Part shown: positions 1-44,254 of the stretch, piece by piece | How positions within the stretch are numbered: the stretch's first letter is position 1 | How the letters are laid out: each line of letters starts with the position of its first letter | Virus genome (UHGV): UHGV-1376702 | Length of the DNA stretch: 44,254 bases | Origin: a virus | Reading direction: 5' to 3' (one strand) | Program-made: the position numbers and the translations under genes | The notes under the pieces: model-generated | Databases searched by the model: none | What the model was told of the DNA's origin: nothing | What the model saw: only the letters and a program-made list of their open reading frames with translations

Positions 1-273
1 ATGGATGGGAAGGACGTAGACACCCAGAAACTCATCGGTGAGTCCGTGATGGGTATGAGTGCCATTGGCGGTGTATCCTTACTACAGGATATCTTCCTGG
101 GGGATTCTCCCCGTCACTCATTGGCATCTATGGGTTACGTCACAGGACTACTTGGGGCTGTGCAGGACCTGGCTACCGGTAATATGGATATCAAGACCTT
201 CACTAAGCAGGTGCCGTTAATCCAGGAATTCGCACCTACGCGAGCTATCATCAATAACTTCGGAGACGATTAA
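1..273 (+). CDS. C-terminal fragment of large internal virion (ejection) protein; 5'-truncated by window start
   Basis: ORF is open from base 1 and is in phase with the ORF that runs off the 3' end (40829..44254 is 3426 nt, a multiple of 3), as expected if the sequence is a circular permutation. Confidence 0.5.
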   Translation: MDGKDVDTQKLIGESVMGMSAIGGVSLLQDIFLGDSPRHSLASMGYVTGLLGAVQDLATGNMDIKTFTKQVPLIQEFAPTRAIINNFGDD

Positions 274-274
274 T

Positions 275-1231
275 ATGGCATACAGCTGGCAAGAACAAAT
301 CAAGCCAGCTGGTACCCAGGATATCCAGTGCGATATTGAATATTTGGACAAGTCCTATATTCATGTATACCTAGACGGTGTGGAAACCACTGGGTACACC
401 TGGACCAGCTCTACTAATATCAGGCTTAATTCGGCCTTAGCGGCAAGCACTACTGTGCTACTAATCCGTAAGACAGAGCGAGAGTATCTGTACATTGAGT
501 TCGCCAGTGGTTCTCCGTTCATTGAGGTAAACGTAGACTCCCAAAACACGCAGTTCCTGCACCTTGCGCAGGAACTAGTGGAGGGCCGGGCTATACCCGG
601 ATTCTATGGCGCTATCAGCATGAACGGGTACCGGATAACCAACTTAGCCAACCCAATCAGTGCCCAAGATGCCGCCACTAAGGCTTATGTAGATGCCGCC
701 GATGCCTTACTAGGACAGCGCATTGACGCAGAGCATTCGGGGTGGGTATCCGCTGTACAGGCCGAAGCCGTTACACGGAAGGCAGCAGATGACGCGCTGA
801 GTGCCCGTACCTCCGCCTTGGAGAACACCTTTATAAGCGGTGTAGAGACGGTAAGCTACCCGTGGAGCACGGTCCTGGCCACTGATACGGACGAAGTAAC
901 TCCAGGCTTAGCCTTCACTAAGGCTGTAGTAGAGGTTAACGGGGTTGGGCAGATTCGTGGCTACAGTTTCGATATTGTAGATAATACCATACTGTTTGCA
1001 GAGACCTTACCTGCGGGCACTATTGTAGCCGCTCGGCTGGGGGTTGATGTAACTGCGGGGGACGGTTTTGCTACGCAAGCATCCCTAGATTACTTAGCCG
1101 ACTCTTTGGGAGATTTGGCGTATCTGGACAAGGCTGCAGCTGTATCCAACGCAACCGGCACCGGGGATGTAGTGGCTAAATTTAACGCACTGCTGGCAGC
1201 GCTACGCACCAGTGGGGTGCTGTCTACATGA
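275..1231 (+). CDS. tail fibre / tailspike adaptor protein (T7 gp17 N-terminal-domain-like)
   Basis: 318 aa; RBS GGAGA upstream; N-terminal region and the segment GRAIPGFYGAISMNGYRITNLANPISAQDAATKAYVD resemble the tail-attachment domain of T7-type fibres; lies between internal virion protein and terminase as in T7-like genomes. Confidence 0.6.
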   Translation: MAYSWQEQIKPAGTQDIQCDIEYLDKSYIHVYLDGVETTGYTWTSSTNIRLNSALAASTTVLLIRKTEREYLYIEFASGSPFIEVNVDSQNTQFLHLAQELVEGRAIPGFYGAISMNGYRITNLANPISAQDAATKAYVDAADALLGQRIDAEHSGWVSAVQAEAVTRKAADDALSARTSALENTFISGVETVSYPWSTVLATDTDEVTPGLAFTKAVVEVNGVGQIRGYSFDIVDNTILFAETLPAGTIVAARLGVDVTAGDGFATQASLDYLADSLGDLAYLDKAAAVSNATGTGDVVAKFNALLAALRTSGVLST

Positions 1232-1243
1232 TAGGAGAAGAGC

Positions 1244-1546
1244 ATGGCAGGGGCAGCTAAACGCAGTCGCCTCTCGGAGCTGCACCGTATGTTCACCGAG
1301 GCCTTGATTGAAGAAATCAAGCAGTCTAAGGAAGATGAGGTGCCGCTCCCCGCAGCAGATAAATCGGTCATTGCTAAGTTCTTGAAGGATAACGACATCA
1401 CCGCGGACGCAGATTCCGAGGAGATGCAGGACCTTCGTGACGAATTCGATGACGAGCTAGCGGCGCGCAGAGAGGCGCGTAAGCAAGAGATTCTAAATAA
1501 AGTTGGTGGTTCAGACTCTGAGGACTTACTAGAAGGAATTGTCTAA
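1244..1546 (+). CDS. terminase small subunit (putative)
   Basis: 100 aa acidic protein with RBS AGGAGAAG; stop overlaps the start of the large terminase gene (TAATGG); position and size typical of T7-like small terminase. Confidence 0.5.
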   Translation: MAGAAKRSRLSELHRMFTEALIEEIKQSKEDEVPLPAADKSVIAKFLKDNDITADADSEEMQDLRDEFDDELAARREARKQEILNKVGGSDSEDLLEGIV

Positions 1547-3402
1547 TGGTATCGGTGAAGACTGCGCGAAGACTGCGCATGCTCAACCAGAAACTTACTG
1601 GTTATAGTGCGAATCCGCGCAGTATTCCCAAAGAGGAGCGCGAGGATATCGCGATGATGATGGCCGCGGCGCTAAGCGACTTCCGGGAATTCGCGTACAT
1701 CGGTATGCGGTTCCTGGGCTTTACGCTCACGGACATGCAGGCCGACATTGCAGAGTACATGCAGAAGGGCCCTAGGAAGCGAATGGTGGCCGCGCAGCGT
1801 GGTGAGGCTAAGTCTACACTAGCTGCGCTGTACGCCGTCTGGAGGCTCATACAGGACCAATCCTGCCGTATCCTGATTGTGTCTGGTGCAGAGAAGCAGG
1901 CGTCCGATGTAGCGAACTTAATCATTCGTATGCTGGAAACCTGGCCGCTGCTGTGCTACTTGAAGGCTGACTCTACTCGTGGGGACCGTACTTCATTCGA
2001 AGGTTATGATGTTCACTGCGACCTGAAACCTCTAGATAAGTCCGCCAGCGTAGCCTGTGTAGGTATCACTGCATCCCTGCAGGGGAAGCGTGCGGACCTG
2101 CTGATTCCGGATGATATCGAGACCACCAAGAATGGTTTAACGCAAACCCAGCGTGAGCAGCTGCTGATGATTTCTAAAGACTTCGCGGCTATCTGTACGC
2201 ACGGGGATACGCTGTACCTGGGTACACCACAGACCAAGGACAGTATCTATAAAACCCTGCCGGGACGTGGCTTCGAGGTCCGCGTGTGGCCCGGGCGCAT
2301 TCCGTCTGTTGAAATGGAAGAGCGATATGGAAGTACACTTGCTCCTTATATCCTGGAGCTTATTGAGCGCGGCTATAAACGCACCGGCTTCGGAGTCGAT
2401 GGGACGCTAGGCGAGAGCACGGACCCCGGGCGCTATGACGAGGATGCACTGATTGAGAAGGAGCTGGACTTTGGTCCGGAAGGCTTCCAGCTGCAGTACA
2501 TGCTCGACACCACCCTGTCCGACCAAATGCGTACGCGTATCAAGCTTTCGGATATGCTGGTTTACTCTGGCAGCCAGGAGTCCTCACCGGAGACGTTCTC
2601 CTACATCGCGGACCGCCGGTACCTGTACCAGCATGAGCATGAGGGGATTATGGGTCAGCAGATGTACTTCCCGGCATTCTACGGGGACATGCACCTGCCG
2701 TACCAGCATAAGGTACTGGTGGTGGACCCGGCTGGTTGTGGTGGGGACGAAGTGTCCTACGCTGCTGGAGGTGCTGCGAACTCGTACATTCACCTATTCT
2801 CCGTAGGCGGATTCCAAGGAGGTATCAGCGAAGAGAACATTGATAAACTGATTGACCTGTGTGTAGAGTTGGACATCCCGGATATGGTGGTGGAGAGCAA
2901 TATGGGGCACGGTACCGTGTCTATGCTTATCCTGAACCGATTACGTGAGCGGCGTCTCGCCGGTATCGGTGTAAGGGACCTGAATAACTCCACGCAGAAA
3001 GAGCGTCGTATCATCGACACAATCAGCCCAGTTACTCGTCGCCATCGCCTGATAGTGCATGAGCGTGCTATTCACGACGATATCAGTACCTGTATGGCAT
3101 ATTCCCGCGATAGGCGTTGGCTGTACTCTGCGTTCGCGCAGTTGTCCGGTATCACGTACGACCGCGGTAGCCTTGCGAAGGATGACCGGGCAGACGCAAT
3201 CGCCATGATGGTGGCTACGCTGAATGGGCATCTGGTGGAAGATGAGAAAGTGGTGGCTGAGCGTGAGTCTGAGAAGATGGCTCGGGCCTTCATTGAGAAC
3301 CCGCTGGATTGGGCACAGAGCAAAGTGTCTAAGGGCCTTCGGGGTGTAGCTGCTCGGCTGCATAACCGAGGCAGAGGTAAACAACATAGAGGAAGAAGAT
3401 AA
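1546..3402 (+). CDS. terminase large subunit
   Basis: 618 aa; N-terminal ATPase-like region (RMVAAQRGEAKST) and C-terminal nuclease-like region (VVDPAGCGGDEVSYAAGG); size and synteny match T7 gp19-type TerL. Confidence 0.85.
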   Translation: MVSVKTARRLRMLNQKLTGYSANPRSIPKEEREDIAMMMAAALSDFREFAYIGMRFLGFTLTDMQADIAEYMQKGPRKRMVAAQRGEAKSTLAALYAVWRLIQDQSCRILIVSGAEKQASDVANLIIRMLETWPLLCYLKADSTRGDRTSFEGYDVHCDLKPLDKSASVACVGITASLQGKRADLLIPDDIETTKNGLTQTQREQLLMISKDFAAICTHGDTLYLGTPQTKDSIYKTLPGRGFEVRVWPGRIPSVEMEERYGSTLAPYILELIERGYKRTGFGVDGTLGESTDPGRYDEDALIEKELDFGPEGFQLQYMLDTTLSDQMRTRIKLSDMLVYSGSQESSPETFSYIADRRYLYQHEHEGIMGQQMYFPAFYGDMHLPYQHKVLVVDPAGCGGDEVSYAAGGAANSYIHLFSVGGFQGGISEENIDKLIDLCVELDIPDMVVESNMGHGTVSMLILNRLRERRLAGIGVRDLNNSTQKERRIIDTISPVTRRHRLIVHERAIHDDISTCMAYSRDRRWLYSAFAQLSGITYDRGSLAKDDRADAIAMMVATLNGHLVEDEKVVAERESEKMARAFIENPLDWAQSKVSKGLRGVAARLHNRGRGKQHRGRR

Positions 3403-3776
3403 TGGCATCAATCATCGCAGCTAAAACTGCGGACGTACAGTACGCCATTGTAGGCACGTGCCAGAACCTGGAGAAGCAGGCGTCGCCGGACTACAACGTA
3501 GGCTTCGTAGGTACGACTGCCTTGACTAAGCTGAACGCGTTCTTCACGTACATGCAGTCCCAGGGCTATACGGCTACTCGTGCCGGTACAGCCTTCAAGG
3601 ATGACGGTACGCTGCAGGCGCGCCTGTTCAGCATGCTGTCACAGCTCTCTAAGACTGGCTACGTCGCCCTTACGGGTACAGGTATGCCGCTCGGTGAGGG
3701 CTCCGGTACAGCGTTTGATGATTCGTTCACTGCACTGCAGAGTGCGTTCGTAGCCGCCACTGACGCGGCAGAATAA
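3402..3776 (+). CDS. hypothetical protein
   Basis: 124-aa ORF, start overlaps terminase stop (ATAATGG); protein-like composition; no recognisable motif. Confidence 0.45.
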   Translation: MASIIAAKTADVQYAIVGTCQNLEKQASPDYNVGFVGTTALTKLNAFFTYMQSQGYTATRAGTAFKDDGTLQARLFSMLSQLSKTGYVALTGTGMPLGEGSGTAFDDSFTALQSAFVAATDAAE

Positions 3777-3787
3777 GGAGAGTACAC

Positions 3788-3970
3788 ATGGCAATTGCAA
3801 AAGCAACCCCAGCGCAACAGCAGGAGCTGCTGCGTCAGCTGAACATTCTCGGTAAGGACCTGTATGCTATCCTTACGCAGCCGCAGAACGTGGCCCAGAC
3901 TGGTGCTGCCTTCGATACCAAGATTGCTGCGCTTGAAGCCGCGGTGGCCGCAGTGAAGGCTGCTAGCTAA
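3788..3970 (+). CDS. hypothetical protein
   Basis: 60-aa ORF with RBS GGAGAG upstream; Ala/Gln-rich, helix-like; no transmembrane segment. Confidence 0.35.
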   Translation: MAIAKATPAQQQELLRQLNILGKDLYAILTQPQNVAQTGAAFDTKIAALEAAVAAVKAAS

Positions 3971-4374
3971 TGCGTAAACTGGTCGCTGGGTTGCTGCTCG
4001 CGGTTACTCTGACTGGTTGCTCGGCGACCTCTGCACTCACCGGATTAGTTGGTTCTAAGCCGGATGTATCTGCTCAGGTTGGTGCCGAGAACACCAAACA
4101 AACCGTTGGCTTGAATAACAAGGTGGACTCCAGCACCACCAACAAAACTGATGTACAGGATTCTAACGTAGGCACTTTGGACACGTCCAGTAAGAAGCAG
4201 GTGCAAACTATTAGCACCGGGACAATCCAGGCAGAACGCCTGCAGGTGGTTAACAATGATAGTTACAGTCTTATCCTCGCCGGATTAGCTGGGGCCAGTA
4301 TTCCTCTGGTCTTCCTAGTGGTCATTCTGGTGATTCGTAAGCTGTTCAGGAAGAAGGGGCAGCAGGATGATTAA
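3970..4374 (+). CDS. unimolecular spanin (u-spanin) candidate
   Basis: 134 aa; N-terminal lipoprotein signal with lipobox LTGC; Ser/Thr/Gln-rich middle; C-terminal TMD (LILAGLAGASIPLVFLVVILVI) then RKLFRKK. This is the architecture of T1 gp11-type u-spanins; no Rz/Rz1 pair is visible. Confidence 0.6.
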   Translation: MRKLVAGLLLAVTLTGCSATSALTGLVGSKPDVSAQVGAENTKQTVGLNNKVDSSTTNKTDVQDSNVGTLDTSSKKQVQTISTGTIQAERLQVVNNDSYSLILAGLAGASIPLVFLVVILVIRKLFRKKGQQDD

Positions 4375-4618
4375 GGTGGGAGACATGGTTGGAGCAGACC
4401 TCGCTACCCGGGCAGGTGCAGCAGTTACCGGCGCTACGGTATCAGGAGGTTGGTTGGCAGAGTTAATGAGCTGGAACTGGAGCACTATCAGCTTCATCAC
4501 TGCGACTGTGTGCGCAGTGCTAACCCTGGCGTGGAATGCGTATTACAAACGACGTACATTCAAGCTCCTAGAGGAGCAGGCACGTAAGGGGACTATTAAA
4601 TATGAGTTTAAGGACTAA
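4367..4618 (+). CDS. pinholin / holin candidate
   Basis: 83 aa (alternative start ATG 4385 with RBS AAGGTGGGAG); weakly hydrophobic Gly/Ala-rich segment (AGAAVTGATVSGGWLA) followed by a strongly hydrophobic TMD (WSTISFITATVCAVLTLAW) and a basic C-terminus; immediately 5' of a SAR endolysin. Confidence 0.5.
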   Translation: MIKVGDMVGADLATRAGAAVTGATVSGGWLAELMSWNWSTISFITATVCAVLTLAWNAYYKRRTFKLLEEQARKGTIKYEFKD

Positions 4619-5210
4619 GGTTATTGCGGCCCTCACGGGGGCCACTATGCTTGGCGGTGCCATTACCGGGGTGGTTCAGCACAACGAGGGGTTGAGCCTT
4701 ACCGCCTATAAGGATAGTGCCGGTGTCCCTACAATCTGCTACGGAGAGACAAAGGGCGTCAAGATGGGTCAGAGAGCCACGCTGAGCGATTGTCAGAAGC
4801 AACTGATAGAATCAGCAGGGGCACATGCAAAGGCTCTTGACGGGCTTCCTGTGCAGCTCTCTGACGTAGCTCTGGTTGGGTCTGTAGACTTCATTTATAA
4901 CGTAGGCGTAGCTGGCTTCAACGGCAGTGCTGTGAAGCGGCATCTCAAAAGCCTGAATTACGCAGCAGCTGGAAAGGCTGTACTGGACTGGCGCTATATT
5001 AGCAAGTACCAGCAGAAATCCCCGGGCATCGGTTGGGTGTACAAGGGCAGCAACCGCTGGACCTTCGACTGCTCTCAGTATATTAACGGGCAGCGCAATA
5101 AAGTGTGCTGGGGCCTATGGGAGCGCAGACAGTGGCAGAGCAAGGCCATTGGGAATCAGTATAAGAATGTAAATGCTGCGGTGGCAGCTCTTACTAAGAC
5201 CGGAGGATAA
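4602..5210 (+). CDS. SAR endolysin (T4-lysozyme-like muramidase, GH24-type)
   Basis: 202 aa; N-terminal signal-arrest-release-like weakly hydrophobic stretch (VIAALTGATMLGGAITGVV); catalytic motif E-x8-D-x5-T (NEGLSLTAYKDSAGVPT) typical of T4L/lambda R-type lysozymes. Confidence 0.8.
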   Translation: MSLRTKVIAALTGATMLGGAITGVVQHNEGLSLTAYKDSAGVPTICYGETKGVKMGQRATLSDCQKQLIESAGAHAKALDGLPVQLSDVALVGSVDFIYNVGVAGFNGSAVKRHLKSLNYAAAGKAVLDWRYISKYQQKSPGIGWVYKGSNRWTFDCSQYINGQRNKVCWGLWERRQWQSKAIGNQYKNVNAAVAALTKTGG

Positions 5211-7166
5211 ATGGCGTTAATTAGATTAGTAGCTCCAGAGCGGGTATTCTCCGACTTGGCGAGCATGGTAGCATATCCAAACTTTCAGGTACAGGACAAG
5301 ATTATCCTGCTGGGCAGCGCCGGTGGGGACTTCACCTTTACTACTGCTGCGTCGGTAGTGGATAACGGAACTGTGTTTGCTGTACCCGGTGGGTATCTGC
5401 TTCGTAAATTCGCGGGCCCGGCATACAGCTCCTGGTTCAGCAATTGGGCGGGCATAGTCACGTTCATGAGTGCACCTAATAGGCACCTGGTTGTGGACAC
5501 AGTCTTGCAGGCCACGAGTGTGCTCAACATCAAAAGCAACTCTACGCTAGAGTTTACTGACACCGGAAGAATCCTGCCGGATGCTGCGGTTGCACGTCAG
5601 GTGCTTAACATTATCGGCTCGGCACCATCGGCGTTCGTGCCGTTAGCAGCGGATGCCGCAGCGGGCAGCAAAGTCATTACGGTGGCTGCCGGGGCTTTGT
5701 CTGCGGTAAAAGGTACGTACTTGTATCTTCGCTCTAACAAGCTGTGCGACGGTGGGCCTAACACGTACGGTGTAAAGATTTCCCAGATTAGGAAAGTGGT
5801 GGGAGTCAGCACCTCCGGTGGCGTCACCAGTATTCGGCTGGATAAAGCGCTGCACTATAACTACTACCTGTCTGATGCCGCGGAAGTAGGCGTCCCTACA
5901 ATGGTAGAGAACGTAACCCTAGTATCTCCGTACATCAACGAGTTCGGCTACGACGACTTGAACCGGTTCTTTACTATCGGTATCTCTGCCAACTTTGCCG
6001 CGGACTTGCACATCCAGGACGGGGTTATTATTGGCAACAAACGCCCCGGGGCTTCTGATATAGAAGGGCGTAGTGCTATCAAGTTCAATAACTGCGTAGA
6101 TAGTACCGTTAAGGGTACGTACTTCTACAACATCGGATGGTATGGGGTAGAGGTGCTCGGCTGCTCAGAGGACACGGAAGTACACGATATCCACGCCATG
6201 GACGTACGCCACGCAATCTCTCTGAACTGGCAGAGCACTGCAGACGGGGACAAGTGGGGAGAGCCTATCGAGTTCTTAGGCGTTAACTGCGAAGCCTACA
6301 ACACAACCCAAGCTGGGTTTGATACTCATGACATTGGTAAGCGTGTGAAGTTCGTTCGATGCGTTTCGTACGACAGTGCTGACGATGGGTTCCAAGCGCG
6401 CACTAACGGGGTAGAGTACTTGAACTGTCGAGTTTACCGTGCAGCTATGGACGGGTTCGCCTCCAACACCGGTGTAGCCTTCCCTATCTATAGGGAGTGC
6501 CTAGCTTATGACAACGTACGCTCTGGCTTTAACTGCTCGTACGGCGGTGGCTACGTTTATGACTGCGAGGCTCACGGTAGCCAGAATGGTGTGCGAATCA
6601 ACGGGGGCCGTGTTAAGGGTGGTCGGTACACCCGCAACTCCAGCTCTCACATCTTCGTTACTAAGGACGTAGCTGAGACAGCGCAGACACCCCTGGAGAT
6701 TGATGGCGTGAGCATGCGCTACGACGGTACCGGGAGAGCTGTGTACTTCCACGGGACTATGGGCATTGACCCTACCCTGGTATCTATGTCCAATAACGAC
6801 ATGACCGGTCACGGCTTGTTCTGGGCATTGCTGAGCGGCTACACCGTTCAACCTACGCCTCCGCGCATGTCCATGAACTTACTGGATGACACAGGTATCC
6901 GTGGAGTGGCAACTCTGGTGGCTGGTGAGGCTACAGTCAACGCCCGTGTACGCGGAAACTTTGGCAGCGTAGCTAACTCCTTCAAGTGGGTGTCTGAGGT
7001 TAAGTTGACGCGGTTGACCTTTCCCTCTAGTGCTGGGGCCTTGACGGTTACTGGCGTAGCTCAGAACCAGGATGTGCCTACACCTAATCCGGACCTAAAC
7101 AGCTTCGTGATTAGGAGCAGTAACGCAGCGGACGTATCCCAGGTAGCCTGGGAGGTGTATCTCTAA
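5211..7166 (+). CDS. tailspike / probable polysaccharide depolymerase (beta-helix)
   Basis: 651 aa; start directly follows the endolysin stop; Gly/Asn/Val/Thr-rich sequence with repetitive short beta-strand pattern (e.g. NCVDSTVKGTYFYNIGWYGVEV) typical of right-handed beta-helix tailspikes; last structural-type gene before the non-coding terminus. Confidence 0.6.
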   Translation: MALIRLVAPERVFSDLASMVAYPNFQVQDKIILLGSAGGDFTFTTAASVVDNGTVFAVPGGYLLRKFAGPAYSSWFSNWAGIVTFMSAPNRHLVVDTVLQATSVLNIKSNSTLEFTDTGRILPDAAVARQVLNIIGSAPSAFVPLAADAAAGSKVITVAAGALSAVKGTYLYLRSNKLCDGGPNTYGVKISQIRKVVGVSTSGGVTSIRLDKALHYNYYLSDAAEVGVPTMVENVTLVSPYINEFGYDDLNRFFTIGISANFAADLHIQDGVIIGNKRPGASDIEGRSAIKFNNCVDSTVKGTYFYNIGWYGVEVLGCSEDTEVHDIHAMDVRHAISLNWQSTADGDKWGEPIEFLGVNCEAYNTTQAGFDTHDIGKRVKFVRCVSYDSADDGFQARTNGVEYLNCRVYRAAMDGFASNTGVAFPIYRECLAYDNVRSGFNCSYGGGYVYDCEAHGSQNGVRINGGRVKGGRYTRNSSSHIFVTKDVAETAQTPLEIDGVSMRYDGTGRAVYFHGTMGIDPTLVSMSNNDMTGHGLFWALLSGYTVQPTPPRMSMNLLDDTGIRGVATLVAGEATVNARVRGNFGSVANSFKWVSEVKLTRLTFPSSAGALTVTGVAQNQDVPTPNPDLNSFVIRSSNAADVSQVAWEVYL

Positions 7167-7261
7167 GTAGATCCCTGGGGTATCTCTACGGTATCCCGGG
7201 GCACTGCTGGGGTGCACGTCTATACCTGGACATGAAATTTATTAGACTTTAAAATGAGGAT

Positions 7262-7723
7262 ATGTCTATGAACATCAAATATGACACAACATCCCCTAGC
7301 TGCTTGGTGTGGCTCAAGGGTAGGCGCGCCGGTGCTCCAGCGGGTACCCGCAACACTCGTGGCTACTGGGTGGTACAGGTATCTGGTAGAAAGATACAGG
7401 CACACCGCCTCATCTGGGAACTACACAACGGGCCTATTCCAGACGGATATGTGGTGGACCACATCAACCAAAACCCCAGTGACAACAGATTAGAGAACCT
7501 GCGCTTAGCTACGGTTAGCGAAAACAACTGTAACGCACGCAGGTCTAAGCGGGAACATCCTAGGGGTGTATACTACACTGGCACCTGCTGGCGCGGGGAG
7601 TTCTGGAAGGACGGTAAGCGTTACATGAAGAAGCACAGCTCCTACGAAGTTATCTGCAAGTGGGTACTAGAGAAACGTCAAGAGCAACACAAGGCCTTCA
7701 CCCCGGGGCATGTGTATACCTGA
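7262..7723 (+). CDS. HNH homing endonuclease
   Basis: 153 aa; HRLIWELHNGPIPDGYVVDHINQNPSDNRLENLRLAT matches the HNH_3-type motif of free-standing phage homing endonucleases; RBS AATGAGGA. Confidence 0.8.
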   Translation: MSMNIKYDTTSPSCLVWLKGRRAGAPAGTRNTRGYWVVQVSGRKIQAHRLIWELHNGPIPDGYVVDHINQNPSDNRLENLRLATVSENNCNARRSKREHPRGVYYTGTCWRGEFWKDGKRYMKKHSSYEVICKWVLEKRQEQHKAFTPGHVYT

Positions 7724-7810
7724 AACCAAAAATTATTATACTCACCCTTGGGCCTCCCTCACCCTCAACGCGCCCAATTGCCCCCATAGGGGGTGCCTAG
7801 CGTCAATTTA

Positions 7811-7821
7811 GGGGGGGGGGG
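7811..7821. repeat. G11 homopolymer tract
   Basis: Eleven consecutive G in the non-coding region. Confidence 0.9.
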
Positions 7822-7928
7822 CACTGGTGGGGCCTGCTAGTGCGCACTAGAGCGCCTCAGCGGGCCTGTGCTGCGCTCTAAGGCTATTGCCAGTGCTACC
7901 CTATGGCTATCACTGTGCGTTCACTAGG

Positions 7929-7972
7929 GCGCTTCCTGTGCGCTTCCTGTGCGCTTCCTGTGCGCTTCCTGT
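7929..7972. repeat. tandem direct repeat, 4 x 11 bp (GCGCTTCCTGT)
   Basis: Four perfect head-to-tail copies read directly from the sequence. Confidence 0.9.
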
Positions 7973-8240
7973 GGGCCATAGGGGCGTGCTCTGCCTTGCT
8001 TATTTTGTGCGCCTCAGTGGGCCTGCCTAGTGCCTGTCTAGTGCCTGCGCAGTGGGGCCATAGGGTATGCCTAGTGCTATCCCTAGTGTGCACTAGGCTA
8101 TCCACTGGCTATCCTTAGTGCTTTACATTGTGCTAATTATGTGCTACGCTGCGCGCTCCCCACTAGGGCGCACATCCACCACACCGCACTATCCAGCGCT
8201 ATCCCTTTGCTCTTACTTTCATTCGAAAGCTATTATGAAA

Positions 8241-8260
8241 TGATGTTACAGGAGTAGGAG
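8241..8260 (+). promoter_or_regulatory. conserved motif copy 1 (ATGTTACAGGAGTAGGAG); candidate phage-RNAP promoter
   Basis: One of three identical copies of a 17-19-nt sequence (others at about 29667 and 41572); this copy is intergenic near the putative genome left end. Confidence 0.35.
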
Positions 8261-8527
8261 GGTTTTAGGGCACTATATACACTACTTAATACTAGTCCTT
8301 ACTAGTCCCTACTAGGCACTCACTAGTATGGCCCTGTGCCTACGTAGTAGGCTGCCATAACTACATAGTCACCGCATCACTACGTTCCTTCACTTACGTT
8401 ACGTCACTACGTTCTGCTTTATGTAGTATTAGATAGTATTGGCTAGACGTGGCTAGTATTGGCTACAGCCAGTGTCAGCACAGTGCTATCCCTAGTGGCT
8501 ATCCCTATAATATATAAGGAGTTATAC

Positions 8528-9082
8528 ATGTTACCATCTAGTCGGGCTACGGCTAAAGCCACTGGTAGTACATACTACTACACAGGGAAGCACTGTAAGT
8601 ACCAGCACACGGCAAAGCGCCTCACCAGTTCAGGGGAGTGCTCCGAGTGCTTTAAGATTAGGAGTACCAGCCCAGCTACTAAGGAGCGTATGCGGGAGTA
8701 CCATAAGGTTTATCAGGTACGTAAGGCAGAGGCCTTGAGAGAGTACCGTAAGACACGCCGACCTAAGCACATTATGACAGAGGAGCAATTACAGCGTAAG
8801 GTTCGCCACAATGCGCGATACCGTGCTGCGCGTACTCAATCCGTACCCTCATGGTATGGCGAGTGGGATGAGTTTGTTATGTTGGAGGCTATCGCTTTAG
8901 CAGCCGAGAGGGCGGAGTGTACTGGCATAGCGTGGCATATTGACCATATGCTACCGCTAAAGGCTAAAGAGGTGTGCGGCTTACACTGTGCGGGGAACAT
9001 TCAGGTGATACCCGCAACGCTTAATACACATAAGTGTAACAGGCTGCTATTCACGGAGCCGTTGGAGTGGCTAAAGGCATAA
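8528..9082 (+). CDS. HNH endonuclease with N-terminal zinc ribbon
   Basis: Start refined to ATG 8528 (RBS AAGGAG, TATAAT just upstream); Cys-x-x-Cys pairs near the N-terminus; C-terminal HNH motif AWHIDHMLPLKAKEVCGLHCAGNIQVIPATLNTHKCN. Confidence 0.7.
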   Translation: MLPSSRATAKATGSTYYYTGKHCKYQHTAKRLTSSGECSECFKIRSTSPATKERMREYHKVYQVRKAEALREYRKTRRPKHIMTEEQLQRKVRHNARYRAARTQSVPSWYGEWDEFVMLEAIALAAERAECTGIAWHIDHMLPLKAKEVCGLHCAGNIQVIPATLNTHKCNRLLFTEPLEWLKA

Positions 9083-9088
9083 ACTTGA

Positions 9089-9127
9089 GGTAATACAGTA
9101 CTATAAATGCTGTATTACCTTTTTTTA
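9089..9127 (+). terminator. rho-independent terminator
   Basis: Perfect 10-bp stem GGTAATACAG / CTGTATTACC with an 11-nt loop followed by T7, directly after the HNH gene stop. Confidence 0.6.
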
Positions 9128-9263
9128 TAAAAAGTGCTTGCTTTTTTAAATCTGCTAGGTGTATATTTATCCCATCGAAAGCGATACGGTCTACCGGGTA
9201 GCTCTAGATTCCAGAGTCAACTGGATAAGTAGACAGCCTGATAAGTCATATGAAAAACAGGTA

Positions 9264-9292
9264 TTGACAATAGCAGTAAACGCTTTTATAGT
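9264..9292 (+). promoter_or_regulatory. sigma70-type promoter (TTGACA-N17-TATAGT)
   Basis: Perfect -35 hexamer, 17-bp spacer, 5/6 match at -10; predicted start near 9299-9300. A weaker candidate (TTGCTT-N18-TATATT) lies at about 9138-9167. Confidence 0.6.
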
Positions 9293-9541
9293 TTGAACCA
9301 TGTTGCGGAGCAGTGTAGCGCCTAAAGGTGCTCTGACCACTAACCCTAGATACATGATAGTAGTAAGCGTGCCGGACGTTATCACCGGGGTTCTGAGACA
9401 AACCACACTGTCGAGGCGAGAGCAGCTCGCTCCTCTGAATCGAGGGAACAAGGCGCGGAGAGTATCCCGCAAAGAGCATATAACATAGCGTAGCAGTAAC
9501 AAGGCTGCGCTAGATTATGTTCTCTGAGAGGTAAGAAGATT

Positions 9542-9739
9542 ATGCGCAAAGCAAAGCGTTTAGCTTTACGGCGGAATATGCAGTTATCACTGAATCCCAC
9601 CGACAACGTGCCACTCACTGTGAAGCCAAGTAAACAAGGCCTGAGCTGTGAGCACAGGGTGAGAGGTAAGCAAAAGCAACGTGCTGGCAGTAAACAACCT
9701 TCGGGGTGGTCTACTATGAATGCACAGTTCGGACACTAA
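9542..9739 (+). CDS. small basic protein (hypothetical)
   Basis: 65-aa ORF with RBS GAGAGGTAAG 5-9 nt upstream; very Lys/Arg-rich; coding status uncertain. Confidence 0.3.
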   Translation: MRKAKRLALRRNMQLSLNPTDNVPLTVKPSKQGLSCEHRVRGKQKQRAGSKQPSGWSTMNAQFGH

Positions 9740-9743
9740 TTAC

Positions 9744-9775
9744 AGCCTATAGCATCCTATGGGGTGCTATGTGAA
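9744..9775 (+). promoter_or_regulatory. conserved hairpin element, copy A
   Basis: AGCCTAT + 7-bp stem (AGCATCC/GGGTGCT, one G-U) with 4-nt loop + ATGTGAA; about 40 nt upstream of the start at 9815; second copy at 10533. Confidence 0.4.
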
Positions 9776-9814
9776 GTAATTCGTAAAGTAAACAACCAAT
9801 CAAAGGGGTGCATT

Positions 9815-10399
9815 ATGACTAATTCCACCAATTCAACAGGTAAAGTATTCAAGCTCACCGCTGCTGGCAGCATTCGTAAAGCGCTGGGCGACGTAGTGGA
9901 AGCAAAGCGTAACATCACTATCAGCGCGCTCTTCCACGGCCTGATTAGCAGCAACGTATCATGGGCTACGGATATGCAGCGTAGCGATGCCGCTGACTTC
10001 GATATGGTGCTGCGTACGCTGTTGCCTATCAAGCTCAACAAGGAGTCCGGCAAATATGAGTTCAACGCTAAGAAGTGCTATGTGTCGGCTGAAAAGCTGG
10101 GTATCGAACTGGACACTATGCGTCTGGACTACAAACAAGCTGACAAGCAAGGCCGCGAAGTAATCGTAGCTAGATTTTATAGCTCCTGTATGGCCCTGTA
10201 CGCCGCCGAAGCAGAGCAGGTGAAGAATGACGCACTGGATGCCGATACAGTGCGCCTGCAAGCGCTGGGGCGCGTTAAAAACGCTATTAAGAAGGCTAAA
10301 GAGACTGGCGTAAGCGATGCTGACCTCGTGTCTATGCTGGTATCGCAAGGCGTGGACGTACGCGCTGTACTGGACGCAACTTTGAAGGCAGCGGCATAA
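9815..10399 (+). CDS. hypothetical early protein
   Basis: Start refined to ATG 9815 (RBS AAAGGGG); 195 aa; no recognisable motif. Confidence 0.55.
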   Translation: MTNSTNSTGKVFKLTAAGSIRKALGDVVEAKRNITISALFHGLISSNVSWATDMQRSDAADFDMVLRTLLPIKLNKESGKYEFNAKKCYVSAEKLGIELDTMRLDYKQADKQGREVIVARFYSSCMALYAAEAEQVKNDALDADTVRLQALGRVKNAIKKAKETGVSDADLVSMLVSQGVDVRAVLDATLKAAA

Positions 10400-10532
10400 T
10401 TTATAAAGTTCCGGTTATCAAGTGGTGGGCCTTGTGCCCTGCGGCCAACGATGCCGACGCTTTCGATATCCCTGTGCGGGCAATAGCTCAAAAATGGGTG
10501 TACGAGGGATTGGGCGAGTATCTCTAGTGGCA

Positions 10533-10564
10533 AGCCTATAGCGTCCTACGGGACGCTATGTGAA
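10533..10564 (+). promoter_or_regulatory. conserved hairpin element, copy B
   Basis: AGCCTAT + perfect 7-bp stem (AGCGTCC/GGACGCT) with 4-nt loop + ATGTGAA; about 25 nt upstream of the start at 10589; compensatory A:T to G:C change relative to copy A. Confidence 0.4.
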
Positions 10565-10588
10565 TGCAACTGGCGTATGAGGTGGCAT

Positions 10589-10810
10589 ATGAAAGCAATA
10601 CTGGTTTATCCGGGTCATGAACTCTGGCCCGTGTGGTGCAATCGCAAGTACGACGAATACAACTACACTGTGGTTATATTCTCTGACAAAGACACCAATC
10701 AGGAATCCCCATTCGAATTTGTGGATACCTACACCGAAATGGCTGCCCGCACTGTGCTGGACGCCGTTAATCTTGGCATCATCACCGATTGGAGACAACT
10801 ATATGGTTAA
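10589..10810 (+). CDS. hypothetical small acidic early protein
   Basis: Start refined to ATG 10589 (RBS GAGGTGG); 73 aa, Asp/Glu-rich. Confidence 0.5.
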   Translation: MKAILVYPGHELWPVWCNRKYDEYNYTVVIFSDKDTNQESPFEFVDTYTEMAARTVLDAVNLGIITDWRQLYG

Positions 10811-11066
10811 TGTATTCAACATCATTGTGACCAGCGCTATGCTGGTGCTGGGCAACGACGTAAACAACCCAATCCCATACTGCACAGTGCAGTTGCAGCA
10901 ACCCGCAACGCAGGAACCGCAGCCGCGCCCTGAGTATGACCTCTTTGAAGACCCCGAGGGCGGCTGCAAAGAGCTAGGCGCGCGTATTCTTGCCGCGGTG
11001 CAGGAGCAGTACCCGGACGCCGCCGTTACGCTTACGGTGGACGGTAAGAGCAACAGCGATATTTGA
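10803..11066 (+). CDS. hypothetical small early protein
   Basis: In-frame ATG 10803 overlapping the previous stop (ATATGG); hydrophobic N-terminus then acidic Pro/Gln/Glu-rich region; the upstream part of track ORF 10617..11066 overlaps the previous gene out of frame. Confidence 0.45.
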   Translation: MVNVFNIIVTSAMLVLGNDVNNPIPYCTVQLQQPATQEPQPRPEYDLFEDPEGGCKELGARILAAVQEQYPDAAVTLTVDGKSNSDI

Positions 11067-11144
11067 GGTTGGGCATGCACGGAAAGAATCCTGAGACGCT
11101 GCTAAAGCTAGGCTGCACCCAACCACTCCTACTGGGAGGCTCAC

Positions 11145-11489
11145 ATGATGACGGTAGATGAAGCTGCTGTTTTCATGTGGAAGCTGCTGGAAACGCAGGG
11201 CAAGTGCGGGTGCCCTTGGGGAACATTCAAAGAGGTTCCTAATGAACTCAAGCAAATCATACCGGTCGAGCGCAGACTCCTCCGTGTTCGTAGGCAGGAC
11301 TCTACGGTGGTGCTCACAACCTATCGCGAGTATACAGAATCTGCCGCGCGGCAGTTGCAAGAGCACATTCAGTTCGATGTGGTTGCAGCACTGCTACGGT
11401 ACGGGTATCGTGGAGCATATACAAGATTTAGGGCGGCAGTACGGGCATATTATAAGCAAGCGCAGATCGCTGCATGGTACGCACGCTGA
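11145..11489 (+). CDS. hypothetical early protein
   Basis: 114 aa; RBS GGAGG before ATGATG; protein-like composition, unlike the overlapping frame. Confidence 0.5.
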   Translation: MMTVDEAAVFMWKLLETQGKCGCPWGTFKEVPNELKQIIPVERRLLRVRRQDSTVVLTTYREYTESAARQLQEHIQFDVVAALLRYGYRGAYTRFRAAVRAYYKQAQIAAWYAR

Positions 11490-11538
11490 CTTAGTGGTTG
11501 GCGATGAACTCAAAGAACCTATTCAGGAGCAAACTAAA

Positions 11539-13215
11539 ATGCAAGAGACTAACACAGCACCTATCGAATGGAAAATCGTATTACCGGAAGGTGCAAACGC
11601 ACTGCCGATTAAAGAATCAATGTATTCCAGCGGTGATTACTGGACCCCGTTCCAGGACTTGCAAATGCAAGGGGAGGACCATCCCCACACTGAGGGTCCG
11701 CTGCAGGTGCTTATGGGTCTCCGCACTGTCAGTGCGCACACTCCAGGCTTAGAGGTGACTATAGGCGGGGCACTGCACCCAGAGTATCGCGAATCAACGA
11801 TGACGCTCGGCCCGTTGCAAAAGGTGGACCTGTACCGGTCCGGAACTTTCTGCGAACTCTTTGAACCGGTGCGAATCACCATAGACAGCAAGTTCTGGGA
11901 ACGCCGCCGCGACTTCTATGAGGGCGAGGATGTAGTGGTTGAGCGCGTAGTTGCTTGCGTCGAAGAATTCACAGGTTACAAGGTGCACAAGCAGGCCGTG
12001 CAGTTATTTGAGCGCATCATGCTTGCACCAGAAGAGCAGCAGCGCCGCTTATACACTGGCTACGATTACGGCCGCCACACCCGCGATGGCAACTTAGCTG
12101 CGCTGCTCATGAAGTTGCACGGATTCATAGTATCTAGATTCGCCGTGCCATTGGGCTTTGGTTTCCGCAACGGTGAGCCTATCGTGATGCTGGGGCAGCC
12201 GCGGATGCACAAGGACTTCGCCGCAGTTACCGAGTACCGTTGTGTGGAGATGCGCGTAGGTAAGTGGCTCGCTAACTACTACGGCAATGGCGTAGACTTC
12301 CGCGATGCTATCGAAGACCTCAAGGCTATGAACGTAGAGCCTACAACGTACCTGTGCAAGACCGAGCAGGAATGGTACGACTCCTACGAGAATGGCCCGA
12401 GTAGCTGCATGAGTGGATACTCATTTGAGCATAGCCCGGTGCGGGTGTATGCTACTACCAGCCACGGGCTGCCGGACAACGGGCTGCGCCTGTTCATCCA
12501 GTACACCGGGGAACTGTTCGGGGATGACTTCGAAGTGCAGGCACGGGCAATCGTTAACACAGAAACTAACGAGTACGTCCGCGCTTACGGCAACGCTGCG
12601 GATGCAATCCTGCGGGGGCATGGGTACACCAAAAACATTGAATGTCTCGAAGGGGTAATGCTGGCGCGAATACCGCACCCAACATACAACGGCGCAGTGC
12701 TGATGCCATACCTAGATAGCAGCCAGTGCGGCGTAGATGAGTATGGGGATGATGCCTTTGTAATCCGTGATGCTTATGAGTACGAGGCACAAGACTCAGA
12801 AGGATACATCTACGTAGGCACTGAGTCTGCTGGGTGCTGCTGCTGTGAATGTCGCTACTCTGTAGATGACATGCAGGAGACCGCAGATGGTGATATGGTC
12901 TGCGACGGCTGCGTAGAAGAAGGGGATTTTGTGTACGTAGTTGGGCGTGATGGTCTGCATAATCGCTGGAGCTGCACCTGGTCTGATTACCACGACGCCT
13001 ATGTATACGACGAGGACATAGAGCGCTGCGAAGTAGAGGGTGTAGTGCACGACCAAGAGGAACTGGTGTTTGCACAGGACCGGCAAGTGCTTATTGAACA
13101 CGCAGAAGAACACCCAGTGCACGGGTTAATTCTCACTGAGCATGCAGCTGATTGCTTGGGAGAGAAGTACCTGGGAAACGATGAAGATGAAGAAGAAGCA
13201 GAGGAGGCAGCTTAA
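11539..13215 (+). CDS. large early protein of unknown function (Cys cluster, acidic C-terminal tail)
   Basis: Start refined to ATG 11539 (RBS AGGAGC); the 127-codon 5' extension in the track has junk-like composition. 558 aa; CCCCEC and CDGC clusters near the C-terminus; ends NDEDEEEAEEAA. Confidence 0.55.
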   Translation: MQETNTAPIEWKIVLPEGANALPIKESMYSSGDYWTPFQDLQMQGEDHPHTEGPLQVLMGLRTVSAHTPGLEVTIGGALHPEYRESTMTLGPLQKVDLYRSGTFCELFEPVRITIDSKFWERRRDFYEGEDVVVERVVACVEEFTGYKVHKQAVQLFERIMLAPEEQQRRLYTGYDYGRHTRDGNLAALLMKLHGFIVSRFAVPLGFGFRNGEPIVMLGQPRMHKDFAAVTEYRCVEMRVGKWLANYYGNGVDFRDAIEDLKAMNVEPTTYLCKTEQEWYDSYENGPSSCMSGYSFEHSPVRVYATTSHGLPDNGLRLFIQYTGELFGDDFEVQARAIVNTETNEYVRAYGNAADAILRGHGYTKNIECLEGVMLARIPHPTYNGAVLMPYLDSSQCGVDEYGDDAFVIRDAYEYEAQDSEGYIYVGTESAGCCCCECRYSVDDMQETADGDMVCDGCVEEGDFVYVVGRDGLHNRWSCTWSDYHDAYVYDEDIERCEVEGVVHDQEELVFAQDRQVLIEHAEEHPVHGLILTEHAADCLGEKYLGNDEDEEEAEEAA

Positions 13216-14261
13216 TGTTCTTGAATCCGCATGGGATTGATATGCAGCTGCTCTTGCAGATACTGCGAACGCACCGGCCTAGCTGGGCAAGCACTAAGTG
13301 GTTCGATCCGCTGCTTATGCAGGCGCTGGGTAGTGGTATGCACTACGTAAAGGATAAGCACGGGAACTACTTCGTGCTGGTGGGGGACTCAGAGCAAAGT
13401 GATGTAGCGTTTACGTCTCATCTCGATACGGTGGCCCGCCCAACCAGCGCTGCACCGGACGTCGGCTGCACTAACAAGGGCGTGCTGTTCGTAAAGAATC
13501 CGCAACAAGCTGACTGCTTGGGGGCGGACTGCGGTGCCGGTGTCTACCTGATGCTGGAGATGCTGCGGCGGGGTGTGCACGGACGCTACTGCTTCTTCGT
13601 GGATGAGGAGGTTGGCTGCGAAGGCAGCGCTGCATCGGTCAAGGATGACACTGGATTTTGGACTGGTGTCAAGGCGATGATTAGCTTTGACCGCCGCGGA
13701 GATGGTATCATTACGCACCAGCGGTACATGCGCTGCTGCTCTGATACCTTTGCCAAGACTCTGGCAGAGCGCCTAGGACGCACGGAGCAGCACTTACAAA
13801 AGGGTGTGTATACTGACTCAGCCGAGTTCGTCGGCATCATCCCTGAGTGCACCAACGTCGGTGTAGGGTACATGCACGAGCACACTCCGGATGAGGTGCT
13901 GGACCTGAACATCCTGGGGAAAGTGCTTGAGCGGGTACTGCAAGATGGTACGTTCTCGCACCTTCCGATTGAGCGGGACCCGAAGGTAGTAGAGCCGGAC
14001 CAATGGCTCTCAGCATCGACGCTCAGTTTACGGCAGCCATGGGATATGCCGCCAGACGAGGACCCGCAATTGCTGGCAGCGTTCCGTGTAGTGTCGCAGC
14101 TTTCTAAACAACAACTGGTTAGCTGGGTGCAGGAGAATCCAGAGAAGGCGGCGGAGTACATAATGGTGTTCTCCGATTACGGCTTTAAAGAAGAACTGAT
14201 TGAATTAGGCACCCGAGTCGTAGAAGACTGGGGTGGATACGATAATATTGTGGAGGGTTAA
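13215..14261 (+). CDS. di-zinc metallopeptidase-like protein (clan MH, M20/M28/M42-like)
   Basis: 348 aa; ordered motifs SHLDTV (His-x-Asp), GADCGAG (bridging Asp), DEEVGCEGS (Glu-Glu), FDRRGDG, GYMHEH match the metal-ligand pattern of M20/M28 aminopeptidase/deacylase folds; recognised by eye only. Confidence 0.45.
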   Translation: MFLNPHGIDMQLLLQILRTHRPSWASTKWFDPLLMQALGSGMHYVKDKHGNYFVLVGDSEQSDVAFTSHLDTVARPTSAAPDVGCTNKGVLFVKNPQQADCLGADCGAGVYLMLEMLRRGVHGRYCFFVDEEVGCEGSAASVKDDTGFWTGVKAMISFDRRGDGIITHQRYMRCCSDTFAKTLAERLGRTEQHLQKGVYTDSAEFVGIIPECTNVGVGYMHEHTPDEVLDLNILGKVLERVLQDGTFSHLPIERDPKVVEPDQWLSASTLSLRQPWDMPPDEDPQLLAAFRVVSQLSKQQLVSWVQENPEKAAEYIMVFSDYGFKEELIELGTRVVEDWGGYDNIVEG

Positions 14262-14263
14262 TT

Positions 14264-14722
14264 ATGTCTAATTTTAAAGTTGGTGATAAAGTTGTGCGTA
14301 CAGTTGAGAGCAAAACGTTCTGGCTCATTCAAGGCGTTAAGAATTATTACATTGTAACGGATGTTGGCGCAGGTGGTTACTGGTTACAGTTGGATGGGGT
14401 GCGAGATAAGGAGGACCCCCGTCCGTGGTACGCGCCAAACTTCGAACTGTACCAAGAGCCCGAGGACGAGGAGCTGCCGCCGGTTCCAGCCAGTGTAACC
14501 TACGTGAACTCCAAGCGCGATTCTGGAAATGACCAGCGCCTAGTCCTTGATAAGGACAACGGTGAAGGGGAAGGATTAATGTACATCGGAGTAATCCCTC
14601 GCAAGGGAAGTACTCGAGCACAGATGGAGATTGGGATTAACATCGACCCTGATTCAGCCCTGCAGTTGGCGCACGACCTGCGCCGCATGGCTATGGATAT
14701 CAAACGTAAGGAGAAAGCATAA
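14264..14722 (+). CDS. hypothetical protein
   Basis: 152-aa ORF; A+T-rich 5' half relative to the surrounding genome; no motif. Confidence 0.45.
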   Translation: MSNFKVGDKVVRTVESKTFWLIQGVKNYYIVTDVGAGGYWLQLDGVRDKEDPRPWYAPNFELYQEPEDEELPPVPASVTYVNSKRDSGNDQRLVLDKDNGEGEGLMYIGVIPRKGSTRAQMEIGINIDPDSALQLAHDLRRMAMDIKRKEKA

Positions 14723-14910
14723 TGAAAGTAAAAGCTCTAGAAAATAGCCCAGAGAACTTTCTGTTCACGGACAGAACCTATACCTTAATTAACGTAAAGG
14801 ATGGTCGCGCCACTATAAAAGATGATTTAACCAATTTAACTACGGTGGTTAAAGTGGAGCGAATTTTACTCACAGAGGGTAACGCTACCGATGGACCAGC
14901 CCTGGCTTAG
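14722..14910 (+). CDS. hypothetical small protein
   Basis: 62-aa ORF; start overlaps previous stop (TAATG); A+T-rich. Confidence 0.35.
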   Translation: MKVKALENSPENFLFTDRTYTLINVKDGRATIKDDLTNLTTVVKVERILLTEGNATDGPALA

Positions 14911-15676
14911 AGCGTGCAAGCGCCTGGCCGTGGGGCAGAGGGCACGCTTTCGGTGCTGCGGCAGGGACGCCGCCGGGGTGCTCTACAATAACCCGGATGC
15001 CTGGGAATACTATTGCCACCGCTGCAAACAGGTGGGCAAGGAGCACAAGCAGTACCAGCGCATACAGTTACAGGAAGAGCCGAGGGTGCAGCCCTCTGCA
15101 CCTGCAGATGCAATTTGCATTAGCCAAGCGCCTGCGGAAACGCAGAGTTTTATTTACGGATTCCTGACCACAAAGGGAATCATGCCTGAAATGGTGGAGG
15201 ATGCAGAATGGAGCAAAGAGAAACAGCGGATAATCTTCCGTGTCGGAAGCGCTGCTCTAGGCCGTGCAGTGCATGCTCGGCAGCAACCGAAGTGGGTAAT
15301 GTACGGCCAGCCAATAGCTTTCGCTGTCGCGGCACCTGCCGTAGCACCGGCTGTAGCTGCGGCCGCACCTCTAAAGGTCGTGCTCACCGAGGACTTACTC
15401 TCAGCCCGGAAGATACAGCACGCAGTTACGAGCTACAGTGCGTTGAACGTGCAGGCTATAGCTATGCTGGGTACACGCTTGCCCACGCCGCTGAGGGCTT
15501 GGCTGATACAGAATCGCCCGGAAGTGATTCTGATGCTGGACAATGACCCAGCAGGGCACGCTGGAGTAGCGGCGGCGCGCCGCGCACTGCGTCCGTTCAT
15601 GCAGTGTCGTGAGCATTACTTCGCTGCGGACCCGAAGGATGCAGAAATCAAAGAGATTCTGGAGGCTTTACAATGA
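14891..15676 (+). CDS. DNA primase (zinc ribbon + TOPRIM)
   Basis: 261 aa; N-terminal CCG...CHRC zinc-ribbon; TOPRIM-like acidic motifs (VVLTEDLL and ILMLDNDPAGHAG). Confidence 0.75.
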   Translation: MDQPWLRACKRLAVGQRARFRCCGRDAAGVLYNNPDAWEYYCHRCKQVGKEHKQYQRIQLQEEPRVQPSAPADAICISQAPAETQSFIYGFLTTKGIMPEMVEDAEWSKEKQRIIFRVGSAALGRAVHARQQPKWVMYGQPIAFAVAAPAVAPAVAAAAPLKVVLTEDLLSARKIQHAVTSYSALNVQAIAMLGTRLPTPLRAWLIQNRPEVILMLDNDPAGHAGVAAARRALRPFMQCREHYFAADPKDAEIKEILEALQ

Positions 15677-15867
15677 ATATGGGTATCTGGGTTTTAATCA
15701 TGGCGATTAATGGCAGTGCGGTTAGCGACACAGACTTCGCTGCGCTAACCACTCAAGAGTTCACAACGGAGGCTGCCTGCAACAAGGCGGCCAAGGCGTT
15801 CGAAGAGAAGTTTGACACATTCAGGGTGTATACCGCTAAAGCAATCTGCGTTCCGAAGGAGGTTTAA
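15673..15867 (+). CDS. small protein with signal-peptide-like N-terminus
   Basis: 64 aa; hydrophobic N-terminus MNMGIWVLIMAINGSAVS; overlaps primase stop. Confidence 0.35.
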   Translation: MNMGIWVLIMAINGSAVSDTDFAALTTQEFTTEAACNKAAKAFEEKFDTFRVYTAKAICVPKEV

Positions 15868-16305
15868 TTGGACCTAATAGGTGATTGCATAGACCACGGG
15901 AGAAAGGGCAACCACAATGGGTATGGAGTAACCTCGTGGCCTGGAAACAGGAAACGCACAGCACTGAAACACAGGGTTGTGATGGCTAATAAATTAGGCG
16001 TCCCATTGGAGGCAATAAGCGGAAAGGTTGTCAGGCATAAGTGTGACAATCCCCGCTGTATAAACCCGGACCACTTAGAACTTGGCACTCAACTTGACAA
16101 CGTAGAAGATGCCAGAAAGAGGGGCCGGGTTTCTAGTGGCTCAAGACACTACAAGGCAACTGTTTCAGCGGACTTGATACAGTGGGTACGTGATGTGTAC
16201 GTAAAGCGCAGCAAAGAGTACAACCAGTACGCCTTAGCCAAGAGACTGGGAGTATCCCGCTCGTGTATAAACAACTGGCTCAACAACTACACTAGGGGTG
16301 GGTGA
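15868..16305 (+). CDS. HNH homing endonuclease
   Basis: 145 aa (TTG start after RBS AGGAGG); motifs CIDHG, HR, VRHKCDNPRCINPDHLELGT...N shared with four paralogues in this window. Confidence 0.8.
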   Translation: MDLIGDCIDHGRKGNHNGYGVTSWPGNRKRTALKHRVVMANKLGVPLEAISGKVVRHKCDNPRCINPDHLELGTQLDNVEDARKRGRVSSGSRHYKATVSADLIQWVRDVYVKRSKEYNQYALAKRLGVSRSCINNWLNNYTRGG

Positions 16306-17588
16306 GTATGGATTTAATAGTTGTGCGTGCGATGTGCACGCAGAAGGTTTGGAACCGACTGCGAGAGCAGATTCCTAAGTCGATGCTTGCGCCGGATACG
16401 TCGAACCTTCTGGACTGGGTGGGGCTGTACTGGAACACGTACCCGGAGCACCAGGAGGTGCAATGGGATGCGATGCAGAGCATGCTCAACCTCCGGGCGG
16501 GGCACCTATCCCGGGAAGAGCGGGTAATCATGGACGAGCTTATGCGGGGAGTACAAGCCGTGCCGCAGGATTCTGTGGTGGGGATTGTCCAGACCCTGAA
16601 TGAGCTGGCCTACAGCGGGGAGGTAGCAGCGCTGACGCAGCGCTACCAAGACGGTGAGGAGATTGATTACCTGCTGGAAATGAAGCACCTACAGCGCAAG
16701 TACGGTGACGGCGCTGCGGTGCATGATTCGCTGCTTGAATGGGAGAGCGGTAGTGTTGACGAAATACTTGCCGCGACTGACGAGAGCGGAGGTCTTAAAC
16801 TGGGCGTGTTCGAGCAACTCTCTAGCAACATCCGGGGCCTACGCGGCGGGGACTGCATCGCAGTGGCTGCCCCTGTGGACTCTGGTAAAACTAGCCTGCT
16901 TGCTGCTATTGCTGTGGACTTTGCTGAGCAGATGCAGCAGCAGCCGGAAGTATACGGGGACCGCCCGATTCTCTGGCTGGTTAACGAGGGTCCGGCGACG
17001 CGTACGGTGCCGAGGGTATATCAAGCGGCGCTGCACTGGACTCTGGCAGAGATTAAGGACAGGCACAGTAAGCAAGAGTTCGTGCCAGCCTACCTCAAGA
17101 AAGTAGGCAGGGCTGACCGGATTCGTGTTAAGGCTGCGCACTCCTTGACGATGGCGCAGATATCCACGCTCATGGAGGAGATGCGCCCTGCGGTAATCAT
17201 CATCGACATGGTGGCGAACATCCGTGGCGGCACTATGGAGACCGAGCACCAGAACCTCGAGGCGAAATGGCAGGAGCTGCGCATACTTGGGTGCGAGAAC
17301 GACTGCGCTATTGTAGGCACTATGCAGCTTTCACTCGAAGGTTACAACATGCTGTTCCCGCCGCTCACCGCTATGAAGCAGAGCAAGATTGGCGTACAGG
17401 GTGCCCTGGACTTGGCTATTATGATGGGATGCTTGGACAGAAACGAGCAGCCGCACATGCAAAACGTCCGTGGTATCAGTACTCCGAAGAACAAGATGGC
17501 ACTGTCTGGTAAAGAGTCGCTACTGCAATTCGAGGTGGGATTCGAGCCGGGTCGTTGCCGCTTTGACGAGGGCCAGATTAACCGGTGA
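16302..17588 (+). CDS. replicative DNA helicase (DnaB/T7 gp4-like)
   Basis: 428 aa; Walker A (VAAPVDSGKTSLL), Walker B-like (VIIIDMVANI). Confidence 0.8.
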   Translation: MSMDLIVVRAMCTQKVWNRLREQIPKSMLAPDTSNLLDWVGLYWNTYPEHQEVQWDAMQSMLNLRAGHLSREERVIMDELMRGVQAVPQDSVVGIVQTLNELAYSGEVAALTQRYQDGEEIDYLLEMKHLQRKYGDGAAVHDSLLEWESGSVDEILAATDESGGLKLGVFEQLSSNIRGLRGGDCIAVAAPVDSGKTSLLAAIAVDFAEQMQQQPEVYGDRPILWLVNEGPATRTVPRVYQAALHWTLAEIKDRHSKQEFVPAYLKKVGRADRIRVKAAHSLTMAQISTLMEEMRPAVIIIDMVANIRGGTMETEHQNLEAKWQELRILGCENDCAIVGTMQLSLEGYNMLFPPLTAMKQSKIGVQGALDLAIMMGCLDRNEQPHMQNVRGISTPKNKMALSGKESLLQFEVGFEPGRCRFDEGQINR

Positions 17589-17640
17589 CTTCCCTAGCGC
17601 CTTCTCTGAGGGCGCTATGTAGGTACAATAGGAGGCTACT

Positions 17641-17796
17641 ATGCTTAAACCGTCAGACATTAACTACCTCGATGAAGAGGTAATCAAGGCGTACGCTGCA
17701 TCTGCAGGTACTTTCCGTAAACAGTTTGCACTGGACAGCAGCCAGCTGATTGTGCATCTGGCGATTAATAAGGCTCGGAGGGCTAATTGGAAATGA
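17641..17796 (+). CDS. hypothetical small protein
   Basis: 51-aa ORF with strong RBS AGGAGG; its stop overlaps the ATG of the next HNH gene (ATGA). Confidence 0.35.
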   Translation: MLKPSDINYLDEEVIKAYAASAGTFRKQFALDSSQLIVHLAINKARRANWK

Positions 17797-18242
17797 CAGG
17801 TTGTATTGACCACGGACAGAAGGGAAGCACTTGCCGAGGAAAGGGCGCTGGGTATGGCCGCTCCAGATTTGACGGGAAGACAACTGGCAGCCACCGCAAA
17901 GCATACTGTGTAGCTCACAACTTGAAGCTGAGCGATATCGCGGGACTTGTAGTCCGGCATTCGTGCGACAATCCTCGGTGCATAAATCCGGAGCACCTGC
18001 TACTAGGGACTTCTAGCGATAATATGCAGGACCGAAATAAAGGTGCGCGTAATTTGCTGGGCAGCCGCAACCCTGCTGCCAGACTTACCCCAGAAGACGT
18101 GCACAGCATACGAGAAGCATACGCTGGCGGTGAGACCCAGGTATCTATAGCGAGACGCTTCGGGACAAGTCAAGGATACATATCTAATATCATAAAGGGG
18201 AGGGTATGGAATGAGCAGAAGCATCCTGATAACGGATTATGA
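17793..18242 (+). CDS. HNH homing endonuclease
   Basis: Motifs CIDHG, HR, VRHSCDNPRCINPEHLLLGT...N; track start 17787 is TTG, ATG at 17793 is more likely. Confidence 0.8.
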   Translation: MTGCIDHGQKGSTCRGKGAGYGRSRFDGKTTGSHRKAYCVAHNLKLSDIAGLVVRHSCDNPRCINPEHLLLGTSSDNMQDRNKGARNLLGSRNPAARLTPEDVHSIREAYAGGETQVSIARRFGTSQGYISNIIKGRVWNEQKHPDNGL

Positions 18243-20610
18243 GACGCAAAACCACCCATATTACGGTAGTGTTGCTTCCCCGTACTGTCCGGATAATTAC
18301 ATCGTAGAATCAGCGTGGCGTATTGACCGCACGCACGATGACGGTACGGTAGAAGTAGGCCCCGTAGAGAGTGTACGGTATAACAGTCGCGCGCACTTTG
18401 AAGCGGCACCTGTATCAGAATGGCTCCCAATACCAGCTGACTGTTGGCTGATTGTGGCTCACAACGCCGCATATGAGATTAGCTGGTTCCTAACCTTTGC
18501 GCGCGCCGAGTTTGAGGCCTTCCTAAAGCGGGGAGGTCGCGTATTCTGTACGATGCATTCTGAGTACATCGCCTCGGACTTTCAGAGCATGTATCCGTCG
18601 CTGGACGAGACGGCTCCTAAGTACGGTGGTACGCACAAAGTAGACGGGGTTAAGCTTCTGTGGGAGCAGGGTGTGCTAACTTCCCAGATTGACCCGATGC
18701 TGCTGCATGACTACCTGGTTAACGGGGACATCCCGAACACGGCCCTGTGCTTCTACGGCCAGTGCGCTACGTTCGCCCAGCGCAATCAGATGCAGTACGT
18801 GTGGGAGCGTATGGATGCCTTGCTGGCTTGGGCGTACTGCGAATGGTTCGGCCTGTTCGTTAATATGCCAATTGCACGCAAGAACCAGGAGGAGCAGGAG
18901 CAGCGCATCCGTGAGATTAAGCAGGAACTGCAGCAGTACATCCCGAAGGACTTACCAGAGACGCTAGATTTCAACTTCGGGTCGGACTTCCATATGTCAG
19001 CACTGGTGTACGGCGGGCCTATCAAGTACCGCAAGAAGGTGCCATATGACCCGCCGCAGTACGTCAAGGCCGACTTCTATAAGTACGAGGACGGAGAGGG
19101 TGCGCACACCTATATACCTGTACACGACACGCACATGCAAGAACTTCAAACGGAAGGCGGATGGTGGCGTGTAGTGACATATCGTGCGGGTAAGAACAAG
19201 GGGCTACCCAAAGTATTCCGCCTAGACACCGAGGAGGAGAAGCTAAAGTGGGAAGATGACCTTTACTTCTGCCCGGGCCTAGTGAACATACAGGAGCTGC
19301 CGGAAGTTATCCGGGAGAAGTATGCAGAGCGTGGAGAGTTCCGACAGGCGCGCACCATGCAGGACGGTACGCCAGTATACAGCACCAGCACTGACGCAAT
19401 GGAGGCGCTAGCCCGCCAAGGGTTCGAGTTCTGTAAGTTGGTGAATGAGCTGGCGGCGCTGGAGAAGGACACTGGAACTTACTACTTGCGTGAAGTTCTG
19501 GACGCAGAGGGTAAAGTCAAAGAGCGGAAGGGTATGTTACAGTACGTAATCCCTGAGCGTCCTGATGGTTCTGGCATCATACACCACCGACTGAATACAT
19601 GCGCCACCGTAACCGGGCGCCTGAGTAGCTCTAACCCGAACCTGCAGAACCTACCCCGACCGGATGAAGACGGGGATGGGGTAGCTAAATCCAAGGTGAA
19701 GCAGGTATTCACCAGCCGATTCGGGGATAACGGACGCATCACTGAGGTTGACTACTCGGCGCTGGAAGTGGTTATGTCCTGTGTGCATACGGGGGACACC
19801 AAACTACTGGGGCTGCTGCAGGGCGGCACGGATATGCACTGTTACCGCCTAGCTTTCCGCGAGGAACTGCCGTATGAAGAAGTGTATGAGCGCTGCCACA
19901 ACAAGAAGCACGAGCTGCATCCGCTTTGGAAGGCAATGCGTACAGGTATTAAGGCTCCTAGCTTCGCAGCCCAGTATGGCGCTACGGCTAAGGGGATTGC
20001 GTTTGCTACTGGATGTACGGTGGAATTCGCACAGGCTTTCTTGGACAACGAGGCTGCGCTGTTCCCGCAAACAATTGGCTTCCGCGCTGTTATCAAGGAA
20101 GAAGTAGAGCGCACCGGGGCAGCCGGGCGCATGTACCGCGAGCAGGCTGACGATGGCAGCTACCGAGTCTACCGCATCGGGACGTGGACTAGCCCAGCAG
20201 GTGCCCGCTATAGCTTCCGCCAGAAGGAGCAGTGGAAAGAGGTTGTGCCTGGGCAGCGTAAGCAGAAGGTAATGGACTACAAGGAAACAGAGATGGCTAA
20301 CTACTGGTGCCAGGGGGAAGCATTCTTCCTGATGGCGGTAGCCGCCGGTATGGTTCTGCGTGCACTCCTGGCCCGTGACTGGTTCGACAATCAGGTGTGC
20401 CTGATTACGAACGTGCACGATGCGTTGTATCTGGACAGCGCCAACCCGGAGGTTGGACGTGAGGCGAGCCTGCTGGTTAAGCAGTGCATGGAGGATGCAC
20501 CTAAGCGTATTCACCAGCTCTGGCCTAACTACGGCATCATTGGTGAGGTCCCGTTCCCAGCAGAGGCTGAGATGGGTACGAGTATGTACAGTAAGGAGAA
20601 GGTAGAATGA
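18211..20610 (+). CDS. DNA polymerase, family A (T7 gp5-like) with 3'-5' exonuclease domain
   Basis: 799 aa; exo motif ILITDYETQN; pol motif A (EVDYSALEVV), motif B (R..IKAPSFAAQYG), motif C (VHDALY); TGRLSSSNPNLQNLP. Confidence 0.9.
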   Translation: MSRSILITDYETQNHPYYGSVASPYCPDNYIVESAWRIDRTHDDGTVEVGPVESVRYNSRAHFEAAPVSEWLPIPADCWLIVAHNAAYEISWFLTFARAEFEAFLKRGGRVFCTMHSEYIASDFQSMYPSLDETAPKYGGTHKVDGVKLLWEQGVLTSQIDPMLLHDYLVNGDIPNTALCFYGQCATFAQRNQMQYVWERMDALLAWAYCEWFGLFVNMPIARKNQEEQEQRIREIKQELQQYIPKDLPETLDFNFGSDFHMSALVYGGPIKYRKKVPYDPPQYVKADFYKYEDGEGAHTYIPVHDTHMQELQTEGGWWRVVTYRAGKNKGLPKVFRLDTEEEKLKWEDDLYFCPGLVNIQELPEVIREKYAERGEFRQARTMQDGTPVYSTSTDAMEALARQGFEFCKLVNELAALEKDTGTYYLREVLDAEGKVKERKGMLQYVIPERPDGSGIIHHRLNTCATVTGRLSSSNPNLQNLPRPDEDGDGVAKSKVKQVFTSRFGDNGRITEVDYSALEVVMSCVHTGDTKLLGLLQGGTDMHCYRLAFREELPYEEVYERCHNKKHELHPLWKAMRTGIKAPSFAAQYGATAKGIAFATGCTVEFAQAFLDNEAALFPQTIGFRAVIKEEVERTGAAGRMYREQADDGSYRVYRIGTWTSPAGARYSFRQKEQWKEVVPGQRKQKVMDYKETEMANYWCQGEAFFLMAVAAGMVLRALLARDWFDNQVCLITNVHDALYLDSANPEVGREASLLVKQCMEDAPKRIHQLWPNYGIIGEVPFPAEAEMGTSMYSKEKVE

Positions 20611-20828
20611 GTATAAAGTCTGGCAGTGTTGTGGAGTTGATGGACCTGGGGCCTGAGCCGATAGACCCGCGGTATGCAGCATACTTCGCCCCGGGTACGA
20701 GGCACACGGTTATGTTCTTCGACCCGGTTACTGGGGAGATAGAACTAAGTTATCCTGGACTAGTAGTAAGTAGACCGGGGGATGGTGTTACCTTCTTCCC
20801 GGGGGAGTACAAGCTTATCGTGGAATAG
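20607..20828 (+). CDS. hypothetical small protein
   Basis: 73-aa ORF overlapping the DNA polymerase stop (ATGA). Confidence 0.4.
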   Translation: MSIKSGSVVELMDLGPEPIDPRYAAYFAPGTRHTVMFFDPVTGEIELSYPGLVVSRPGDGVTFFPGEYKLIVE

Positions 20829-20931
20829 TGATAGGTGGACCCTTGGGTGGTGTAGGGGGTTAGGGTAGCATGGAAATACACTGGGGTCAACTAAATAATT
20901 AAATAAAATTATTTGTTGACTCTAGCTTGAT

Positions 20932-20946
20932 TCTGTGATTCACAGA
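20932..20946. promoter_or_regulatory. perfect 15-bp palindrome TCTGTGA-T-TCACAGA (operator-like)
   Basis: Read directly; lies in the 160-bp intergenic region upstream of HNH gene 20990, next to a TTGACT hexamer and an A+T-rich tract. Confidence 0.3.
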
Positions 20947-20989
20947 GAATTAATGTGATACGAGTAGGAACAACACAAGAGGATACCGA

Positions 20990-21424
20990 ATGTCGATGTG
21001 TATTGACCACGGGTATAACAAATGCCTTAACAAGAACGGATACCGCCGGGCATGGTATAAGCCGACCAGGCGATTGGAGCTGCTGCATCGGGTGGTGTAT
21101 GCTGAGCATAACGGGCTGGATATAAGGGCGCTGGCTGGCCTGTCTGTTAGACATACCTGCGATAACCCCAGGTGCATTAACCCTAAGCACTTAGTATTGG
21201 GAACGCATATGGATAATATGCGGGACCGTGCAGAGCGCGGAAGGAACCCAGATGTGCGTGGGGATAGGAACCCAAAAGCGCAGTTAACTTGGGATGCTGT
21301 GCAGGATATCAGGGATAACTATATCCCATACAAGAAAGGTATGCGGCAACACTTTGCTAATAAGTACGGTGTAGGTGTACATGTAATTAGTGACGTAATA
21401 AGTAACAGGAGCTGGAATGCCTAA
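20990..21424 (+). CDS. HNH homing endonuclease
   Basis: 144 aa; RBS AAGAGGA; motifs CIDHG, HR, VRHTCDNPRCINPKHLVLGT...N. Confidence 0.8.
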   Translation: MSMCIDHGYNKCLNKNGYRRAWYKPTRRLELLHRVVYAEHNGLDIRALAGLSVRHTCDNPRCINPKHLVLGTHMDNMRDRAERGRNPDVRGDRNPKAQLTWDAVQDIRDNYIPYKKGMRQHFANKYGVGVHVISDVISNRSWNA

Positions 21425-22397
21425 GTTAAACACAATAAAGCTATTCACCAAAGAGCAACACATAGATATCTTGAGCAAGCACAGCTCTAACGTGGATGCT
21501 GCTGCCGCCTATAATAAGCTGGCGGGACTGGACGAGCCAGTGGTGTATCGACAGATGGTGAAGTACTGGCGCAGCATATTCCTAGACCACGCTGGGAGCA
21601 AGGGTAAGGCAATATCACACATGAAGGAGGCACTAAAGCTCATACAGCCCAGTCCCACTGATGACATCGGCAAAACCTTCGTGCCGGAAGTGTGCCACCG
21701 TATTCTCGTAGTTGGGGATTTGCATGCCCCCTATACGCACGTAGATGCTATGGCCTTCTTAGAATCTGTGCGAGACGCCTACTGTCCGGACATGGTTGTA
21801 CAGGTAGGCGACGAGACGGACGGCCACGCTATATCATTCCACGAAAGTAACCCGAACCTGGATAGCGCCGGGGTGGAGCTGGAGAAAGCTAAGCTCGTAC
21901 TGGAGGAGCTACATGAACTGTTCCCGAACCTATTGGTTTGCGATTCCAATCACGGCAGTCTGGTTTACCGCAGGGCGAAAGCTCACGGGCTACCAGTGCA
22001 ATTCATCAAGAAGTACCGAGATATACTTTTCCCTGAACATGGTGCCCCGGCGTGGTCTTGGGCTGACGCGTGGGTACTCAATACCCCACTTGGCCCGGTT
22101 AGATTCCAGCATCAAGTGTCGGGTGACTTCATGCTCAACGCTAGCCACGAAAGAACCAGCCTTGTCCTTGGTCACGAACATGGTCGCTTTGAGGTGCAAT
22201 ATGCAGCTAGCTCAACAGCTTTGTACTTTGGTGCGTATGCTGGGTGTCTGATTGACCGTAAGAGCATGGCCTTTGCTTACGGCAGACTCACCCGCAAGAA
22301 ACCAATCCTGGGTGTGATGGTAATCACCGAGGGTTGCCCGCAGTTAATTCCGATGCTGCTTGACGACGATGGTCGTTGGGTTGGTCGTACTAAATAA
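21417..22397 (+). CDS. calcineurin-like metallophosphoesterase
   Basis: 326 aa; GDLH ... GDETD ... CDSNHG motifs in canonical order (GDxH, GDxxD, GNH). Confidence 0.6.
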   Translation: MPKLNTIKLFTKEQHIDILSKHSSNVDAAAAYNKLAGLDEPVVYRQMVKYWRSIFLDHAGSKGKAISHMKEALKLIQPSPTDDIGKTFVPEVCHRILVVGDLHAPYTHVDAMAFLESVRDAYCPDMVVQVGDETDGHAISFHESNPNLDSAGVELEKAKLVLEELHELFPNLLVCDSNHGSLVYRRAKAHGLPVQFIKKYRDILFPEHGAPAWSWADAWVLNTPLGPVRFQHQVSGDFMLNASHERTSLVLGHEHGRFEVQYAASSTALYFGAYAGCLIDRKSMAFAYGRLTRKKPILGVMVITEGCPQLIPMLLDDDGRWVGRTK

Positions 22398-22407
22398 CAC
22401 AGAGGTG

Positions 22408-22578
22408 ATGATGAAAATGGGAATCTGTTCTGTACTGGGCCTTATCTTTGTAACCTTGAAACTGACTGGCGTTATCGCCTGGTCCTGGTTGTGGGTGCTG
22501 CTCCCGTTCTGGGGGCCTATGGCACTCGGCGTAATCCTAGTGTTCTTGGCGGTGGCCCTCAAAGCTGCCTCCCGCTAA
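22408..22578 (+). CDS. small membrane protein (two predicted TMDs)
   Basis: Start refined to ATG 22408/22411 (RBS AGAGG); about 56 aa; hydrophobic segments ICSVLGLIFVTL and MALGVILVFLAVAL. Confidence 0.4.
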   Translation: MMKMGICSVLGLIFVTLKLTGVIAWSWLWVLLPFWGPMALGVILVFLAVALKAASR

Positions 22579-22629
22579 GCCCTGCATCTGCACGTAAATA
22601 TCATTCAAACTAAACGAGGAAGTAATTAT

Positions 22630-23418
22630 ATGACGATGAATGCACTGGACACCCTGAACTCCCTGGTAGCGGCTGCTATTGAAACGCAGGATGTTGATAT
22701 GACTGAAACCGCACAGGGCGGTGCGTATGAGGACGCGCTGCTGCCGAAGGGTGAATACTACGGCTACTTCACCGAGTACGTAGAAATCGGTAAGCGCCTG
22801 CCGACTAAGGGTGGCAAGCCGACCGGTAAGCCCGCAGTAGCTAACGTACGCATCGGCATTGTAGTGTTCGGTCCTAACGGCGAAGTGAAGCGTATCCGCC
22901 CGTTCCCGATGGCTATCAGTAACTTTGAGCGCGCAGGCTTCAAGAAGTTCTTCGACAAGCTCAACTACGACAATAGCATTAAGCATGCAGCACAGCGTCT
23001 GGGCCAGGCCTTCACCTTCCCGATTGATGAGCACACCAGCGCCGCGGGCAAGAAGTCCAACATCGTGGACCTGTCCGGTATCCGCCCGATTCCGAAATTC
23101 GACCCGAACACTGGCGAGCCTATCAAGATGCCTGCCATGGATGCCTCTGAGATTAAGCTGTTCCTGTGGAACAACCCAACCAAAGAGACCTGGGATAGCC
23201 TGCACATCGAAGGCACCTTCGACGATGGTAAGAGCAAGAACTGGATTCAGGAGGATATGTACAAGGCTGTAGACTTCCCTGGCAGTGCTCTGGATATTCT
23301 GCTGAACGCTGGCTCGGTTCCTAGTCCGGCAGCTATGCAGGCACCCGCAGCCCCGGCTGCACCAGTGGCCCCTGCAGCCCCTGTGGCGCCAGCAGCACCC
23401 GCCGCACCTCAAGCCTAA
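22630..23418 (+). CDS. hypothetical protein with Pro/Ala-repeat C-terminal tail
   Basis: 262 aa; RBS GAGGAAG; C-terminus APAAPAAPVAPAAPVAPAAPAAPQA. Confidence 0.5.
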   Translation: MTMNALDTLNSLVAAAIETQDVDMTETAQGGAYEDALLPKGEYYGYFTEYVEIGKRLPTKGGKPTGKPAVANVRIGIVVFGPNGEVKRIRPFPMAISNFERAGFKKFFDKLNYDNSIKHAAQRLGQAFTFPIDEHTSAAGKKSNIVDLSGIRPIPKFDPNTGEPIKMPAMDASEIKLFLWNNPTKETWDSLHIEGTFDDGKSKNWIQEDMYKAVDFPGSALDILLNAGSVPSPAAMQAPAAPAAPVAPAAPVAPAAPAAPQA

Positions 23419-23471
23419 TCAACCCTAACCTAAACTAATACGGCCCCTCCTAGGGGCCTTAGAGGAAGCCT

Positions 23472-23726
23472 ATGAGCATCATCAAGATTCTCATCAAACT
23501 CCTGAGCGCAGCCTACACAGCAGAAGCTAAACGCGCCGATGCCAAAGTGCAGTTTAACGAGCAGTTGTCAGTTAAATTCGCAGACGACGCAGTGCGTCTG
23601 GCCGCTCAATCCGAGGCGCGCGTAGAGGCATCCAAGCATAGCAAAGAGTTAGCCGAGGCGTGCGCTTGCCATGCTGATAACCTGCGCGCTAAGCGTGGTG
23701 AAGTAGCTAACTTCCTGGAGGTATAA
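23472..23726 (+). CDS. hypothetical protein (hydrophobic N-terminus)
   Basis: 84-aa ORF with RBS GAGGAAG. Confidence 0.4.
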   Translation: MSIIKILIKLLSAAYTAEAKRADAKVQFNEQLSVKFADDAVRLAAQSEARVEASKHSKELAEACACHADNLRAKRGEVANFLEV

Positions 23727-24005
23727 ATGCGCATAATCACATGGGCCAAAGAACAGTACGCTGTGTTTCTGCTTCTGCGTGCACAGCGTTTGCAGAAGCG
23801 AGCAAACGACTGGCACTGGGCAGCTAATTCTCACGCACACAGGGCAAGCCTTCTGGGTGCCGAGATTAGCGCACACCGCTATCACTTGACTCGCCAGTGC
23901 GCCAAGTCCCGACGCCGTGCATACGCCCTGGGTGCAGAGGCTACGGCCACTGAGACCAAAGCCCACAATTTCATTTCAAAACACAAATTGAAAGGATTTG
24001 ACTAA
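23727..24005 (+). CDS. hypothetical basic protein
   Basis: 92-aa ORF directly abutting the previous stop; Arg/His/Lys-rich. Confidence 0.4.
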   Translation: MRIITWAKEQYAVFLLLRAQRLQKRANDWHWAANSHAHRASLLGAEISAHRYHLTRQCAKSRRRAYALGAEATATETKAHNFISKHKLKGFD

Positions 24006-24379
24006 TGGACAAAGTACTAGACGCATACAAGAAACTGGTTCTGGCTGTAGGTTACGTGAACTGTAGCGCCGTTCAAGGTTTCGACAATGGTGACCAGCTC
24101 GGCGCTGTGTACGATGCTCTGGACAAGCTGGCGGCCCTGTACGGCATGGACCTGGAGTTGGCTGCTACCGCCTTCAAGGAGCACAATGACCTGGCGGCAC
24201 ATGCCGATAAGTTACGGGGTGATGACCTAGTGCTTATCCGCATTGTGGGTACCCTAAGCATCGGGCTGGCGGAGATTGGTTCCTGCATCTACGACGTAGA
24301 CCAGAGCCTGCGTACCACGGAAGTAATCGGGGACATGCTTGGCACCGTGTTGGTGCTATCTGAACTGGAGGGTATATAA
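24005..24379 (+). CDS. hypothetical protein
   Basis: 124-aa ORF; start overlaps previous stop. Confidence 0.45.
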   Translation: MDKVLDAYKKLVLAVGYVNCSAVQGFDNGDQLGAVYDALDKLAALYGMDLELAATAFKEHNDLAAHADKLRGDDLVLIRIVGTLSIGLAEIGSCIYDVDQSLRTTEVIGDMLGTVLVLSELEGI

Positions 24380-24540
24380 TGCGTAAATTTATATCCTACA
24401 TAATTTCAGTCCCAGCACTGGTACTACTTGCAATCAGCTTGATGCTAATGGCGCTGGCGCTCAGTGTAGCCGGAGGCTCTAAGGGCGTGGCTATGCTGGG
24501 CCGTGCAATCCATGCTTTTACTGACCACTTAAAGGTGTAG
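24379..24540 (+). CDS. small membrane protein (about 53 aa)
   Basis: Not in the ORF track (under 60 aa); ATG after GGAGGG; single hydrophobic helix ISVPALVLLAISLMLMALALSVA. Confidence 0.3.
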   Translation: MRKFISYIISVPALVLLAISLMLMALALSVAGGSKGVAMLGRAIHAFTDHLKV

Positions 24541-24543
24541 AGA

Positions 24544-24706
24544 ATGCGTAACTTCTTTGCAAAATCATTTTACTTCCTGTTAGTAGCCCCGCTAGTGCCT
24601 GTAGCTATCCTGTGCTGGGCATTTGAGAAGGTAGAAAACAGTCAGGCGCTGACCGCCTGGGAATCCTGGGCGCGTAAGTTGACCAAGAAGGTTACGGGGG
24701 TCTGAT
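24544..24706 (+). CDS. small membrane protein (about 53 aa)
   Basis: Not in the ORF track; hydrophobic segment FYFLLVAPLVPVAILCWAF; stop overlaps the exonuclease start. Confidence 0.3.
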
Positions 24707-25673
24707 GATTATCAACGGGGTTGACTTGTCCCAGCTCGGGGAGCAGTTAGCTCCGCAGAACTCTGGGAAGATTCTGCTGTACGACGCGGATTTCACAGTT
24801 TATAAATCTGCTGCTACAGTGAAACGTTTGGATACCGCGATACGCCGCTTCTATCAGCTGGTGCTTGAGGACATGTTCCTGGTCGGCTGCTCAGAAGCAG
24901 TGGCGTATCTGACGCCTACGGGGTGTGCTAAGTGCCTGCGCTGGCACCTGCCTACGGCTAAGCCGTACCAAGGGAACCGCAATAAGCGTCAGGAGCTGCC
25001 ACTCAAGGCACCGTTGAAGCGGCACCTGATTGAGAACCCGGACCAGTATTCTGAGCATGGCATACAAGTGGTAAGCAGTGACTACTTTGAGGCCGACGAC
25101 CTATTTGTAATGGATTCGTACAGCTTCGGGGGCCGGGGAATCCTGATGTCACAGGACAAGGATTCTTGGCTCAGCCCTATGGCTCGGTTCGATATCCCTA
25201 CCGGAACCGTGTGGCCTGCCTTGGATAACCCATTCGGCTGGATTAAGTGGGATGATACCCAGGCTATGCCGGTACGAGCGCATGGCACTAAGTTCTTCTG
25301 GTGGCAAATGCTAGCAGGAGATGACGCAGATAACGTCAAAGGCATCACATTGCTTGATGGAAAGCTCTGTGGGAAGCGAACGGCCTTTGATGCTATCAAC
25401 CCTATTACCTCAGAGCAGGACGCCGCAGAATTCGTTGTAGCGGCCTATGCTCGAAACAACCAAGACGTACTCGCAGAGGCAGAATGCCTGTGGCTGAGGC
25501 GCTCCCAATCAGATTCAGCGTACCTGTATCTGATGTCACTGTTGACTACTCCCAGTCTGCGTGACTGGGTGCATTCTCTGCACGAGTACCATAAACAGCA
25601 CATACAGTGGATACAGGAGCACCCAGACAATGGCGAAGATGTCTGCGAAGGAGATGAGCCTGCGGGCGATTGA
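24705..25673 (+). CDS. 5'-3' exonuclease (T7 gp6 / FEN-like)
   Basis: 322 aa; acidic clusters in gp6-like order (LLYDADF, EADDLFVMDSY, SQDKD, GDDADNVKGIT); located after DNA polymerase. Confidence 0.65.
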   Translation: MIINGVDLSQLGEQLAPQNSGKILLYDADFTVYKSAATVKRLDTAIRRFYQLVLEDMFLVGCSEAVAYLTPTGCAKCLRWHLPTAKPYQGNRNKRQELPLKAPLKRHLIENPDQYSEHGIQVVSSDYFEADDLFVMDSYSFGGRGILMSQDKDSWLSPMARFDIPTGTVWPALDNPFGWIKWDDTQAMPVRAHGTKFFWWQMLAGDDADNVKGITLLDGKLCGKRTAFDAINPITSEQDAAEFVVAAYARNNQDVLAEAECLWLRRSQSDSAYLYLMSLLTTPSLRDWVHSLHEYHKQHIQWIQEHPDNGEDVCEGDEPAGD

Positions 25674-25830
25674 GTTATACTACGAGGGGAAACACGATGA
25701 ACTTGAAACTATTCTGGATGCGCTGCGTGAACGAGCACCCAAAACACATCGAAGAACGGTTGAGCATTTGGATTCTCTCATTCACGACAATGCTATGCTG
25801 GATGTAGTAGGGGAGATTCAGGTATGGTAA
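25630..25830 (+). CDS. hypothetical small protein
   Basis: In-frame ATG about 25630 with RBS AGGAGC; overlaps the exonuclease 3' end out of frame; stop overlaps the next HNH start. Confidence 0.3.
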   Translation: MAKMSAKEMSLRAIELYYEGKHDELETILDALRERAPKTHRRTVEHLDSLIHDNAMLDVVGEIQVW

Positions 25831-26273
25831 TGAACACACCTTGTATAGACCACGGTTGCAAAGGCATGGGCCTAGGCTACGCCACTGCTTGGTTTAGGGT
25901 GAACGGGGTTCGGAAGAGCACCACCAGGCACCGGATTGTATTCTATGCGGCACACGGATACTTCCCGGAGGTCGTAGAGCATGTATGCAACAACCCGCGC
26001 TGTATAAACGTGGAACATCTACGTGCAGGTACACATAAAAGTAACGCAGAATACAAGCACGCATGTGGGCGCGGTAATATAGAGGCGGCCACTAGGAAGG
26101 GCACGGATAATGGACGCGCTAAACTGGACGACTCCTTAGTGCGGTATCTCCGACAGATGTACGTGCCTAACGACCGAGAGTGGGGTGCGTCCGCTATAGC
26201 TAGGAGGTTAAATATGGGCGTTTCTAGTACACACAGAATGCTAACGGGGGCAGCATGGCGGCACGTCGTATAA
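25824..26273 (+). CDS. HNH homing endonuclease
   Basis: 149 aa; motifs CIDHG, HR, VCNNPRCINVEHLRAGT; same paralogue family. Confidence 0.75.
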   Translation: MVMNTPCIDHGCKGMGLGYATAWFRVNGVRKSTTRHRIVFYAAHGYFPEVVEHVCNNPRCINVEHLRAGTHKSNAEYKHACGRGNIEAATRKGTDNGRAKLDDSLVRYLRQMYVPNDREWGASAIARRLNMGVSSTHRMLTGAAWRHVV

Positions 26274-26677
26274 CTAGGGGTCAGGTCAGGGCCGTAACAT
26301 TGAAGCTGCTAAAAGAGCAATGTGGGCTGTGTCTAATATGTGGCAAGCCTATAGAGATTACTGCCAAGAGCACCTCTGGGGATGGGCCCGCGCTAGACCA
26401 CTCGCACCGCACCGGACACATCCGAGGGGTGTTGCACCGCTCATGTAACGGGGGTATTGGCCGAGCAGAGTCTGTAATAGGCCGGTGGGTTACAGGGTCT
26501 ATGCAAGATGAGGCGGCCATTGTCGAGGATATGCAGCGTATGGTAGACTATCTACGTAGGCCCGAAACTGAGTTAATTTACTACACACACCGCAGTCCAG
26601 AAGAATTGGCACAGGCACAGAAGCTCAAGGCCCGCAAGGCCCGGGCACGACGCAAAGCACGGGAGACTATTAAATGA
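26255..26677 (+). CDS. endonuclease VII-like (T4 gp49-type) junction-resolving nuclease
   Basis: 140 aa; CGLCLIC ... LDHSHRTGHIRGVLHRSCNGGIG matches the endo VII zinc/HNH-like core; basic C-terminal tail. Confidence 0.65.
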   Translation: MAARRITRGQVRAVTLKLLKEQCGLCLICGKPIEITAKSTSGDGPALDHSHRTGHIRGVLHRSCNGGIGRAESVIGRWVTGSMQDEAAIVEDMQRMVDYLRRPETELIYYTHRSPEELAQAQKLKARKARARRKARETIK

Positions 26678-27051
26678 CAGGTACTGTTCTAGCCAACTGC
26701 GCAGGTTACTGTGAGGCCTGCAATGGGGATGACCGCTACCCGCACAGAGACTCTATAGCGGTTAGGATGCAAAGAGCTAAACTAGCAACCACCCCGGAGC
26801 CTACTGTAGTAGGTACTACAGATGCAGTGAACTCCCCGAAGCACTACCAGTTCTTCCCGGACCTGGAGGCAATTGAGGTGATTGCACGCAGTATGACGAA
26901 AGAGCAGTTCTACGGATACTGCCTGGGGAACCGGCTCAAGTACAGACTGCGCGCCGGGAACAAGGATAAGCTGGAACAAGACATTGCCAAGTCCGACAAG
27001 TACTCAGAACTATACGAGCAACACAGAGGTAAGTGCATTGACGCCAAGTGA
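26674..27051 (+). CDS. conserved phage protein with DUF3310-like C-terminal motif
   Basis: 125 aa; Cys-rich N-terminus (C-x3-C-x2-C); C-terminal SPKHYQ ... EAIEV ... GNRLKYRLRAGNK pattern recalled for DUF3310-type phage proteins; low certainty. Confidence 0.4.
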   Translation: MTGTVLANCAGYCEACNGDDRYPHRDSIAVRMQRAKLATTPEPTVVGTTDAVNSPKHYQFFPDLEAIEVIARSMTKEQFYGYCLGNRLKYRLRAGNKDKLEQDIAKSDKYSELYEQHRGKCIDAK

Positions 27052-27192
27052 GTGGTGCCACGGGATGTGGTGGAAAGCAGTAGAGCGGGGAGACGAACGC
27101 GCCGCTAAAGACTACCTGGAGATGTACAATCTCTGGGTAAGTCGCAATCAGTAGTTAGAAGTACCGGACATAACCAAGGAGACTAAGCGCCT

Positions 27193-29661
27193 ATGATTAG
27201 CGCCCTGAATACGGTTGTAGTACCAGAGGAAGCACTGGTGAAACGCCAGCTGGAGCTCGAAGAGACCTATAAGATTCGCGGAATCGAGCGGGCACGTAAG
27301 CTGATTACGGACGCATTGCAGAACGGCGGGATTATGAACCTGCCGATGACGCAGCGTATGCTCACCTCGGCATATGAGGTGGCTGCTGCCGCTATCGACG
27401 AGATGCGAAACGTCAAAGTCCCGGGCATTGGTGGTAAGTACCGCCGGTTCCTGCGCTTAGTCCCCTTGGATGTCCTGACCACACTGAGCCTGTGCACAAT
27501 GTTTGAAGCGTTTAGCGTCGCCCCCGGCGAGTCTGCTAGTCGCCGCCAGACTGCGCAGGCGGTAATGTCCGCACTGGGCCGGAACGTGCAGTCAGAGCTA
27601 CTGGCTCTGCAGTTACGCAACGTAGCCCCAGCGTACATGGACCGAGTATATGAGTATCTCACAGAGCGCCGTACGAAGTCCCCTACGCACATCCTGCGTA
27701 CGCTCCGTGCCAGTGCCGAGAATGTGCACTATGGGCACGAGCCTTGGACCAATGCCCAGAACATCTCCGTAGGGCGTCTGCTGTGTGCCGCGGTGTTTGA
27801 GACTGGCTTGTTCCAGTGGAAGACAGGTAGCGGGAACCTGAGCATGCTCTACCCGGCTGATGACGTTATGGAGGCCTTCCAGAAACTGGTGGAATCTGCC
27901 GACACTGTAACGATGAAGCCGCCTATGCTGGTCCCCCCGGTGCAGCACACCACTATGTGGGATGGTGGGTACCTTACTCCTATCGACAACCGCGGTACGT
28001 ACCATAACTCGCACATCGACCGCTCCAGGCTGCGTGAAGTGGCGGAAGCATTTAAGTCCGCGGATGGCATCAAGAAGGCGCTTAATAAGGCACAGGAAAC
28101 CCCATACCGTATTAATAAGCGCATACTGGAACTGGTGCAAGAAGCACGGGCCCTGGGTATTGGGATAGGTATGCCCCGCTCAATACCGGAGCCGAAGCCT
28201 GAGTGGTACTTGGATGGTGTACCAAAAGAGAACTACACCGAAGAAGAACTGGACCGCTTCGGTGAGTGGAAGACGCGTATGTCCCTGTGGTACAGTGCTG
28301 ACCGTAAGCGTGTGTCGCAACTACGCAGCCTTCTGACTACGTTGGAGATGGCAGAGGAATTCAAAGATGAGAAAGCCCTGTACTTCCCGACTTGTGTGGA
28401 CTGGCGCTACCGCCTGTACTTCAAGTCCTCGTTGCACCCGCAGGGTTCTGATTTGCAGAAGGCTCTGCTGGAATTCGGTAGAGGTAAACCTCTTGGAGAG
28501 AGAGGGTTGTTCTGGCTTAAAGTGCACGTCGCCACTTGCTTTGGTTATGACAAAACCCTATTCGAAGACCGCGCAGATTGGGTGGATAAAAATATGGCAG
28601 TTGTCCGCTCAGTTGCAGAGAATCCATTTGATTCGGACGCTTTTAAGCAGGCCGATTCACCGTGGTGTTTCTTGGCAGCAGTGCTCGACCTGGTGGCTGC
28701 TCTGGATTCTCCGTGCCCAGAAGAGTACATCTCCAGAACTCCGGTTGCTATGGACGCCACAAACTCAGGTGGACAGCACCTCTCAGCGCTCCTGAGAGAC
28801 CCTGTAGGCGGTCGTCTGACGAACCTGTACTGGGAAGGTAACGACAAGAAAGCGGACCTGTACATGGACGTGAAGCGCCGCACGGATGAGAAGGTGATAC
28901 TGGACCTGGACAAGGAGGATTTCGTTATCCAGAGCACGTACTGGAGAGAGAACGAAATCACCCGCAGCATGACCAAGCGCCCAAGTATGACCTACTTCTA
29001 CAGCGCCACGGTGCGTAGCTGCAGCGACTACATCTTTGAAGGCGCTTGCGCTGAGGGATACGAGGGTACCGATACTAACAGTCTGTGGAACCTGTCGTGC
29101 TACCTGGCACCGCGTATGCGCGCCGCTATAGAGGAGGCAAACCCCGCTGCTGCGGCAGTTATGGGGTACTTGCAGAATCTCGCTAGACGCGTACCGGCAA
29201 GCCAGCACCTGCAGTGGTATACGCCGCTGGGTGGGCTCGTAATGAACCGTTACACGCAGCGTGAAGAAGTGCGTGTACGTATTGACTGCATGAACCTGTC
29301 AGCGGTACTGGTACACAACCGGGACTTCAAAACTTGTAACAAGCGCAAGGCGGCCTCCGGGATTGCCCCAAACTTTGTGCATAGCCTGGACAGTACGCAC
29401 TTGATGATGGTGCTCTGCGCTGCGGAGGGGTTGGACATTGTGCCTATTCACGACTCGCTGGCTACTCACGCAGCTGACGTCGACACTATGCATAGGCACA
29501 TCCGTGAGCAGTTTGTGCGTCTATATGAAGAGAATGACCTGCTTGGCGATATTACTCGGGCAGCGGCAGCAGCCGGGGCAGACTTGACGGACCTGGACAT
29601 GCCAGAGGTGGGCACTTTGGACATCCGGCAAGTGCTAGAATCCCCGTTCTTCTTCTGCTAA
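27193..29661 (+). CDS. single-subunit DNA-directed RNA polymerase (T7-like)
   Basis: 822 aa; catalytic motifs DATNSGGQHLSALLRD (T7: DGSCSGIQHFSAMLRD) and PNFVHSLDSTHLMM (T7: PNFVHSQDGSHL). Confidence 0.95.
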   Translation: MISALNTVVVPEEALVKRQLELEETYKIRGIERARKLITDALQNGGIMNLPMTQRMLTSAYEVAAAAIDEMRNVKVPGIGGKYRRFLRLVPLDVLTTLSLCTMFEAFSVAPGESASRRQTAQAVMSALGRNVQSELLALQLRNVAPAYMDRVYEYLTERRTKSPTHILRTLRASAENVHYGHEPWTNAQNISVGRLLCAAVFETGLFQWKTGSGNLSMLYPADDVMEAFQKLVESADTVTMKPPMLVPPVQHTTMWDGGYLTPIDNRGTYHNSHIDRSRLREVAEAFKSADGIKKALNKAQETPYRINKRILELVQEARALGIGIGMPRSIPEPKPEWYLDGVPKENYTEEELDRFGEWKTRMSLWYSADRKRVSQLRSLLTTLEMAEEFKDEKALYFPTCVDWRYRLYFKSSLHPQGSDLQKALLEFGRGKPLGERGLFWLKVHVATCFGYDKTLFEDRADWVDKNMAVVRSVAENPFDSDAFKQADSPWCFLAAVLDLVAALDSPCPEEYISRTPVAMDATNSGGQHLSALLRDPVGGRLTNLYWEGNDKKADLYMDVKRRTDEKVILDLDKEDFVIQSTYWRENEITRSMTKRPSMTYFYSATVRSCSDYIFEGACAEGYEGTDTNSLWNLSCYLAPRMRAAIEEANPAAAAVMGYLQNLARRVPASQHLQWYTPLGGLVMNRYTQREEVRVRIDCMNLSAVLVHNRDFKTCNKRKAASGIAPNFVHSLDSTHLMMVLCAAEGLDIVPIHDSLATHAADVDTMHRHIREQFVRLYEENDLLGDITRAAAAAGADLTDLDMPEVGTLDIRQVLESPFFFC

Positions 29662-29666
29662 AAATT

Positions 29667-29685
29667 TAATGTTACAGGAGTAGGA
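29667..29685 (+). promoter_or_regulatory. conserved motif copy 2 (TAATGTTACAGGAGTAGGA); candidate phage-RNAP promoter
   Basis: Identical 17-mer core immediately downstream of the RNAP gene and directly abutting the ATG at 29686. Confidence 0.35.
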
Positions 29686-30126
29686 ATGAAGTTAAAACAC
29701 ACTAGTAAAACTTCCGACTACACTCTCAAGGTTCTGTATAAATCTGACGACGTTACAGACGCAGTGAAGCAACTGCACGAACTGGGCCATGGCATTAGTC
29801 GGGGCCTGGCTCCAGAGCAGCACTACTGGAGGGTGTTGGGAAGTATACTGGGTAAACAGTATATACTAGGAGTCTATGACTCCAAAGGCGACTTAGTCGG
29901 TGCTGTCAGCTACTACCCAGAGGCTGTAGAGGACTGTCATTACGTAGAGCCTGTGCTGTATACAGACTTCTTCGTATTGAAACCGGACAACGGCGCGGCA
30001 GTGTCTGTGATTATGCAGGGCCTGCACGCAATAGCCAAGTGCATGCGCGCTGGGCGTATCGCCATTAGCCGAAGCACGTCCAGTAACACGTACAAAACAA
30101 CTTATCATTTAGTGAGGTCAGAATGA
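29686..30126 (+). CDS. hypothetical protein
   Basis: 146-aa ORF, A+T-richer than neighbours; no secure motif. Confidence 0.5.
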   Translation: MKLKHTSKTSDYTLKVLYKSDDVTDAVKQLHELGHGISRGLAPEQHYWRVLGSILGKQYILGVYDSKGDLVGAVSYYPEAVEDCHYVEPVLYTDFFVLKPDNGAAVSVIMQGLHAIAKCMRAGRIAISRSTSSNTYKTTYHLVRSE

Positions 30127-30386
30127 GTGGTGGTTTAGGTAAACTGTTAGGCAAGGCCACGGATATGCTGGGCCTTACTGACAACGCAGGATTAGAGGCG
30201 CAGCAGCGCTTGGCAGAGCAACAGGCCAGCGCAGCTAAACAACAGGCTGCCTTAGAGGCTAATAGCGCCGCAGATAATATTGCTGAGATTGACCCTGCAG
30301 GGGCTGCCTCTGCATCTGCAGATGCAATTACGTCTGAGCAGAAGAAACGGCGACAAGCAGGGCAGAGCAATCCTCTGGGCCTGTAA
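30123..30386 (+). CDS. hypothetical small protein
   Basis: 87 aa, Ala/Gln-rich; immediately upstream of the portal gene. Confidence 0.45.
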   Translation: MSGGLGKLLGKATDMLGLTDNAGLEAQQRLAEQQASAAKQQAALEANSAADNIAEIDPAGAASASADAITSEQKKRRQAGQSNPLGL

Positions 30387-30395
30387 GGGGGTAGC

Positions 30396-31991
30396 TTGGA
30401 ACAAAAAGCAACATTAGCAGAACTCTTTAAGAAGGACCAGGACGCGGGCGTCTTGGATGCCTCTGAGAAGTTCGCGCAGTGGACACTCAGCACTATCTTT
30501 ACCCGGGACGATTCCCTGGACGGTAGACGCAGACCGCTAGAGCGTGACTACCAGAGCACCGGAGCGCAGCTGGTCAACACTGCAGCCACTAAGATTGTAG
30601 GCGCACTGTTCCCGCAAGGCACTAGCTTCTTCCGGTTCTCCAAGAGTTCGGACCTGGACGAGTTCATTAGTTCGCTGGGTAGTGCAGCTACAGCAGAATC
30701 TAAGCTGGCCGAGGTCGAGAACACAGCGTCACAGAAAGTATTTGAGAAAGACGGTTATGCTGCGAAGTTGCAAGCTGTGAAGCTGCTGCTGGTTACAGGT
30801 AACGCGTTGGAGTATATTGATGAGCGGACAGGTAAATCCATCGTCTACTCAGTCCGTAACTTTACCGTTCGAAGGGATGGCAGCGGGAACGTCCTGCGAC
30901 TCATTATCAGAGAGCGCGCAAGCGTCCAGGACCTGCCAGAGAGTTTCCAGAACACCTTCTACCGTGACAAAGACCCATACGGCGACGTTGATATCTACAC
31001 TGCCGCTTGTCGCAAGGTTAAGCGGACAGAGGAAGGCGTAGAGGTAGTAAGCTACGAGGTGTACCAAGAAGCAGACGGACACCGCATTGGGGACAGCAGC
31101 ACCTATCCTGAGCTGGAGCTTCCATACAACGTGCTGGTGTGGAACCTTGTTAGCGGTGAGCACTACGGACGCGGCTTGGTAGAGGACTACGCCGGGGACT
31201 TCGCTAGATTATCAGTGCTGTCAGAAGCGTTAACTAACTACGAAGTTGAGTCTGCGCGGTTAATTCCGCTGGTTGACGCAAGCTCCGGGCTGGACGTGGA
31301 CGAATTCGCAACGTCGGAGACGGGCGAGGCTGTGCAGGTGGGTGGTGGTGGTTCCAACGGGAACAACAAGTCCCCAGTCACTGCTTACGAGGGCGGCTCT
31401 GCCCAGAAGATTCAGTGGATTGCCAGCAACATTCAGATGCTCGAACAGAAACTGTCTCGTGCGTTTATGTACACCGGTAACTCACGGCAAGGTGAGCGTG
31501 TCACGGCTTACGAGATTCGCCAGAATGCCAAAGAGGCGGAAGCCGCTATGGGCGGTGGGTTCAGTATCCTGAGCGACACCTGGCTGCGTAAGCTGGCGTA
31601 CCTGTATACTGCACTGGTGTATCCTCGCTTTAAGCTTTATCTCAGCGAAGGTGTAGTGAACATCAACGTTACGGTGGGTACTTCTGCACTGGCTAAAGCC
31701 GCGGCGGCGGACAAGCTGTTAGAGGCGGCACAATCCATGCAGCTGGCTATCCCGGTGCTTGAGCAGATTACTCCGCGCTTCAACAAAGATGCGTGCGTAG
31801 ATTGGTACTTCGACGCCTACGGTATCGTCAGCGAGCCGTTCATGTACACCGAAGAGCAGCTGCAGCAGAAGCAACAGGTTCAGGATGCGTCTGCCGATGT
31901 ATCCGCGGGTGCAGCGCAGGACCAACTCCAGGGCTTGACAGCAGCAGACCCGACAGTAGCAGGTAAGCAGCTGGGCTTATTACCAAGTTAA
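30396..31991 (+). CDS. portal (head-tail connector) protein
   Basis: 531 aa (TTG start after TAAGGGGG); size and position (first large gene of the structural module, before scaffold and capsid) match T7 gp8-type portal. Confidence 0.8.
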   Translation: MEQKATLAELFKKDQDAGVLDASEKFAQWTLSTIFTRDDSLDGRRRPLERDYQSTGAQLVNTAATKIVGALFPQGTSFFRFSKSSDLDEFISSLGSAATAESKLAEVENTASQKVFEKDGYAAKLQAVKLLLVTGNALEYIDERTGKSIVYSVRNFTVRRDGSGNVLRLIIRERASVQDLPESFQNTFYRDKDPYGDVDIYTAACRKVKRTEEGVEVVSYEVYQEADGHRIGDSSTYPELELPYNVLVWNLVSGEHYGRGLVEDYAGDFARLSVLSEALTNYEVESARLIPLVDASSGLDVDEFATSETGEAVQVGGGGSNGNNKSPVTAYEGGSAQKIQWIASNIQMLEQKLSRAFMYTGNSRQGERVTAYEIRQNAKEAEAAMGGGFSILSDTWLRKLAYLYTALVYPRFKLYLSEGVVNINVTVGTSALAKAAAADKLLEAAQSMQLAIPVLEQITPRFNKDACVDWYFDAYGIVSEPFMYTEEQLQQKQQVQDASADVSAGAAQDQLQGLTAADPTVAGKQLGLLPS

Positions 31992-32005
31992 CAACAGAGG
32001 CATAG

Positions 32006-32848
32006 ATGGATAACGTAGAAAACGGTCAGAACGTAGAAACTACACAGGTAGAGAACCAAGGTGGCCCTAAGATTCCGGGCCTAGGTGCTCCCCTTAGCGC
32101 CCCGAACAATCAAGGCGTGCAGGATGCACAGACCCCTACCCAGCAGCAACAGGGCAAAGATTCCCCTGACCCTGCTAAGATTCCTCTGGATATCGAAGCC
32201 CTAAAAGCGGCCCTGGATAAGGGTGGCGATAGCGCTAAAGAGCAGCCCCAGGAGCTGGCTAAGACAGGCAACCCGACGATTGATGCCGGTGTAGCTATGT
32301 TGCAGAAAGTCTCTGGGTTAACTGACTCTGATATGGTGCGGGCACTTGGTAAGGCCCTGGAGTATCAGGACCCTAACCTAATCGATACGGCCTTCATTAA
32401 GGAACGTTTCGGAGAGCACGCTGCTTATGCAGAGTTGCTGGCTAAAGCGTACCTGGAAGACCAGGTTGGTCAAGCCACCAAAGCAGTACAAGAAGCTTAC
32501 GATATCGTGGGCGGTAAGGAGAACTGGGAGGTAGCAGCGCAGCTGTTTAATTCCAAGGCCCCTGAACCTCTGCGTAACGCAGCTCGTGTACTCGCTAACT
32601 CGGGTGAGCTCAAGCAGGCCGCTGAGTTGGTAGCAAGCTTCTGCCGGGATATGGGTCTTATCAAGACACAGAACCCAATGGTACGAGGCGTGGCCAGCAA
32701 CAATGCACTGTCTGCTGCGGAATTCCGCGCAGAATATACCAAACTCCGTCAGGAAGCGGGCAACCGTAGCTTGGCGTCTCCACAGTTCAGTCAACGTTAT
32801 AACGATTTGCTCGCACGCCGTGAAGCTGGTAAGCGCGTAGGTCTTTAA
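32006..32848 (+). CDS. scaffolding protein
   Basis: 280 aa, acidic and Ala/Gln-rich helical protein between portal and capsid genes. Confidence 0.7.
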   Translation: MDNVENGQNVETTQVENQGGPKIPGLGAPLSAPNNQGVQDAQTPTQQQQGKDSPDPAKIPLDIEALKAALDKGGDSAKEQPQELAKTGNPTIDAGVAMLQKVSGLTDSDMVRALGKALEYQDPNLIDTAFIKERFGEHAAYAELLAKAYLEDQVGQATKAVQEAYDIVGGKENWEVAAQLFNSKAPEPLRNAARVLANSGELKQAAELVASFCRDMGLIKTQNPMVRGVASNNALSAAEFRAEYTKLRQEAGNRSLASPQFSQRYNDLLARREAGKRVGL

Positions 32849-32873
32849 TTTTATTTATAAAGGAAACTAAAGC

Positions 32874-33893
32874 ATGGCCAACACTATTTATAATGGCAAC
32901 CTGACTCGTCCGCACTGGGGCGGCGCAGACTCCGACGTAGACGTTCACCTGGAAGTGTACCAGAACGAAGTGGATACCCGCTTCCAGTACCAGGCTCTAT
33001 TCCTGGGCCTCTCCAGCCAGCGCTCTATCAGCGGTTCCAACACCTACCGTATTGACCGACTGAACACCTCCTCGGTGAAAGGTCGTCGCTCCGGTGAGGC
33101 GCTGGATAGCACTCCGGTCCGTAACGATAAGATGATTATCGTGGTGGATACGGTGCTGTATATCCGTAACCCGATTGACTACCAGGATGACTGGACCGGT
33201 CCGGACTTCCTGACTGAGATGGGCCAGAACAACGGCTCGGAGTTCGCGGAGACCTTCGACCAGGCGCACCTGATTCAGCTCATCAAGGGCCGTTCCTGGG
33301 TTGCTCCGGCGCACTTGAAACCGGCGTTCAACGACGGTATCGAGGTAGGCGCAGCTATCCTGGTTCCGGGTACCACCACCGCCACTCAGCTGACCCAGGC
33401 TGAGATGGAGGCGAACGCCATGAACATCAACCTGGCCCACAAGGCTGGTATTGACGAACTCATCAAGCGTAAGACCCCGCTGGCGGACATGATTACCCTG
33501 GTGGACGTCGATACCTATTCGCGTCTGCTGGAGCATCCGAAGCTCCTGAACCTGGACTTCGGCGCGTCCAACAATGATGGTTACAAAGACCGTCGTGTAG
33601 TGAAGATGAACGGTGTACCTGTAGTTGAGTGCACCGAGTTCCCGACCGCTGCTGGTACGCACCCGCTGGGCTCCGCTTACACCATCACCGCTGACGACGC
33701 GCTGTGCCGTATGGTGACTTTCAGCAAGTCCAAGACCCTGGTGACTGTTGAGGCTAAGCCGTTCACCTCCCGTATCTGGGATGATGAGCGAGAGTTCAGC
33801 AACGTGCTGGACTGCTACGCAATGTACAACATCGGTCTGCGTCGTCCGGACACCGCTGCAGTGACCAAGTTCACCTTCACCACCAAGTCCTAA
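32874..33893 (+). CDS. major capsid protein
   Basis: 339 aa; RBS AAGGAAA; co-linear resemblance to T7 gp10A (e.g. KMIIVVDTVLYIRNPIDYQD versus T7 KVITIDGLLTADVLIYDIED); followed by a strong terminator. Confidence 0.85.
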   Translation: MANTIYNGNLTRPHWGGADSDVDVHLEVYQNEVDTRFQYQALFLGLSSQRSISGSNTYRIDRLNTSSVKGRRSGEALDSTPVRNDKMIIVVDTVLYIRNPIDYQDDWTGPDFLTEMGQNNGSEFAETFDQAHLIQLIKGRSWVAPAHLKPAFNDGIEVGAAILVPGTTTATQLTQAEMEANAMNINLAHKAGIDELIKRKTPLADMITLVDVDTYSRLLEHPKLLNLDFGASNNDGYKDRRVVKMNGVPVVECTEFPTAAGTHPLGSAYTITADDALCRMVTFSKSKTLVTVEAKPFTSRIWDDEREFSNVLDCYAMYNIGLRRPDTAAVTKFTFTTKS

Positions 33894-33904
33894 TTGGAGG
33901 TTCA

Positions 33905-34087
33905 ATGGCAGTAATCGCTACGTTCGGTCTGGAGACTCTCCGGGCCAATGCAGCTCAGCGGGAGGCGGTTAAGGCCGCCACCGATGTAGCGAAGAACATC
34001 CAGGTGGCTTCGGTTGAATCTGGCCGCAAGGCTACCAAGAAAACCCGTAAGGCGGCTGACGCAGCCGCTGATACTACGGAAGAGTAA
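33905..34087 (+). CDS. hypothetical small protein in capsid transcription unit
   Basis: 60 aa; RBS GGAGG 7 nt upstream; Ala/Lys-rich. Confidence 0.4.
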   Translation: MAVIATFGLETLRANAAQREAVKAATDVAKNIQVASVESGRKATKKTRKAADAAADTTEE

Positions 34088-34136
34088 ACAGTTAACGGCA
34101 ATTGAACCTGCCTAGTTCCGTTTGATGAGGAAACCT

Positions 34137-34469
34137 ATGAAAGATATCCGTAACATTATAACCGGTATGACCCGCATGGAGGCCATAACCCAAGGTGGTG
34201 TAGAGTACGGCACAGAGGTGTGGCACAAACGCTGCACTGGGGACAGTACAGCCAATGCTCTGCGCATCATCTCAGAGGCCATGTTAAAGCAGGCTGTACC
34301 TGTTAGGGTTGAGCAGTACGTAGTAAGCGGCACCCACACCCGGGAACCTAAGCACGTGTTTGATTTGTGCCGATATCTGGTGGATGTTATGGGTCTTCGG
34401 GGTTTTACGTTTAACGCAGCAGCTAGAACTGTTGAGTGTAACGTGTTCGAGCCTGTTAACAAACAGTAA
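34137..34469 (+). CDS. hypothetical protein in capsid transcription unit
   Basis: About 110 aa from ATG 34137 (RBS GAGGAAACC); track ORF 34122 starts at an upstream TTG; four Cys residues; directly followed by the terminator. Confidence 0.45.
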   Translation: MKDIRNIITGMTRMEAITQGGVEYGTEVWHKRCTGDSTANALRIISEAMLKQAVPVRVEQYVVSGTHTREPKHVFDLCRYLVDVMGLRGFTFNAAARTVECNVFEPVNKQ

Positions 34470-34474
34470 TACGC

Positions 34475-34512
34475 GCCCCTGGTGCCTTCGGGTGCCAGGG
34501 GCTTTTTTTTTG
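34475..34512 (+). terminator. strong rho-independent terminator (UUCG tetraloop hairpin + U9)
   Basis: CCCCTGGTGCC-TTCG-GGTGCCAGGGG (11-bp stem with two G-U pairs) followed by nine T; analogous in position to T7 T-phi after the capsid gene. Confidence 0.75.
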
Positions 34513-34556
34513 TCCCTGTCTTAAGGGTCCAAGGGGTCTTTAATAGAGGAACAAAT

Positions 34557-35117
34557 ATGAGAGAATTAGACGCTGTGAACCTGACGCTGGAAGCCCTGGG
34601 GGAGTCCCGCGTTATGGACATCAACACCAGCAACCCAAGCGCTGGGTTAGCTCGCTCTGCGCTTGCGCGCAATCGGCGCGGGCTGCTCAGCACAGGGTTC
34701 TGGTTTAACGTGGTCGAGCGTGAAGTTGCCCCTACTGCTGACGGCTTTATTAAAGTGCCGTGGAACCAACTGGCCGTGTACGATGCTGGCTCTGACTCCA
34801 AATACGGGGTCCGTGATGGGAACCTGTACGACCTTATGGAGCAGAACCAGTACTTCGACAGCTCCGTTAAGCTCAAAATAGTCCTGGACTTGGACTTTGA
34901 GGACCTGCCGGAGCATGCGGCTATGTGGGTGGCTAACTACACCACTGCACAGGTGTATCTAAACGACCTGGGCGGCGACAGTAACTACGCTAATTACGCA
35001 CAGGAAGCTGAGCGCTACAAGAGCATGGTGCTGCGTGAGCATCTGCGCAACCAGAGATTCAGCACCAGCAAGACCCGCTTTGCTCGTAGAATCCGCCGCG
35101 CTCGTTTTATGGTTTAA
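34557..35117 (+). CDS. tail tubular protein A (T7 gp11-like)
   Basis: Start refined to ATG 34557 (RBS AGAGGA); the track's 5' extension from 34482 runs through the terminator hairpin. About 186 aa; N-terminus parallels T7 gp11. Confidence 0.75.
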   Translation: MRELDAVNLTLEALGESRVMDINTSNPSAGLARSALARNRRGLLSTGFWFNVVEREVAPTADGFIKVPWNQLAVYDAGSDSKYGVRDGNLYDLMEQNQYFDSSVKLKIVLDLDFEDLPEHAAMWVANYTTAQVYLNDLGGDSNYANYAQEAERYKSMVLREHLRNQRFSTSKTRFARRIRRARFMV

Positions 35118-35126
35118 GGAGAGGTT

Positions 35127-37487
35127 ATGGCGCGATCATTAGAAGGTACTATTCAGAGCTTGCTGCAGGGCGTTTCCCAGCAGGTTCCGAGAGAGCGCCA
35201 ACCAGGACAACTGGGGGCGCAGCTGAACATGCTCAGCGACCCGGTTTCCGGTATCCGCCGCAGACCCCCGGGTGAGATTGTCTGGGAAAGCACGATTGAT
35301 AATCCAGGGCTTGATTCCCTGTTCACTGAATACGTAGAGCGTGGAACTGACGGCAGGCACCTGCTGATTAACACCAGCAACGGTAACTGGTGGTTACTGG
35401 CTAAGAATGGAAAGACCATCCTTAACTCCGGAAAAGACCCGTACTTTATTACCACCGTGGGTCAGACCTCTTTGCAGACCGCGAGTATTGCTGGACTGAC
35501 TTATATCCTGAATACGGAGATGGCCCCGAACACAACCGTGGACAATACGGGGCGTATTGACCCAGGCACCACTGGGTTCTTCTACGTTAAATCTGCAGCA
35601 TTCCAGAAACGCTGGAACATCACTGTTACATCTGCCGGGGTAGATTACTCCGGGGACTACACCGCCCCAGCTGCTGGCAGTACCAGTGGTAACGCTGAGG
35701 AGGTATCAGGTGCCTACGTTGCTCAGCAGCTGCGAGACTCTCTTGTAGCGAATGGATTGCCAGCTGGGAACGTTAGCGTACGCGGCGCATACTTGTTCTT
35801 CTATGGGTTGAGCAACTGTGTGGTATCCTCCGACGCTGGCGATACTTATGCTGGGGTATCCAACCAGTCTCGTGTAGACCAGGAGCAGGACCTACCTGCA
35901 CAGCTCCCAGCGCAAGCTGACGGGGCGATGTGTCGTGTAGGTGCAGCCTCGTCTGAGACAGCGTGGTACCAGTTCAGCTACAGCACCCGCACCTGGTCTG
36001 AGGTGGGAGCGTACGGCAGCATCACCAAGATTACGAACATGCCCCGAGAGCTTGCTGCAGATGACAACATTATTGCGCGGGATTGGGAGGGGCGTTTAGC
36101 TGGTAACGACGACAATAACAGCGACCCCGGATTCGTGGAGAATGGATACATCACCGGCATTGCAGCTTTCCAGGGCCGCTTGGTTCTGCTTAGTGGTAGC
36201 TCCGTGGATATGTCTGCCTCAGGTCTGTACCAGCGCTTCTACCGCTCCACTGTGACGTCTCTGCTGGATACGGACCGTATCAGCATTAGCTCTGCGTCTG
36301 CACAGGATTCTGTGTATCGTACCGCTGTGCAGTTCAACCGGGACTTGGTCCTGTTTGCTAACAGCATGCAGGCGGTTGTGCCGGGTTCAGCGGTACTCAC
36401 CCCCACTAACGCAAGTATTAGCATCACCAGCACCTACGAGTGTGATAGCCGTGTGACTCCGGTAATGGCGGGGCAGACGGTAATCTACCCGAATAAGCGC
36501 AACAACAACTACGCGGGTATACTGGAGCTAATCCCATCACCTTACACCGCGGCACAGTACACTACACAGGATGCCACGGTGCACCTACCCCGGTATATCC
36601 CAGGCAGGGTATTGCAGATGCAAAACTCCAGTGTCACCAATATGGCCTTCTCGCGCATGTCTGGAGAGCGTAATAGCCTGCTGGTCTATGAGTTTATGTG
36701 GGGTGGGAGTGATGGTGCTAAGATGCAAGCGTCGTGGCATAAATGGACGTTCCCATATCCAATCCTGAGCGTGCAGGCGCTGGAGGATGAGGTGTTCTTG
36801 TATATACAAGGGCCCAGTCCCAGCAACAAGCTTTTGATTGTGTCTATGGACCCGCGTGAAGGTTATCAGCTGGGTTCGGAGTACCGCGAAGCCTACTCGG
36901 ATTTGCAGAAGCAAGTTCAAGTGCAGGATGGGGTGTTTACTGTTCCGGCGGTACTGCGCCCCGTCGGGTGGGCTGACCGTTACAAGGAAGAGCTTATCTT
37001 AACGTACCTACCCAGCAACCCTATGGGGCCTACTGAGGTTGGCATCAAGGAGATTGCCGGGGAGAACACCCTACGGGTTGTGCGCGGCGTACCTGATGGC
37101 ACTTATGTAATCGGGAGACGTTACCGTAGTACGTTCACGCTAACTACGCCTATTCTACGGGACCAGAATGACAAGCTCGTGGGGAGTGGACATGTGCGCC
37201 TGCTGCGTCTGGACGTGGCAGTACGTAACTCTGGGCACTTCGATGTACAGGTACTAGACACCCCTCGGGACGTCAATTGGGGTGGGGAGCTAACTGGTAT
37301 CCTGATGAACTCAAAGGAGCTGACGCTTGGGCAGGCCCTGCGTATGGACCTGGCTACGATTACCGTGCCATGTCGTACCAACGCAGACACAACCGAGGTG
37401 TCACTATTTACTGACGGTTCTATGGAACTGAACGTGTTGGATATATCGTACATCCTGCGCTACAACCAACGCAGACGGAGGATTTAA
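35127..37487 (+). CDS. tail tubular protein B (T7 gp12-like)
   Basis: 786 aa; size and position after tail tube A match gp12-type nozzle protein. Confidence 0.8.
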   Translation: MARSLEGTIQSLLQGVSQQVPRERQPGQLGAQLNMLSDPVSGIRRRPPGEIVWESTIDNPGLDSLFTEYVERGTDGRHLLINTSNGNWWLLAKNGKTILNSGKDPYFITTVGQTSLQTASIAGLTYILNTEMAPNTTVDNTGRIDPGTTGFFYVKSAAFQKRWNITVTSAGVDYSGDYTAPAAGSTSGNAEEVSGAYVAQQLRDSLVANGLPAGNVSVRGAYLFFYGLSNCVVSSDAGDTYAGVSNQSRVDQEQDLPAQLPAQADGAMCRVGAASSETAWYQFSYSTRTWSEVGAYGSITKITNMPRELAADDNIIARDWEGRLAGNDDNNSDPGFVENGYITGIAAFQGRLVLLSGSSVDMSASGLYQRFYRSTVTSLLDTDRISISSASAQDSVYRTAVQFNRDLVLFANSMQAVVPGSAVLTPTNASISITSTYECDSRVTPVMAGQTVIYPNKRNNNYAGILELIPSPYTAAQYTTQDATVHLPRYIPGRVLQMQNSSVTNMAFSRMSGERNSLLVYEFMWGGSDGAKMQASWHKWTFPYPILSVQALEDEVFLYIQGPSPSNKLLIVSMDPREGYQLGSEYREAYSDLQKQVQVQDGVFTVPAVLRPVGWADRYKEELILTYLPSNPMGPTEVGIKEIAGENTLRVVRGVPDGTYVIGRRYRSTFTLTTPILRDQNDKLVGSGHVRLLRLDVAVRNSGHFDVQVLDTPRDVNWGGELTGILMNSKELTLGQALRMDLATITVPCRTNADTTEVSLFTDGSMELNVLDISYILRYNQRRRRI

Positions 37488-37488
37488 T

Positions 37489-38076
37489 ATGTGGTGGATG
37501 GTTGCGGCCATGGCCGCTAAGACCGTTCTGGGGCAGGGTGCTCAGATTGAAGTGTCCAAGGCCAGGAACAAGGCTGTGATTCAACAGACAGCCAAACAGC
37601 TAAACGACATCGCGCTACAGCGCGCCCAGTCCAGGGACCGGACTGAGGTGTCTCTGTTTAACATTCAGCAGCAGAAGCTGCAAGCACAGAGCCAAGTGGG
37701 ACTACAAGCAGCAGCCTCCGGTACTATGGGGGCCTCTGTTAAAGACGCCGTAGCCACAGTGAACACTGTAGCCGGGCGACAAGAGGCCAGCGTACGTGAC
37801 CAGCAGGCAACTCAGGAAGAGGGTTTCCGTCTAATGACGGACAAGGCCGTGGACAGCGGCCTGGCTAACATGGACATGGAGGACCCCTACGATAACATGT
37901 TTAACTCATTGCTGAGTGTTGGGGCATCTGCCGTTGGACAGTACGCTGGTAACGCTGCGTCGTCTACTGACTCTGGTAGCTCAACACCCGGAAGTGGTGC
38001 AGCGGCTACTCAGAACATGGCGTCCTCCTATGATTTATGGGGGAGCAAAGGTAACAGCTCAGTTCATACGTGGTAA
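37489..38076 (+). CDS. internal virion protein (gp14-like)
   Basis: 195 aa; hydrophobic N-terminus (MWWMVAAMAAKTVL); first of three consecutive internal-core genes. Confidence 0.6.
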   Translation: MWWMVAAMAAKTVLGQGAQIEVSKARNKAVIQQTAKQLNDIALQRAQSRDRTEVSLFNIQQQKLQAQSQVGLQAAASGTMGASVKDAVATVNTVAGRQEASVRDQQATQEEGFRLMTDKAVDSGLANMDMEDPYDNMFNSLLSVGASAVGQYAGNAASSTDSGSSTPGSGAAATQNMASSYDLWGSKGNSSVHTW

Positions 38077-38093
38077 CTTAAGAGGAATGTCAA

Positions 38094-40778
38094 ATGCCTG
38101 TGATTCAACCCAGTAGACAGGGGTTAAATATCGGAGGAGTGCAACTGCAGTCCAACGATGTTAGCTTACCGTCAACGGTAAGTGAGGTGTCTGTTGATAC
38201 CTCCAAAGCAAAACGCCTAGCTGCCCTGTCAGGGTTCGTGCAGGACTTCGGCGTAGGGTTTGACGAAGCAGTAAAAGAAAACGCTGCAGCCGCCACGGTG
38301 CGCGGCGCAATGGATGCCCAGGGCGCAGTAGATGCAATGGCTTCCAAAGATGAGGCTGTACAGAAGCAGAACATCTTCGTACGCGAGGCCTATCAGGATG
38401 GCTACGTATCCGCCGCTGCATACGACTCTCTAGCCAAATGGCGCACGGATAGCATCGCACGAGCTAAGAAAGCTGCTGAGTCTGGTCTGACTGACGAGGA
38501 GTTCCAGCAGCAAGAGCAAGAGCACGTACAGTCAATGGCAGACAAGCTCGGGATGTATCTCCCGGACATGTCCAAACAGTCTGCCACGAATATACTGCAG
38601 CAGCTCCGTGCTACGAGCATGGCGAACTATACAGCCTTCCAGAAAGGGCGCGCGGCGTTTGCCGTGGCTCAGGCTGACCGCGCACTTGACCGTGGCCTCA
38701 GCTCGTCCAGTGATGAGTTCTATCAGCGTCTACAGGCAGGACAGGGTGCCGCCGCGCAGATGTCTATCAAGACCGGCTTAGACAGCATCCTGGCTGCTGA
38801 GCACCTGGACAAGAGCAAGAAGCTGGACCGGGCCAAGCAGTATCTGGTCAGCGTAGCGCAGCAGACTCAGGACCCGCTGGTAATCAACCAGCTGCAAGGA
38901 CTGGCTACCAAGGAACTCGGGGTTAACTCAGTGGACGTCAACGCGGCTCTGTATCAGGAGTTCAAGCGCGCTGGTGCTCAGATTGAGACGCAGGCCCGTT
39001 TTGAAATCTCTGACACAATCTCTTCCTTAGAGGGGCAGACTCCTGAGCAGCAGGAACAGACTATGGCGCGCATTCGTAGTCGTGTCATTGAGCTGTCGGC
39101 ATCGGACGTGCTCAGCGCTGGAACCAGCATGGAGTTCTGGAACAAGGCCCAGACCATTCGTGAGAAGGCAGCGGACACCCAGGCATTGCGCACAGCGATT
39201 ACTGGGAACATGCCAAGCTCCACCCTGGCGGGGATGTACAAGGGGGACCTGGGTAAGGCTCGCAGCGAGCTGCTCAAGAGCTTTCCGGATACCCCGGAAG
39301 GGAACCTGCAGCTGCTGGCATACGGAAGCAACAGCAAGGATGCGTGGGCCGTCAACGAGGCGCACAAGCGTATGTCTTCGGACATGGCACGTACACTGAC
39401 TACGCTGGACCAGCTCGGTGAGGACGGTGAGGTTTCCCGTGAGAACGTCAGCAGCATCAACTTGTGGGCACAGGCTTATAGTACCAGTACGGACTTAGGT
39501 AAGATGGCGCTGCTGTCTGAGGTACCGTCTGAGTGGCAGGGGGTGGTGCAGAAAGCTATCGCACAAAACCCGAGCAATGCCAGCGATACTATTTTGGATG
39601 ACCTGCGCCGCCAGGCACGTAACAAGGCCAGTGGGCGCTACAGCAATATCCAGAGTAACCCAACTGACAAGATGGTGGACCCTAGTGGCACCAGCAACTG
39701 GTTCAGTTTCTTCGGTGATGCCGACGCTCAGCGCCAGGAAGCGCGCGCTGCTATGGAAGAGGAGTATCGTTATACGTACAGCCGCAATCCGGAATCTCTG
39801 GTAGGTAAGGATGCTGAGGACATCAACACGATGCTCAAAGGCAACATCCAAGCCCGTAAGCTGGAGCTGGAGATTGCAGGCACACCGAGGCACGTGTATC
39901 TGCCTGCAGGTACCTCTCTGCAGTCTATCATGGGCGACTACAAGGGCGACCAGGAGCAGTTCAAGGCTACTCTGCAACAGCAGATTCAAAACCAAGTCCA
40001 GGCCATCACCGACCCCAGCAACATGGAACGTGTAGTGGTGCAGGCTGCCACAGCAGGCAACGCGGGTCAGAACATGACCGTAACCGTGTTCGACAAGAAG
40101 GGCACATTCCAGACTATGTCTGTGAACCTCCGTGACGTTCAGGCTACTGCGCAGGCTGCGTACGATTCGGCACTGGCTGGGGATATGAAGATTGGCAGCG
40201 AGCAAGTGGGCGTACGTCCTGCCACCTTCTACGACCACGACAATGGGCGCGCTGTCAGCGTACAGGTCAACGGTCGTAACGCGGTGGGGCTGGAACCATC
40301 GCTGTTTAGTGACATCCTCGCCACCACTATGAAGTTCGAAGGGTTCCGAGAAGGCAAGGGCAGGGGTAGCGTAGGCTTCGGTCTGCACGTTAACTCGGGC
40401 ATGCCTGTCCCTCAGAAAGTAACCATTGACGACGGTATCAGTATCCTTAAATCCTCTATGGAGAGGCAGTACGTTCCGAACGTGCAGAAGCAACTCAAGG
40501 GGCAGGGTTTGAATGCCTCCGATGAGGCGTTAAAGGTTATGGTGGACCTGAACTATCACGGTGGTAACGGTAGCTCTGGTCCTGTAGCAGAGGCGATGGC
40601 ACAGGTACGTAAGGCTGCCAAGTCCCCGGTGGGGGCGTATCAGTATCCTGTATCTGAGGCCCAGGGTAGGGCTTGGCAAGCGCTGAGGAATACCCCGGCG
40701 TACAAGCAGGCCCAACCTGAGCGTAAGAAGTACCTGGAACAAAACCTACGTGATTGGCTCTTTGAGGCAACACACTAA
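38094..40778 (+). CDS. internal virion protein with C-terminal lysozyme-like domain (gp15-like)
   Basis: 894 aa; helical Gln/Ala-rich body; C-terminal segment MKFEGFREGKGRGSVGFGLHV resembles a lysozyme-type E...G..G.G core (inference). Confidence 0.65.
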   Translation: MPVIQPSRQGLNIGGVQLQSNDVSLPSTVSEVSVDTSKAKRLAALSGFVQDFGVGFDEAVKENAAAATVRGAMDAQGAVDAMASKDEAVQKQNIFVREAYQDGYVSAAAYDSLAKWRTDSIARAKKAAESGLTDEEFQQQEQEHVQSMADKLGMYLPDMSKQSATNILQQLRATSMANYTAFQKGRAAFAVAQADRALDRGLSSSSDEFYQRLQAGQGAAAQMSIKTGLDSILAAEHLDKSKKLDRAKQYLVSVAQQTQDPLVINQLQGLATKELGVNSVDVNAALYQEFKRAGAQIETQARFEISDTISSLEGQTPEQQEQTMARIRSRVIELSASDVLSAGTSMEFWNKAQTIREKAADTQALRTAITGNMPSSTLAGMYKGDLGKARSELLKSFPDTPEGNLQLLAYGSNSKDAWAVNEAHKRMSSDMARTLTTLDQLGEDGEVSRENVSSINLWAQAYSTSTDLGKMALLSEVPSEWQGVVQKAIAQNPSNASDTILDDLRRQARNKASGRYSNIQSNPTDKMVDPSGTSNWFSFFGDADAQRQEARAAMEEEYRYTYSRNPESLVGKDAEDINTMLKGNIQARKLELEIAGTPRHVYLPAGTSLQSIMGDYKGDQEQFKATLQQQIQNQVQAITDPSNMERVVVQAATAGNAGQNMTVTVFDKKGTFQTMSVNLRDVQATAQAAYDSALAGDMKIGSEQVGVRPATFYDHDNGRAVSVQVNGRNAVGLEPSLFSDILATTMKFEGFREGKGRGSVGFGLHVNSGMPVPQKVTIDDGISILKSSMERQYVPNVQKQLKGQGLNASDEALKVMVDLNYHGGNGSSGPVAEAMAQVRKAAKSPVGAYQYPVSEAQGRAWQALRNTPAYKQAQPERKKYLEQNLRDWLFEATH

Positions 40779-40828
40779 CTAGAGGCCCTCCGGGGCCTCC
40801 CCTTATCAAAATTCTTTTAGGAGATATT

Positions 40829-43800
40829 ATGGCTCAGTTTCTGAACCAAGAACCGAATCCACAGGAAAAGGATTCTGCTAAGGGCGCAACACTTAAACCT
40901 GCGCCTGAGCGCGTAGATTGGAACGATGCCGGAGACAACGGCTTAAACGCACTGGAGCGTGCCTCCTTACTGGCGCAGGCCAAGACCCCAGCTACTACAG
41001 CCGGGGAGAGCTTTGCGTCTGGTATGGGTAACAGCATCATCGCCGCAGCTATCCGTAAGGCCTCTGCCCCGGCATTTGACCGGGACCAGAACTTTAACGC
41101 CAAGCAGACTCTGAGCAGCGATACCAGGGCTAAGCTGTATGCTCCGAATCAGGAAGAGATTGAGTACCTGCACGACTCTGTATCGGTCGAGGATTACAAC
41201 TACCGCATGCAGCAGATGCTTGAGCAACGCAACCGTGACCGCTTAATGGCTGACAACACGGTAGCCGGGTTCGCGGGTATGTTGGTGGGTGATTCTCCGT
41301 TCATCCTGGCCCCGATGTCTGCCGCTGGTATTGCTGGCCGCGCAGGCTTAGCTGCACGGACTGCTATCCGCGCTGCTGACGTAGGCTCCGCATTCTATGC
41401 GCAGGACCAACTGGGCCAGTCTGCTGCGGTAACTGCACTGGTAGCGGGCGTAGCTGGGTTGGACCAGCTCTGGGATATGTCTAGGGCTGCTAAAGCTGCT
41501 GCTAAGGCTCGTACTGGGCGTGAGCCTATGTTCGACCCAGAAGCGCCTACAACTCGTACAGCGAGGGACGCTAATGTTACAGGAGTAGGAGAGGGAGAGG
41601 AAATTCTCACTAAGACACTGGGTGAAAGCATCCAAGTATCGAGAAACAATACCGCCTCCGTGAACATGAAAGCACAGCACGTAGTTCAGTTCTTGAAGAA
41701 GTCTGAGCACTTGACAGCAGGACAGAAGGCTATTCTGGACACGCTGGGCGATGCTGTAAATGACATTGATTTTAAACTGGTAGCAGGCTCCGCAAACCGT
41801 AGCCGCTACACTTACGCACAACAAGATTTAGCTAAGCGTGGAGAGATATCCCTGCGCGCGCCTAAGCAAGCTAACGGCAGCACCTGGACTACAGTCGGTG
41901 ATGCGCTGCGCGCTATGGATGCAGATACAAGCAAGGTGGCCGTGCACGAACTGATTCATGCCGCTACTGCGCGCGCCATTGACAGTAATCCCGAGATTGC
42001 TAAACGCCTGGAGGAAGTGCGCGCTGTTATTGCAGCTGACTCCACCCTGACACCGCGTATGCGGTATTACGCAAGTAATGTGCATGAGATGCTGGCAGGT
42101 TTAGGCGACAGCCCTGAGTGGGTTGAGCACCTGGCACGTACGCAGTCTCCCACCGGTAAGAGCATGCTCCGCCAACTGGGTGAGTACATCATGAATGCCT
42201 TGGGCATCAAAGCCAAGGGCTCTGCCTTGGAGGATGTCCTGGATGCGTATGAGGACGCAGTTAAGTGGACCGCTAAGGATTATGCAGACCAAGCCCAGAG
42301 CTTCCGTAGCGAAGCCTTCCAGGACCTGGCGGGCAGCACCACCCTCAATGAGGCTAAGAGCGCCCAAGCTATGCTGGACGGCGCCAAGAAGAAGCTCTCC
42401 ACTATGTTTGCCCTGTACGATAATATCGCTCAAGGCAACGAAGACTTGGCTAAACTGCTAGTGTCGGATGCGTCCGCAGTAGGCGGCCGTCGCCCGTCAG
42501 TGGTAGACTACAAGCGTAACCTCACTTTGGAGATGGATGCTCGCGCCAGCGTAGTGGAAGATGCTATCCTGGGTGCGTTGAAGGATAAGGGTGTAGGGGT
42601 GCTCTCACGCTTCTTCCATCGTAGTAATTTCCGCGCTGAGCGGGCTGCGCTGGAAGACCGCCTGAGTAAGTACCTGGATGCTGCCTACAGCGCTGACGTA
42701 AACGGTCGCGCTGTTCCGGTACCGGATGCAGAGATTGCTCCGCTGGTTGATGCCTATCATCGCTCTGGCTGGGCTAGCAAGTGGCATGATCACATGACCG
42801 CTGCTGGCTTGGTGGATGATGGTGCGTTGGTTAAATCCGACTACTACTTCCCGCGCCAGTACAGCTACGACAAGATGCGCCAAGGTATCGCACAGGGTAA
42901 CACTCTGGATGACTACCGCGCCCTGTTCCGGTCCGCCCTGCGGGACGTGTACCCGAGCATGGAGTCAGAGGTAGTGCAGCGTGTTGCTAAGGAGATGGTT
43001 GACGGTATCTACAACGGCCGTGCTGGGCAGTCTGGTCCTATGTGGAAGCAGCTGATTAACGGTATGGGTAACGACGAGGTCGTTATGGCTATGCGTAGCG
43101 CTGGTGTAGAAGAGTCTGCAATCCAGAGCTTCCTGGCTGGTAACGTACGAGAATCCGGCAGCACATCCCCTGCGCGGAACCTGCGTCAGCGTACTCGGTT
43201 CAACATGGACAAAGAGTACCTGATTAACGGAAAGAGCATGCGCATGCAGGACCTGATGGATACTGACGTAGCCAAGGTTATGCACGGGTACACTAACCGT
43301 ATGTCTGGACGTGTAGGCATGGCCTATGCAGGCGTACAGGACCTGGGGCAGCTCGCTAAGATGATTGATGAGTCTAAGCACGCACTGGCGGATTCCGCTA
43401 AGTGGGAGAAGACCGTTAATGACACCATCGACTTTATCCTGGGCGGGGCACCTGCTGACGCCGGGCAGCTTCCGGACTTGCTGCGAGCAGCTGGGAACAT
43501 GGCTAACGCTACCATGCTTAAGAACTCCGGCCTGTATCAGCTGACTGATACTGCTCTGGCTATGAAGGAGTTCGGTATGGCTAGAGTGCTGCGCAGTATG
43601 CGTGACCAGCCTTGGTTCAAGGAAGGTGCCGTAGCTATCAATACTCCGGATATGGCTGCCCGTCTAGACACCGTGCTGCGAGGCAATATCCAGAAGGAGA
43701 TGCGATTCCGCTGGCTGAATACATACGCTGACGATAACCTGGACCTGACCCGTCAGGCCTCCTGGTTCAACGTCACTCAGAACGTCGGGCAGGCTGCACG

Positions 43801-44254
43801 CCACGTCAACGGCATGAGTATGGTGCACCGGCTGCAGGTTAACCTGAACTCCGGTATTGTGGCGGATGAGCTTACGCAGATGTTCAAGGGCGACGCTGAG
43901 GCGTTTAAGCGTCTGGAGCGTTTTGGGCTTACCCGCGAAATTGCAGACCGTGCTATCGCTGCCAACAAGGCTAACCCTGGCACTATGTTCCAGCCGGACC
44001 TGCAGATGCAAGTTGAGGTTGTAGGTACGCGTATGATGGACTACCTTGTACAGCAGATTCGTACTGGAGAGACCTCGCACTTTGCACAGTTCAATCCTAT
44101 CGGCAAAGTCATTGTAGGGTACCAGAGCTTCGCACTGGCTGCCACTAACAAGATTCTGCGTAGAGAGTTGAACGATGCTGGGTGGATTGGTGTGGCCCAC
44201 ATTATGGCGTACCAGTTCCCGTTGATGCTGCTGGCTACTATGGCTAAGCACAGC
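40829..44254 (+). CDS. large internal virion / ejection protein (gp16-like), 3'-truncated by window end
   Basis: ATG 40829 after RBS AGGAGA; ORF stays open for 1142 codons to the end of the window; together with 1..273 it would give about 1232 aa, typical of T7 gp16-class proteins. Confidence 0.7.
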   Translation, partial: MAQFLNQEPNPQEKDSAKGATLKPAPERVDWNDAGDNGLNALERASLLAQAKTPATTAGESFASGMGNSIIAAAIRKASAPAFDRDQNFNAKQTLSSDTRAKLYAPNQEEIEYLHDSVSVEDYNYRMQQMLEQRNRDRLMADNTVAGFAGMLVGDSPFILAPMSAAGIAGRAGLAARTAIRAADVGSAFYAQDQLGQSAAVTALVAGVAGLDQLWDMSRAAKAAAKARTGREPMFDPEAPTTRTARDANVTGVGEGEEILTKTLGESIQVSRNNTASVNMKAQHVVQFLKKSEHLTAGQKAILDTLGDAVNDIDFKLVAGSANRSRYTYAQQDLAKRGEISLRAPKQANGSTWTTVGDALRAMDADTSKVAVHELIHAATARAIDSNPEIAKRLEEVRAVIAADSTLTPRMRYYASNVHEMLAGLGDSPEWVEHLARTQSPTGKSMLRQLGEYIMNALGIKAKGSALEDVLDAYEDAVKWTAKDYADQAQSFRSEAFQDLAGSTTLNEAKSAQAMLDGAKKKLSTMFALYDNIAQGNEDLAKLLVSDASAVGGRRPSVVDYKRNLTLEMDARASVVEDAILGALKDKGVGVLSRFFHRSNFRAERAALEDRLSKYLDAAYSADVNGRAVPVPDAEIAPLVDAYHRSGWASKWHDHMTAAGLVDDGALVKSDYYFPRQYSYDKMRQGIAQGNTLDDYRALFRSALRDVYPSMESEVVQRVAKEMVDGIYNGRAGQSGPMWKQLINGMGNDEVVMAMRSAGVEESAIQSFLAGNVRESGSTSPARNLRQRTRFNMDKEYLINGKSMRMQDLMDTDVAKVMHGYTNRMSGRVGMAYAGVQDLGQLAKMIDESKHALADSAKWEKTVNDTIDFILGGAPADAGQLPDLLRAAGNMANATMLKNSGLYQLTDTALAMKEFGMARVLRSMRDQPWFKEGAVAINTPDMAARLDTVLRGNIQKEMRFRWLNTYADDNLDLTRQASWFNVTQNVGQAARHVNGMSMVHRLQVNLNSGIVADELTQMFKGDAEAFKRLERFGLTREIADRAIAANKANPGTMFQPDLQMQVEVVGTRMMDYLVQQIRTGETSHFAQFNPIGKVIVGYQSFALAATNKILRRELNDAGWIGVAHIMAYQFPLMLLATMAKHS
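41572..41591 (+). promoter_or_regulatory. conserved motif copy 3 (TAATGTTACAGGAGTAGGAG); candidate phage-RNAP promoter
   Basis: Identical core inside the gp16-like ORF; in T7, late promoters also lie inside upstream structural genes. Confidence 0.3.

Follow-up and report, generated by a model that had tools for sequence, protein, structure and literature searches.

A 17-nt sequence, ATGTTACAGGAGTAGGA, recurs letter for letter at three dispersed positions in this phage DNA, and the question it raises is whether the repeat carries a function and, if so, which. We analyzed the complete stretch of 44,254 nt (the window), in which exact matches lie at 8243-8259, 29669-29685 and 41574-41590, all on the + strand; these are the three copies reported in the initial annotation, and there are exactly three. 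A k-mer census of the window identifies ATGTTACAGGAGTAGGA as the sole dispersed three-copy exact repeat longer than 13 nt; the other three-copy items are a tandem GCGCTTCCTGT array (7929-7973) and the 13-mer ACCTGCAGATGCA, which occurs at 15100 (+), 17697 (-) and 43998 (+). The identity was also said to extend into the flanks, and it does so for pairs of copies, with TAATGTTACAGGAGTAGGA (19 nt) common to copies 2 and 3 and ATGTTACAGGAGTAGGAG (18 nt) common to copies 1 and 3; it does not hold for all three, as copy 1 reads TGATG and not TAATG, and beyond the shared stretch the flanks of the three copies are unrelated.

A repeat of this kind could be a chance event or the remnant of a duplicated coding segment, and dozens of 13-15-mers do occur twice in the window by chance, which is all that favors such an origin. 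When up to three mismatches to ATGTTACAGGAGTAGGA are allowed there are five matches in the window, against an expectation of 0.09 from 100 dinucleotide-preserving shuffles, none of which reaches five; the earlier statement that the copies exceed chance is therefore borne out even under this relaxed matching. Only one of the three copies is coding, the unrelated flanks give no sign of a duplicated segment, and the sites are conserved and syntenic across the genus. We consider an origin by chance or duplication to be the least credible of the explanations weighed here, with a probability close to nil.

The window is a Klebsiella Drulisvirus (KP34-like) genome in circularly permuted form, with the gene order of KP34, and alignment to the annotated terminus of KpV71 places its physical left end at about 7757. 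It encodes a single-subunit RNA polymerase of 822 aa (27193..29661, + strand) that is 96% identical to the KP34 RNAP. For the RNAP region there are 252 matching phage records, nearly all of them Drulisvirus Klebsiella phages and mostly at 90-99% identity; at least 80% of the region is covered by 245 phage records, most of them again 90-99% identical. The repeat overlaps a 16-nt element, T(A/G)ATGTTACAGGAGTA, which is matched at 16 of 16 positions at all three sites. Copy 1 (8241..8256, +) is TGATGTTACAGGAGTA, the TGATG variant or 'S2', with G at -15, while copy 2 (29667..29682, +) and copy 3 (41572..41587, +) are TAATGTTACAGGAGTA, the TAATG variant or 'S1'. The homologous positions of KP34 are 475-490, 22197-22212 and, inside gene 48, 33721-33736; the sequence is identical at all three, including the G at -15 of the left-end copy.

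This element is an already known, experimentally characterized promoter; the experiment and the promoter family are both in the literature. Purified KP34 RNAP initiates in vitro from T(A/G)ATGTTACAGGAGTA and transcribes a template that spans its own gene and the adjoining downstream gap (Lu et al., 2019; PMC6834552). By 5'-RACE most KP34 starts map to nt 22213, the G right after the motif (PMC6834552); the next KP34 gene begins at 22216. The two 16-mers, TAATGTTACAGGAGTA (at 22197 and 33721 in KP34) and TGATGTTACAGGAGTA (at 475), support equal run-off transcription by KP34 RNAP, and their common 14-nt core alone is much weaker than either (PMC6834552). The PhageProm study (NAR 2025; PMC11880802) predicts 467 KP34-like promoters in 135 genomes, about 3.5 per genome, and the window copies belong to the same promoter family. 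We conclude, with a probability of about 0.95, that the three copies are strong promoters of the phage's own T7-type single-subunit RNAP. The initial annotation had read the repeat as a phage-RNAP promoter consensus, and this is supported by the KP34 in vitro data (PMC6834552) together with the co-variation between the sites and the polymerase specificity loop described below; on the identity of the 16-mers with those of KP34 and on this co-variation the assignment rests, and activity in the window phage would follow by homology.

The setting of the sites agrees with this role. All three occupy the KP34 positions and are co-oriented with the genes, and the layout proposed in the initial annotation (left end, after the RNAP gene, last internal-virion gene) is correct at each location and the same in KP34. 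Some 485 nt separate copy 1 from the inferred physical left end, and the best sigma-70 match of the early region, at 9264-9292, is downstream of it. A scan for sigma-70 promoters (-35/-10 hexamers, 16-18 nt spacing) gave no match overlapping 8241, 29667 or 41572. Copy 2 begins 5 nt past the RNAP stop codon (29659-29661). Copy 3 lies 743 nt into the gene for the last internal-virion protein, the homologue of KP34 gene 48 (+ strand, from ATG 40829 to 44254 and continuing at 1-273 across the window junction), where it reads ..A-N-V-T-G-V-G.., and the fibre, terminase, lysis and tailspike genes follow downstream. By homology with KP34, where the GGA start region is the same, transcripts are predicted to start at G 8257 (copy 1), G 29683 (copy 2) and G 41588 (copy 3). 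The copy 2 start leaves a 3-nt leader (GGA) before ATG 29686, the same start-to-ATG distance as at the gene after the KP34 RNAP gene. The window differs from KP34 in being a separate isolate, for which starts and activity are predicted from sequence, in an A to V change in the AT-rich recognition loop of the RNAP (MRNVKVPG in the window, MRNVKAPG in KP34; the only residue of that loop that differs), and in an extra gene (8459-9082) between copy 1 and the host-type promoter region.

If the three sites are recognized by the phage polymerase, they should be retained in its relatives, and the initial annotation had likewise made the promoter reading depend on the presence of the motif in related genomes. 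The sites are kept in KP34, KpV71, Minorna and KMI6, at the same syntenic positions, and in 65 IMG/VR loci. Neither the members of Slopekvirinae outside Drulisvirus that we examined (PAS7 and Koutsourovirus KKP 3828) nor the Maculvirus Vibrio phage OWB has them. Our comparative sample comprised these 65 IMG/VR loci around the portal gene and 54 left-end loci, many of them from one metagenome (3300045988) and some representing the same isolates as GenBank records. Conservation spans all 16 positions of the motif, with two alleles at -7, A or C (TTACAGGAGTA and TTACCGGAGTA). Alleles are never mixed within a genome (0 of 36 loci with at least two sites), and in 50 of 50 contigs the allele of site 1 recurs at sites 2 and 3. 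The A/C difference at site 3 is in the wobble position of a Thr codon (ACA or ACC) and is synonymous, so selection at this site acts on the DNA.

The -7 allele is matched by the polymerase. In an alignment of the RNAPs only columns 704 (A versus I) and 706 (L versus R) separate the two allele groups perfectly, and both residues lie inside the specificity loop, which reads NLSAVLVH in one group and NLTIMRVH in the other. Allele and loop agree in 64 of 64 loci, 33 with SAVL and A and 31 with TI(M/L/V)R and C; KMI6, with the loop SIMR, has C at all three sites. The specificity loop of the window RNAP, EEVRVRIDCMNLSAVLVHNRDF, comprises residues 691-712 (encoded at 29263-29328; also given as NLSAVLVHNRDF, identical in KP34) and was placed by alignment to T7 RNAP, with which the window RNAP shares 27% identity over its full length, and from Table 5 of Eriksson et al. 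(2015). Residues 601-764 of the window RNAP, the loop included, are identical to the KP34 RNAP. We also considered an exact equivalence of 704 and 706 to the T7 contact residues, and set it aside; BLASTP and MAFFT place the length difference in the loop differently (a 5-residue and a 3-residue gap, respectively), and we go no further than placing both residues inside the specificity loop. The pairing does not reflect one clonal split, since 8 allele changes are needed on a tree of the site 3 flanks and 6 on a tree of the RNAP gene, both of them approximate neighbor-joining trees of short recombining segments. The same two loop subgroups were tabulated by Eriksson et al. (2015), to whom the promoter was then unknown.

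Co-variation of this form is what would be expected of a polymerase-recognition element, and argues against chance as well as against two other functions for the repeat. The first is translational: the motif could be AGGAG, a strong Shine-Dalgarno sequence, together with its surroundings, recurring ahead of genes. At copy 2 the AGGAG does sit 5 nt upstream of ATG 29686, and the annotation of Minorna has a ribosome-binding site at the homologous position. A purine tract 5-10 nt before a start codon is found at copy 2 only; no start codon lies within 60 nt after copy 1, copy 3 is in frame inside a gene, the conservation of all 16 positions goes beyond AGGAG, the -7 base co-varies with a polymerase loop, and the sequence drives transcription in vitro in KP34 (PMC6834552). 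A translation signal is thus very improbable as the function of the repeat, and copy 2 alone probably doubles as a Shine-Dalgarno sequence for read-through transcripts. The AGGAG that would serve ATG 29686 in this way lies upstream of the predicted copy 2 start.

The second is a non-promoter signal in the DNA itself, which might mark a site-specific nick or serve replication or packaging, and the closeness of copy 1 to the genome end would suit it. Localized nicks are reported in the phiKMV relative phikF77 (cited in PMC4411677), and Eriksson et al. (2015), drawing a parallel with a phiKMV relative, proposed nick sites for a conserved motif, although a different one. Direct initiation from the 16-mer in KP34 (PMC6834552) speaks against a signal of this type, as does the fact that the sites co-vary with the RNAP specificity loop and not with any nuclease or terminase. 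We give such a signal very little weight as the function of the repeat, although a promoter might have a further role of this kind, and return to the three copies as promoters.

As a promoter, the motif resembles those of the T7 group (phiOL, phi1.1A/B and phi17 of T7, and those of T3 and SP6) in function and departs from them in sequence. Both are short duplex elements for a single-subunit RNAP, with copies co-oriented with the genes, and they share the 5' TAAT, TA at -2/-1 and G at +1. The T7 promoter phiOL precedes the host promoters close to the left end of its genome; copy 1 is placed in the same way, and copy 2, directly after the RNAP gene, is placed like phi1.1A. The core is unrelated, with 3-6 of 16 identities to TAATACGACTCACTATA by hand count (6/16 with the 5' ends aligned, 3/16 with the start sites aligned), and the T7, T3 and SP6 consensus was not found in the specificity region (-12 to -5). 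The description of the repeat as unlike T7, T3 or SP6 promoters accordingly stands for the core, and needs amending for the shared TAAT, TA and +1 G; the motif works like a T7 promoter, yet is outside that sequence class. The architecture differs too. The window RNAP gene ends the DNA-metabolism region (the phiKMV-type layout) and is not at the left end, and the window has three strong copies versus 18 promoters in T7 (PMC11880802).

The way in which T7 RNAP reads its promoter part by part is well established from polymerase-promoter complexes, and we use it as a guide to the window motif. We propose that the 822-aa RNAP binds the 16-bp T(A/G)ATGTTACAGGAGTA as duplex DNA, and on the model of T7 RNAP its N-terminal recognition loop would read TAAT/TGAT, the AT-rich 5' part, its specificity loop would read the middle part, -7 included, and the segment from -4 to +3 (AGTA/GGA) would be melted for initiation at the G. 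Transcription would then run rightward from the G just downstream, in the direction of all the genes. Following the T7 scheme, the phage RNAP may read the early and DNA-metabolism region, its own gene included, from copy 1; copy 2 may serve the portal-scaffold-capsid block as far as the terminator at 34475; and copy 3 may boost the fibre, terminase, lysis and tailspike genes. This terminator, a hairpin followed by T9 (34475..34511, + strand), lies downstream of the capsid gene block, has the same sequence as the KP34-group terminator in Eriksson et al. (2015), and is probably a partial stop for copy 2 transcripts. Lu et al. (2019) attributed a shorter in vitro product to a stop at a hairpin terminator (PMC6834552). 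The KP34 'weak promoter', from which initiation is weak and imprecise (PMC6834552), also has a homologue in the window, ACTTTGGACATCCGGCAAGT (29614..29633, +), identical at 19 of 20 positions and located inside the 3' end of the RNAP gene. The outcome is a transcription map of three rightward phage-RNAP units, with starts predicted to the base and one terminator, which can be of use in the annotation and engineering of a therapeutic-type Klebsiella phage.

Are there further sites? The initial annotation had suggested an exhaustive search for degenerate copies, which we performed with the 16-mer and up to 4 mismatches in the window and seven whole relatives; besides the three sites, a match at 20951 alone looks meaningful. 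This candidate fourth, divergent promoter (TAATGTGATACGAGTAGGA, 20951..20969, +) agrees with the strong promoter at 13 of 16 positions, the mismatches being at -10, -8 and -6. It is located between genes, downstream of the DNA polymerase region and 23 nt ahead of ATG 20990, and is invariant in 50 relatives of both alleles, within a conserved block of about 95 nt. A sigma-70 reading of the site was rejected, with no acceptable -35/-10 pair found; TTGATT-N18-TAATGT, aligned by hand, scores 7/12. PAS7 and OWB each have a repeated motif of their own, with one copy immediately following the RNAP gene and another at the equivalent place past the DNA polymerase gene; OWB has a further copy some 0.9 kb inside the last internal-virion gene. 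Because this layout is conserved in PAS7 and OWB, a role of the 20951 site as a weaker promoter is plausible. Two other degenerate matches, at 15063 in the primase gene and at 25144 in the exonuclease gene, are conserved but coding and mismatched at -4 to -1, and we treated both as coding conservation.

The promoter is already in use as an in vitro transcription reagent and in itself brings no new biology. The modest addition made here is comparative, namely that the three copies and two loop residues switch together across the genus, which gives the promoter assignment independent support. A literature search with the exact motifs found Lu et al. (2019) and a review, and nothing for the C allele; a search for transcription-start mapping in a Drulisvirus found no relevant paper. 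The link between A or C at -7 and loop residues 704/706 was not found stated in the literature searched, and the protein-DNA co-variation analysis of PhageProm covers T7-like pairs only (PMC11880802). We put forward, at about even odds, that Drulisvirus comprises two co-evolved polymerase-promoter specificity classes, one with A at -7 and SAVL (A704/L706; the window and KP34) and one with C at -7 and TI(M/L/V)R (I704/R706), that the pairing has been kept through repeated recombination, and that a possible fourth, divergent promoter, TAATGTGATACGAGTA (20951), is invariant in both. If the classes discriminate, Leu-to-Arg and a new G:C pair would amount to a one-residue, one-base-pair specificity switch; the switching of loop and promoter across the genus points to what may be two natural, mutually orthogonal polymerase-promoter systems.

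Promoters had also been proposed elsewhere in these genomes. The proposals of Eriksson et al. correspond in the window to two 32-mers, at 9744-9775 and 10533-10564, and a template over the 32-mer region was not transcribed in vitro by Lu et al. (PMC6834552). Both 32-mers are conserved and fold to hairpins of 10 bp that differ between the copies by a compensatory change.

Each of the three copies of the strong promoter in the window carries a base at position -7 (8250, 29676 and 41581) that is either A or C across Drulisvirus genomes. The identity of this base at all three sites matches residues 704 (Ala or Ile) and 706 (Leu or Arg) of the phage RNA polymerase (RNAP), which fall within the specificity-loop segment (residues 691-712, encoded at 29263-29328 within the RNAP gene). 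The match has no exceptions in about 64 related loci and the pairing holds although the flanking sequences are mosaic. This covariation suggests that the RNAP-promoter pairs of Drulisvirus form two co-evolved specificity classes, with the window belonging to the A/SAVL class. In many phages with the C allele, site 2, the copy associated with the RNAP gene, takes the form TGAAGTTACCGGAGTA and has a different upstream flank, gataaa (KMI6, L005, at 28166; also loci such as L009, L020, L021 and L027). In KMI6 the RNAP gene is separated from the downstream gene by an annotated HNH endonuclease gene, and site 2 of this type is found directly 5' of that downstream gene rather than adjoining the RNAP stop codon.

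In the window, transcription from copy 2 would start 3 nt before the ATG at 29686 (29683-29688), which opens the following gene (29686-30126). For this gene the ribosome-binding site would be an AGGAG within the promoter itself, 5' of the transcription start; with only a 3-nt leader, the mRNA made from copy 2 would thus be nearly leaderless. The same arrangement is seen in KP34, where the start is at 22213 and the ATG at 22216. A homologue of the KP34 'weak promoter', which was compared to the Syn5 promoter by Lu et al. (2019; PMC6834552), is present on the plus strand at 29614-29633 (ACTTTGGACATCCGGCAAGT, 19/20 identical), in the 3' end of the RNAP gene.

A further promoter-like site, TAATGTGATACGAGTAGGA (20951-20969, plus strand), matches the promoter at 13 of 16 positions, and at 16 of 19 across 19 nt. 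It occupies an intergenic gap past the DNA polymerase region, with an ATG following 23 nt later at 20990, and the sequence around it is conserved over about 95 nt, a block opening with an AT-rich tract and TTGACT. The site is unchanged in 50 Drulisvirus loci, representing both promoter alleles. It may be a fourth phage promoter, weaker than the other three, and does not figure among those described by Lu et al. (2019; PMC6834552).

The KP34 motif is absent from two relatives outside Drulisvirus, Vibrio phage OWB (L007) and Escherichia phage PAS7 (L004), each of which has a repeated motif of its own: TAAAGTCCCACG(A/T)ACAGG in OWB (11863, 19303 and 30918) and GTAT(G/C)ACTATAAGATA in PAS7 (11658 and 19224). 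Both have one copy immediately past the RNAP gene and another downstream of the DNA polymerase gene, while OWB has a further copy about 0.9 kb inside the last internal-virion gene. These motifs are candidate promoters for uncharacterised polymerases, and the promoter layout seems to be kept between Drulisvirus and these phages while its sequence diverges.

Two plus-strand copies of a 32-nt motif, AGCCTATAGC(G/A)TCCTA(C/T)GGG.., are found in the early region at 9744-9775 and 10533-10564. The motif was put forward as a phage promoter (Eriksson et al., 2015); a PCR fragment of the region gave no transcription in vitro (Lu et al., 2019; PMC6834552). Each copy folds into a stable hairpin of 10 bp (z = -3.5 and -4.8), and a G-C pair in one copy is replaced by A-U in the other, a compensatory change; the motif may act in RNA processing or stability.

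The segment 7757-8130 is the genome-end region in this circularly permuted assembly; the left terminus would lie near 7757 by comparison with KpV71, which has a 246-bp terminal repeat. The region contains a run of 11 G (7813-7823) and four GCGCTTCCTGT units in tandem (7929-7973), and is also rich in short CTAGTG-type repeats.

Follow-up and report, generated by a model that had tools for sequence, protein, structure and literature searches.

In phage lambda, the promoter pL is followed by a leader that carries nutL and then by gene N, which encodes a small, very basic protein, and in the early leader of phage T7 an RNase III site, R0.3, precedes gene 0.3. The put RNA of phage HK022 (putL/putR) is a cis-acting antiterminator of about 70 nt that forms two stem-loops in a V shape, with a triplex (PMC9378689). 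In KP34, host RNA polymerase (RNAP) is needed first, for the early and DNA-metabolism genes; the RNAP gene of KP34-like phages is located behind the DNA-metabolism genes, and how the host polymerase stays productive throughout the early and middle region is an open question (Lu 2019, PMC6834552). Here we analyze a 44,254-nt stretch of viral DNA (UHGV-1376702, hereafter the window) that represents the whole, permuted genome of a KP34-like (Drulisvirus) Klebsiella podophage, with every gene on the plus strand. The segment that directly follows its early host promoter is very probably a functional structured RNA.

Genome setting and coding content

The intrinsic-terminator-like hairpin that the initial annotation had placed at 9089-9127 was confirmed with nearly the same limits (Table 1). 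It closes an upstream mobile ORF (8459/8529-9082) and is predicted to shield the early promoter from read-through out of the upstream DNA. The block 8493-9362 is found in only a few relatives, and recombination has left sharp boundaries at ~9362 and 9665-9724 in a region that is mosaic as a whole. The near-perfect host promoter reported downstream of the terminator (TTGACA-N17-TATAGT) is likewise borne out: it is the best sigma70-like site both in 7000-12000 and in 9200-29199 and, within the latter range, the only one with 11 of the 12 consensus matches. The number of promoters in the region is at chance level (4 found, 5.1 expected), and the credibility of this site comes from its score together with the presence of a TTGACA-type promoter at the equivalent position in every relative examined. 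In all aligned relatives, a TTGACA -35 box lies immediately 5' of the leader element, and the corresponding promoter is annotated as a host promoter in Pantoea phage LIMElight; the host promoter of these phages is also listed by Eriksson (2015, PMC4411677). The transcription start given in Table 1 is derived from promoter spacing; a literature search found no transcript, start-site or processing data for these phages.

The phage RNAP gene (27193-29661) lies 17.9 kb downstream, and validated KP34-type phage promoters are present in this genome only at 8241-8256, 29667-29682 and 41572-41587, so that host RNAP must read the early and DNA-metabolism genes first. No convincing plus-strand intrinsic terminators were found between 9300 and 29199; the need for antitermination is therefore undemonstrated, and only Rho-dependent events could matter.

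As stated in the initial annotation, only two short ORFs precede the start at 9815 (plus strand, at least 25 aa; ORF1 and ORF2 in Table 1). ORF1 had been described as either a leaderless mRNA or non-coding, and the second option prevails. A leaderless mRNA for a 62-aa peptide would fit the coincidence, in this phage, of the ORF1 ATG with the predicted transcription start, but the ATG is present in only 4 of 20 relatives, in-frame stops occur in 16 of the 20, the variable columns (14/12/16 by codon position) have no periodicity, neither PHROG nor Pfam yields a match, and divergent leader copies preserve none of the plus-strand frames. Thus, we give the leaderless mRNA practically no credence, and by comparison with its relatives ORF1 is not a gene. 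Antisense or alternative-frame ORFs across the leader equally show no periodicity and no kept frame. Several GenBank records place ORF1-type calls and minus-strand "hypothetical proteins" over the leader RNA; these annotations are probably spurious.

ORF2 possesses the ribosome-binding site and the very basic 65-aa product attributed to it (pI 11.9; 14 K+R, with 6 K/R among the first 14 aa), and the doubt initially cast on it as a gene did not survive comparison. The 198-nt frame is intact in 20 of 20 relatives, its variable columns are distributed 21/14/48 by codon position with many synonymous changes, and the product matches PHROG 32970, the KP34 gp01 family, over its full length (E=4e-45). 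Counterparts are annotated as CDS in KpV41, NER40, KpV2883 and other phages, and a C-terminal motif, VRGKxKxKGSSKxPxGW..QFGH, is common to ORF2, PHROG 6352, LIMElight ORF1 and the homolog in Erwinia phage Zoomie. By these comparative measures, ORF2 (the gp01 gene) is real and conserved. Searches of Pfam and PDB and for named homologs of the protein, which is probably disordered, gave nothing. Because ORF2 is conserved as an ordinary protein, the non-coding unit is about half as long as proposed: of the ~500 nt said to lack a convincing gene, ~245 nt (9297-9541) qualify, in addition to a 75-nt spacer (9740-9814). The suggestion of a candidate ncRNA or long structured leader accordingly stands for 9297-9541, on the strength of near-invariance and compensatory changes, and falls for ORF2 and the spacer.

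Table 1. Features of the early promoter region (coordinates in the window)
Feature	Coordinates	Strand	Basis or remark
Intrinsic-terminator-like hairpin	9087-9121, T run to 9127	+	14-bp stem, 7-nt loop, T-rich tail
Host sigma70 promoter, TTGACA-N17-TATAGT	9264-9292	+	11/12 consensus matches; predicted start 9297-9300
5'-terminal hairpin domain	9297-9358	+	Covariation and covariance model R1
P1	9299-9303/9352-9356, plus A9297-U9358	+	Predicted helix of 5' domain
P2	9307-9309/9344-9346	+	Predicted helix of 5' domain
P3	9312-9313/9340-9341 and 9315/9338	+	Predicted helix of 5' domain
P4	9318-9321/9328-9331	+	Predicted helix of 5' domain
ORF1	9300-9488	+	Overlaps leader RNA; no gene (comparative)
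Type-1 core	9367-9472	+	Near-invariant sequence and compensatory changes
Pa, CCGG	9372-9375/9385-9388	+	Predicted core helix
Pb	9397-9399/9410-9412	+	Predicted core helix
Pc, loop AGCAG	9415-9420/9426-9431	+	Predicted core helix
Pd	9432-9435/9442-9445	+	Predicted core helix
Junction GAACAAGGC	between Pd and Pe	+	Invariant junction of core
Pe	9455-9458/9467-9470	+	Predicted core helix
Pf, long terminal hairpin	9473-9525	+	~19 bp with internal loops (predicted); ends 2 nt before ORF2 SD
ORF2, 65-aa basic protein, KP34 gp01 family (PHROG 32970)	9542-9739	+	SD AGAGG 9527-9531
Block D copy 1, 32-nt hairpin, loop UAUG	9744-9776, stem 9748-9757/9762-9771	+	Conserved motif
Block D copy 2	10535-10566	+	Second copy of 32-nt motif
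First large early gene (PHROG 5277, function unknown)	9815-10399	+	Downstream limit of leader region

Structure and conservation of the leader

Judging from the aligned copies, 9297-9541 is a plus-strand RNA structure kept by compensatory substitutions, with 12 predicted helices over the ~245 nt. Compensatory changes affect 22 of the 52 predicted pairs, 97.4% of the cells are paired compared to 88.3% after shuffling, and the covariation score is 0.285 against 0.115+-0.007 in shuffled alignments (0 of 500 reach it) and at most 0.041 in slid registers, values that derive from copies of about five lineages with a modest number of independent compensatory events and from shuffle controls that overstate significance for related sequences. 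When the strands are compared, 97.4% of the cells are paired on the plus strand versus 85.7% on the minus strand; because the 199 G.U cells would become C.A mismatches on the other strand, the structure belongs to the plus-strand RNA. The folding energy of the single sequence is ordinary (z=-1.1 for the plus strand and -0.2 for the minus strand), which makes the thermodynamic test uninformative, and we relied on the comparative data instead.

The predicted leader is modular, consisting of a 5'-terminal hairpin domain, a type-1 core and a long hairpin that adjoins the ribosome-binding site of ORF2. P1 of the 5' domain starts at the position predicted as +1 for the host promoter, and all relatives share this arrangement. 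In the alignment of 52 distinct copies of this domain (A4), both sides change in 11 of the 17 pairs, 95.9% of the cells are paired (84.9% shuffled), and the covariation score of 0.395 compares with 0.175+-0.010 for shuffled alignments (0 of 500) and no more than 0.109 for slid registers. The covariance model R1 produced a single match in the window (9290-9366, 60.9 bits, E=2e-16); with 0 branch points in the model, the 5' domain is predicted to be one unbranched irregular hairpin of ~60 nt. It occurs once in every related locus examined, whatever the type of the core.

Pairwise diversity is 0.00-0.045 over 9370-9489, as against 0.10-0.28 in ORF2. The core covariance model was dropped because MAFFT misplaces loop gaps in the LIMElight group; Pa was read directly from the patterns instead, with the variants CCGG/CCGG, CCCG/CGGG and CCUG/CAGG. 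Among the 31 distinct copies, A-U is replaced by G-C in Pb of 12, and a compensatory A-U to U-A swap in Pc is found in 10; Pd changes from C-G to A-U in six copies and from U-A to C-G in one, and Pe from G-C to A-U in two. The inverted repeat GCGAG-AGCAG-CTCGC noticed initially near 9430 corresponds to Pc (G9415-G9420/C9426-U9431), to which the swap lends support. In Pf, U-A to A-U swaps (5-6 of 31) are accompanied by U.G to C-G and G-C to G.U changes; by its predicted form, this hairpin may be an RNase III or stability element. Its apical 19 nt are missing in NER40 (L043), so the apex is dispensable, and L081 carries an insertion in the Pe loop; these natural variants indicate that parts of the leader can be dispensed with. 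Type-1 and type-2 phages differ jointly in the core and in the initial ~40 codons of gp01 and have the 5' domain and the C-terminus of gp01 in common; this co-inheritance of core and N-terminus may reflect mere adjacency. The type-2 leader also covaries and has the same architecture; its sequence similarity to type 1 is weak (z=4.1), and its core is far less conserved (diversity 0.16-0.3).

Copies of the leader are present in Klebsiella Drulisviruses, LIMElight, Zoomie and metagenomes, with ~77% identical core copies in Zoomie and LIMElight. Between the Klebsiella and the Pantoea/Erwinia phages, the ORF2 proteins are only 35-38% identical versus ~77% for the RNA leader. This pattern bears on the proposition that there is no RNA function at all and that the region has a DNA-level role (ejection or entry, replication, a recombination site) or went through a recent recombinational sweep in Drulisviruses. 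The mosaic structure with its sharp boundaries and the location in DNA that enters the cell first would fit such a scenario. However, it does not account for pairing kept by compensatory changes across genera, G.U cells included, and a sweep can explain neither 0-4% diversity beside 10-28% in one cassette nor the high identity of the RNA in phages whose flanking protein has diverged that far. We consider this proposition very improbable.

No Rfam 15 family matched anywhere in the window at the gathering score or, with permissive filters, in 9200-9830 at E<=10, which rules out a known ribozyme, riboswitch or sRNA class; ARAGORN detected no tRNA or tmRNA. A mimic of a host or plasmid RNA was rejected as well: blastn searches of 5,426 E. 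coli genomes and 72,556 plasmids returned no match. When the core and the LIMElight leader were compared with 50,697 phage records (blastn, word 11), only KP34-like phages were retrieved. Searches with the exact core motif gave four matches in genome contigs, all by chance, and in metagenomes three chance matches and five new divergent copies, and the 21 new loci obtained in viral contigs with the relaxed motif GAGGCGNGAGCAGCNCGC were all chance matches. The gapped 5'-domain pattern hit at least 120 loci; among the matches listed, the covariance model backs only contigs of ~21-44 kb that fit KP34-like phages. No description of the leader was found in the literature; as a phage RNA element or family, it seems to have gone undescribed.

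The spacer downstream of ORF2 is a distinct element that contains a 32-nt hairpin motif, block D, separate from the leader RNA. Block D is universal in Drulisvirus, with more than 120 instances, usually two per genome and all on the plus strand, and its stem has compensatory variants (GCAUCC/GGGUGC, GCGUCC/GGGCGC, CAUCUC/GAGGUG). The motif AGCCTATAGCGTCCTACGGGGCGCTATGTGAA was predicted as the "Kp34likevirus phage promoter" (Eriksson 2015, PMC4411677), but in vitro it does not direct initiation by KP34 RNAP (Lu 2019, PMC6834552), and it is unlike the validated KP34 RNAP promoters, T(A/G)ATGTTACAGGAGTA or the weak promoter sequence. Given these in vitro data and validated promoters that lie elsewhere, we reject a phage promoter. 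Because compensatory changes preserve a plus-strand hairpin, the motif is more likely to act as RNA (in processing, in stability or by binding a protein) than to serve as a promoter.

Possible functions of the leader

We give an even chance to the interpretation that 9297-9541 is the structured untranslated 5' leader of the main early host-RNAP transcript and acts in cis on the early unit; on the mode of action itself we lean, if slightly, towards cis and away from a released RNA. In the mechanism that we propose, host sigma70 RNAP would transcribe the leader from the 9264-9292 promoter, and the leader would fold while emerging. Burial of the 5' end in P1 would protect the transcript from 5'-end-dependent decay, and the 245 untranslated nt, with little unstructured C-rich RNA, would be a poor loading site for Rho (the leader, richer in G than in C and ~60% paired, is therefore not rut-like). 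The invariant loops and junctions would bind a conserved partner, which could be host RNAP/Nus factors, the N-terminus of gp01 with its many arginines and lysines, or both. Much as put or N/nut elements do, this binding would then sustain transcription by host RNAP across the ~18 kb that precede the phage RNAP gene. The antitermination or processivity step is a tentative part of this scheme and, in our view, less likely than not.

The main rival to cis action, in itself rather unlikely, is a released early ncRNA of ~225 nt that would be severed from the gp01 mRNA, for instance through RNase III cleavage of Pf as at R0.3 of T7, and would act in trans by binding or decoying a host factor (a defence nuclease, RNase E/Hfq or RNAP) before any phage protein is made. 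Several features are compatible with such an RNA: its loops and junctions are invariant far beyond the needs of pairing, it is far more conserved than the protein that follows, its 5' helix and long 3' hairpin are typical of stable RNAs, and it is the first product of the only strong host promoter. On the other hand, neither a terminator nor a proven processing site separates the RNA from ORF2, NER40 lacks the Pf apex, and the RNA has no likeness to host RNAs or plasmids, no Rfam family and no identifiable target; its constant fusion to gp01 suits a cis role equally well.

Accessibility of the ribosome-binding site bears both on this ncRNA and on a leader that controls translation of gp01 only. 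The SD of ORF2 is predicted to be unpaired (0.57-0.93) in seven of nine leaders and paired in LIMElight and L081, so that there is no obvious translational switch, which argues against a purely translational role and, to that extent, for the released RNA. An autoregulatory operator or riboswitch-like leader would have gp01 or a small ligand bind the core, for instance via a weakly supported 4-bp long-range helix, 9367-9370/9544-9547, that covers the bases just past the ORF2 AUG. This closing helix is paired in 98% of the cells with three A-U double changes, the AUG is partly paired in the predictions, gp01 is rich in arginine and lysine, and each type of core goes with its own type of gp01 N-terminus, as one cassette; but the helix is broken in two cases and its 3' strand is under coding constraint, the gene context gives no hint of a ligand class, and a near-invariant RNA of 245 nt would be excessive for repressing a fast-evolving 65-aa protein. 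We consider an operator dedicated to gp01 improbable, more so than the released ncRNA.

To return to the cis-acting leader and its consequences, we can only speculate that the RNA reprograms host transcription at the start of infection, as a put-like RNA acting on RNAP or in an N/nut-like manner with gp01 and swappable core/N-terminus cassettes, or else as a cleaved-off RNA decoy directed against a host defence or RNA-decay factor. If the put-like or the N/nut-like version is true, host RNAP would become Rho- and pause-resistant over ~18 kb and would also drive transcription-coupled genome entry until the phage RNAP is expressed. The leader provides a concrete, mutable target for the question of host-polymerase productivity. 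Drulisviruses are among the most used therapy candidates against multidrug-resistant Klebsiella, and in phage engineering the leader should not be disrupted casually when payloads are placed at the left end.

Comparison with known systems

The T7 early leader belongs to a phage of the same supergroup and likewise combines host promoters at the left end with a long untranslated leader. Pf would be the counterpart of R0.3, as an irregular hairpin of ~20 bp, here predicted only, just before the ribosome-binding site of the first gene. The differences are that the sequences are not similar, that the part of the leader 5' of the hairpin here forms a conserved multi-helix RNA, and that the apex of Pf is dispensable, as seen in NER40.

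With lambda pL/nutL/N, the locus shares the order of promoter, leader of more than 200 nt and a first gene for a small arginine/lysine-rich protein, and the combination of a type-specific RNA and N-terminus with a common C-terminus is, by analogy, reminiscent of the N-ARM/boxB specificity classes of lambdoid phages. It differs from N/nut in that alignments A2 and A4 contain no conserved boxA/boxB-like element, gp01 has no detectable homology to N, and no strong terminators were detected downstream of the leader. A 9-mer, CUUUAACAA, resembles the rrn boxA and is found only in LIMElight-type copies; the string GCUCUGA is present only in 5' domains of the type found in the window.

HK022 put binds the zinc-binding domain of the RNAP beta' subunit and suppresses both pausing and termination. 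It differs from the leader in several respects: the 5' domain is a single unbranched hairpin of ~60 nt within a leader of ~245 nt, sequence similarity is lacking (the blastn search of phage records retrieved KP34-like phages only), and HK022 is a lambdoid phage whereas the phage studied here is a virulent podovirus of the T7 supergroup. The likeness to put would be one of analogy, and it extends to position, timing and form: in both cases a structured RNA directly follows an early sigma70 promoter and starts no more than a few nucleotides from +1, both are made by host RNAP at the start of infection in phages that rely on this enzyme for long early transcripts, and the core of the leader has, in Pc and Pd, two hairpins that directly abut.

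Extent of the leader and coding status of the small ORFs

The sequence does contain the terminator-like hairpin of the initial annotation (9087-9121, followed by a T run) as well as its TTGACA-N17-TATAGT promoter (9264-9292, 11 of 12 consensus matches), and two plus-strand ORFs separate this promoter from the gene at 9815. The promoter is the sole 11/12 sigma70 site within 9200-29199, and the count of promoter-like sites around it does not exceed chance expectation; two things make it credible, its score and the TTGACA-type promoter that occupies the equivalent place in every relative examined. The equivalent promoters of LIMElight, SU552A, NTUH-K2044-K1-1, F19 and SU503 have been annotated or published as host promoters. 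Transcription is predicted to start at 9297-9300.

Coding potential was assessed on an alignment of 20 distinct Drulisvirus copies. ORF2 (9542-9739), the KP34 gp01 family gene, is 198 nt long and intact in all 20, with variable columns distributed 21/14/48 over codon positions 1/2/3 and synonymous differences equal to or exceeding non-synonymous ones in nearly all pairwise comparisons. Its product, rightly described at the outset as a very basic 65-aa peptide (pI 11.9), has a profile match to PHROG 32970 (E=4e-45), and a C-terminal motif, VRGKxKxKGSSKxPxGW..QFGH, recurs in PHROG 6352 (KP34 gp01 type) as well as in LIMElight ORF1 and the homolog in Zoomie; neither Pfam nor PDB gave a relative, and no named one was found. 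Judging from this conservation, ORF2 is a real gene, and the original doubt over its status can be set aside. ORF1 (9300-9488) has an ATG in 4 of the 20 copies and in-frame stops in 16, its variable columns (14/12/16) show no codon periodicity, and it has no protein-family match; thus, of the two options entertained for it, a leaderless mRNA is essentially excluded and the non-coding one stands. No plus-strand frame stays open throughout the divergent leader copies, and minus-strand ORFs across the leader lack codon periodicity. Because ORF2 is coding and ORF1 and the other frames are not, the non-coding unit is 9297-9541 rather than about 500 nt reaching to 9814; the remainder, 9740-9814, holds a separate conserved hairpin motif.

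Some GenBank records of relatives carry hypothetical CDSs over the leader (e.g., Henu1_2 Gp1, minus strand, 903-1142), several have 'hypothetical protein' calls under the core, and others omit gp01. The comparative data suggest that the hypothetical CDSs are spurious and gp01 is real.

Features of the leader locus and its genomic surroundings
Feature	Position	Strand	Remarks
HNH_3 homing-endonuclease gene	7262-7723	+	Pfam E=1e-22; just ahead of inferred genome end
KP34 RNAP strong promoter S2	8241-8256	+	exact copy, TGATGTTACAGGAGTA; left end
Inserted ORF, 184-207 aa	8459-9127	+	translation probably begins at ATG 8529; has an SD (AAGGAG) and a terminator of its own
Leader 5' domain	9297-9358	+	closed by helix P1 (9299-9303/9352-9356)
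Leader core	9367-9472	+	Pa, Pb, abutting hairpins Pc (loop AGCAG) and Pd, invariant junction GAACAAGGC, Pe
Long hairpin Pf	9473-9525	+	stops 2 nt short of ORF2 SD
ORF2 SD, AGAGG	9527-9531	+	ORF2 AUG at 9542-9544
32-nt motif, copy 1	9744-9776	+	stem 9748-9757/9762-9771, loop UAUG
32-nt motif, copy 2	10535-10566	+	UAGCGUCC-UACG-GGACGCUA; between 43-aa gene 10396-10527 and gene at 10577
Phage RNA polymerase gene	27193-29661	+	Pfam RNA_pol
KP34 RNAP strong promoter, S1-type	29667-29682	+	exact copy; directly behind RNAP gene
KP34 RNAP strong promoter, S1-type	41572-41587	+	exact copy; structural region

A selected RNA fold and its alternative cassettes

The 20 copies have a pairwise diversity of 0.00-0.045 across 9370-9489 compared to 0.10-0.28 within the adjoining ORF2, a contrast too sharp inside one cassette for a recent sweep to have produced. 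Zoomie (an Erwinia phage) and LIMElight (a Pantoea phage) have a core ~77% identical to it, unannotated and ~1.2 kb from the genome end, whereas the ORF2 proteins of these phages share just 35-38% identity with that of the window; thus, the RNA is far more constrained than ORF2. Five metagenomic contigs also contain the core.

RNAalifold analysis of 31 distinct full leaders yielded 52 predicted pairs, 22 of which keep pairing with both sides changed; since the copies form about five lineages, the cell counts overstate the number of independent compensatory events. Standard pairs fill 97.4% of cells (88.3% when shuffled), and the covariation score, 0.285 against 0.115±0.007, was reached by none of 500 shuffles; slid registers all score at most 0.041. 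Restricting the count to the 5' domain, with 52 distinct copies drawn from both cassette types, gave compensation at 11 of 17 pairs, pairing in 95.9% of cells (84.9% on shuffling) and a score of 0.395 compared to 0.175±0.010; slid registers stayed at or below 0.109. As many as five kinds of pair occur at one position (for example GU/AU/UA/CG/GC in P1), a substitution series runs from GUACC/GGUAC through a U.G intermediate to GCACC/GGUGC, and Pa has three forms, CCGG/CCGG, CCCG/CGGG and CCUG/CAGG. The structure is that of the plus strand: 199 cells are G.U, so that fewer cells (85.7%) would pair on the minus strand; a DNA-level role for the region is essentially excluded. The GCGAG-AGCAG-CTCGC hairpin noted earlier is real, and the single-sequence folding energy is unremarkable. 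Collectively, these observations show that the main transcript made by host RNAP begins with an RNA fold that is under selection and specific to one strand; the diversity contrast and the compensatory pairs bear out the candidate ncRNA or long structured leader of the initial annotation, for which fold and covariation analysis had been proposed, over 9297-9541.

Each related locus examined has exactly one 5' domain, of window, KpV41, LIMElight, Zoomie or L081 (a metagenomic copy) type, followed by one of two alternative cassettes. Type-1 combines the window-type core with a gp01 starting MRK(A/R)KR; type-2 (KP34, SU552A and others) has another core, which is less well conserved (diversity 0.16-0.3), and a gp01 starting MKYREKL. 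Homology between the types resumes at ~9665, the exact start of the common gp01 C-terminal motif. The type-2 leader also covaries (16 of 64 pairs compensated), keeps the same order (5' domain, hairpins, a 4-bp hairpin then (A/U)AACAAGG, long terminal hairpin, SD) and resembles type-1 in sequence weakly but significantly (z=4.1). Being likewise structured and of the same architecture, it indicates that a structured early leader is general in the clade, of which the window leader is the most conserved version.

Because P1 closes the 5' domain, the RNA 5' end is base-paired. A possible, weakly supported 4-bp helix (9367-9370 with 9544-9547; GC 19, GU 6, AU 3, broken 2) would close off the core by pairing it to the bases right after the ORF2 AUG. 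In the NER40 leader, Pf has lost its 19-nt apex (window 9488-9506); in L081, the Pe loop has gained a hairpin of ~17 nt; and in PBKP05 (an 'UNVERIFIED' record), ACAAGGCGCGG is absent and 10 extra nt follow Pa. Such natural variants mark the altered positions as dispensable or tolerant. Between 5' domain and core, LIMElight-type leaders (~1205-1222 in LIMElight) and Zoomie (~1175-1192) contain an additional GNRA-tetraloop hairpin with flipped stems (GGC-GAAA-GCC vs GCC-GCAA-GGC) in place of the A-rich linker of Drulisviruses; tertiary contacts are a frequent role of GNRA loops. In the LIMElight-type copies (L056, L078, L083 and LIMElight itself), the Pf 5' arm (~window 9476-9488) contains CUUUAACAA, which matches exactly the 3' nine bases of E. 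coli rrn boxA, UGCUCUUUAACAA. Across the leader family, UAACA alone is invariant within this segment, for which base pairing is predicted; the 9-mer is a lead toward possible NusB/NusE involvement.

Genome setting and transcription of the early region

The window holds the complete genome of a KP34-like Klebsiella podophage (Drulisvirus, Autographiviridae), circularly permuted and coding exclusively on the plus strand; the permutation belongs to the assembly, the underlying genome being linear with terminal repeats. Homology to KpV41 maps the physical left end to ~7757, which places the leader in the left-end early region. The KP34 RNAP promoter T(A/G)ATGTTACAGGAGTA, validated experimentally (Lu 2019, PMC6834552), occurs three times in the window. 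Since it is confined to these sites, host RNAP must first read the early and DNA-metabolism genes (~9.3-27 kb), a phiKMV/KP34-like peculiarity stressed by Lu et al. (PMC6834552). The left-end copy, resembling T7 phiOL in placement, aims into the early region ~1 kb upstream of the sigma70 promoter; therefore, phage-RNAP transcripts would also embed the leader late in infection.

Upstream of the inserted ORF, the non-coding left end contains short direct plus-strand repeats at 8285-8330 and 8430-8470 (tactagtcc/tactagtccc/tactaggc; tattggctag two to three times). The ORF block, situated between left end and early promoter, looks like a mobile insertion because it is restricted to few relatives (L002, L015, L034). 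Its product has an H-x-D-H...N...H string and no Pfam match at E≤0.01; the annotation under the match in one relative is 'HNH endonuclease'.

The 32-nt motif downstream of ORF2 was predicted to be a phage promoter (Eriksson 2015, PMC4411677), a role rejected here because KP34 RNAP does not use it (Lu 2019, PMC6834552). Copy 2 differs from copy 1 by A-U to G-C and U.G to U-A changes, and in more than 120 instances, always on the plus strand and usually two per genome, the stem is kept through compensatory GCAUCC/GGGUGC, GCGUCC/GGGCGC and CAUCUC/GAGGUG. The motif is best read as an RNA hairpin distinct from the leader.

Possible action of the leader and known systems

The leader has more G than C and is ~60% paired. 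The paired 5' end would protect the 245-nt untranslated stretch from 5'-end-dependent decay, and pairing and composition would shield it from Rho loading; the features fit both effects. Recognition by a conserved partner is implied by loops and junctions that are invariant from Klebsiella to Pantoea and Erwinia phages. We infer, as the favored reading, that the leader acts in cis on the transcription complex during elongation, in the manner of put or N/nut, because host RNAP must cover ~18 kb before phage RNAP exists and because the core swaps together with the Arg/Lys-rich gp01 N-terminus while the C-terminus is common. The lack of convincing intrinsic terminators downstream of the leader counts against antitermination. 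The main rival would be a released early ncRNA acting on a host factor, possibly cut at Pf, for which RNase III cleavage at T7 R0.3 provides a model; next comes an autoregulatory operator for gp01, and the predicted open ORF2 SD counts against translational switching. That the leader is a genuinely new RNAP-reprogramming or decoy RNA is a tentative, rather doubtful proposition.

Rfam yielded no family match for the leader even at E≤10, blastn searches of phage, plasmid and E. coli collections matched only KP34-like phages, and the full-text literature searched and genus-level papers make no mention of such an RNA. In position and timing the leader is like HK022 put, but it departs from put in defining size and shape and shows no sequence similarity; the conserved boxA/boxB of lambda nut are absent, whereas the layout of promoter, long leader and small basic first gene is common to lambda pL-nutL-N. 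Given these searches and comparisons, we file it outside any named family, as a structured, probably cis-acting early-leader RNA.

Follow-up and report, generated by a model that had tools for sequence, protein, structure and literature searches.

The closest described counterparts of the element considered here are the RNase III sites of phage T7 (R0.3, R0.5, R1, R1.1 and R1.3), which lie in the spacers of a host-transcribed early operon. The preferences of the enzyme have been set out as distal- and proximal-box rules, under which G-C or C-G at pb2 and pb4 is antideterminant (Pertzev & Nicholson 2006, PMC1540722); the two positions between the cuts made in vivo are usually paired, with at least one G-C (Altuvia et al. 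2018, PMC6212723), and mismatches or loops in the target favour single-strand cleavage, which leaves a stabilizing 3′ hairpin (Nicholson review, PMC3867540). The sequence motif at the present locus is also already known, under a different heading. Eriksson et al. (2015, Viruses 7:1804, Table 3) listed an identical 32-nt motif, with the consensus AGCCTATAGCGTCCTACGGGGCGCTATGTGAA, at the same two positions in phages KP34, SU503, SU552A, NTUH-K2044-K1-1 and F19, and described it as a ‘putative phage promoter’ or nick site; in the GenBank entries for SU503 and SU552A it bears the label ‘promoter’. The promoter role is refuted, because purified KP34 RNA polymerase made no RNA in vitro from a PCR fragment that contains the motif and the true KP34 promoters, T(A/G)ATGTTACAGGAGTA, are unrelated to it in sequence (Lu et al. 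2019), so that the element fails as a promoter for a KP34-type polymerase on both grounds. According to a 2025 paper, the ‘standard’ KP34 promoter of the PhagePromoter tool disagrees with the validated one. A full-text literature search with the motif sequence returned just two relevant papers, those of Eriksson et al. and Lu et al., and the former is silent on the hairpin and its covariation, on the continuation of the structure into the flanks and on the occurrence in SP6-like phages and in phiEco32, all of which are described below.

Positions 9000-12000 of the window (the whole stretch of DNA analysed, 44 254 nucleotides) matched 386 phage records in a megablast search, mostly Klebsiella phages of the genus Drulisvirus, and judging from its sequence the window is a circularly permuted Klebsiella Drulisvirus genome (KP34/KpV41-like, Autographiviridae, Slopekvirinae). 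The two hairpin copies lie approximately 2 and 2.8 kb from the left end of the genome, within the early region, where both sizeable intergenic gaps of the early operon contain one copy each (Table 1). The sigma-70-like candidate upstream of the three early genes probably drives the host-RNAP early transcript that bears both hairpins.

Table 1. Coordinates of the hairpin element and of the genes, promoters and predicted cleavage positions that accompany it in the window.
Feature	Position	Strand	Details
KP34-type strong promoters, T(A/G)ATGTTACAGGAGTA	8241, 29667, 41572		Match to the experimentally defined promoter
Sigma-70-like promoter (candidate)	9264-9292	+	TTGACA, 17-nt spacer, TATAGT; 11/12 positions; consensus match only
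Early gene 5′ of copy A	9542-9739	+	65 aa; PHROG 32970; putative, no assigned role
Copy A hairpin	9735-9784	+	Lower stem 9735-9743/9776-9784; inner stem 9746-9757/9762-9773; loop UAUG 9758-9761
Predicted RNase III scissile bond, copy A	9774/9775	+	Follows the 13th nt on the 3′ side of the loop; analogy with T7 R1.1 and R0.5
Early gene between copies A and B	9815-10399	+	194 aa; PHROG 5277; no assigned role
Copy B hairpin	10524-10573	+	Inner stem 10535-10546/10551-10562; loop UACG 10547-10550
Predicted RNase III scissile bond, copy B	10563/10564	+	Same 13th-nt ruler, by analogy with T7
Early gene 3′ of copy B	10589-10810	+	73 aa; PHROG 7657; no assigned role
RNA polymerase gene	27193-29661		

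The original prediction, made from the letters of the window, was of two 32-nt copies of a conserved hairpin with a 7-bp stem between identical flanks. Both copies are exactly where it placed them, with copy A at 9744-9775 (AGCCTATAGCATCCTATGGGGTGCTATGTGAA) and copy B at 10533-10564 (AGCCTATAGCGTCCTACGGGACGCTATGTGAA), both on the + strand, and none of 100 dinucleotide-preserving shuffles contained a match to the 32-nt motif. The 7-bp stem, however, did not survive folding: the ‘identical flanks’ themselves pair, and a further helix of 6-9 bp lies outside the 32 nt, giving an element of approximately 50 nt with a fold common to both copies. From the outside inward, this fold consists of the 6-9 bp lower stem, a 2×2 AG/AA internal loop, a C-G pair, a C·U mismatch and a 10-bp helix, which starts with a U·G pair and is capped by the tetraloop. 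Within it, CCUAUAGC is paired with GCUAUGUG, including one U·G wobble and the one C·U mismatch, and the lower stem is formed by the non-conserved flanks, AAUUAC/GUAAUU in copy A and CUAGUGGCA/UGCAACUGG in copy B, the latter with a 1×1 G·A mismatch. The exchange of an A:T pair in copy A for G:C in copy B, which had been read as compensatory, is real, but it is accompanied by two more differences: one pair closer to the loop, copy A has U·G where copy B has U-A, and the tetraloop reads UAUG in A but UACG in B. Each lower stem takes in a stop codon, that of the upstream gene (9737-9739) in copy A and the TAG (10525-10527) of a short upstream ORF in copy B.

Folding energies on the + strand were −18.7 kcal/mol for copy A and −29.0 kcal/mol for copy B (z = −2.9 and −3.5, respectively), and the − strand folded less stably. 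A covariance model of the element, run over the whole window, matched just the two copies, at 9733-9786 (67.7 bits, E = 3e-18) and at 10522-10575 (65.4 bits), with scores of 12-16 bits on the − strand. Two other structural classes were considered and rejected: a kink-turn, as there is no 3-nt bulge and the loop is a symmetric 2×2 plus a 1×1, and an intrinsic terminator, which calls for a G+C-rich hairpin with a U-run directly behind it, as a terminator scan reported none here and the 3′ flanks are GUGAAGUAAUUCG and GUGAAUGCAACUG.

Pattern scans of IMG/VR provided approximately 60 contigs of 41-45 kb, each with one to three copies, from which 82 unique 66-nt instances were aligned (alignment A1); a first, loose pattern with 14 fixed bases had returned mostly chance matches and one unrelated repeat family. 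In A1, 91.1% of the paired cells were complementary, compared with 26-43% when the partners were slid, 13 of the 20 pairs showed double changes, and the covariation score of 0.457 (0.13 in shuffles) was reached by none of 500 shuffles. The exchange seen between copies A and B is pair 28:39 of this alignment, which is G:C in 40 of the 82 instances, A:U in 30 and C:G in 11, and the lower stem occurs in at least seven distinct complementary versions. RNAalifold, run independently, returned the identical fold, with compensatory changes at 14 of 19 pairs. Because the search pattern had fixed part of the core, relatives were also sampled through the flanking proteins (A3). Paired cells made up 92.9% of this set and double changes were found at 16 of 20 pairs, including flips in the supposedly ‘invariant’ core in SP6 (UAGUG/CACUA), IME184 (UAUAAC/GUUAUG) and the loci L216 (UAAUGC/GCAUUG), L217 and L219 (UUAUGC/GCAUAG). 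These divergent members retain the U·G, C·U, C-G and AG/AA features.

Selection on RNA structure, as the original prediction had supposed, is strongly supported by these two alignments and by the agreement of RNAalifold with them. Its alternative of a DNA cruciform fares less well. The U·G wobbles at positions 3 and 10 from the loop are conserved (in 78 of 82 instances and invariantly, respectively) and would be C·A on the other strand, the loops are of the UNCG type (YNCG in 53 of 82), and the orientation is constantly sense and the placement regular, all of which favours RNA of the + strand over a DNA palindrome. The AG/AA internal loop is kept in 69 of the 82 instances. Over all free pairs, G·U was counted 45 times against 37 for A·C once the two conserved U·G pairs had been set aside, a difference too small to tell the strands apart.

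Each copy had been said to sit a few tens of nucleotides upstream of an early gene, and the motif does end 40 nt (A) and 25 nt (B) before the respective start codons. The placement is a general one: in 83 of 103 contexts the stop codon of the upstream ORF is found 0-9 nt ahead of the 28-nt inner stem-loop (CCUAUAGC...GCUAUGUG), and in 92 of 97 the following start codon comes 24-49 nt past this stem-loop. The original prediction had named absence from related genomes as evidence that would count against it; among 40 loci of the 194-aa protein, every one has a copy directly upstream, 36 have a second copy on the 3′ side and three have three copies. All 79 matches in these loci are on the sense strand, and the hairpin block is 90-100% identical, compared with 30-80% for its flanks. 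In natural relatives, recombination between copies deletes or inserts the gene in between, and it is the 194-aa gene that is deleted in the A/B recombinants. The lower stem is broken in some of these recombinants, so an intact lower stem is not indispensable.

The search of related phages for further covarying copies that the original prediction had proposed was productive both in the genus and beyond it. The element is also present in K1E/K1-5-like Vectrevirus, in SP6 and other Zindervirus, in SP6-like Klebsiella and Raoultella phages, and in Cronobacter phage Peggy, a 49.7-kb phage, and phiEco32 (Kuravirus, two copies). In the SP6-like phages it is always found approximately 20 nt ahead of the gene whose downstream neighbour is that of the RNA polymerase. 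The genes adjoining the element are not homologous between phage groups, and a shared flanking gene as the partner in a cassette was rejected for this reason. The different polymerases and non-homologous neighbours of the phages that share the element argue for recognition by a host factor. The pattern GCCTATAGC-N12-GCTATGTGA was absent when one genome was searched for each of 185 579 bacterial and archaeal species, and a host repeat (REP/ERIC-like) or a CRISPR-repeat mimic was rejected on the lack of bacterial genome matches. None of 4227 Rfam covariance models matched positions 8000-12000 on either strand at E up to 10.

In order to compare the element with the T7 sites, the five T7 early intergenic regions were folded and their helix positions numbered starting at the loop. 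In both R1.1 and R0.5 the upper stem is 10 bp long and its third pair is U·G; C·U follows at position 11, position 12 is paired and position 13 is mismatched. The element likewise has a 10-bp upper stem under its tetraloop, U·G as the third pair and C·U at position 11; position 12 is the C-G pair, followed by the AG/AA loop, at the place of the internal loop in which the T7 sites are cut, and then by the lower stem. The resemblance to the R-sites (R0.3, R0.5, R1, R1.1, R1.3) extends to the occurrence of several sense-strand hairpins in early spacers of a host-transcribed operon, a total length of approximately 20 bp, an upstream stop codon at the foot of the stem, an upper stem of 9-10 bp with G·U wobbles, and compensatory variation at the stem tops above a conserved stem base. 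The two differ in their conserved sequence, which is CCUAUAGC..GCUAUGUGAA here and CUCAAGGUC..GGCCUUUAUGAU in T7, and in the internal loop, which is a symmetric 2×2 AG/AA here and asymmetric in T7.

Judged by covariance models, the element is not a member of the sequence family of T7 RNase III sites. A model built from R0.3, R0.5, R1, R1.1 and R1.3 had copy A as its sole match in the whole window, at a non-significant 12.3 bits (E = 2.2), and did not match copy B, whereas true T7-type sites score 30-58 bits against it. In the opposite direction, the model of the element gave a weak reciprocal match to a Vibrio T7-type site (E = 0.005). Among the loci fetched with the SP6 gp7 protein, the most distant are those of Vibrio phages, Vp670-like; here, the slot upstream of the SP6-gp7 homologue is occupied by AACUCAGAGUCAUUC-loop-GAGUGGCUCUUAUGAU, a sequence almost the same as that of T7 R1.1, and the T7-site model found further copies in these Vibrio phages. 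The other early gaps of SP6 are filled by hairpins of like design, with a lower stem, a 2×2 loop and an upper stem of 9-10 bp.

As neither the GenBank nor the RefSeq record of T7 lists RNase III sites, the T7 cut coordinates used are those attributed to Dunn and Studier in 1983; counted from the loop along the 3′ side, they reportedly put the cut behind the 13th nucleotide, and they are internally consistent with the conserved CCUUUAU↓GAU motif. The same ruler gives the scissile bonds predicted in Table 1. Set in the register of T7 R1.1, the element is canonical at pb2 (A-U), at pb4 (C·U, non-Watson–Crick; U·C in R1.1) and at db2 (U·G), and non-canonical at db1 (C-G, optimum U-A), pb1 (U-A in place of G-C) and pb3 (U·G in place of A-U), an incomplete agreement with the minimal-substrate rules that counts against an RNase III site. 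The conserved C-G, lying between the two putative cuts, is in line with the in vivo rule of Altuvia et al. (PMC6212723). RNase III signals are approximately 20 bp long (two turns), a length reached by the lower stem, the 2×2 loop and the 12-position inner stem together, and they have a helix irregularity 11-13 positions from the distal end, where the element has C·U at position 11 and G·A/A·A at positions 13-14. The core and the AG/AA loop are, across unrelated phages, more conserved than a weakly sequence-specific enzyme obviously requires, which speaks against RNase III; T7-type sites are comparably conserved between T7 and the Vibrio phages.

The original prediction had offered RNase III or RNase E processing, as in T7 early mRNA, and translational operators as candidate roles. 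Of these, a T7-like RNase III site appears to fit best, because the stem layout matches that of R1.1 and R0.5 and because a T7-type site stands in the homologous slot of the Vibrio phages. We therefore favour, with a probability of roughly 0.6, the view that the element is an RNase III-type processing and stability signal of the early polycistronic mRNA. The hairpins would act in cis in the early message made by host RNAP from the sigma-70-like promoter, and host RNase III would bind the interrupted helix of approximately 20-23 bp. It would cut in the non-Watson–Crick region (C·U, AG/AA), 12-14 positions below the tetraloop and near the bonds given in Table 1, and would thereby separate the cistrons. 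If the 3′ side alone were cut, the upstream message would end in a UNCG-capped hairpin of 10-12 bp and be shielded from 3′ exonucleases, so that the mRNA of the 65-aa gene would retain copy A at its 3′ end, and the downstream message would begin approximately 20-35 nt before its ribosome-binding site. We infer RNase III as the factor, the position of the cut and the effects on stability and translation from these comparisons. In the searchable literature on Drulisvirus, on SP6-like phages (SP6, K1-5) and on phiEco32 we found no report of cleavage, of mapped 5′ or 3′ ends or of rnc dependence.

A core and internal loop that are strongly conserved while both stems covary are typical of protein-recognition sites, and the 3′ end of the structure lies approximately 10-25 nt from the next Shine–Dalgarno sequence. 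The element might on these grounds be an operator for a dedicated RNA-binding protein, of the phage or of the host (other than RNase III), that tunes the translation or decay of the flanking genes, an explanation we consider unlikely, as we do its corollary that the protein would recognize the CCUAUAGC/GCUAUGUG box and the AG/AA loop and repress, activate or time expression. The genes on either side are not homologous between phage groups, few early proteins are common to Drulisvirus, SP6-like phages and phiEco32, the hairpin does not overlap the ribosome-binding site, and a T7-type RNase III site replaces it in the slot of the Vibrio relatives. The near-invariant box, common to three otherwise unrelated enterobacterial phage lineages and absent from bacterial genomes, is also the basis for the suggestion, tentative and in our judgement rather unlikely, that box and AG/AA loop are the docking site of a specific factor and not simply an RNase III site; the factor could, at similarly low odds, be a hijacked host RNA-binding protein, or the element a decoy for a host defence nuclease. 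The stability of the UNCG-capped upper stems would equally suit a passive stabilizer or insulator that is never cut and that blocks 3′-to-5′ exonucleases or RNase E scanning. Hairpins of this kind are described in PMC8948821, which cites Tuerk 1988, as common between phage genes, and the element could set the differential stability of the cistrons as the T4 intergenic C(UUCG)G hairpins do. A purely passive hairpin seems to us distinctly unlikely, in both its blocking and its stability-setting form, because it leaves unexplained the conserved mismatches and internal loop, the covarying lower stem 12-14 positions from the loop and the agreement with the T7 cleavage geometry.

The two remaining explanations are less probable still. 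Two copies early in a host-transcribed operon could be imagined as a cis-acting antitermination or polymerase-modifying RNA, put- or nut-like, for read-through of the early-middle region, the more so as phiKMV-like phages depend on host RNAP for transcription that extends far downstream until it reaches the phage RNAP gene (Table 1). We regard this as very improbable: there is no Rfam match, the element is a single hairpin, in contrast to the put fold, which has two stems, the one strong copy of the SP6-like phages lies just before the RNAP gene, where long read-through is needless, and an RNase III site replaces the element in relatives. A signal at the DNA level (a phage RNAP promoter, a single-strand nick site, a replication origin or a recombination site) would be in keeping with the proposal of Eriksson et al. 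(2015) and the GenBank labels of SU503 and SU552A, and with the deletion and insertion of the intervening gene that the repeats mediate. It is largely refuted and highly improbable, as KP34 RNAP makes no transcript from the motif, the real promoters are elsewhere in the window, and the G·U covariation, fixed sense orientation and UNCG loops indicate RNA. The motif is found, moreover, in phages with an SP6-type RNAP and in phiEco32, which relies on host RNAP together with a phage sigma factor and is not known to have a single-subunit polymerase. Two particular promoter types were rejected separately: a T7-style promoter with +1 at TATAG, as the sequence 5′ of AGCC differs between the copies and the in vitro result was negative, and an N4-type single-stranded DNA hairpin promoter, as the stem is far longer and the genome is a 44-kb member of the Autographiviridae. 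The N4 hairpin promoters need an N4-like virion polymerase and have stems of 5-7 bp with 3-nt loops.

No other non-coding feature is as conserved as the motif in this genus, which is widely used in Klebsiella phage therapy and engineering, and the element defines an RNA family missing from Rfam. If processing by RNase III is its true role, the T7 strategy of early-mRNA processing extends to phiKMV-like, SP6-like and phiEco32-like phages, and the element, to the extent that this reading holds, is probably a second sequence family with the role of the T7 R-sites. For phage engineering, the hairpins mark natural cistron boundaries and could be portable processing or stability modules, and recombination between copies removes the intervening gene. 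Should the box and loop instead prove to be a docking site, which we would not expect, the element would represent a new, phage-specific class of regulatory RNA that spreads horizontally as a cassette of approximately 50 nt.

Two other groups of phage hairpins invite comparison. The PeSL elements of T4-type phages, said to have been described by Arbiol and colleagues in 2010, are repeated stem-loops that reportedly include an early promoter and were proposed to be mobile regulatory cassettes. As with PeSL, repeated intergenic stem-loops here flank small early genes and coincide with the gain or loss of the gene between them, as seen in the A/B recombinants and the three-copy genomes; unlike PeSL, the element has no associated promoter, and the shuffling of genes looks like a by-product. 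With the C(UUCG)G hairpins (Tuerk et al. 1988; for phage 7-11, PMC8948821), the element shares a UNCG-type cap, great stability, an intergenic position and sense orientation. Those hairpins have short generic stems that share no conserved sequence, whereas the present element combines a conserved core with mismatches at defined positions, an internal loop and a second helix.

Three IMG/VR contigs (L034, L123 and L131), set against window 9733-10575, are natural chimeras in which the early-mRNA hairpin takes its left flank from copy A and its right flank from copy B. All three lack the 194-aa gene that separates the two copies in the window; it was removed by recombination between the repeats. 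In the chimeras the lower stem of the hairpin is disrupted. Some Drulisvirus genomes (L182, L177 and L163) carry three copies of the element, with a tandem pair 88 nt apart lying 5' of the 194-aa gene. The additional copy is equipped with a complementary lower stem of its own, GGUUAAU/AUUAACC.

The two copies in phiEco32 lie among small genes transcribed leftward. The second of these is divergent (26 bits): it carries an insertion of 12 nt at its apex, and its lower stem, AACACC/GGUGUU, is a different one. Copy B of the window has a peculiarity of its own at 10551-10553, where U-A (GGGACGC, not GGGGCGC) replaces the otherwise conserved U·G wobble of pair three, counted from the loop, and it is the only one of the 82 unique instances in the motif-based IMG/VR alignment to show this. 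A loose first pattern scan also picked up ATCTGCTATTAACTATAGCTTYTTRAGAAATGCTATGTCRATGACAGAYG, a highly repeated sequence unrelated to the element and present in many large phage contigs (L002, L009, L011, L015 and some 35 further IMG/VR loci, on contigs of 90-190 kb).

At the left end, the window encodes a 207-aa ORF with a TTG start and an HNH-like C-terminus, followed by a 14-bp hairpin and T-run. In most relatives homology to the window begins only at about 9362, and a few of them (RCIP0038, Henu1) have an HNH endonuclease at this position; the segment looks like a homing-endonuclease insertion into the non-coding left-end region. Further into the early region, an ORF of 685 aa (11158-13215) has a cysteine-rich and very acidic C-terminal part, and a Pfam search with it gave zero matches at E values up to 0.01.

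Features by genome
Feature	Genome	Position	Remarks
Element, tandem copies in a three-copy genome	L182	2332-2473	
Element, tandem copies in a three-copy genome	L177	2328-2473	
Element, tandem copies in a three-copy genome	L163	1520-1661	
Element, two copies	phiEco32 (L156)	2024-2077, 7978-8037	minus strand
207-aa ORF with hairpin	window	8459-9121	PHROG 1035 'endonuclease VII' match
14-bp hairpin, T-run	window	9087-9121	
KP34 strong promoter, exact copies	window	8241-8256, 29667-29682, 41572-41587	match experimentally validated sequence
T7-type hairpins	L225	1419-1469, 2531-2579, 3536-3583	
T7-type hairpins	L224	952-1001, 1918-1966, 2887-2934	
Other early-gap hairpins	SP6 (L155)	about 1570-1625, 2125-2165, 3324-3366	

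The validated KP34 promoter occurs in the window once as TGATGTTACAGGAGTA and twice as TAATGTTACAGGAGTA, and the relative positions are the same as in KP34 itself: left end, just 3' of the RNAP gene, and late region. Vibrio phage Vp670-like genomes (L225, L224), which contain SP6 gp7 and encode a protein kinase, have at least three intergenic hairpins near-identical to the consensus of the T7 RNase III sites, and the T7-type site family therefore reaches far outside the T7 group. In SP6, every other gap between early genes holds a different hairpin that shares the element's design, in which an upper stem of 9-10 bp is separated from the lower stem by a 2x2 loop, often AG/GA; one of these hairpins is placed like R1 of T7, just 5' of the RNA polymerase gene.

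Follow-up and report, generated by a model that had tools for sequence, protein, structure and literature searches.

Four small genes at positions 9815–10399 (A), 10589–10810 (B), 10803–11066 (C) and 11145–11489 (D), all on the plus strand of the 44,254-nt phage genome analysed here (the window), form the conserved backbone of an early operon, with the variable cargo located in the gaps that flank them. They are ordinary uncharacterised early genes, as no characterised protein or solved fold matched any of them. We propose that they encode early proteins that bind other molecules, with host-takeover, early-regulation, modulator or (for C) envelope roles, a tentative assignment that we regard as quite possible.

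The source genome is that of a circularly permuted Drulisvirus (KP34/KpV41-like) Klebsiella phage with a phiKMV-type layout. All four genes lie downstream of a sigma-70-type early promoter (TTGACA-17-TATAGT, 9264–9292, plus strand, 11 of 12 consensus matches), the probable driver of the operon, and a promoter is annotated at the equivalent position in KP34. Genes A–D are the start of an early operon read by the host RNA polymerase, and to this extent the original prediction holds; its positional analogy with T7-like phages is loose, the genome being of phiKMV type with an RNA polymerase gene (27193–29661) ~17 kb downstream of genes A–D. Upstream of the cluster, a 65-aa ORF (9542–9739, plus strand) encodes a very basic protein (pI 11.9) orthologous to KpV41 gp01 (phrog_32970, E 4e-45) and is possibly a fifth small early gene. 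Its dN/dS is ~0.1–0.17 and it is included in the gene call on metagenome scaffold L047; full-length or nearly full-length copies occur in only ~17 of 42 loci, with weak partial matches in ~9 others. A search of E. coli genomes returned no DNA match, and literature searches found no functional study of Drulisvirus or KP34 early genes or of the A–D proteins.

All four ORFs encode proteins and evolve under purifying selection. Their coordinates were predicted exactly, and the proteins are 194, 73, 87 and 114 aa long, the largest being one residue shorter than the 195 aa originally given. Each gene starts with ATG and has a Shine-Dalgarno motif 5–9 nt upstream (GGGGTG for A, GAGGTG for B, GGAG for C and GGGAGG for D). 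Across 42 related loci, dN/dS was 0.07 for A, 0.20–0.34 for B, 0.10–0.12 for C and 0.15 for D, compared with 0.17 for the neighbouring gene E, and a scan of the genes segment by segment found no positive (diversifying) selection, with a maximum of 0.27. An independent gene caller predicted the same four genes, with identical lengths, on scaffold L047. The KP34 orthologues of genes A, B, C and D are gp2, gp5, gp6 and gp9, and the KpV41 orthologues are gp02, gp04, gp05 and gp09, respectively, with amino-acid identities to KpV41 of about 86–97% (B shares 63% with KP34 itself), and their order and early-operon position are as in the KpV41 and KP34 annotation tables and the 42 related loci. All four matched PHROG profiles over essentially the entire profile (A, phrog_5277, E 9.6e-103; B, phrog_7657, E 1.6e-49; C, phrog_7036, E 4.1e-52; D, phrog_6167, E 2.4e-54), each of these being a family of unknown function listed as “hypothetical protein”. 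The proteins had been described as free of detectable motifs, and indeed Pfam, NCBIfam and PADLOC scans gave sub-threshold hits only, while PDB sequence and profile searches with all four returned nothing below E 0.004. The best PDB match, at that value, was a short ankyrin-like motif (LLISxGxDV) aligned to designed repeat proteins and was rejected, as was the database name “Cro/CI repressor”, which is unsupported. The description of two of the proteins as acidic also stands: B has a pI of 4.5 and C of 4.05, with A (pI 9.0) and D (pI 9.7) being basic.

Comparison with related phages separates these genes from their surroundings. Genes A and D are common to Klebsiella, Pectobacterium, Vibrio, Enterobacter, Pantoea and Proteus phages, with A present in 340 and D in 355 phage records from Klebsiella, Pectobacterium, Vibrio and other hosts. 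The order A…D–E–peptidase, in which the peptidase is M28-like, is also found in PPWS1 and Vibrio phage R28Z, and phiKDA1 and Loshitsa2 keep D in the absence of E. The A–B and C–D gaps of relatives carry DUF987, DUF7267, HNH and other genes, whereas both gaps are empty here; unlike its KP34/KpV41 relatives, this phage has no gp4-like genes, DUF7267 gene (gp7) or gp8-like gene between the A–D orthologues. DUF7267 is present in 42 of 42 close relatives and was lost in this phage through a deletion of ~300 nt or more, which also took the gp8-like gene and left a 28-codon remnant (11075–11161, plus strand) overlapping the start of D. The phage is thus a natural deletion variant, and the DUF7267 gene, on which no paper was found, is therefore dispensable. 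A KP34 gp3-like frame of 43 codons (10396–10527, plus strand, phrog_10968) is intact and has ATA in place of the ATG start. Genes A–D are backbone-like, and unlike fast-turnover counter-defence cargo, in that they evolve under strong purifying selection and occur almost throughout the genus, with A and D also retained across genera.

The model of A consists of helices apart from one beta-hairpin, with a conserved N-terminal domain (residues about 12–95), a 53-residue helix and a C-terminal helix-loop-helix, and the core has a dN/dS of 0.04–0.05. Across 17 divergent members of the A family there were no invariant polar or catalytic residues, hence A, the one protein for which this was assessed, is probably not an enzyme. 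A LapG or transglutaminase-like cysteine protease, the best of the sub-threshold family hits, was considered for A and rejected, since the score (15.5 bits, with the cut-off at 320; PDB 4u65, E 0.15–0.31) was far too low and the wider family does not conserve residues C125 and H41. When 1.84 billion representative proteins were searched exhaustively with a profile of the A family, 33 matches were obtained, nearly all of them single-domain proteins of ~200 aa or less or shorter fragments; one match of 310 aa has no Pfam family, and the only match with informative Pfam domains, an ankyrin protein, aligned to a short C-terminal motif alone and was set aside. In a single GenBank record, an A orthologue is called “putative DNA-binding protein”, which is an unverified annotation. 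For D, AlphaFold gave a high-confidence alpha/beta model, and Foldseek against viral models (BFVD) recovered only proteins from related phages such as phiKDA1, VP93, LIMElight and PM16, all of them uncharacterised. Neither this model nor that of A had a neighbour among solved structures (PDB). Basic character was observed in 14 of 17 sampled relatives of A and 8 of 10 of D, so it is not family-wide in either case.

Gene B shares its last 8 nt with the start of C and is the fastest evolving of the four. Using tblastn, it was confined to Drulisvirus, where it has been lost by A–B fusion in three loci, is absent in one and is truncated in one, and phages of the L033 and L038 types lack C; B and C are nonetheless near-universal in ~240 Drulisvirus genomes. 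UniRef and GenBank list B orthologues as “DNA topoisomerase II large subunit” or “DNA helicase”, names that were discarded for a 73-aa protein with no Pfam or NCBIfam match that is found in Drulisvirus only.

Protein C has a hydrophobic, signal-peptide-like N-terminus (residues 2–17) and two invariant cysteines (C27 and C55). Residues 2–16 average 2.09 on the Kyte-Doolittle scale over 15 residues and 1.48 in a 19-residue window, which is below the usual 1.6 and marks a marginal membrane helix. When a Sec-type pattern of small residues at −3 and −1 was sought, V-L-G was found directly before N18. A positively charged n-region is absent, with no Lys or Arg ahead of the hydrophobic stretch, and the phiKDA1 homologue carries a Lys within it. 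One member of the C family is named “Secreted protein” in UniRef.

Two copies of a conserved bipartite RNA hairpin were detected on the plus strand between the early genes, the first (9735–9784, MFE −18.6 kcal/mol, z −3.3) ending 31 nt upstream of A and the second (10524–10573, MFE −26.6 kcal/mol, z −5.3) ending 16 nt upstream of B. Among 26 distinct copies of the motif, 7 of the 17 counted pairs had changed on both sides, 95.9% of cells were paired compared with 27–48% in slid controls, and none of 500 shuffles reached the observed covariation. The motif was found in Drulisvirus loci only, being absent from four loci of other genera, and had no Rfam match. Both hairpins have the structure of RNase III-type sites, namely an extended conserved stem with an internal loop, and are candidate processing sites.

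Under the proposed reading, A–D would probably be small proteins that bind other molecules during the opening minutes of infection. A and D would most likely bind a host component or nucleic acid conserved across gamma-proteobacteria, as host-takeover or early-regulation factors. B would most likely be a dispensable, host-specific modulator that is translationally coupled to C. C, in turn, is predicted from its hydrophobic N-terminus to be most likely exported or membrane-anchored, possibly with a periplasmic disulfide between the invariant cysteines, and would then have its role in the envelope, perhaps much as superinfection-exclusion proteins do. A more ambitious version, which we consider somewhat unlikely, is that A and/or D found a new class of host-takeover proteins in KMV-like phages of Enterobacterales and Vibrio, and that both persist across these phages by virtue of disabling or redirecting some conserved host machinery, for which RNA polymerase, RecBCD and nucleoid proteins are among the candidates.

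One alternative, itself rather unlikely, is that A and/or D serve the early programme of the phage and have no host target. They could, for instance, act in regulating the handover of transcription from the host RNA polymerase to that of the phage, in anti-termination over the ~18 kb region transcribed by the host enzyme, in mRNA processing at the conserved hairpins, in the start of replication or in protection of DNA ends. Cross-genus conservation, strong constraint and an unvarying gene order with E and the gene for the M28-like peptidase are consistent with such roles, although phiKDA1 and Loshitsa2 have D without E. The two proteins are mostly basic, and an A orthologue bears the “DNA-binding” label; however, that label is unverified, and no nucleic-acid-binding fold was detected when one was looked for, with winged-helix and GntR-like domains giving no significant structural superposition on A or D. 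Likewise, the structured RNA conserved just upstream of A and B would suit a role in processing, but it was found in Drulisvirus loci only and is missing from the four loci of other genera.

Counter-defence was, along with host takeover, a function first proposed for the cluster, by comparison with the DNA-mimic anti-restriction proteins and host inhibitors at the equivalent position in T7-like phages, and the four genes were seen as the most likely place for it. That one or more of them, most plausibly B or C, counters restriction-modification, BREX or other immunity by mimicry or binding now appears unlikely. The genes do lie at the head of the early operon, B and C have a low pI throughout (4.1–4.7), and B is limited to the genus, evolves fastest (dN/dS 0.2–0.34) and is dispensable in some phages; the adjoining gaps are, furthermore, hot spots for accessory genes. 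Nothing in the proteins themselves, however, points to mimicry. A and D are basic and kept across genera, C looks exported, and the acidic residues of B (15.1% Asp+Glu, net charge −5.4 over 73 aa, about −0.07 per residue) and C (13.8%, −8.5 over 87 aa, about −0.10 per residue) leave both with a charge far under that of T7 Ocr (29% Asp+Glu, about −0.24 per residue). No Pfam match to Ocr, ArdA or another annotated anti-defence family was found at E up to 1, nor did a PHROG with an annotated function match at a limit of E 0.01. The M1-23 gene of phage PhiM1, in which mutations lead to ToxIN escape, is a different gene from A–D. In their evolution, too, the genes resemble backbone: no segment is diversifying, with dN/dS at most 0.27, and B and C are near-universal in the genus and not patchy, although strong conservation would be compatible with a role against a widespread defence system. 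The variable slots adjoin A–D and stand empty in this phage. DNA mimicry is thus unsupported, and host takeover by A–D is plausible.

A further alternative, that not every one of the ORFs is a gene, D for example being an out-of-frame artefact within a longer gene, is extremely improbable and, for D, effectively refuted by a comparison of dN/dS in the overlap. A long ORF (11158–13215) overlaps D and is annotated as a 655-aa protein in KP34, KpV41 and phrog_6980; the annotated protein overlaps D by 248 nt, and its frame is open in most relatives. Within this overlap, however, dN/dS is 0.15 in the frame of D and 1.19 in the other, hence D is the coding frame, and variable sites by codon position in the D frame number 56, 38 and 92. 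All 43 of the 43 sequences keep the D frame intact, and D homologues occur in five or more genera, with a confident AlphaFold model. The likely true start of E is at 11539, giving an acidic protein of 558 aa (11539–13215, plus strand) with AGGAG 9 nt upstream; gene callers place the start at the equivalent of 11539, and in PPWS1 E begins right after the stop of D. The 655-aa form of E (gp10) overlapping D (gp9) is therefore likely an over-extension and a widespread annotation error.

For a phage early region, these results are unsurprising, yet Drulisvirus phages rank with the therapeutic candidates most widely used against Klebsiella pneumoniae, and the annotation of their entire early region reads “hypothetical”. 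The analysis corrects the 655-aa gp10 annotated over gp9 and shows a natural DUF7267 deletion variant. The split between backbone (A–D) and cargo (the A–B and C–D gaps) suggests that takeover functions are likelier in the former and counter-defence functions likelier in the latter. A and D are the best candidates for target discovery, since A is more constrained than E (0.07 compared with 0.17) and D similarly so (0.15), and both are found across genera and have models unlike any solved structure.

Several known early systems offer a comparison. T7 gp0.3 (Ocr) resembles B and C in being a small protein of low pI from an early gene read by host RNA polymerase, but here B is the second gene, C looks exported and the first gene, A, encodes a basic protein, and B and C have about half the acidic content of Ocr. 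In phage T4, superinfection exclusion is brought about by Sp and Imm, two small early proteins of the envelope. C, to which alone this analogy applies, is similarly early, ~80–100 aa in size and provided with an N-terminal hydrophobic segment, although no sequence similarity was detected and the export of C is a prediction. T7 also carries RNase III processing hairpins between its early genes (R0.3, R0.5, R1.1 and others). The hairpins upstream of A and B differ from these in a stem of only ~17–19 bp that has no Rfam match, but like them are intergenic, have bipartite stems with internal loops and lie just upstream of polycistronic early genes.

The four small early open reading frames under study, A (9815–10399), B (10589–10810), C (10803–11066) and D (11145–11489), are real, constrained and early-transcribed genes without a relative of known function or structure. 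As originally predicted, they encode small proteins (194, 73, 87 and 114 aa, all with an ATG start and a Shine-Dalgarno motif), two of which are acidic (B, pI 4.5; C, pI 4.05), with A (pI 9.0) and D (pI 9.7) basic. The early location also held, as the region containing them is opened by a near-consensus sigma-70 promoter (9264–9292) that agrees with the annotated promoter of Klebsiella phage KP34. Among 42 related loci fetched for comparison, A and D were intact in all, C was present in 40 and B in 41, including three A-B fusions with only the last 20 residues of B and one truncated copy. Pairwise dN/dS across these loci was 0.07 for A, 0.20–0.34 for B, 0.10–0.12 for C and 0.15 for D, with no value above 0.27 in a segment-wise scan; the neighbouring 558-aa gene E, located 3′ of D, gave 0.17. 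An independent gene caller predicted the same four genes on metagenome scaffold L047, and the reading that some of them are artefacts is effectively excluded.

D is overlapped by a long open reading frame (11158–13215), within which KP34, KpV41 and phrog_6980 annotate a 655-aa protein from the equivalent of 11242. Across the 248-nt overlap, dN/dS was 0.15 in the frame of D versus 1.19 in the other frame, and variable columns at D codon positions 1, 2 and 3 numbered 56, 38 and 92. The E homologue of Pectobacterium phage PPWS1 begins directly after the D stop, and gene callers on scaffolds L047 and L048 put the E start at the equivalent of 11539, with AGGAG 9 nt upstream. D is the real gene where the frames overlap, and the N-terminus of E in databases (KP34 gp10, KpV41 gp10, phrog_6980) is over-extended by ~99 residues, the true start of this acidic protein most likely being 11539. 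The annotated extension (within 11158–11538) evolves like non-coding sequence, out of frame with D. E itself (11539–13215) is Cys-rich in its C-terminal region and has an acidic tail; it matched nothing in Pfam and nothing convincingly in the PDB. An M28-like peptidase of 348 aa lies at 13215–14261 (phrog_4191; PF04389 at 24.1 bits, cut-off 21.3), and the D-E-peptidase block is kept in three phage genera. Homologues of D outside Drulisvirus lack its CGC motif, making an essential family-wide metal site unlikely.

By megablast, 248 phage records matched 9500–12000, almost all Klebsiella Drulisvirus at 80–95% identity, the nearest being OU509534 (94.9%) followed by KpV41 (92.8%). Pfam placed a DnaB-like helicase, family A DNA polymerase, T7-type RNA polymerase (27193–29661), portal, terminase and K1-capsule lyase tailspike in typical phiKMV-type order, hence the window is a complete, circularly permuted genome; comparison with KpV41 puts its physical left end near 8080. 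In the tailspike (5211–7166), three domains of a K1 capsule-specific polysaccharide lyase were recognised (N-terminal, Rider and C-terminal), and K1-capsule Klebsiella are probably the phage’s target. Between the left end and the early promoters sits an endonuclease VII-like gene (8459–9082; phrog_1035, E 3e-22; listed with a TTG start), followed by a terminator with a 14-bp stem (9087–9121). In KpV41 this interval holds no gene, and the endonuclease gene is probably a homing-endonuclease insertion.

A–D are orthologues of KP34 genes 2, 5, 6 and 9 and of KpV41 gp02, gp04, gp05 and gp09, and belong to PHROGs 5277, 7657, 7036 and 6167, each annotated “unknown function”. Since the sequencing of KP34 they have been deposited with hundreds of genomes under the annotation of hypothetical protein, and literature searches found no publication on them; the finding is an ordinary one of uncharacterised early genes in a well-sampled phage genus. 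Their description as motif-less was borne out in Pfam, NCBIfam and PADLOC (nothing significant), and PDB sequence and profile searches returned nothing convincing. As to the fold search proposed as a check, models of A and D match no solved structure. Several assignments were rejected: a LapG protease hit to A was weak, at 15.5 bits where the cut-off is 320, and involved residues that lack conservation, and the names that databases give to some orthologues, “putative DNA-binding protein” (A) and “DNA topoisomerase II large subunit” or “DNA helicase” (the 73-aa B), came without detectable similarity.

The C-terminal 26 residues of B are nearly invariant and its N-terminal half is variable; its stop overlaps the C start by 8 nt, suggesting translational coupling. 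Natural in-frame A-B fusions (L024, L031 and L040; equivalent to 10380–10750) show a deletion between “R(A/T)VLDA” motifs common to A and B near their C-termini, which removes B residues 1–53 and the whole A-B gap and retains the overlap with C. The N-terminus of C is hydrophobic (VNVFNIIVTSAMLVL; Kyte-Doolittle 2.09 over 15 residues, 1.48 over 19) and is followed by a variable Pro/Gln-rich linker; two cysteines of the protein are invariant, and its motifs GGCK and LTVDG are conserved. Together with one UniRef entry naming a member of its cluster “Secreted protein”, these sequence features make export plausible rather than established. The acidity of both proteins is moderate (Asp+Glu 15% in B, 14% in C) compared with 29% in T7 Ocr, and does not suggest the DNA mimicry originally proposed by analogy with T7-like phages.

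Gaps between these genes vary widely among relatives, from 64 to 613 nt for A-B (189 nt in the window) and from 378 to 1121 nt for C-D (78 nt in the window). Their contents include the 43-aa KP34 gp3 gene, DUF987 proteins, DUF7267 (KP34 gp7, phrog_5136), HNH endonucleases and a fast-evolving gp8-like gene, among others. DUF7267 occurs in all 42 close relatives and is missing from the window alone in that comparison, leaving a 28-codon remnant (11075–11161); the gp8-like gene is also lost, from the C-D gap at 11067–11144. The same deletion is found on L047, with four more places that are similar, whereas L048 and L049, with 100% identical D, retain DUF7267, gp8 and an HNH_3 endonuclease at the site, so the deletion is real and recent and DUF7267 appears dispensable, at least in this lineage. 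In a Vibrio phage, the gene immediately upstream of the D homologue has a related “RFNIRGV” motif, which suggests that DUF7267 and D are an old gene pair. The gp3-like frame (10396–10527; 43 codons, phrog_10968) is intact and 95% identical to KpV41 gp03, with ATA in place of its ATG start and ATAA replacing the ATGA stop/start overlap with A, and is probably untranslated or weakly translated in this phage. A DUF987 protein (YeeT-like; PF06174, E 7e-14) lies in the C-D gap of 10 of the 42 loci (e.g. L002, 3001–3240) and is absent from the window; in E. coli this family occurs in cryptic-prophage islands adjoining CbtA/CbeA toxin-antitoxin genes. It is unlikely that one or more of A–D serve in counter-defence, and if such cargo is kept in the early region of this lineage, the variable slots, emptied here, are the likelier place.

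Searching 50,697 phage records by tblastn, A was found in 340 (Klebsiella 219, Pectobacterium 51, Vibrio 42, plus Dickeya, Erwinia, Aeromonas and Pantoea) and D in 355 (the same host genera, plus Enterobacter phiKDA1 and Erwinia Loshitsa2), while B was exclusive to Drulisvirus (236 records) and C occurred in Drulisvirus, phiKDA1-like phages and a few others (251 records). PPWS1 (Kotilavirus) and Vibrio phage R28Z (Maculvirus) keep the order A ... D-E-(M28-like peptidase). This makes A and D core early genes across genera, and the distribution makes B and C genus-level core genes. An A-family profile recovered only 33 relatives from 1.84 billion representative proteins, nearly all single-domain (up to ~200 aa) or shorter fragments, with a Pfam domain in one of the ten scanned (an ankyrin-repeat protein). 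Alignment of 17 divergent relatives showed a conserved N-terminal domain of ~90 residues and no invariant polar residues, which argues for A being a binding protein, not an enzyme. That A or D serves the phage’s own programme is unlikely. The reading we prefer, tentatively and at somewhat less than an even chance overall, is of small proteins that probably act by binding rather than catalysis. For A and D, the likeliest part would be in taking over the host or in early regulation, through action on a host component or nucleic acid that is conserved among gamma-proteobacteria, with B most likely a dispensable host-specific modulator and C most likely acting at the envelope. What interest remains is in A and D, as conserved proteins with models unlike any solved structure, as well as in the side observations.

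Two copies of a conserved bipartite RNA hairpin were detected, just upstream of A (9735–9784; MFE −18.6 kcal/mol, z −3.3) and of B (10524–10573; MFE −26.6 kcal/mol, z −5.3). They share the core TATAGCRTCC-UAYG-GGGYGCTATG, surrounded by an outer stem whose sequence differs between copies with complementarity kept. Across 26 distinct copies in related phages, 95.9% of cells were paired versus 27–48% in slid controls, seven pairs had changed on both sides, and none of 500 shuffles reached the covariation observed. The hairpins had no match in Rfam. Their role may be in RNase III-type processing or in stabilising mRNA, by analogy with the sites between the early genes of T7.

Follow-up and report, generated by a model that had tools for sequence, protein, structure and literature searches.

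The window analyzed here, a stretch of 44,254 nucleotides from the virus genome UHGV-1376702, is the genome of a Drulisvirus (KP34-like), a Klebsiella phage. Phages of the KP34 type rank with the therapeutic candidates most often used against Klebsiella. Upstream of the primase gene lie two abutting genes, at 11539-13215 and 13215-14261 on the + strand, which are identified by sequence as KP34 gp10 (hypothetical) and gp11 (putative peptidase). The locus raises the question of what a large acidic protein and a metallopeptidase-like protein, the products of two core early genes that take up ~6% of the genome, do side by side.

In the parts of a 2015 comparison of KP34-group genomes that deal with this region, gp10 and gp11 are core genes 3 and 4 of 'Kp34likevirus', and gp11 is labelled 'putative peptidase' in the compared genomes (PMC4411677). 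In the corresponding part of a report on PhiM1-like phages, an IPR007484 peptidase is the sole annotated early gene (PMC6115819). The passages of these two papers that concern the region merely name the peptidase and give the neighboring gene no function or features, and our literature searches found no functional study or characterization of the pair. The peptidase label of gp11 and the core status of both genes are already known, and the peptidase assignment in itself is ordinary; what is new is the lead offered by the two-gene module and by the conserved tail of gp10.

Genome setting and gene boundaries

gp10 and gp11 are 87-99% identical across Drulisvirus, and the pair was found in more than 230 Klebsiella phage records. 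An earlier note, made from the window's sequence, had called the pair unusual for such a virus, which does not hold, since it is the core gene pair gp10/gp11 of the genus. A strong sigma-70-like promoter at 9264-9292, itself preceded by a terminator, lies ~2.2 kb upstream of the start of the pair.

The open reading frame containing gp10 spans 11158-13215, and a start at the ATG at 11539 gives a protein of 558 aa. A ribosome-binding site (RBS), AGGAG, is read from the sequence 9 nt 5' of this ATG (11525-11529, +), and both (A/G)GGAG and the ATG are kept in 24/24 Drulisvirus genomes. The 5' extension of the frame overlaps a real upstream gene of 114 aa (11145-11489, +; phrog_6167, E 2.4e-54, full length). 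Across the 24 genomes, variability is highest at the third codon position of the 114-aa frame, equivalent to the second position in the extension frame, and a stop codon lies inside the extension in two of the 24. Given the overlap with a real gene, the codon variability, the conserved ATG and RBS, and these stops, we regard the extension as noncoding, in agreement with the earlier note, which had discarded it as a junk frame and begun the gene at 11539. Many database entries give gp10 a spurious 98-aa N-terminal extension that derives from the DNA of the 114-aa gene.

At the junction, the stop and start codons overlap, as had been described, in TAATG (13213-13217) with the A at 13215 shared, and the strong RBS of the peptidase gene, GAGGAGG (13201-13207, +), is read from the sequence within the end of the large gene.

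The peptidase gp11

The gene at 13215-14261 (+) encodes a 348-aa homologue of KP34 gp11 (phrog_4191 'peptidase', E 4e-158), which is predicted to be a single-domain clan MH (M28-like) di-zinc hydrolase. The ordered ligand pattern of clan MH that had been noticed in this gene is present throughout the catalytic domain (approximately residues 40-245; 13332-13949, +), namely H69-x-D71 (SHLDTV), D105 (LGADCG), E131-E132 (DEEVG), D159 and H223, and all seven catalytic or ligand residues are invariant columns in 49 diverse homologues, down to 32% identity. They match the clan's scheme of five co-catalytic metal ligands in the order His, bridging Asp, Glu, Asp/Glu and His, supplemented by a general-base Glu and by the Asp of H-x-D. 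Pfam M28 (PF04389) matches residues 55-164 with 24.1 bits (E 3.5e-5), a small margin over the gathering cut-off of 21.3, and NCBI names the plasmid homologues of gp11 'M28 family peptidase'. An AlphaFold2 model (pLDDT 85, pTM 0.80) has 228 PDB matches at E<=0.001 in Foldseek, the best 50 of the 228 being all clan MH-type enzymes. PepT, M42 TET and the DapE catalytic domain match at E 1e-11 to 1e-8, and the H-x-D, LGAD and EE segments as well as the final His align residue by residue with PepT (3gb0). The profile search and the predicted fold both agree with the zinc-peptidase reading of the earlier note. On the strength of the Pfam score, the ordered ligands and the aminopeptidase-type alpha/beta fold of the model, gp11 is assigned to the M28-like clan MH hydrolases. 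The fold match and the ligand conservation, taken together, are what suggest that the ligands would cluster around two metal ions, and the invariant ligands, the catalytic Glu, the M28 score and the fold match indicate that gp11 is probably an active di-zinc peptidase.

Membership of the two related families was rejected. Against Pfam M20 (PF01546; PepT/DapE/ArgE), gp11 scores 16.0 bits, below the cut-off of 24.6, and the lid/dimerization domain that M20 enzymes carry between ligands four and five is absent; just 63 residues separate D159 from H223, and in structure gp11 overlaps best with DapE catalytic-domain constructs that have no lid (TM 0.62 on target). Likewise, the score against Pfam M42 (PF05343; TET aminopeptidase) is 10.8 bits, below the cut-off of 23.2, and the model is without the inserted beta (PDZ-like) domain.

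Compared with the clan MH zinc peptidases in general (M28 Aeromonas/Streptomyces type; M20 PepT, DapE, ArgE and LysK; M42 TET), gp11 is predicted to have the same alpha/beta fold and carries the same ordered ligands, H-x-D / D / E-E / D / H, but it is merely ~12-20% identical to the solved members. Whereas it lacks the additional domains of M20 and M42, it has a C-terminal helical extension of its own (residues 284-347; 14064-14258, +), which appears as helices in the AlphaFold2 model and in the alignment of the C-terminal block. This extension is specific to a short subtype of homologues (~300-360 aa) and is replaced in a longer subtype (~365-440 aa), whose members span just ~59-75% of the gp11 query and, in their C-terminal region, align poorly with the short subtype. 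gp11 also differs from the characterized clan MH families in that it is apparently cytoplasmic, no signal peptide being visible in the protein sequence of either gp10 or gp11, and in that it lies nearly always beside one specific partner gene. To our knowledge, such near-constant adjacency is not a feature of the characterized families.

The partner protein gp10

The gene at 11539-13215 (+) encodes the large, strongly acidic and probably cytoplasmic partner, a homologue of KP34 gp10 (phrog_6980, E=0) with 287 representative relatives at E<=0.001, which we designate the 'SCM' family. Searches with the gp10 sequence against Pfam, NCBIfam, PADLOC and the PDB gave no match beyond zinc-finger noise, a Pfam scan of 68 family members at E<=10 revealed no recurrent domain, and a BFVD structure search with the gp10 model returned uncharacterized phage proteins only. 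The earlier impression that the protein resembles nothing known is thus upheld, with no described family matched in these searches.

Residues 268-495 form the conserved core (12340-13023, +), predicted to consist of a weakly GNAT-like alpha/beta domain (compared with GNAT enzymes over residues 268-430) followed by a zinc ribbon and beta-hairpins. The model was built on a shallow alignment (15 proteins from the distant-member profile) and covers the core, the N-terminal 267 and C-terminal 63 residues lying outside it. Within the core, the loop Ser289-Cys290-Met291 (consensus GPxSCM; 12403-12411, +) is conserved in 68/68, 68/68 and 67/68 members, respectively (alignment A2); besides these residues, an Arg, a Tyr and an Asp are invariant, and Ser-Cys-Met recurs as NSCMR in the remote partner variants of jumbo-size contigs. 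The earlier note mentioned neither the conserved core with its Ser-Cys-Met nor the Ala-Ala C-terminus.

What had been singled out in this protein was a striking CCCCEC...CDGC cluster. The cysteines are indeed present (C433-C436, C438, C455 and C458), but there is nothing striking in their arrangement, which is a plain CxxC...CxxC ribbon with incidental, unconserved extra Cys: C434, C435 and C438 vary even between close relatives, whereas the four cysteines of C433-x2-C436-x18-C455-x2-C458 (12835-12912, +) are kept in 63-66 of the 68 members (C433 66/68, C436 65/68, C455 63/68 and C458 65/68). With two conserved CxxC knuckles, both flanked by short strands in the model, residues 433-458 are a predicted C4 zinc ribbon. 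The X18 spacing also fits the CX2CX17-18CX2C of GATA fingers, to which there is a weak phmmer match (E 0.062 over 36 residues). DNA-binding GATA fingers adjoin a basic region; the surroundings in gp10 are acidic, and we do not class the ribbon as a GATA finger.

The gene pair in distant genomes

The partner is adjacent to or near the peptidase in 43 of the 45 assessable distant viral loci and adjoins it in 54 of the 73 assessable bacterial loci; conversely, the peptidase is present at 7/7 loci found by a partner search, seven being the number looked up. The adjacent pairs collected number roughly 90. The pair occurs in marine and environmental phage contigs, the marine ones carrying an integrase gene, in phages of Vibrio, Pectobacterium, Pseudomonas and Bradyrhizobium (one of the last being 121 kb), in jumbo-size viral contigs (150-464 kb), on plasmids, one of which is typed as conjugative, and in chromosomal islands. 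In the jumbo-size contigs, the gene order is reversed and the pair is still adjacent. The partner there is a short remote gp10 homologue (hhalign probability 82%, E 1e-5) with an acidic plus aromatic tail, and its neighbor is of the longer peptidase subtype. One plasmid carries paralogous, tandemly duplicated pairs, one has the pair beside an orphan methylase and a relaxase, and in bacterial regions the pair is found beside ParB_N, DUF2958, Toprim and SLOG genes.

Among 399 sampled proteins, none was a fusion of partner and peptidase, and we found no third conserved gene accompanying the pair. The peptidase occurs without a detectable partner at 19 of the 73 bacterial loci and in Thermus phage P23-45; the megaphage record LR756504 has eight peptidase places, and the one locus inspected is without a detectable partner. 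Pairwise identities of gp10 and gp11 correlate with r=0.93 (mirror-tree), a value that simple co-inheritance with the genome would also give. Judged by these sequence relationships, gp10/gp11 is a copy of an old, mobile two-gene module, which numerous unrelated phages share with some conjugative elements. The earlier note had taken the two genes for a module because of the overlapping stop and start; their adjacency in very distant phages and plasmids is far stronger evidence to the same effect.

Proposed function of the pair

The data directly support the homologies, the fold class, the conservation of the catalytic residues and of the tail, the near-obligate adjacency and the co-inheritance of the two genes, and their genomic position. 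The reading that we prefer, and to which we give nearly even credence, is that gp10 and gp11 are co-expressed at an early stage, once the DNA is inside the cell, and make up a complex in which gp10 guides or controls the attack of the hydrolase on a host target. Transcription of both genes would proceed from the early operon shortly after entry, with translational coupling between them, and the two proteins would act as one complex; it is the gene order that suggests their physical interaction. We infer the division of labor, the kind of target and the biological purpose of the pair as follows: gp10 would provide substrate recognition or regulation, possibly docking via its flexible acidic tail, while gp11, which has the full catalytic set of a single-domain di-zinc exopeptidase or amidohydrolase, would perform the hydrolysis. 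The target may be a peptide of the host, the terminus of a protein or a metabolite with an amide linkage, and the module would serve either to take over the host or to establish the incoming DNA. The version with a host protein as the target is limited by the fact that clan MH exopeptidases spare folded proteins. We think that the module does not serve virion assembly or lysis.

A module so widely conserved and expressed at DNA entry is likely important for infection or establishment, and if it acts on host proteolysis or immunity, it would represent a new enzyme class in phage-host biology. The gp10 family is without a Pfam model, and Cys290 and the Ala-Ala terminus are simple, decisive targets for mutagenesis.

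A bolder version, which we regard as unlikely, holds that the pair is an unrecognized 'entry module' common to lytic phages, jumbo phages and conjugative elements. A GNAT-like enzyme that depends on its Cys and bears an acidic, ssrA-like tail would join forces with a dedicated di-zinc exopeptidase, and the two together would edit protein termini or hijack Clp-type proteolysis. Such a module might, for example, create or remove degrons, or destroy an immune or housekeeping factor, so that the incoming DNA can become established; if true, it would constitute a new class of host take-over or counter-defense enzyme system.

The acidic tail of gp10

The poly-acidic C-terminal tail to which the earlier note had drawn attention is real, reading ...NDEDEEEAEEAA (13174-13212, +) with Ala-Ala at its end. 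Among 133 distant family members, 43 end in AA (32%; expected 0.6%) and 68 in A (51%), and positions -3 to -8 are chiefly Glu or Asp. The bias is repeated at peptidase-anchored loci, where A-ending partners account for 20/37 viral and 41/52 bacterial cases. The recognition motif of ClpX is 'LAA-COOH', and gp10 of the window, which ends ...EEAA, may be read as carrying the nonpolar-Ala-Ala pattern of an ssrA-like degron (ClpX C-motif 1).

These properties could mean that the tail itself is central, either as an ssrA-like degron for ClpXP or as a substrate or docking peptide for gp11 working as a carboxypeptidase, so that trimming would time, activate or stabilize gp10. Clan MH does include carboxypeptidases, among them CPG2 and GCPII, that take off a C-terminal Glu, and the shift to acidic plus aromatic tails in the jumbo-contig variants goes along with the longer peptidase subtype. 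However, the Ala-Ala ending is usual as a statistical rule and not an absolute one, many members ending in EE, DV, EL or IY, and the C-terminal block of the peptidase has no evident basic 'carboxylate clamp'. The invariant Ser-Cys-Met/Arg/Tyr/Asp core would also be left unexplained, and we give this account a small chance compared with a complex in which gp10 directs the hydrolase.

Comparison with GNAT enzymes

The weakly GNAT-like fold of the modeled gp10 core is not accompanied by sequence similarity. The Pfam GNAT models had no match at E<=0.001 in the 68 family members; at E<=10, Acetyltransf_6 matches one of the 68 (E 0.053). An hhalign comparison of the family with the window phage's own GNAT gene yielded no signal (probability 0.2%). 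In the acyl-CoA-binding motif Q/R-x-x-G-x-G/A, R348 is kept in 55/68 members and G351 in 61/68, and the third motif position is unconserved. GNAT membership by sequence was rejected on account of the missing profile match and the unconserved motif. Relative to the GNAT-fold transferases (Gcn5-related; FemX, L/F-transferase and ATE1 relatives), gp10 thus lacks both profile similarity and a conserved CoA pyrophosphate-binding motif, and it adds a zinc ribbon and an acidic tail; we know of no GNAT subfamily with invariants like its Ser-Cys-Met, Arg, Tyr and Asp.

This comparison bears on the possibility that the pair acts on a small molecule, with an acyl- or aminoacyl-transferase of GNAT-like type and a deacylase resembling ArgE/DapE working sequentially on an amino-acid-derived metabolite in host metabolism or detoxification. 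ArgA with ArgE and MccE with MccF would be formal analogues; the invariant polar residues of gp10 may point to catalysis, and gp11 resembles PepT-like M20 enzymes in addition to the lid-less DapE catalytic domain. Apart from the absence of GNAT sequence hallmarks, the difficulty is that acylation tightly coupled to deacylation would be futile without intervening steps, for which no third conserved gene is at hand, and that neither the zinc ribbon nor the conserved tail is accounted for. The chance that we assign to it is smaller still than that of the tail-centered account. Were the module a metabolic helper of this kind, the start-site misannotation would still be corrected and the gp10 family still defined.

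Acidity and other alternatives

The gp10 core has 43 D+E against 12 K+R, and the tail has 20 against 3; across the family, the net acidic fraction has a median of 7%, and one GenBank record labels gp10 'putative DNA mimic protein'. gp10 might, by analogy with Ocr and ArdA, mimic nucleic acid or act as a lure for an immune or DNA-binding protein of the host, with the peptidase as an accessory; a precedent would be ArdC, which is an anti-restriction protein with a metalloprotease domain. The early-region position, the plasmid copies next to an orphan methylase and a relaxase, and the paralogous tandem pairs on one plasmid would suit a counter-defense role, as would a location in plasmid leading regions, in which anti-defense genes are enriched (PMC11541004). 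A leading-region position of the pair can be put forward in softened form only, however, because pMC4 has no transfer genes within 20 kb of the pair and the Bradyrhizobium megaplasmid matches are lone fragments; a plasmid anti-defense survey also makes no mention of a peptidase. Comparison of gp10 with known mimics (Ocr, ArdA and others) gave no PDB, PADLOC or Pfam match, acidity alone being shared. Moreover, gp10 is a core gene whose putative active site is deeply conserved across hosts from Klebsiella to marine bacteria, unlike typical fast-turnover anti-defense genes, and we consider a decoy less probable again than a small-molecule pair.

Given that T7-like gene order is very stable, the two genes could also have independent functions and an inherited order, which would fit the r=0.93 of the mirror-tree and the peptidase homologues that stand alone, but this is very improbable, as adjacency is kept between genomes with little else in common (marine integrase contigs, jumbo-size contigs, the 121-kb Bradyrhizobium phage, plasmids and chromosomal islands) and survives both order reversal and tandem duplication as pairs.

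Two further candidates were set aside. With its acidic tail, a zinc finger and many invariant Tyr, gp10 could be the single-stranded-DNA-binding protein (SSB) for which the phage has no annotated gene. We do not favor this idea because the fold is not OB-like, the obligate peptidase partner would be unexplained and another unassigned protein, of 262 aa, exists. A LysW-like carrier was rejected since no ligase, ATP-grasp or other, and no other pathway genes lie beside the pair. In the LysW system, a zinc-ribbon, acidic-tail protein is paired with the M20 hydrolase LysK, and the pair studied here is alike formally only, with a zinc ribbon and then an acidic tail beside a clan MH hydrolase; we take this likeness to be an analogy and not homology. 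gp10 is ~10 times larger than LysW, with no EDWGE motif and no Pfam LysW match, and gp11 matches the NCBIfam model for [LysW]-lysine hydrolase below threshold (E 0.23).

Gene boundaries and early position of the pair

The 3.8 kb surrounding the gene pair matched 248 phage records at 87–91% DNA identity, 232 of which are from Klebsiella phages in the KP34-like genus Drulisvirus (Autographiviridae). The large gene (11539–13215) corresponds to KP34 gp10 (hypothetical) and the peptidase gene (13215–14261) to KP34 gp11 (putative peptidase); a 2015 comparison lists both among 29 core genes of the KP34 group (PMC4411677). The existence of the two genes and the peptidase assignment are already in databases and literature.

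The open reading frame at 11158–13215 is real, and its start at ATG 11539, adopted in the earlier note, has AGGAG 9 nt upstream and is kept with this ribosome-binding site in 24 of 24 Drulisvirus genomes. The 381-nt extension ahead of it (11158–11538) had been discarded as spurious. This was correct, because it overlaps a real 114-aa gene (11145–11489; phrog_6167, E 2.4e-54), because the ATG is conserved, because stop codons occur within it in 2 of the 24 genomes, and because codon variability in their alignment is maximal at the third position as read in the frame of the 114-aa gene (0.19 vs 0.08 and 0.05). In the extension's frame this is the second codon position, and 3' of 11539 the pattern moves to the frame of the large gene. 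No coding-type conservation was found in the extension's own frame across these genomes. Many public entries call the large gene 52–98 codons too long, giving products of 610–656 aa, and an extra ~98 residues are wrongly built into the profile of PHROG 6980. At the junction, the overlapping stop and start read TAATG, with the peptidase start at 13215 and GAGGAGG 7 nt before it; coupled translation of the pair is predicted in this phage.

A strong terminator (9087–9121, 14-bp stem and T-run) and, downstream of it, a near-consensus sigma-70 promoter (9264–9292, TTGACA-17-TATAGT) mark the start of the early operon. The pair begins ~2.2 kb 3' of the promoter and lies just 5' of the genes for primase, an HNH endonuclease, helicase and DNA polymerase. 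The stretch 9087–9292 is probably the physical left genome end with the early promoter, in which case the window would be a circular permutation; relative to GenBank entries it is circularly permuted. In PhiM1-like Pectobacterium phages, too, an early peptidase is the sole annotated early gene (PMC6115819).

A clan MH hydrolase downstream

Every motif from which the product of the downstream gene (348 aa) had been likened to di-zinc peptidases is present. The protein scored 24.1 bits against Pfam M28 (cut-off 21.3), scored under the cut-offs of Pfam M20 and M42, and matched PHROG 4191 'peptidase' at E 4e-158. It has more than 2,000 relatives, and across 49 of them (32–96% identity) H69, D71, D105, E131, E132, D159 and H223 are without change, as is a TD motif at 200–201, which is typical of clan MH. 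A confident AlphaFold2 model (pLDDT 85) gave 228 Foldseek matches in the PDB at E<=0.001; among the 50 matches listed, all are clan MH-type enzymes, headed by PepT-like tripeptidases, M42 TET aminopeptidases and lid-less DapE catalytic domains. Since just 63 residues separate the fourth and fifth ligands, the protein has neither the M20 lid nor the M42 PDZ-like insert. Past residue 250, model and alignment place a disordered linker and then a five-helix extension confined to this subtype. gp11 is a probably active clan MH hydrolase that appears to be cytoplasmic.

The partner family

The large protein (558 aa), hereafter the partner, had no sequence match in Pfam, NCBIfam, PADLOC or PDB. When 1.84 billion representative proteins were searched exhaustively, 287 relatives emerged at E<=0.001, most of them aligned only over residues ~230–475. 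In 68 of these (mean column identity 10%), S289, C290, R336, Y350 and D393 are invariant and Y283, G286, M291, Y304, L358, G362, P390, Y391 and G422 nearly so, and the invariant residues look enzyme-like. C433, C436, C455 and C458 are also nearly invariant. The striking CCCCEC cluster thus stands as to four conserved cysteines, while the run itself reduces to a predicted plain C4 zinc ribbon, CxxC-x18-CxxC; C434, C435 and C438 vary even inside Drulisvirus. AlphaFold2 modelled residues 268–495 at pLDDT ~77–93 and the remainder poorly because the alignment had only 29 sequences. Structure matches in BFVD were solely uncharacterised phage proteins (Klebsiella, Shigella Buco, Vibrio, Pseudomonas, Pectobacterium and Caulobacter phages).

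The partner is strongly acidic (D+E vs K+R, 43:12 in the core and 20:3 in the last 63 residues), and its acidic tail with a specific ending is a family trait. Of the 133 representative relatives with 380 aa or more, 43 have Ala-Ala (0.6% expected) and 68 have Ala (7.5% expected) at the C-terminus, and from -3 to -8 every position has Glu as its most frequent residue. Ala is also the last residue of 20 out of 37 viral and 41 out of 52 bacterial partners in independent sets of peptidase-adjacent loci.

Adjacency in phages, bacteria and plasmids

Adjacency of partner and peptidase is near-obligate and tolerant of order. At 51 distant viral loci, chosen by a peptidase whose best matched segment is 32–45% identical to that of the window, the partner gene lies immediately 5' on the same strand in 37, immediately 3' in five and nearby in one; it was undetected in two, and six are without upstream DNA. 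The five downstream-partner loci include jumbo-size contigs (150–464 kb), where the partner is ~330 aa, has an acidic tail with an aromatic last residue and no zinc ribbon, and retains NSCMR, RARAL, RIYS, NGY and PYLD (hhalign of these short forms against the core: probability 82%, E 1e-5). Conversely, all seven partner-anchored loci have the peptidase downstream, six directly and one after a small gene. No partner–peptidase fusion proteins were seen among 399 sampled proteins, and on phage contigs no third gene stands consistently beside the pair, save replication genes in some lineages. Pairwise identities of partner and peptidase correlate at r=0.93 over 31 loci and at r=0.88 when divergent pairs are taken; of the two proteins the partner evolves faster (mean identity 24% vs 41%).

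In bacteria (one genome per species), 88 peptidase relatives are concentrated in Sphingomonadaceae and Rhizobiales, and the partner is adjacent at 54 of 73 assessable loci. The recurrent order is DUF2958, a 700-aa ParB_N protein, partner, peptidase, a DUF7146/Toprim protein and a YspA/SLOG protein. The pair is carried by the conjugative Sphingopyxis plasmid pMC4, and on a Limnohabitans plasmid it precedes an orphan N6-methylase gene by ~1.4 kb and a relaxase gene by ~4.5 kb. Methylobacterium indicum plasmid pVL1_2 has a tandem at 61.9–71.1 kb (partner, partner–peptidase, partner–peptidase), that is, two full pairs and an extra partner gene. The pair is early in phages and present in mobile-element islands.

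Several single loci were also noted. A few kb downstream of the pVL1_2 tandem are a ProQ/FinO gene and a gene whose product is a truncated glutamate--tRNA ligase family protein. At two distant loci on metagenome contigs, the pair adjoins a gene whose product weakly matches the TROVE (Ro60-like) domain (L085) or lies upstream of a DUF2201 gene (L084). Thermus phage P23-45 gp56 is a distant peptidase homologue with no detectable partner. The 636-kb uncultured phage LR756504.1 has eight separate peptidase-like places, and the one inspected, within a stop-to-stop ORF of 708 codons, has no partner close by.

Possible roles of the pair

The active-looking hydrolase, the invariant residues of the partner, the adjacency, the predicted coupled translation and the early or mobile-element position lead us to infer, at a little under an even chance, a two-subunit system that would be made at DNA entry and in which the partner would target or regulate the hydrolase. 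It is doubtful that the module represents a genuinely new type of system for host take-over or counter-defence. Our literature search found no description of the partner family definition, its Ser-Cys-Met core or Ala-Ala tail, nor of how widespread and how tight the pairing is.

A mechanism of timing or degradation centred on the partner tail is an unlikely rival. The tail resembles the ssrA/ClpX 'LAA-COOH' motif, and it might just as well dock onto the neighbouring exopeptidase or be its substrate.

A transferase/deacylase pair working on a small molecule is unlikely, slightly more so than a tail-centred mechanism. The partner core may be called weakly GNAT-like in fold, as modelled, rather than a proven GNAT member; no sequence profile supports membership, and the family does not conserve the CoA-binding motif. 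No relation was detectable between this core and the small gene directly 3' of the phage RNA polymerase (29686–30126), a GNAT acetyltransferase in the annotation of phage Pone (HHpred 98%). An acidic decoy in counter-defence is improbable, and plain co-inheritance of the two genes very improbable.

Other genes of the window

Judging by the lengths of the ORFs and by gene order shared with phage Pone, positions ~1–7200 apparently hold late genes (terminase, lysis genes, tail spike). Three HNH/endonuclease-VII-like genes (8459–9082, 15868–16305 and 20990–21424) are probably mobile homing endonucleases; phage Pone has an HNH gene at another location, and several relatives, not the window, have one near the peptidase gene. 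The 152-aa gene 3' of the peptidase (14264–14722) matches only positions 206–356 of the 455 in phrog_4317, and it marks a variable slot beside the conserved pair because three small genes replace it in phiKpS2. The unassigned 262-aa protein at 22630–23418 (phrog_862), which ends in the Pro/Ala repeat tail PAAPAAPVAPAAPVAPAAPAAPQA, is one SSB candidate, as this phage group has no annotated SSB. An Ala/Pro/Val linker inside the primase (14891–15676) resembles this tail.

Follow-up and report, generated by a model that had tools for sequence, protein, structure and literature searches.

The window (the whole stretch of 44,254 nucleotides analysed here) derives from a Klebsiella Drulisvirus, a KP34-like podovirus, and all features described below lie on its plus strand. 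At a first site, the DNA primase gene (Toprim; 14891..15676; Pfam Toprim_2, E=9.8e-5) is coupled via ATGA to a 64-aa ORF with a hydrophobic N-terminus (15673..15867; PHROG 3766, unknown function). This ORF is followed by HNH1 (15868..16305), a free-standing endonuclease gene of 145 aa with a TTG start (PHROG 59/6254 'HNH endonuclease'), and then by the gene of the DnaB-like replicative helicase (16308..17588; 426 aa from the conserved start; Pfam AAA_25 / DnaB_C). At a second site, a 51-aa ORF that is nearly universal in the genus (17641..17796; PHROG 4548; 58/70 loci) precedes HNH2 (17793..18242; PHROG 6254), also free-standing, which encodes 149 aa from an ATG start, and the family-A DNA polymerase gene (18211..20610; 799 aa; Pfam DNA_pol_A, E=9.5e-28). 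For comparison, occupancy was counted in ~247 GenBank phage records carrying the helicase, the base-by-base junction analysis covered 66 loci, and ORF-presence counts covered 70 loci; many of the IMG/VR loci come from a single dataset (3300045988), so that samples are not independent. The polymerase start was anchored by protein; anchoring at the DNA level failed in 46 of 71 sequences (the 70 loci and the window) because the polymerase tract has diverged.

HNH1 begins, as the preliminary description had it, directly after the stop of the small ORF: its TTG starts at 15868, the base following the TAA of the 64-aa ORF. In genomes devoid of HNH1, the first 13 nt of the helicase ORF are TTGGACCTAATAG. 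The same 13-mer occupies 15868..15880 in the window, where it encodes the first four codons of HNH1, a protein with three extra N-terminal residues in the paralog alignment. Comparison with empty alleles shows that HNH1 is an insert of 440 bp that follows nt 13 of the helicase ORF. The gene had been placed exactly at the primase/helicase junction, which is right for the region but not in the strict sense, as the 64-aa ORF intervenes and the insertion lies inside the helicase ORF. The primase stop abuts the helicase TTG start in 17 Drulisvirus loci and two distant relatives (anchor-to-anchor intervals of 19-20 nt), and the 64-aa ORF is a sporadic cassette, present in 28/70 loci, which does not belong to the HNH element. 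The ribosome-binding site in the 3' end of this ORF, AAGGAGGTTTAA, is used by HNH1 here and by the helicase in empty alleles.

For its translation, HNH1 has taken over the ribosome-binding site, the TTG start and the first four codons of the helicase gene, and the helicase gets from the 3' end of HNH1 a new ribosome-binding site, an ATG and four synonymously recoded codons. According to the junction sequences, this replacement initiation region (16294..16320) contains, in order, an SD-like AGGGGTGGG (16294-16302), the HNH1 stop TGA (16303-16305), and ATGGATTTAATAG (16308-16320), a copy of the 13-mer with three changes. Two are synonymous (GAC to GAT and CTA to TTA), and the third turns the TTG helicase start of empty alleles into ATG. 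The HNH1 stop had been described as overlapping the helicase start, a claim that we withdraw: overlap needed GTG 16302, the first possible helicase start in the ORF list, but alignment with relatives places the conserved N-terminus (M)DLIVV... at ATG 16308, 2 nt past the HNH1 stop, which gives 426 aa as in those relatives.

At the second site, the coordinates put forward earlier are confirmed. The stop of the 51-aa ORF overlaps the start of the next gene as ATGA, a position held by the polymerase in empty alleles and by HNH2 here, and HNH2 in turn overlaps the polymerase start by 32 nt, its last 11 codons being shared in another frame. Junction sequences and the paralog alignment locate the polymerase replacement initiation region within the HNH2 3' end (18197..18213): an SD GGGGAGGG (18197-18204) is followed by a 6-nt spacer and by ATG 18211, which is embedded in the TGG-AAT-G codons of the HNH's conserved C-terminal W-N. 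In HNH2 carriers, AATTGG replaces A(A/G)(G/A)TGG 9 nt upstream, at the 3' end of the 51-aa ORF. We had also considered that HNH2 captured two polymerase codons (shared ATGACA), but this was downgraded, as the ATGA part is forced by the stop/start overlap and the two extra bases could be chance. The effect on downstream expression suspected in the preliminary description is borne out as far as anatomy goes: both HNH genes take the initiation position of the downstream gene and supply it with another ribosome-binding site and start codon. A scan for sigma-70 promoters and terminators found nothing between the HNH genes and their neighbours. A hairpin region upstream of the 51-aa ORF (17597-17627) has no second copy in the window, and the idea that it is a phage promoter was rejected.

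HNH genes in phage DNA polymerases are often intron-encoded (I-HmuI, I-TslI, I-PfoP3I; PMC3428280), and a 13-nt repeat flanks HNH1. Both HNH ORFs could on these grounds lie in self-splicing introns, with TTGGACCTAATAG as exon 1 of the helicase and both essential proteins restored by RNA splicing. We regard this as hardly conceivable and have rejected it, as no Rfam family, group I intron included, matches 15400-21700 even at E<=1. Moreover, both downstream genes start in frame behind a ribosome-binding site of their own, the polymerase ORF runs on without interruption from 18211, and the HNH ORFs are in translational register with the upstream genes. All three changes in the second 13-mer preserve M-D-L-I, which indicates that it is translated.

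Both proteins combine an HNH_3 nuclease with a C-terminal helix-turn-helix that forms a separate DNA-binding module, as judged from weak HTH matches. Against a cut-off of 24.8 bits for Pfam HNH_3 (PF13392), HNH1 scores 40.8 bits (E=1.6e-10; HTH_23, E=2.1e-5) and HNH2 30.3 bits (E=3.3e-7). The window contains four HNH paralogs in all, 30-43% identical to each other, in which H56, C58, N60, P61, R62, C63, I64, N65, H68 and N77 are invariant, as expected of a beta-beta-alpha-metal catalytic core with a Cys-rich zinc loop. A sequence search for solved relatives returned none for HNH1 and only sub-threshold HTH matches for HNH2, and a fold search with the nuclease core gave no significant match. 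All four genes lie within the replication / DNA-metabolism module, beside helicase, polymerase, phosphoesterase and endonuclease VII. As none of them adjoins terminase or portal genes, a role as a terminase-associated HNH (packaging cofactor of the HK97 gp74 type) was rejected. The placement of the HNH genes is not due to chance, since the four paralogs are related and the junction features recur base for base in independent genomes.

Comparison with relatives for empty sites gave the opposite of identical HNH genes present everywhere: most alleles are empty. HNH1 is found in 12 of the ~247 GenBank relatives and HNH2, at full length, in 27 of them (plus three remnants), and no GenBank relative carries both. 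GenBank labels the copies that share 98-99% identity with HNH1 and HNH2 'HNH endonuclease'. Among the 66 loci, HNH1 is present in four and HNH2 in nine, empty-site alleles being the majority. The alignments show directly that, among the genomes compared, both genes occur in a minority of otherwise ~95% identical genomes and always at the same nucleotide. For example, HNH1 is inserted at the same nucleotide behind four different upstream genes, namely the 64-aa ORF, the primase directly (L009), oC36 (L021) and oC20 (phage Hope). Degraded forms include a frameshifted HNH2 (L060), an HNH with an internal deletion at site 1 (L031), and an HNH2-polymerase deletion fusion in SRD2021; KpV17Sklif carries a chimeric HNH.

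These distributions bear on the idea that the HNH proteins have been domesticated, that is, kept for a benefit to the phage (for example, by keeping out or degrading relatives that co-infect, or through a part in replication or recombination) and not as purely selfish elements. HNH1 is under strong purifying selection (dN/dS of 0.05-0.08 at dS of 0.35-0.42) and four paralogs are kept in one 44-kb genome. There is precedent as well, both for endonucleases that phages use when they compete during co-infection (PMC11620839) and for HNH genes that bring about marker exclusion (PMC12724721). However, each gene is missing from most relatives and decayed copies are frequent, so no HNH gene is required, and domestication strikes us as very improbable. 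It is in any case compatible with homing, marker exclusion being the same mechanism seen from the phage's side.

Presence of an HNH gene is associated with particular alleles of the adjacent essential gene. The ATGGATTTAATAG helicase allele is found in 4/4 HNH1+ loci vs 0/62 HNH1- loci (Fisher p=1.4e-6), and the MSRSILITDYE polymerase allele in 9/9 HNH2 loci vs 0/56 others (Fisher p=3e-11). At the second site, the linked polymerase 5' tract spans ~360 nt, or 120 codons (18211..18570), and keeps the D9-x-E11 exonuclease motif at its N-terminus. HNH2 carriers share the tract at 98.3-100% identity, and its identity to every Drulisvirus non-carrier analysed is 60.6-68.1%, whereas its flanks are 90-96% identical in carriers and non-carriers alike. 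The GenBank records with this tract are exactly those with HNH2 or a remnant of it, plus one recombinant. The linked tract is one-sided, reaching at most 12 nt upstream of HNH2 and 360 nt downstream. These sites are also occupied by several further HNH families, each accompanied by a polymerase N-terminal allele of its own, and where another HNH has been cleanly deleted, the scars retain its linked polymerase allele. As the polymerase gene is mosaic elsewhere too, ordinary recombination, held down where homology is low, could account for some of the linkage.

The HNH2 cassette shows 98.9% pairwise identity (8 carriers), vs 94.8% for the helicases and 90.1% for polymerase nt 361-1400, and these comparisons support a recent spread of HNH2. 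The HNH1 cassette is about as diverged as its flanks (94.0% vs 92.3%), so that recent horizontal spread is not demonstrated for it. No donor of HNH2 and its polymerase tract was identified: the nearest relative outside Drulisvirus, Shigella phage Buco (= L062), carries an orthologue of HNH2 at this site, but is not taken as the donor because identity is only about 73%.

Many small ORFs that encode no nuclease occupy these junctions too, with identical boundaries, so that the sites are variable even where no nuclease is involved. The HNH genes might then be passive cargo of recombination hot spots, the three junctions acting as cassette slots, with short conserved linkers as their borders (GGAGGyTnTAA|TTGGAC at site 1, GGAGGGCTnAnTGGAAATGA at site 2), in which any small gene is shuffled by ordinary phage recombination and the HNH is not self-driving. 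These slots take at least 20 small-ORF families that are not nucleases, with boundaries unchanged, almost all cassettes ahead of the helicase end in GGAGG..TAA, site 2 cassettes span ATGA to ATGA, and polymerase mosaicism is seen far from any HNH. Nevertheless, an allele of the neighbouring essential gene that is both private and strongly diverged comes only with HNH cassettes (five HNH families, five polymerase N-terminal alleles), while genomes with small-ORF cassettes all retain the common MTTSIMHIDLE allele or a close variant. In addition, divergence of the HNH2 cassette is 5-10 times lower than that of its flanks, and HNH1 is inserted inside an ORF and not at a linker. We thus consider passive shuffling unlikely.

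It appears highly probable, on the strength of these comparisons, that HNH1 and HNH2 are free-standing homing endonuclease genes (His-Me/HNH_3 with HTH) inserted at the translation starts of essential replication genes. The homing-site reading of the preliminary description is strengthened accordingly in three respects that genome comparison can address, namely sporadic presence, identical insertion nucleotides in different backgrounds, and linked recoded or foreign flanks. In a mixed infection, HNH1 would nick or cut an HNH-less allele near the helicase start, and HNH2 would do so in the 5' part of the polymerase gene, which codes for the exonuclease. Recombinational repair from the HNH-carrying genome would then copy in the HNH gene and adjoining DNA. 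The carrier's own allele presumably escapes the nuclease, its site being split by the insertion and the neighbouring sequence being recoded. Insertion at a start codon would allow a promoter-less gene to be expressed by translational coupling, and the essential gene would not be inactivated.

More tentatively, homing may have gone further at the polymerase start, which could be contested by at least five HNH families (HNH2, C17, C31, C38 and C46), each coming with a functional replacement of the N-terminal exonuclease segment in which only the catalytic D-x-E and a few neighbours are constant. In that case, homing would exchange a portion of an essential enzyme, and the nucleases would be weapons of mutual exclusion among co-infecting phages and the chief force diversifying the polymerase N-terminus. 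The captured or rebuilt start could likewise be a general 'plug-in' design of the HNH_3+HTH family, the codon of the conserved C-terminal Trp (TGG) and the AGG/AAT-G behind it also serving the downstream gene as ribosome-binding site or start. This extension is possible, and we favour it much less than homing itself.

HNH1 and HNH2 are a clear but ordinary example of phage homing endonuclease genes, and no new kind of system. The free-standing endonucleases of T4-like phages (SegB, SegF, SegG, MobE; 'intronless homing') spread by cleaving the endonuclease-less allele, and co-convert flanks over tens to hundreds of bp (PMC2988022, PMC2790892, PMC2330249). They likewise lie between or at the ends of essential genes and are missing in close relatives, MobE is also an HNH enzyme, and the one-sided HNH2 tract resembles cleavage at a distance from the insertion site, as in these phages. 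However, the sequences are unrelated apart from the HNH motif (HNH_3 with HTH here) and the host here is a T7-like podovirus. The insertion falls here on the start codon itself, with initiation signals captured and the start rebuilt, and activity is predicted. Friedrich and colleagues are said to have described (in NAR, 2007) a mobE gene that splits nrdA in Aeromonas phage Aeh1, the split gene staying functional. Like HNH1, this is a free-standing HNH gene within an essential ORF, but Aeh1 nrdA consists of two translated pieces that reassemble, whereas here the four codons cut off are duplicated, resulting in a full-length protein.

According to Barth, Dunham & Seed 2023 (PMC10448857), homing endonuclease genes, HNH-3 included, cluster by replisome genes and at genetic-exchange boundaries, and a study of Skunavirus describes insertion-site-specific HNH families (PMC12724721). 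These studies, which concern ICP1, T4 and Skunavirus, describe family turnover at one locus, domain shuffling and sharp identity boundaries. Here, we observe several HNH families at the polymerase start, a chimeric HNH, and a tract boundary at polymerase nt ~360. In KP34-like/PhiM1-like Autographiviridae, the primase-helicase-polymerase-endonuclease VII order is described as conserved, variation consisting of hypothetical ORFs and homing endonucleases in between (PMC6115819), and Drulisvirus isolates are described as differing by homing endonucleases (PMC7013548). As far as their excerpted text goes, the genome papers on these phages hold descriptive mentions only, without junction anatomy, occupancy counts, linkage or mechanism.

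The two junctions give a view at base resolution of how a promoter-less selfish nuclease gene may sit on an essential start codon without killing its host. They also show that in Klebsiella Drulisvirus, a therapeutically used genus, a 120-codon piece of the DNA polymerase is inherited within a mobile cassette, and one-sided gene conversion is possible in phage cocktails among related phages carrying such genes. Both proteins are candidate site-specific nickases with predictable targets. Finally, several GenBank records mis-call the TTG start of HNH1 and the true start of the helicase.

The segment from 14800 to 21500 is a replication module, matched by megablast in 265 phage records, 233 of which are Klebsiella phages. 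The top matches are RCIP0044 (95.6%), RMN1 and F19, and matching records belong, where a taxonomy is given, to Autographiviridae, Slopekvirinae and Drulisvirus (KP34-like phages). The primase gene (14891-15676) is followed by a 64-aa ORF (15673-15867), a first HNH gene (HNH1, 15868-16305), the helicase gene (ending at 17588), a 51-aa ORF (17641-17796), a second HNH gene (HNH2, 17793-18242) and a family-A polymerase gene (18211-20610). Both HNH products score above the Pfam cut-off for HNH_3, carry a C-terminal helix-turn-helix according to Pfam and were assigned to PHROG HNH families (E about 1e-26), and near-identical copies are already annotated as 'HNH endonuclease' in GenBank. The predicted catalytic histidine is H58 in HNH1 and H56 in HNH2. 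The preliminary description had located both HNH junctions correctly, but the overlap it reported between the HNH1 stop and the helicase start depends on GTG 16302, which is just the first possible start: the conserved helicase N-terminus in relatives points to ATG 16308, 2 nt past the HNH1 stop.

To compare these junctions among relatives, we used five annotated GenBank genomes and 65 IMG/VR loci retrieved via the helicase protein, and placed three junctions per locus by six protein anchors. All three are strongly polymorphic in length: 19 nt (primase abutting helicase) to 667 nt between primase and helicase, 63-1186 nt between helicase and polymerase, and 415-956 nt between polymerase and phosphoesterase. 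When the ORFs of these intervals were clustered, no fewer than 15 HNH_3 families emerged, together with numerous small ORFs lacking an assigned function. For 10 representative families the HNH_3 assignment was checked with Pfam and upheld; C38, one of the ten, scored below the cut-off. The same junctions also hold at least 20 other small-ORF families with identical boundary sequences, and a 238-aa ORF (L049) and a 182-aa ORF (L023) occupy them with the same boundaries. The 64-aa ORF (PHROG 3766), which has a hydrophobic N-terminus, is sporadic (28 of 70 loci).

In alleles lacking an HNH gene (empty alleles), the helicase begins with TTG GAC CTA ATA GTA/GTT, immediately 3' of the TAA of the upstream gene, whichever gene this is. 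HNH1 opens with the first 13 nt of this helicase, TTGGACCTAATAG, and diverges beyond; 440 bp further on, the element ends with AGGGGTGGGTGAGT, followed by ATGGATTTAATAG and the remainder of the helicase. The insertion point therefore lies within helicase codon 5. In this layout, HNH1 takes over the ribosome-binding site (AAGGAGG), weak TTG start and first four codons of the helicase, and rebuilds the helicase start downstream. The second 13-mer differs by three changes, a TTG to ATG start and the synonymous GAC to GAT and CTA to TTA, so that M-D-L-I is kept, and HNH1 has three additional N-terminal residues compared with its paralogs, which fits a fusion to the helicase start. The ATGGATTTAATAG restart is found in all four independent loci carrying HNH1 and in none of the 62 loci without it, and four different upstream genes precede HNH1 while the insertion nucleotide is unchanged. 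No linked tract was detected at HNH1 more than ~40 nt into the helicase. Between two HNH1 sub-lineages, dS is 0.35-0.42 and dN/dS 0.05-0.08, and the HNH1 protein is therefore under strong purifying selection. In GenBank, HNH1 occurs in 12 records, versus 247 for the helicase. KP-Rio/2015 is a carrier of HNH1, and F19 of HNH2; KpV71 and RCIP0044 have empty alleles at both sites, and KP34 lacks HNH2.

At the second site, the empty-allele polymerase starts with ATGACAACCAGT in an ATGA overlap with the 51-aa ORF. In occupied alleles, HNH2 lies at that ATGA position and the polymerase restarts at 18211, after GGGGAGGG, with an ATG embedded in the TGG-AAT-G codons that encode the conserved C-terminal W-N of HNH2. 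HNH2 continues 11 codons past the polymerase start to a TGA, which arises from a polymerase L10Y change between catalytic D9 and E11, two residues invariant across all polymerase alleles. Of the initial 75 polymerase nucleotides, only 44 match the empty allele. Across polymerase nt 1-360, identity of the window is 98.3-100% with the other seven carriers of HNH2 in Drulisvirus, versus 60.6-68.1% with all 57 non-carriers; nt 361-840 and the helicase show about 80-97% identity in carriers and non-carriers alike, and the linked tract on the upstream side spans at most ~12 nt. In GenBank, this polymerase tract is confined to records with HNH2 or a remnant of it, with the sole exception of phage Hope, which has empty-type sequence over the first ~110 nt, HNH2-type sequence at nt 115-360 and no HNH2. 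The Hope polymerase is a natural recombinant of the two types of 5' tract, and it restricts the obligate linkage to the region of the exonuclease motif. In this phage (L071/L072, PQ374180.1; junction 43167..300), the polymerase gene straddles position 1 of the circularised record and includes a direct duplication of ~75 nt (ASPYCPDNYVVESAWRIDRTHDDGT twice), probably an assembly artefact. Two other loci (L010 and L060, equivalent to ~17776-17785) show a run of 9-12 G instead of the GGAGGG ribosome-binding site before HNH2, which frameshifts the end of the 51-aa ORF; these could be slippage variants or sequencing errors of metagenome assemblies.

Among carriers, the 778-nt HNH2 cassette shows 98.9% pairwise identity, compared with 94.8% for helicases and 90.1% for polymerase nt 361-1400, a sequence pattern that indicates recent spread of HNH2 over diverged backgrounds. 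The main rival explanation, passive shuffling of HNH genes in recombination hot spots, is supported by the numerous non-nuclease cassettes that share these boundaries. Such shuffling does not account for how little the HNH2 cassette has diverged, nor for the fact that HNH cassettes alone bring a private allele of the essential gene next to them. Intronless homing by free-standing HNH endonucleases explains these data best, and the view of these junction genes as homing genes, proposed in the preliminary description, is supported by their anatomy, distribution, linkage and selection. An intron origin of the HNH ORFs was excluded by an Rfam scan and by the rebuilt gene starts. Under homing, HNH1 would introduce a nick or double-strand break in the empty allele, expected near the boundary between TAATTGGACCTAATAG and the following T, and HNH2 would do so within polymerase nt 1-110, with a co-conversion gradient expected to end near nt 360. 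We infer that the enzymes cleave, where they do so, that the carrier allele is protected and that translation is coupled.

Other HNH families at the polymerase start (C17, C31, C38 and C46) are each paired with their own polymerase N-terminal allele, and all genomes with non-nuclease cassettes have the common allele, MTTSIMHIDLE, or one closely similar to it. Several copies are degraded or rearranged. C17 (HNH_3+AP2) is deleted in four loci (L016, L021, L028 and L068; helicase-polymerase interval of 257-258 nt) across a 9-nt microhomology, CAGCAGCCA, present in both the 51-aa ORF and the 3' end of the HNH gene, and the scar keeps the C17-linked polymerase N-terminal allele MYQIMIVDLEVENFEYYGNV. 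HNH2 is frameshifted in L060, and the site-1 HNH gene is internally deleted in L031. In SRD2021 (L073, MZ208805.1), a 217-nt deletion (equivalent to 18148-18364) joins HNH2 to polymerase codon ~52, removing the HNH2 C-terminus and the polymerase ribosome-binding site, start and first ~51 codons, including D-x-E; the GenBank record itself annotates the fusion ORF. If real, this deletion would leave the polymerase of that isolate without Exo I, although it could be an assembly error. Finally, KpV17Sklif (L074, PQ663821.1; 740-1186) carries, directly 3' of the helicase and with the 51-aa ORF absent, a chimeric HNH gene in which a foreign N-terminal half meets the C-terminal half of HNH2 precisely at the sequence encoding the conserved CDNPRCINPEH, evidence of domain shuffling between HNH paralogs. 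Such copies make up the pattern of invasion, decay and loss expected of homing endonuclease genes.

In their behaviour, HNH1 and HNH2 conform to the T4 Seg/Mob paradigm (PMC2988022, PMC2790892), and they also agree with the recent view of homing endonuclease genes as clustered at essential genes and genetic-exchange boundaries (PMC10448857). In KP34-like and PhiM1-like phages, genome papers have already noted that the homing endonucleases found between primase, helicase and polymerase are variable (PMC6115819, PMC7013548). Neither the start-capture layout with its rebuilt start nor the perfect association of HNH2 with a foreign 120-codon polymerase segment was found described in the excerpts consulted, from literature searched for other aspects; both are details of an element of known kind.

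A third HNH_3 paralog with a helix-turn-helix (HNH3, 20990-21424; 17 GenBank records) lies at the start of the metallophosphoesterase gene (21417-22397) in the same layout as HNH1 and HNH2. It relies on the region that holds the ribosome-binding site in the empty allele, the ATG from which the phosphoesterase restarts lies inside the TGG-AAT-G codons of HNH3, and the phosphoesterase N-terminus is replaced (MPKLNTIKLF versus (TTG)AKVSLIKLF in empty alleles). A fourth HNH_3 paralog (HNH4, 25824-26273; E=1.1e-11) overlaps the end of an upstream small ORF and, by 19 nt, the start of an Endonuclease_7 gene (26255-26677); DNA related to this region occurs in just eight GenBank records. This brings the paralogous HNH genes of the genome to four, each on the start of a DNA-metabolism gene. 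Within the polymerase gene, alignment columns 841-1020, 1261-1560 and 1681-1800 (about 19050-20010) form sharply bounded blocks of 30-65% identity in otherwise ~95% identical genes, with no HNH gene adjoining them in the window, and some sampled polymerase genes are longer by several hundred nt (alignment of 3078 columns).
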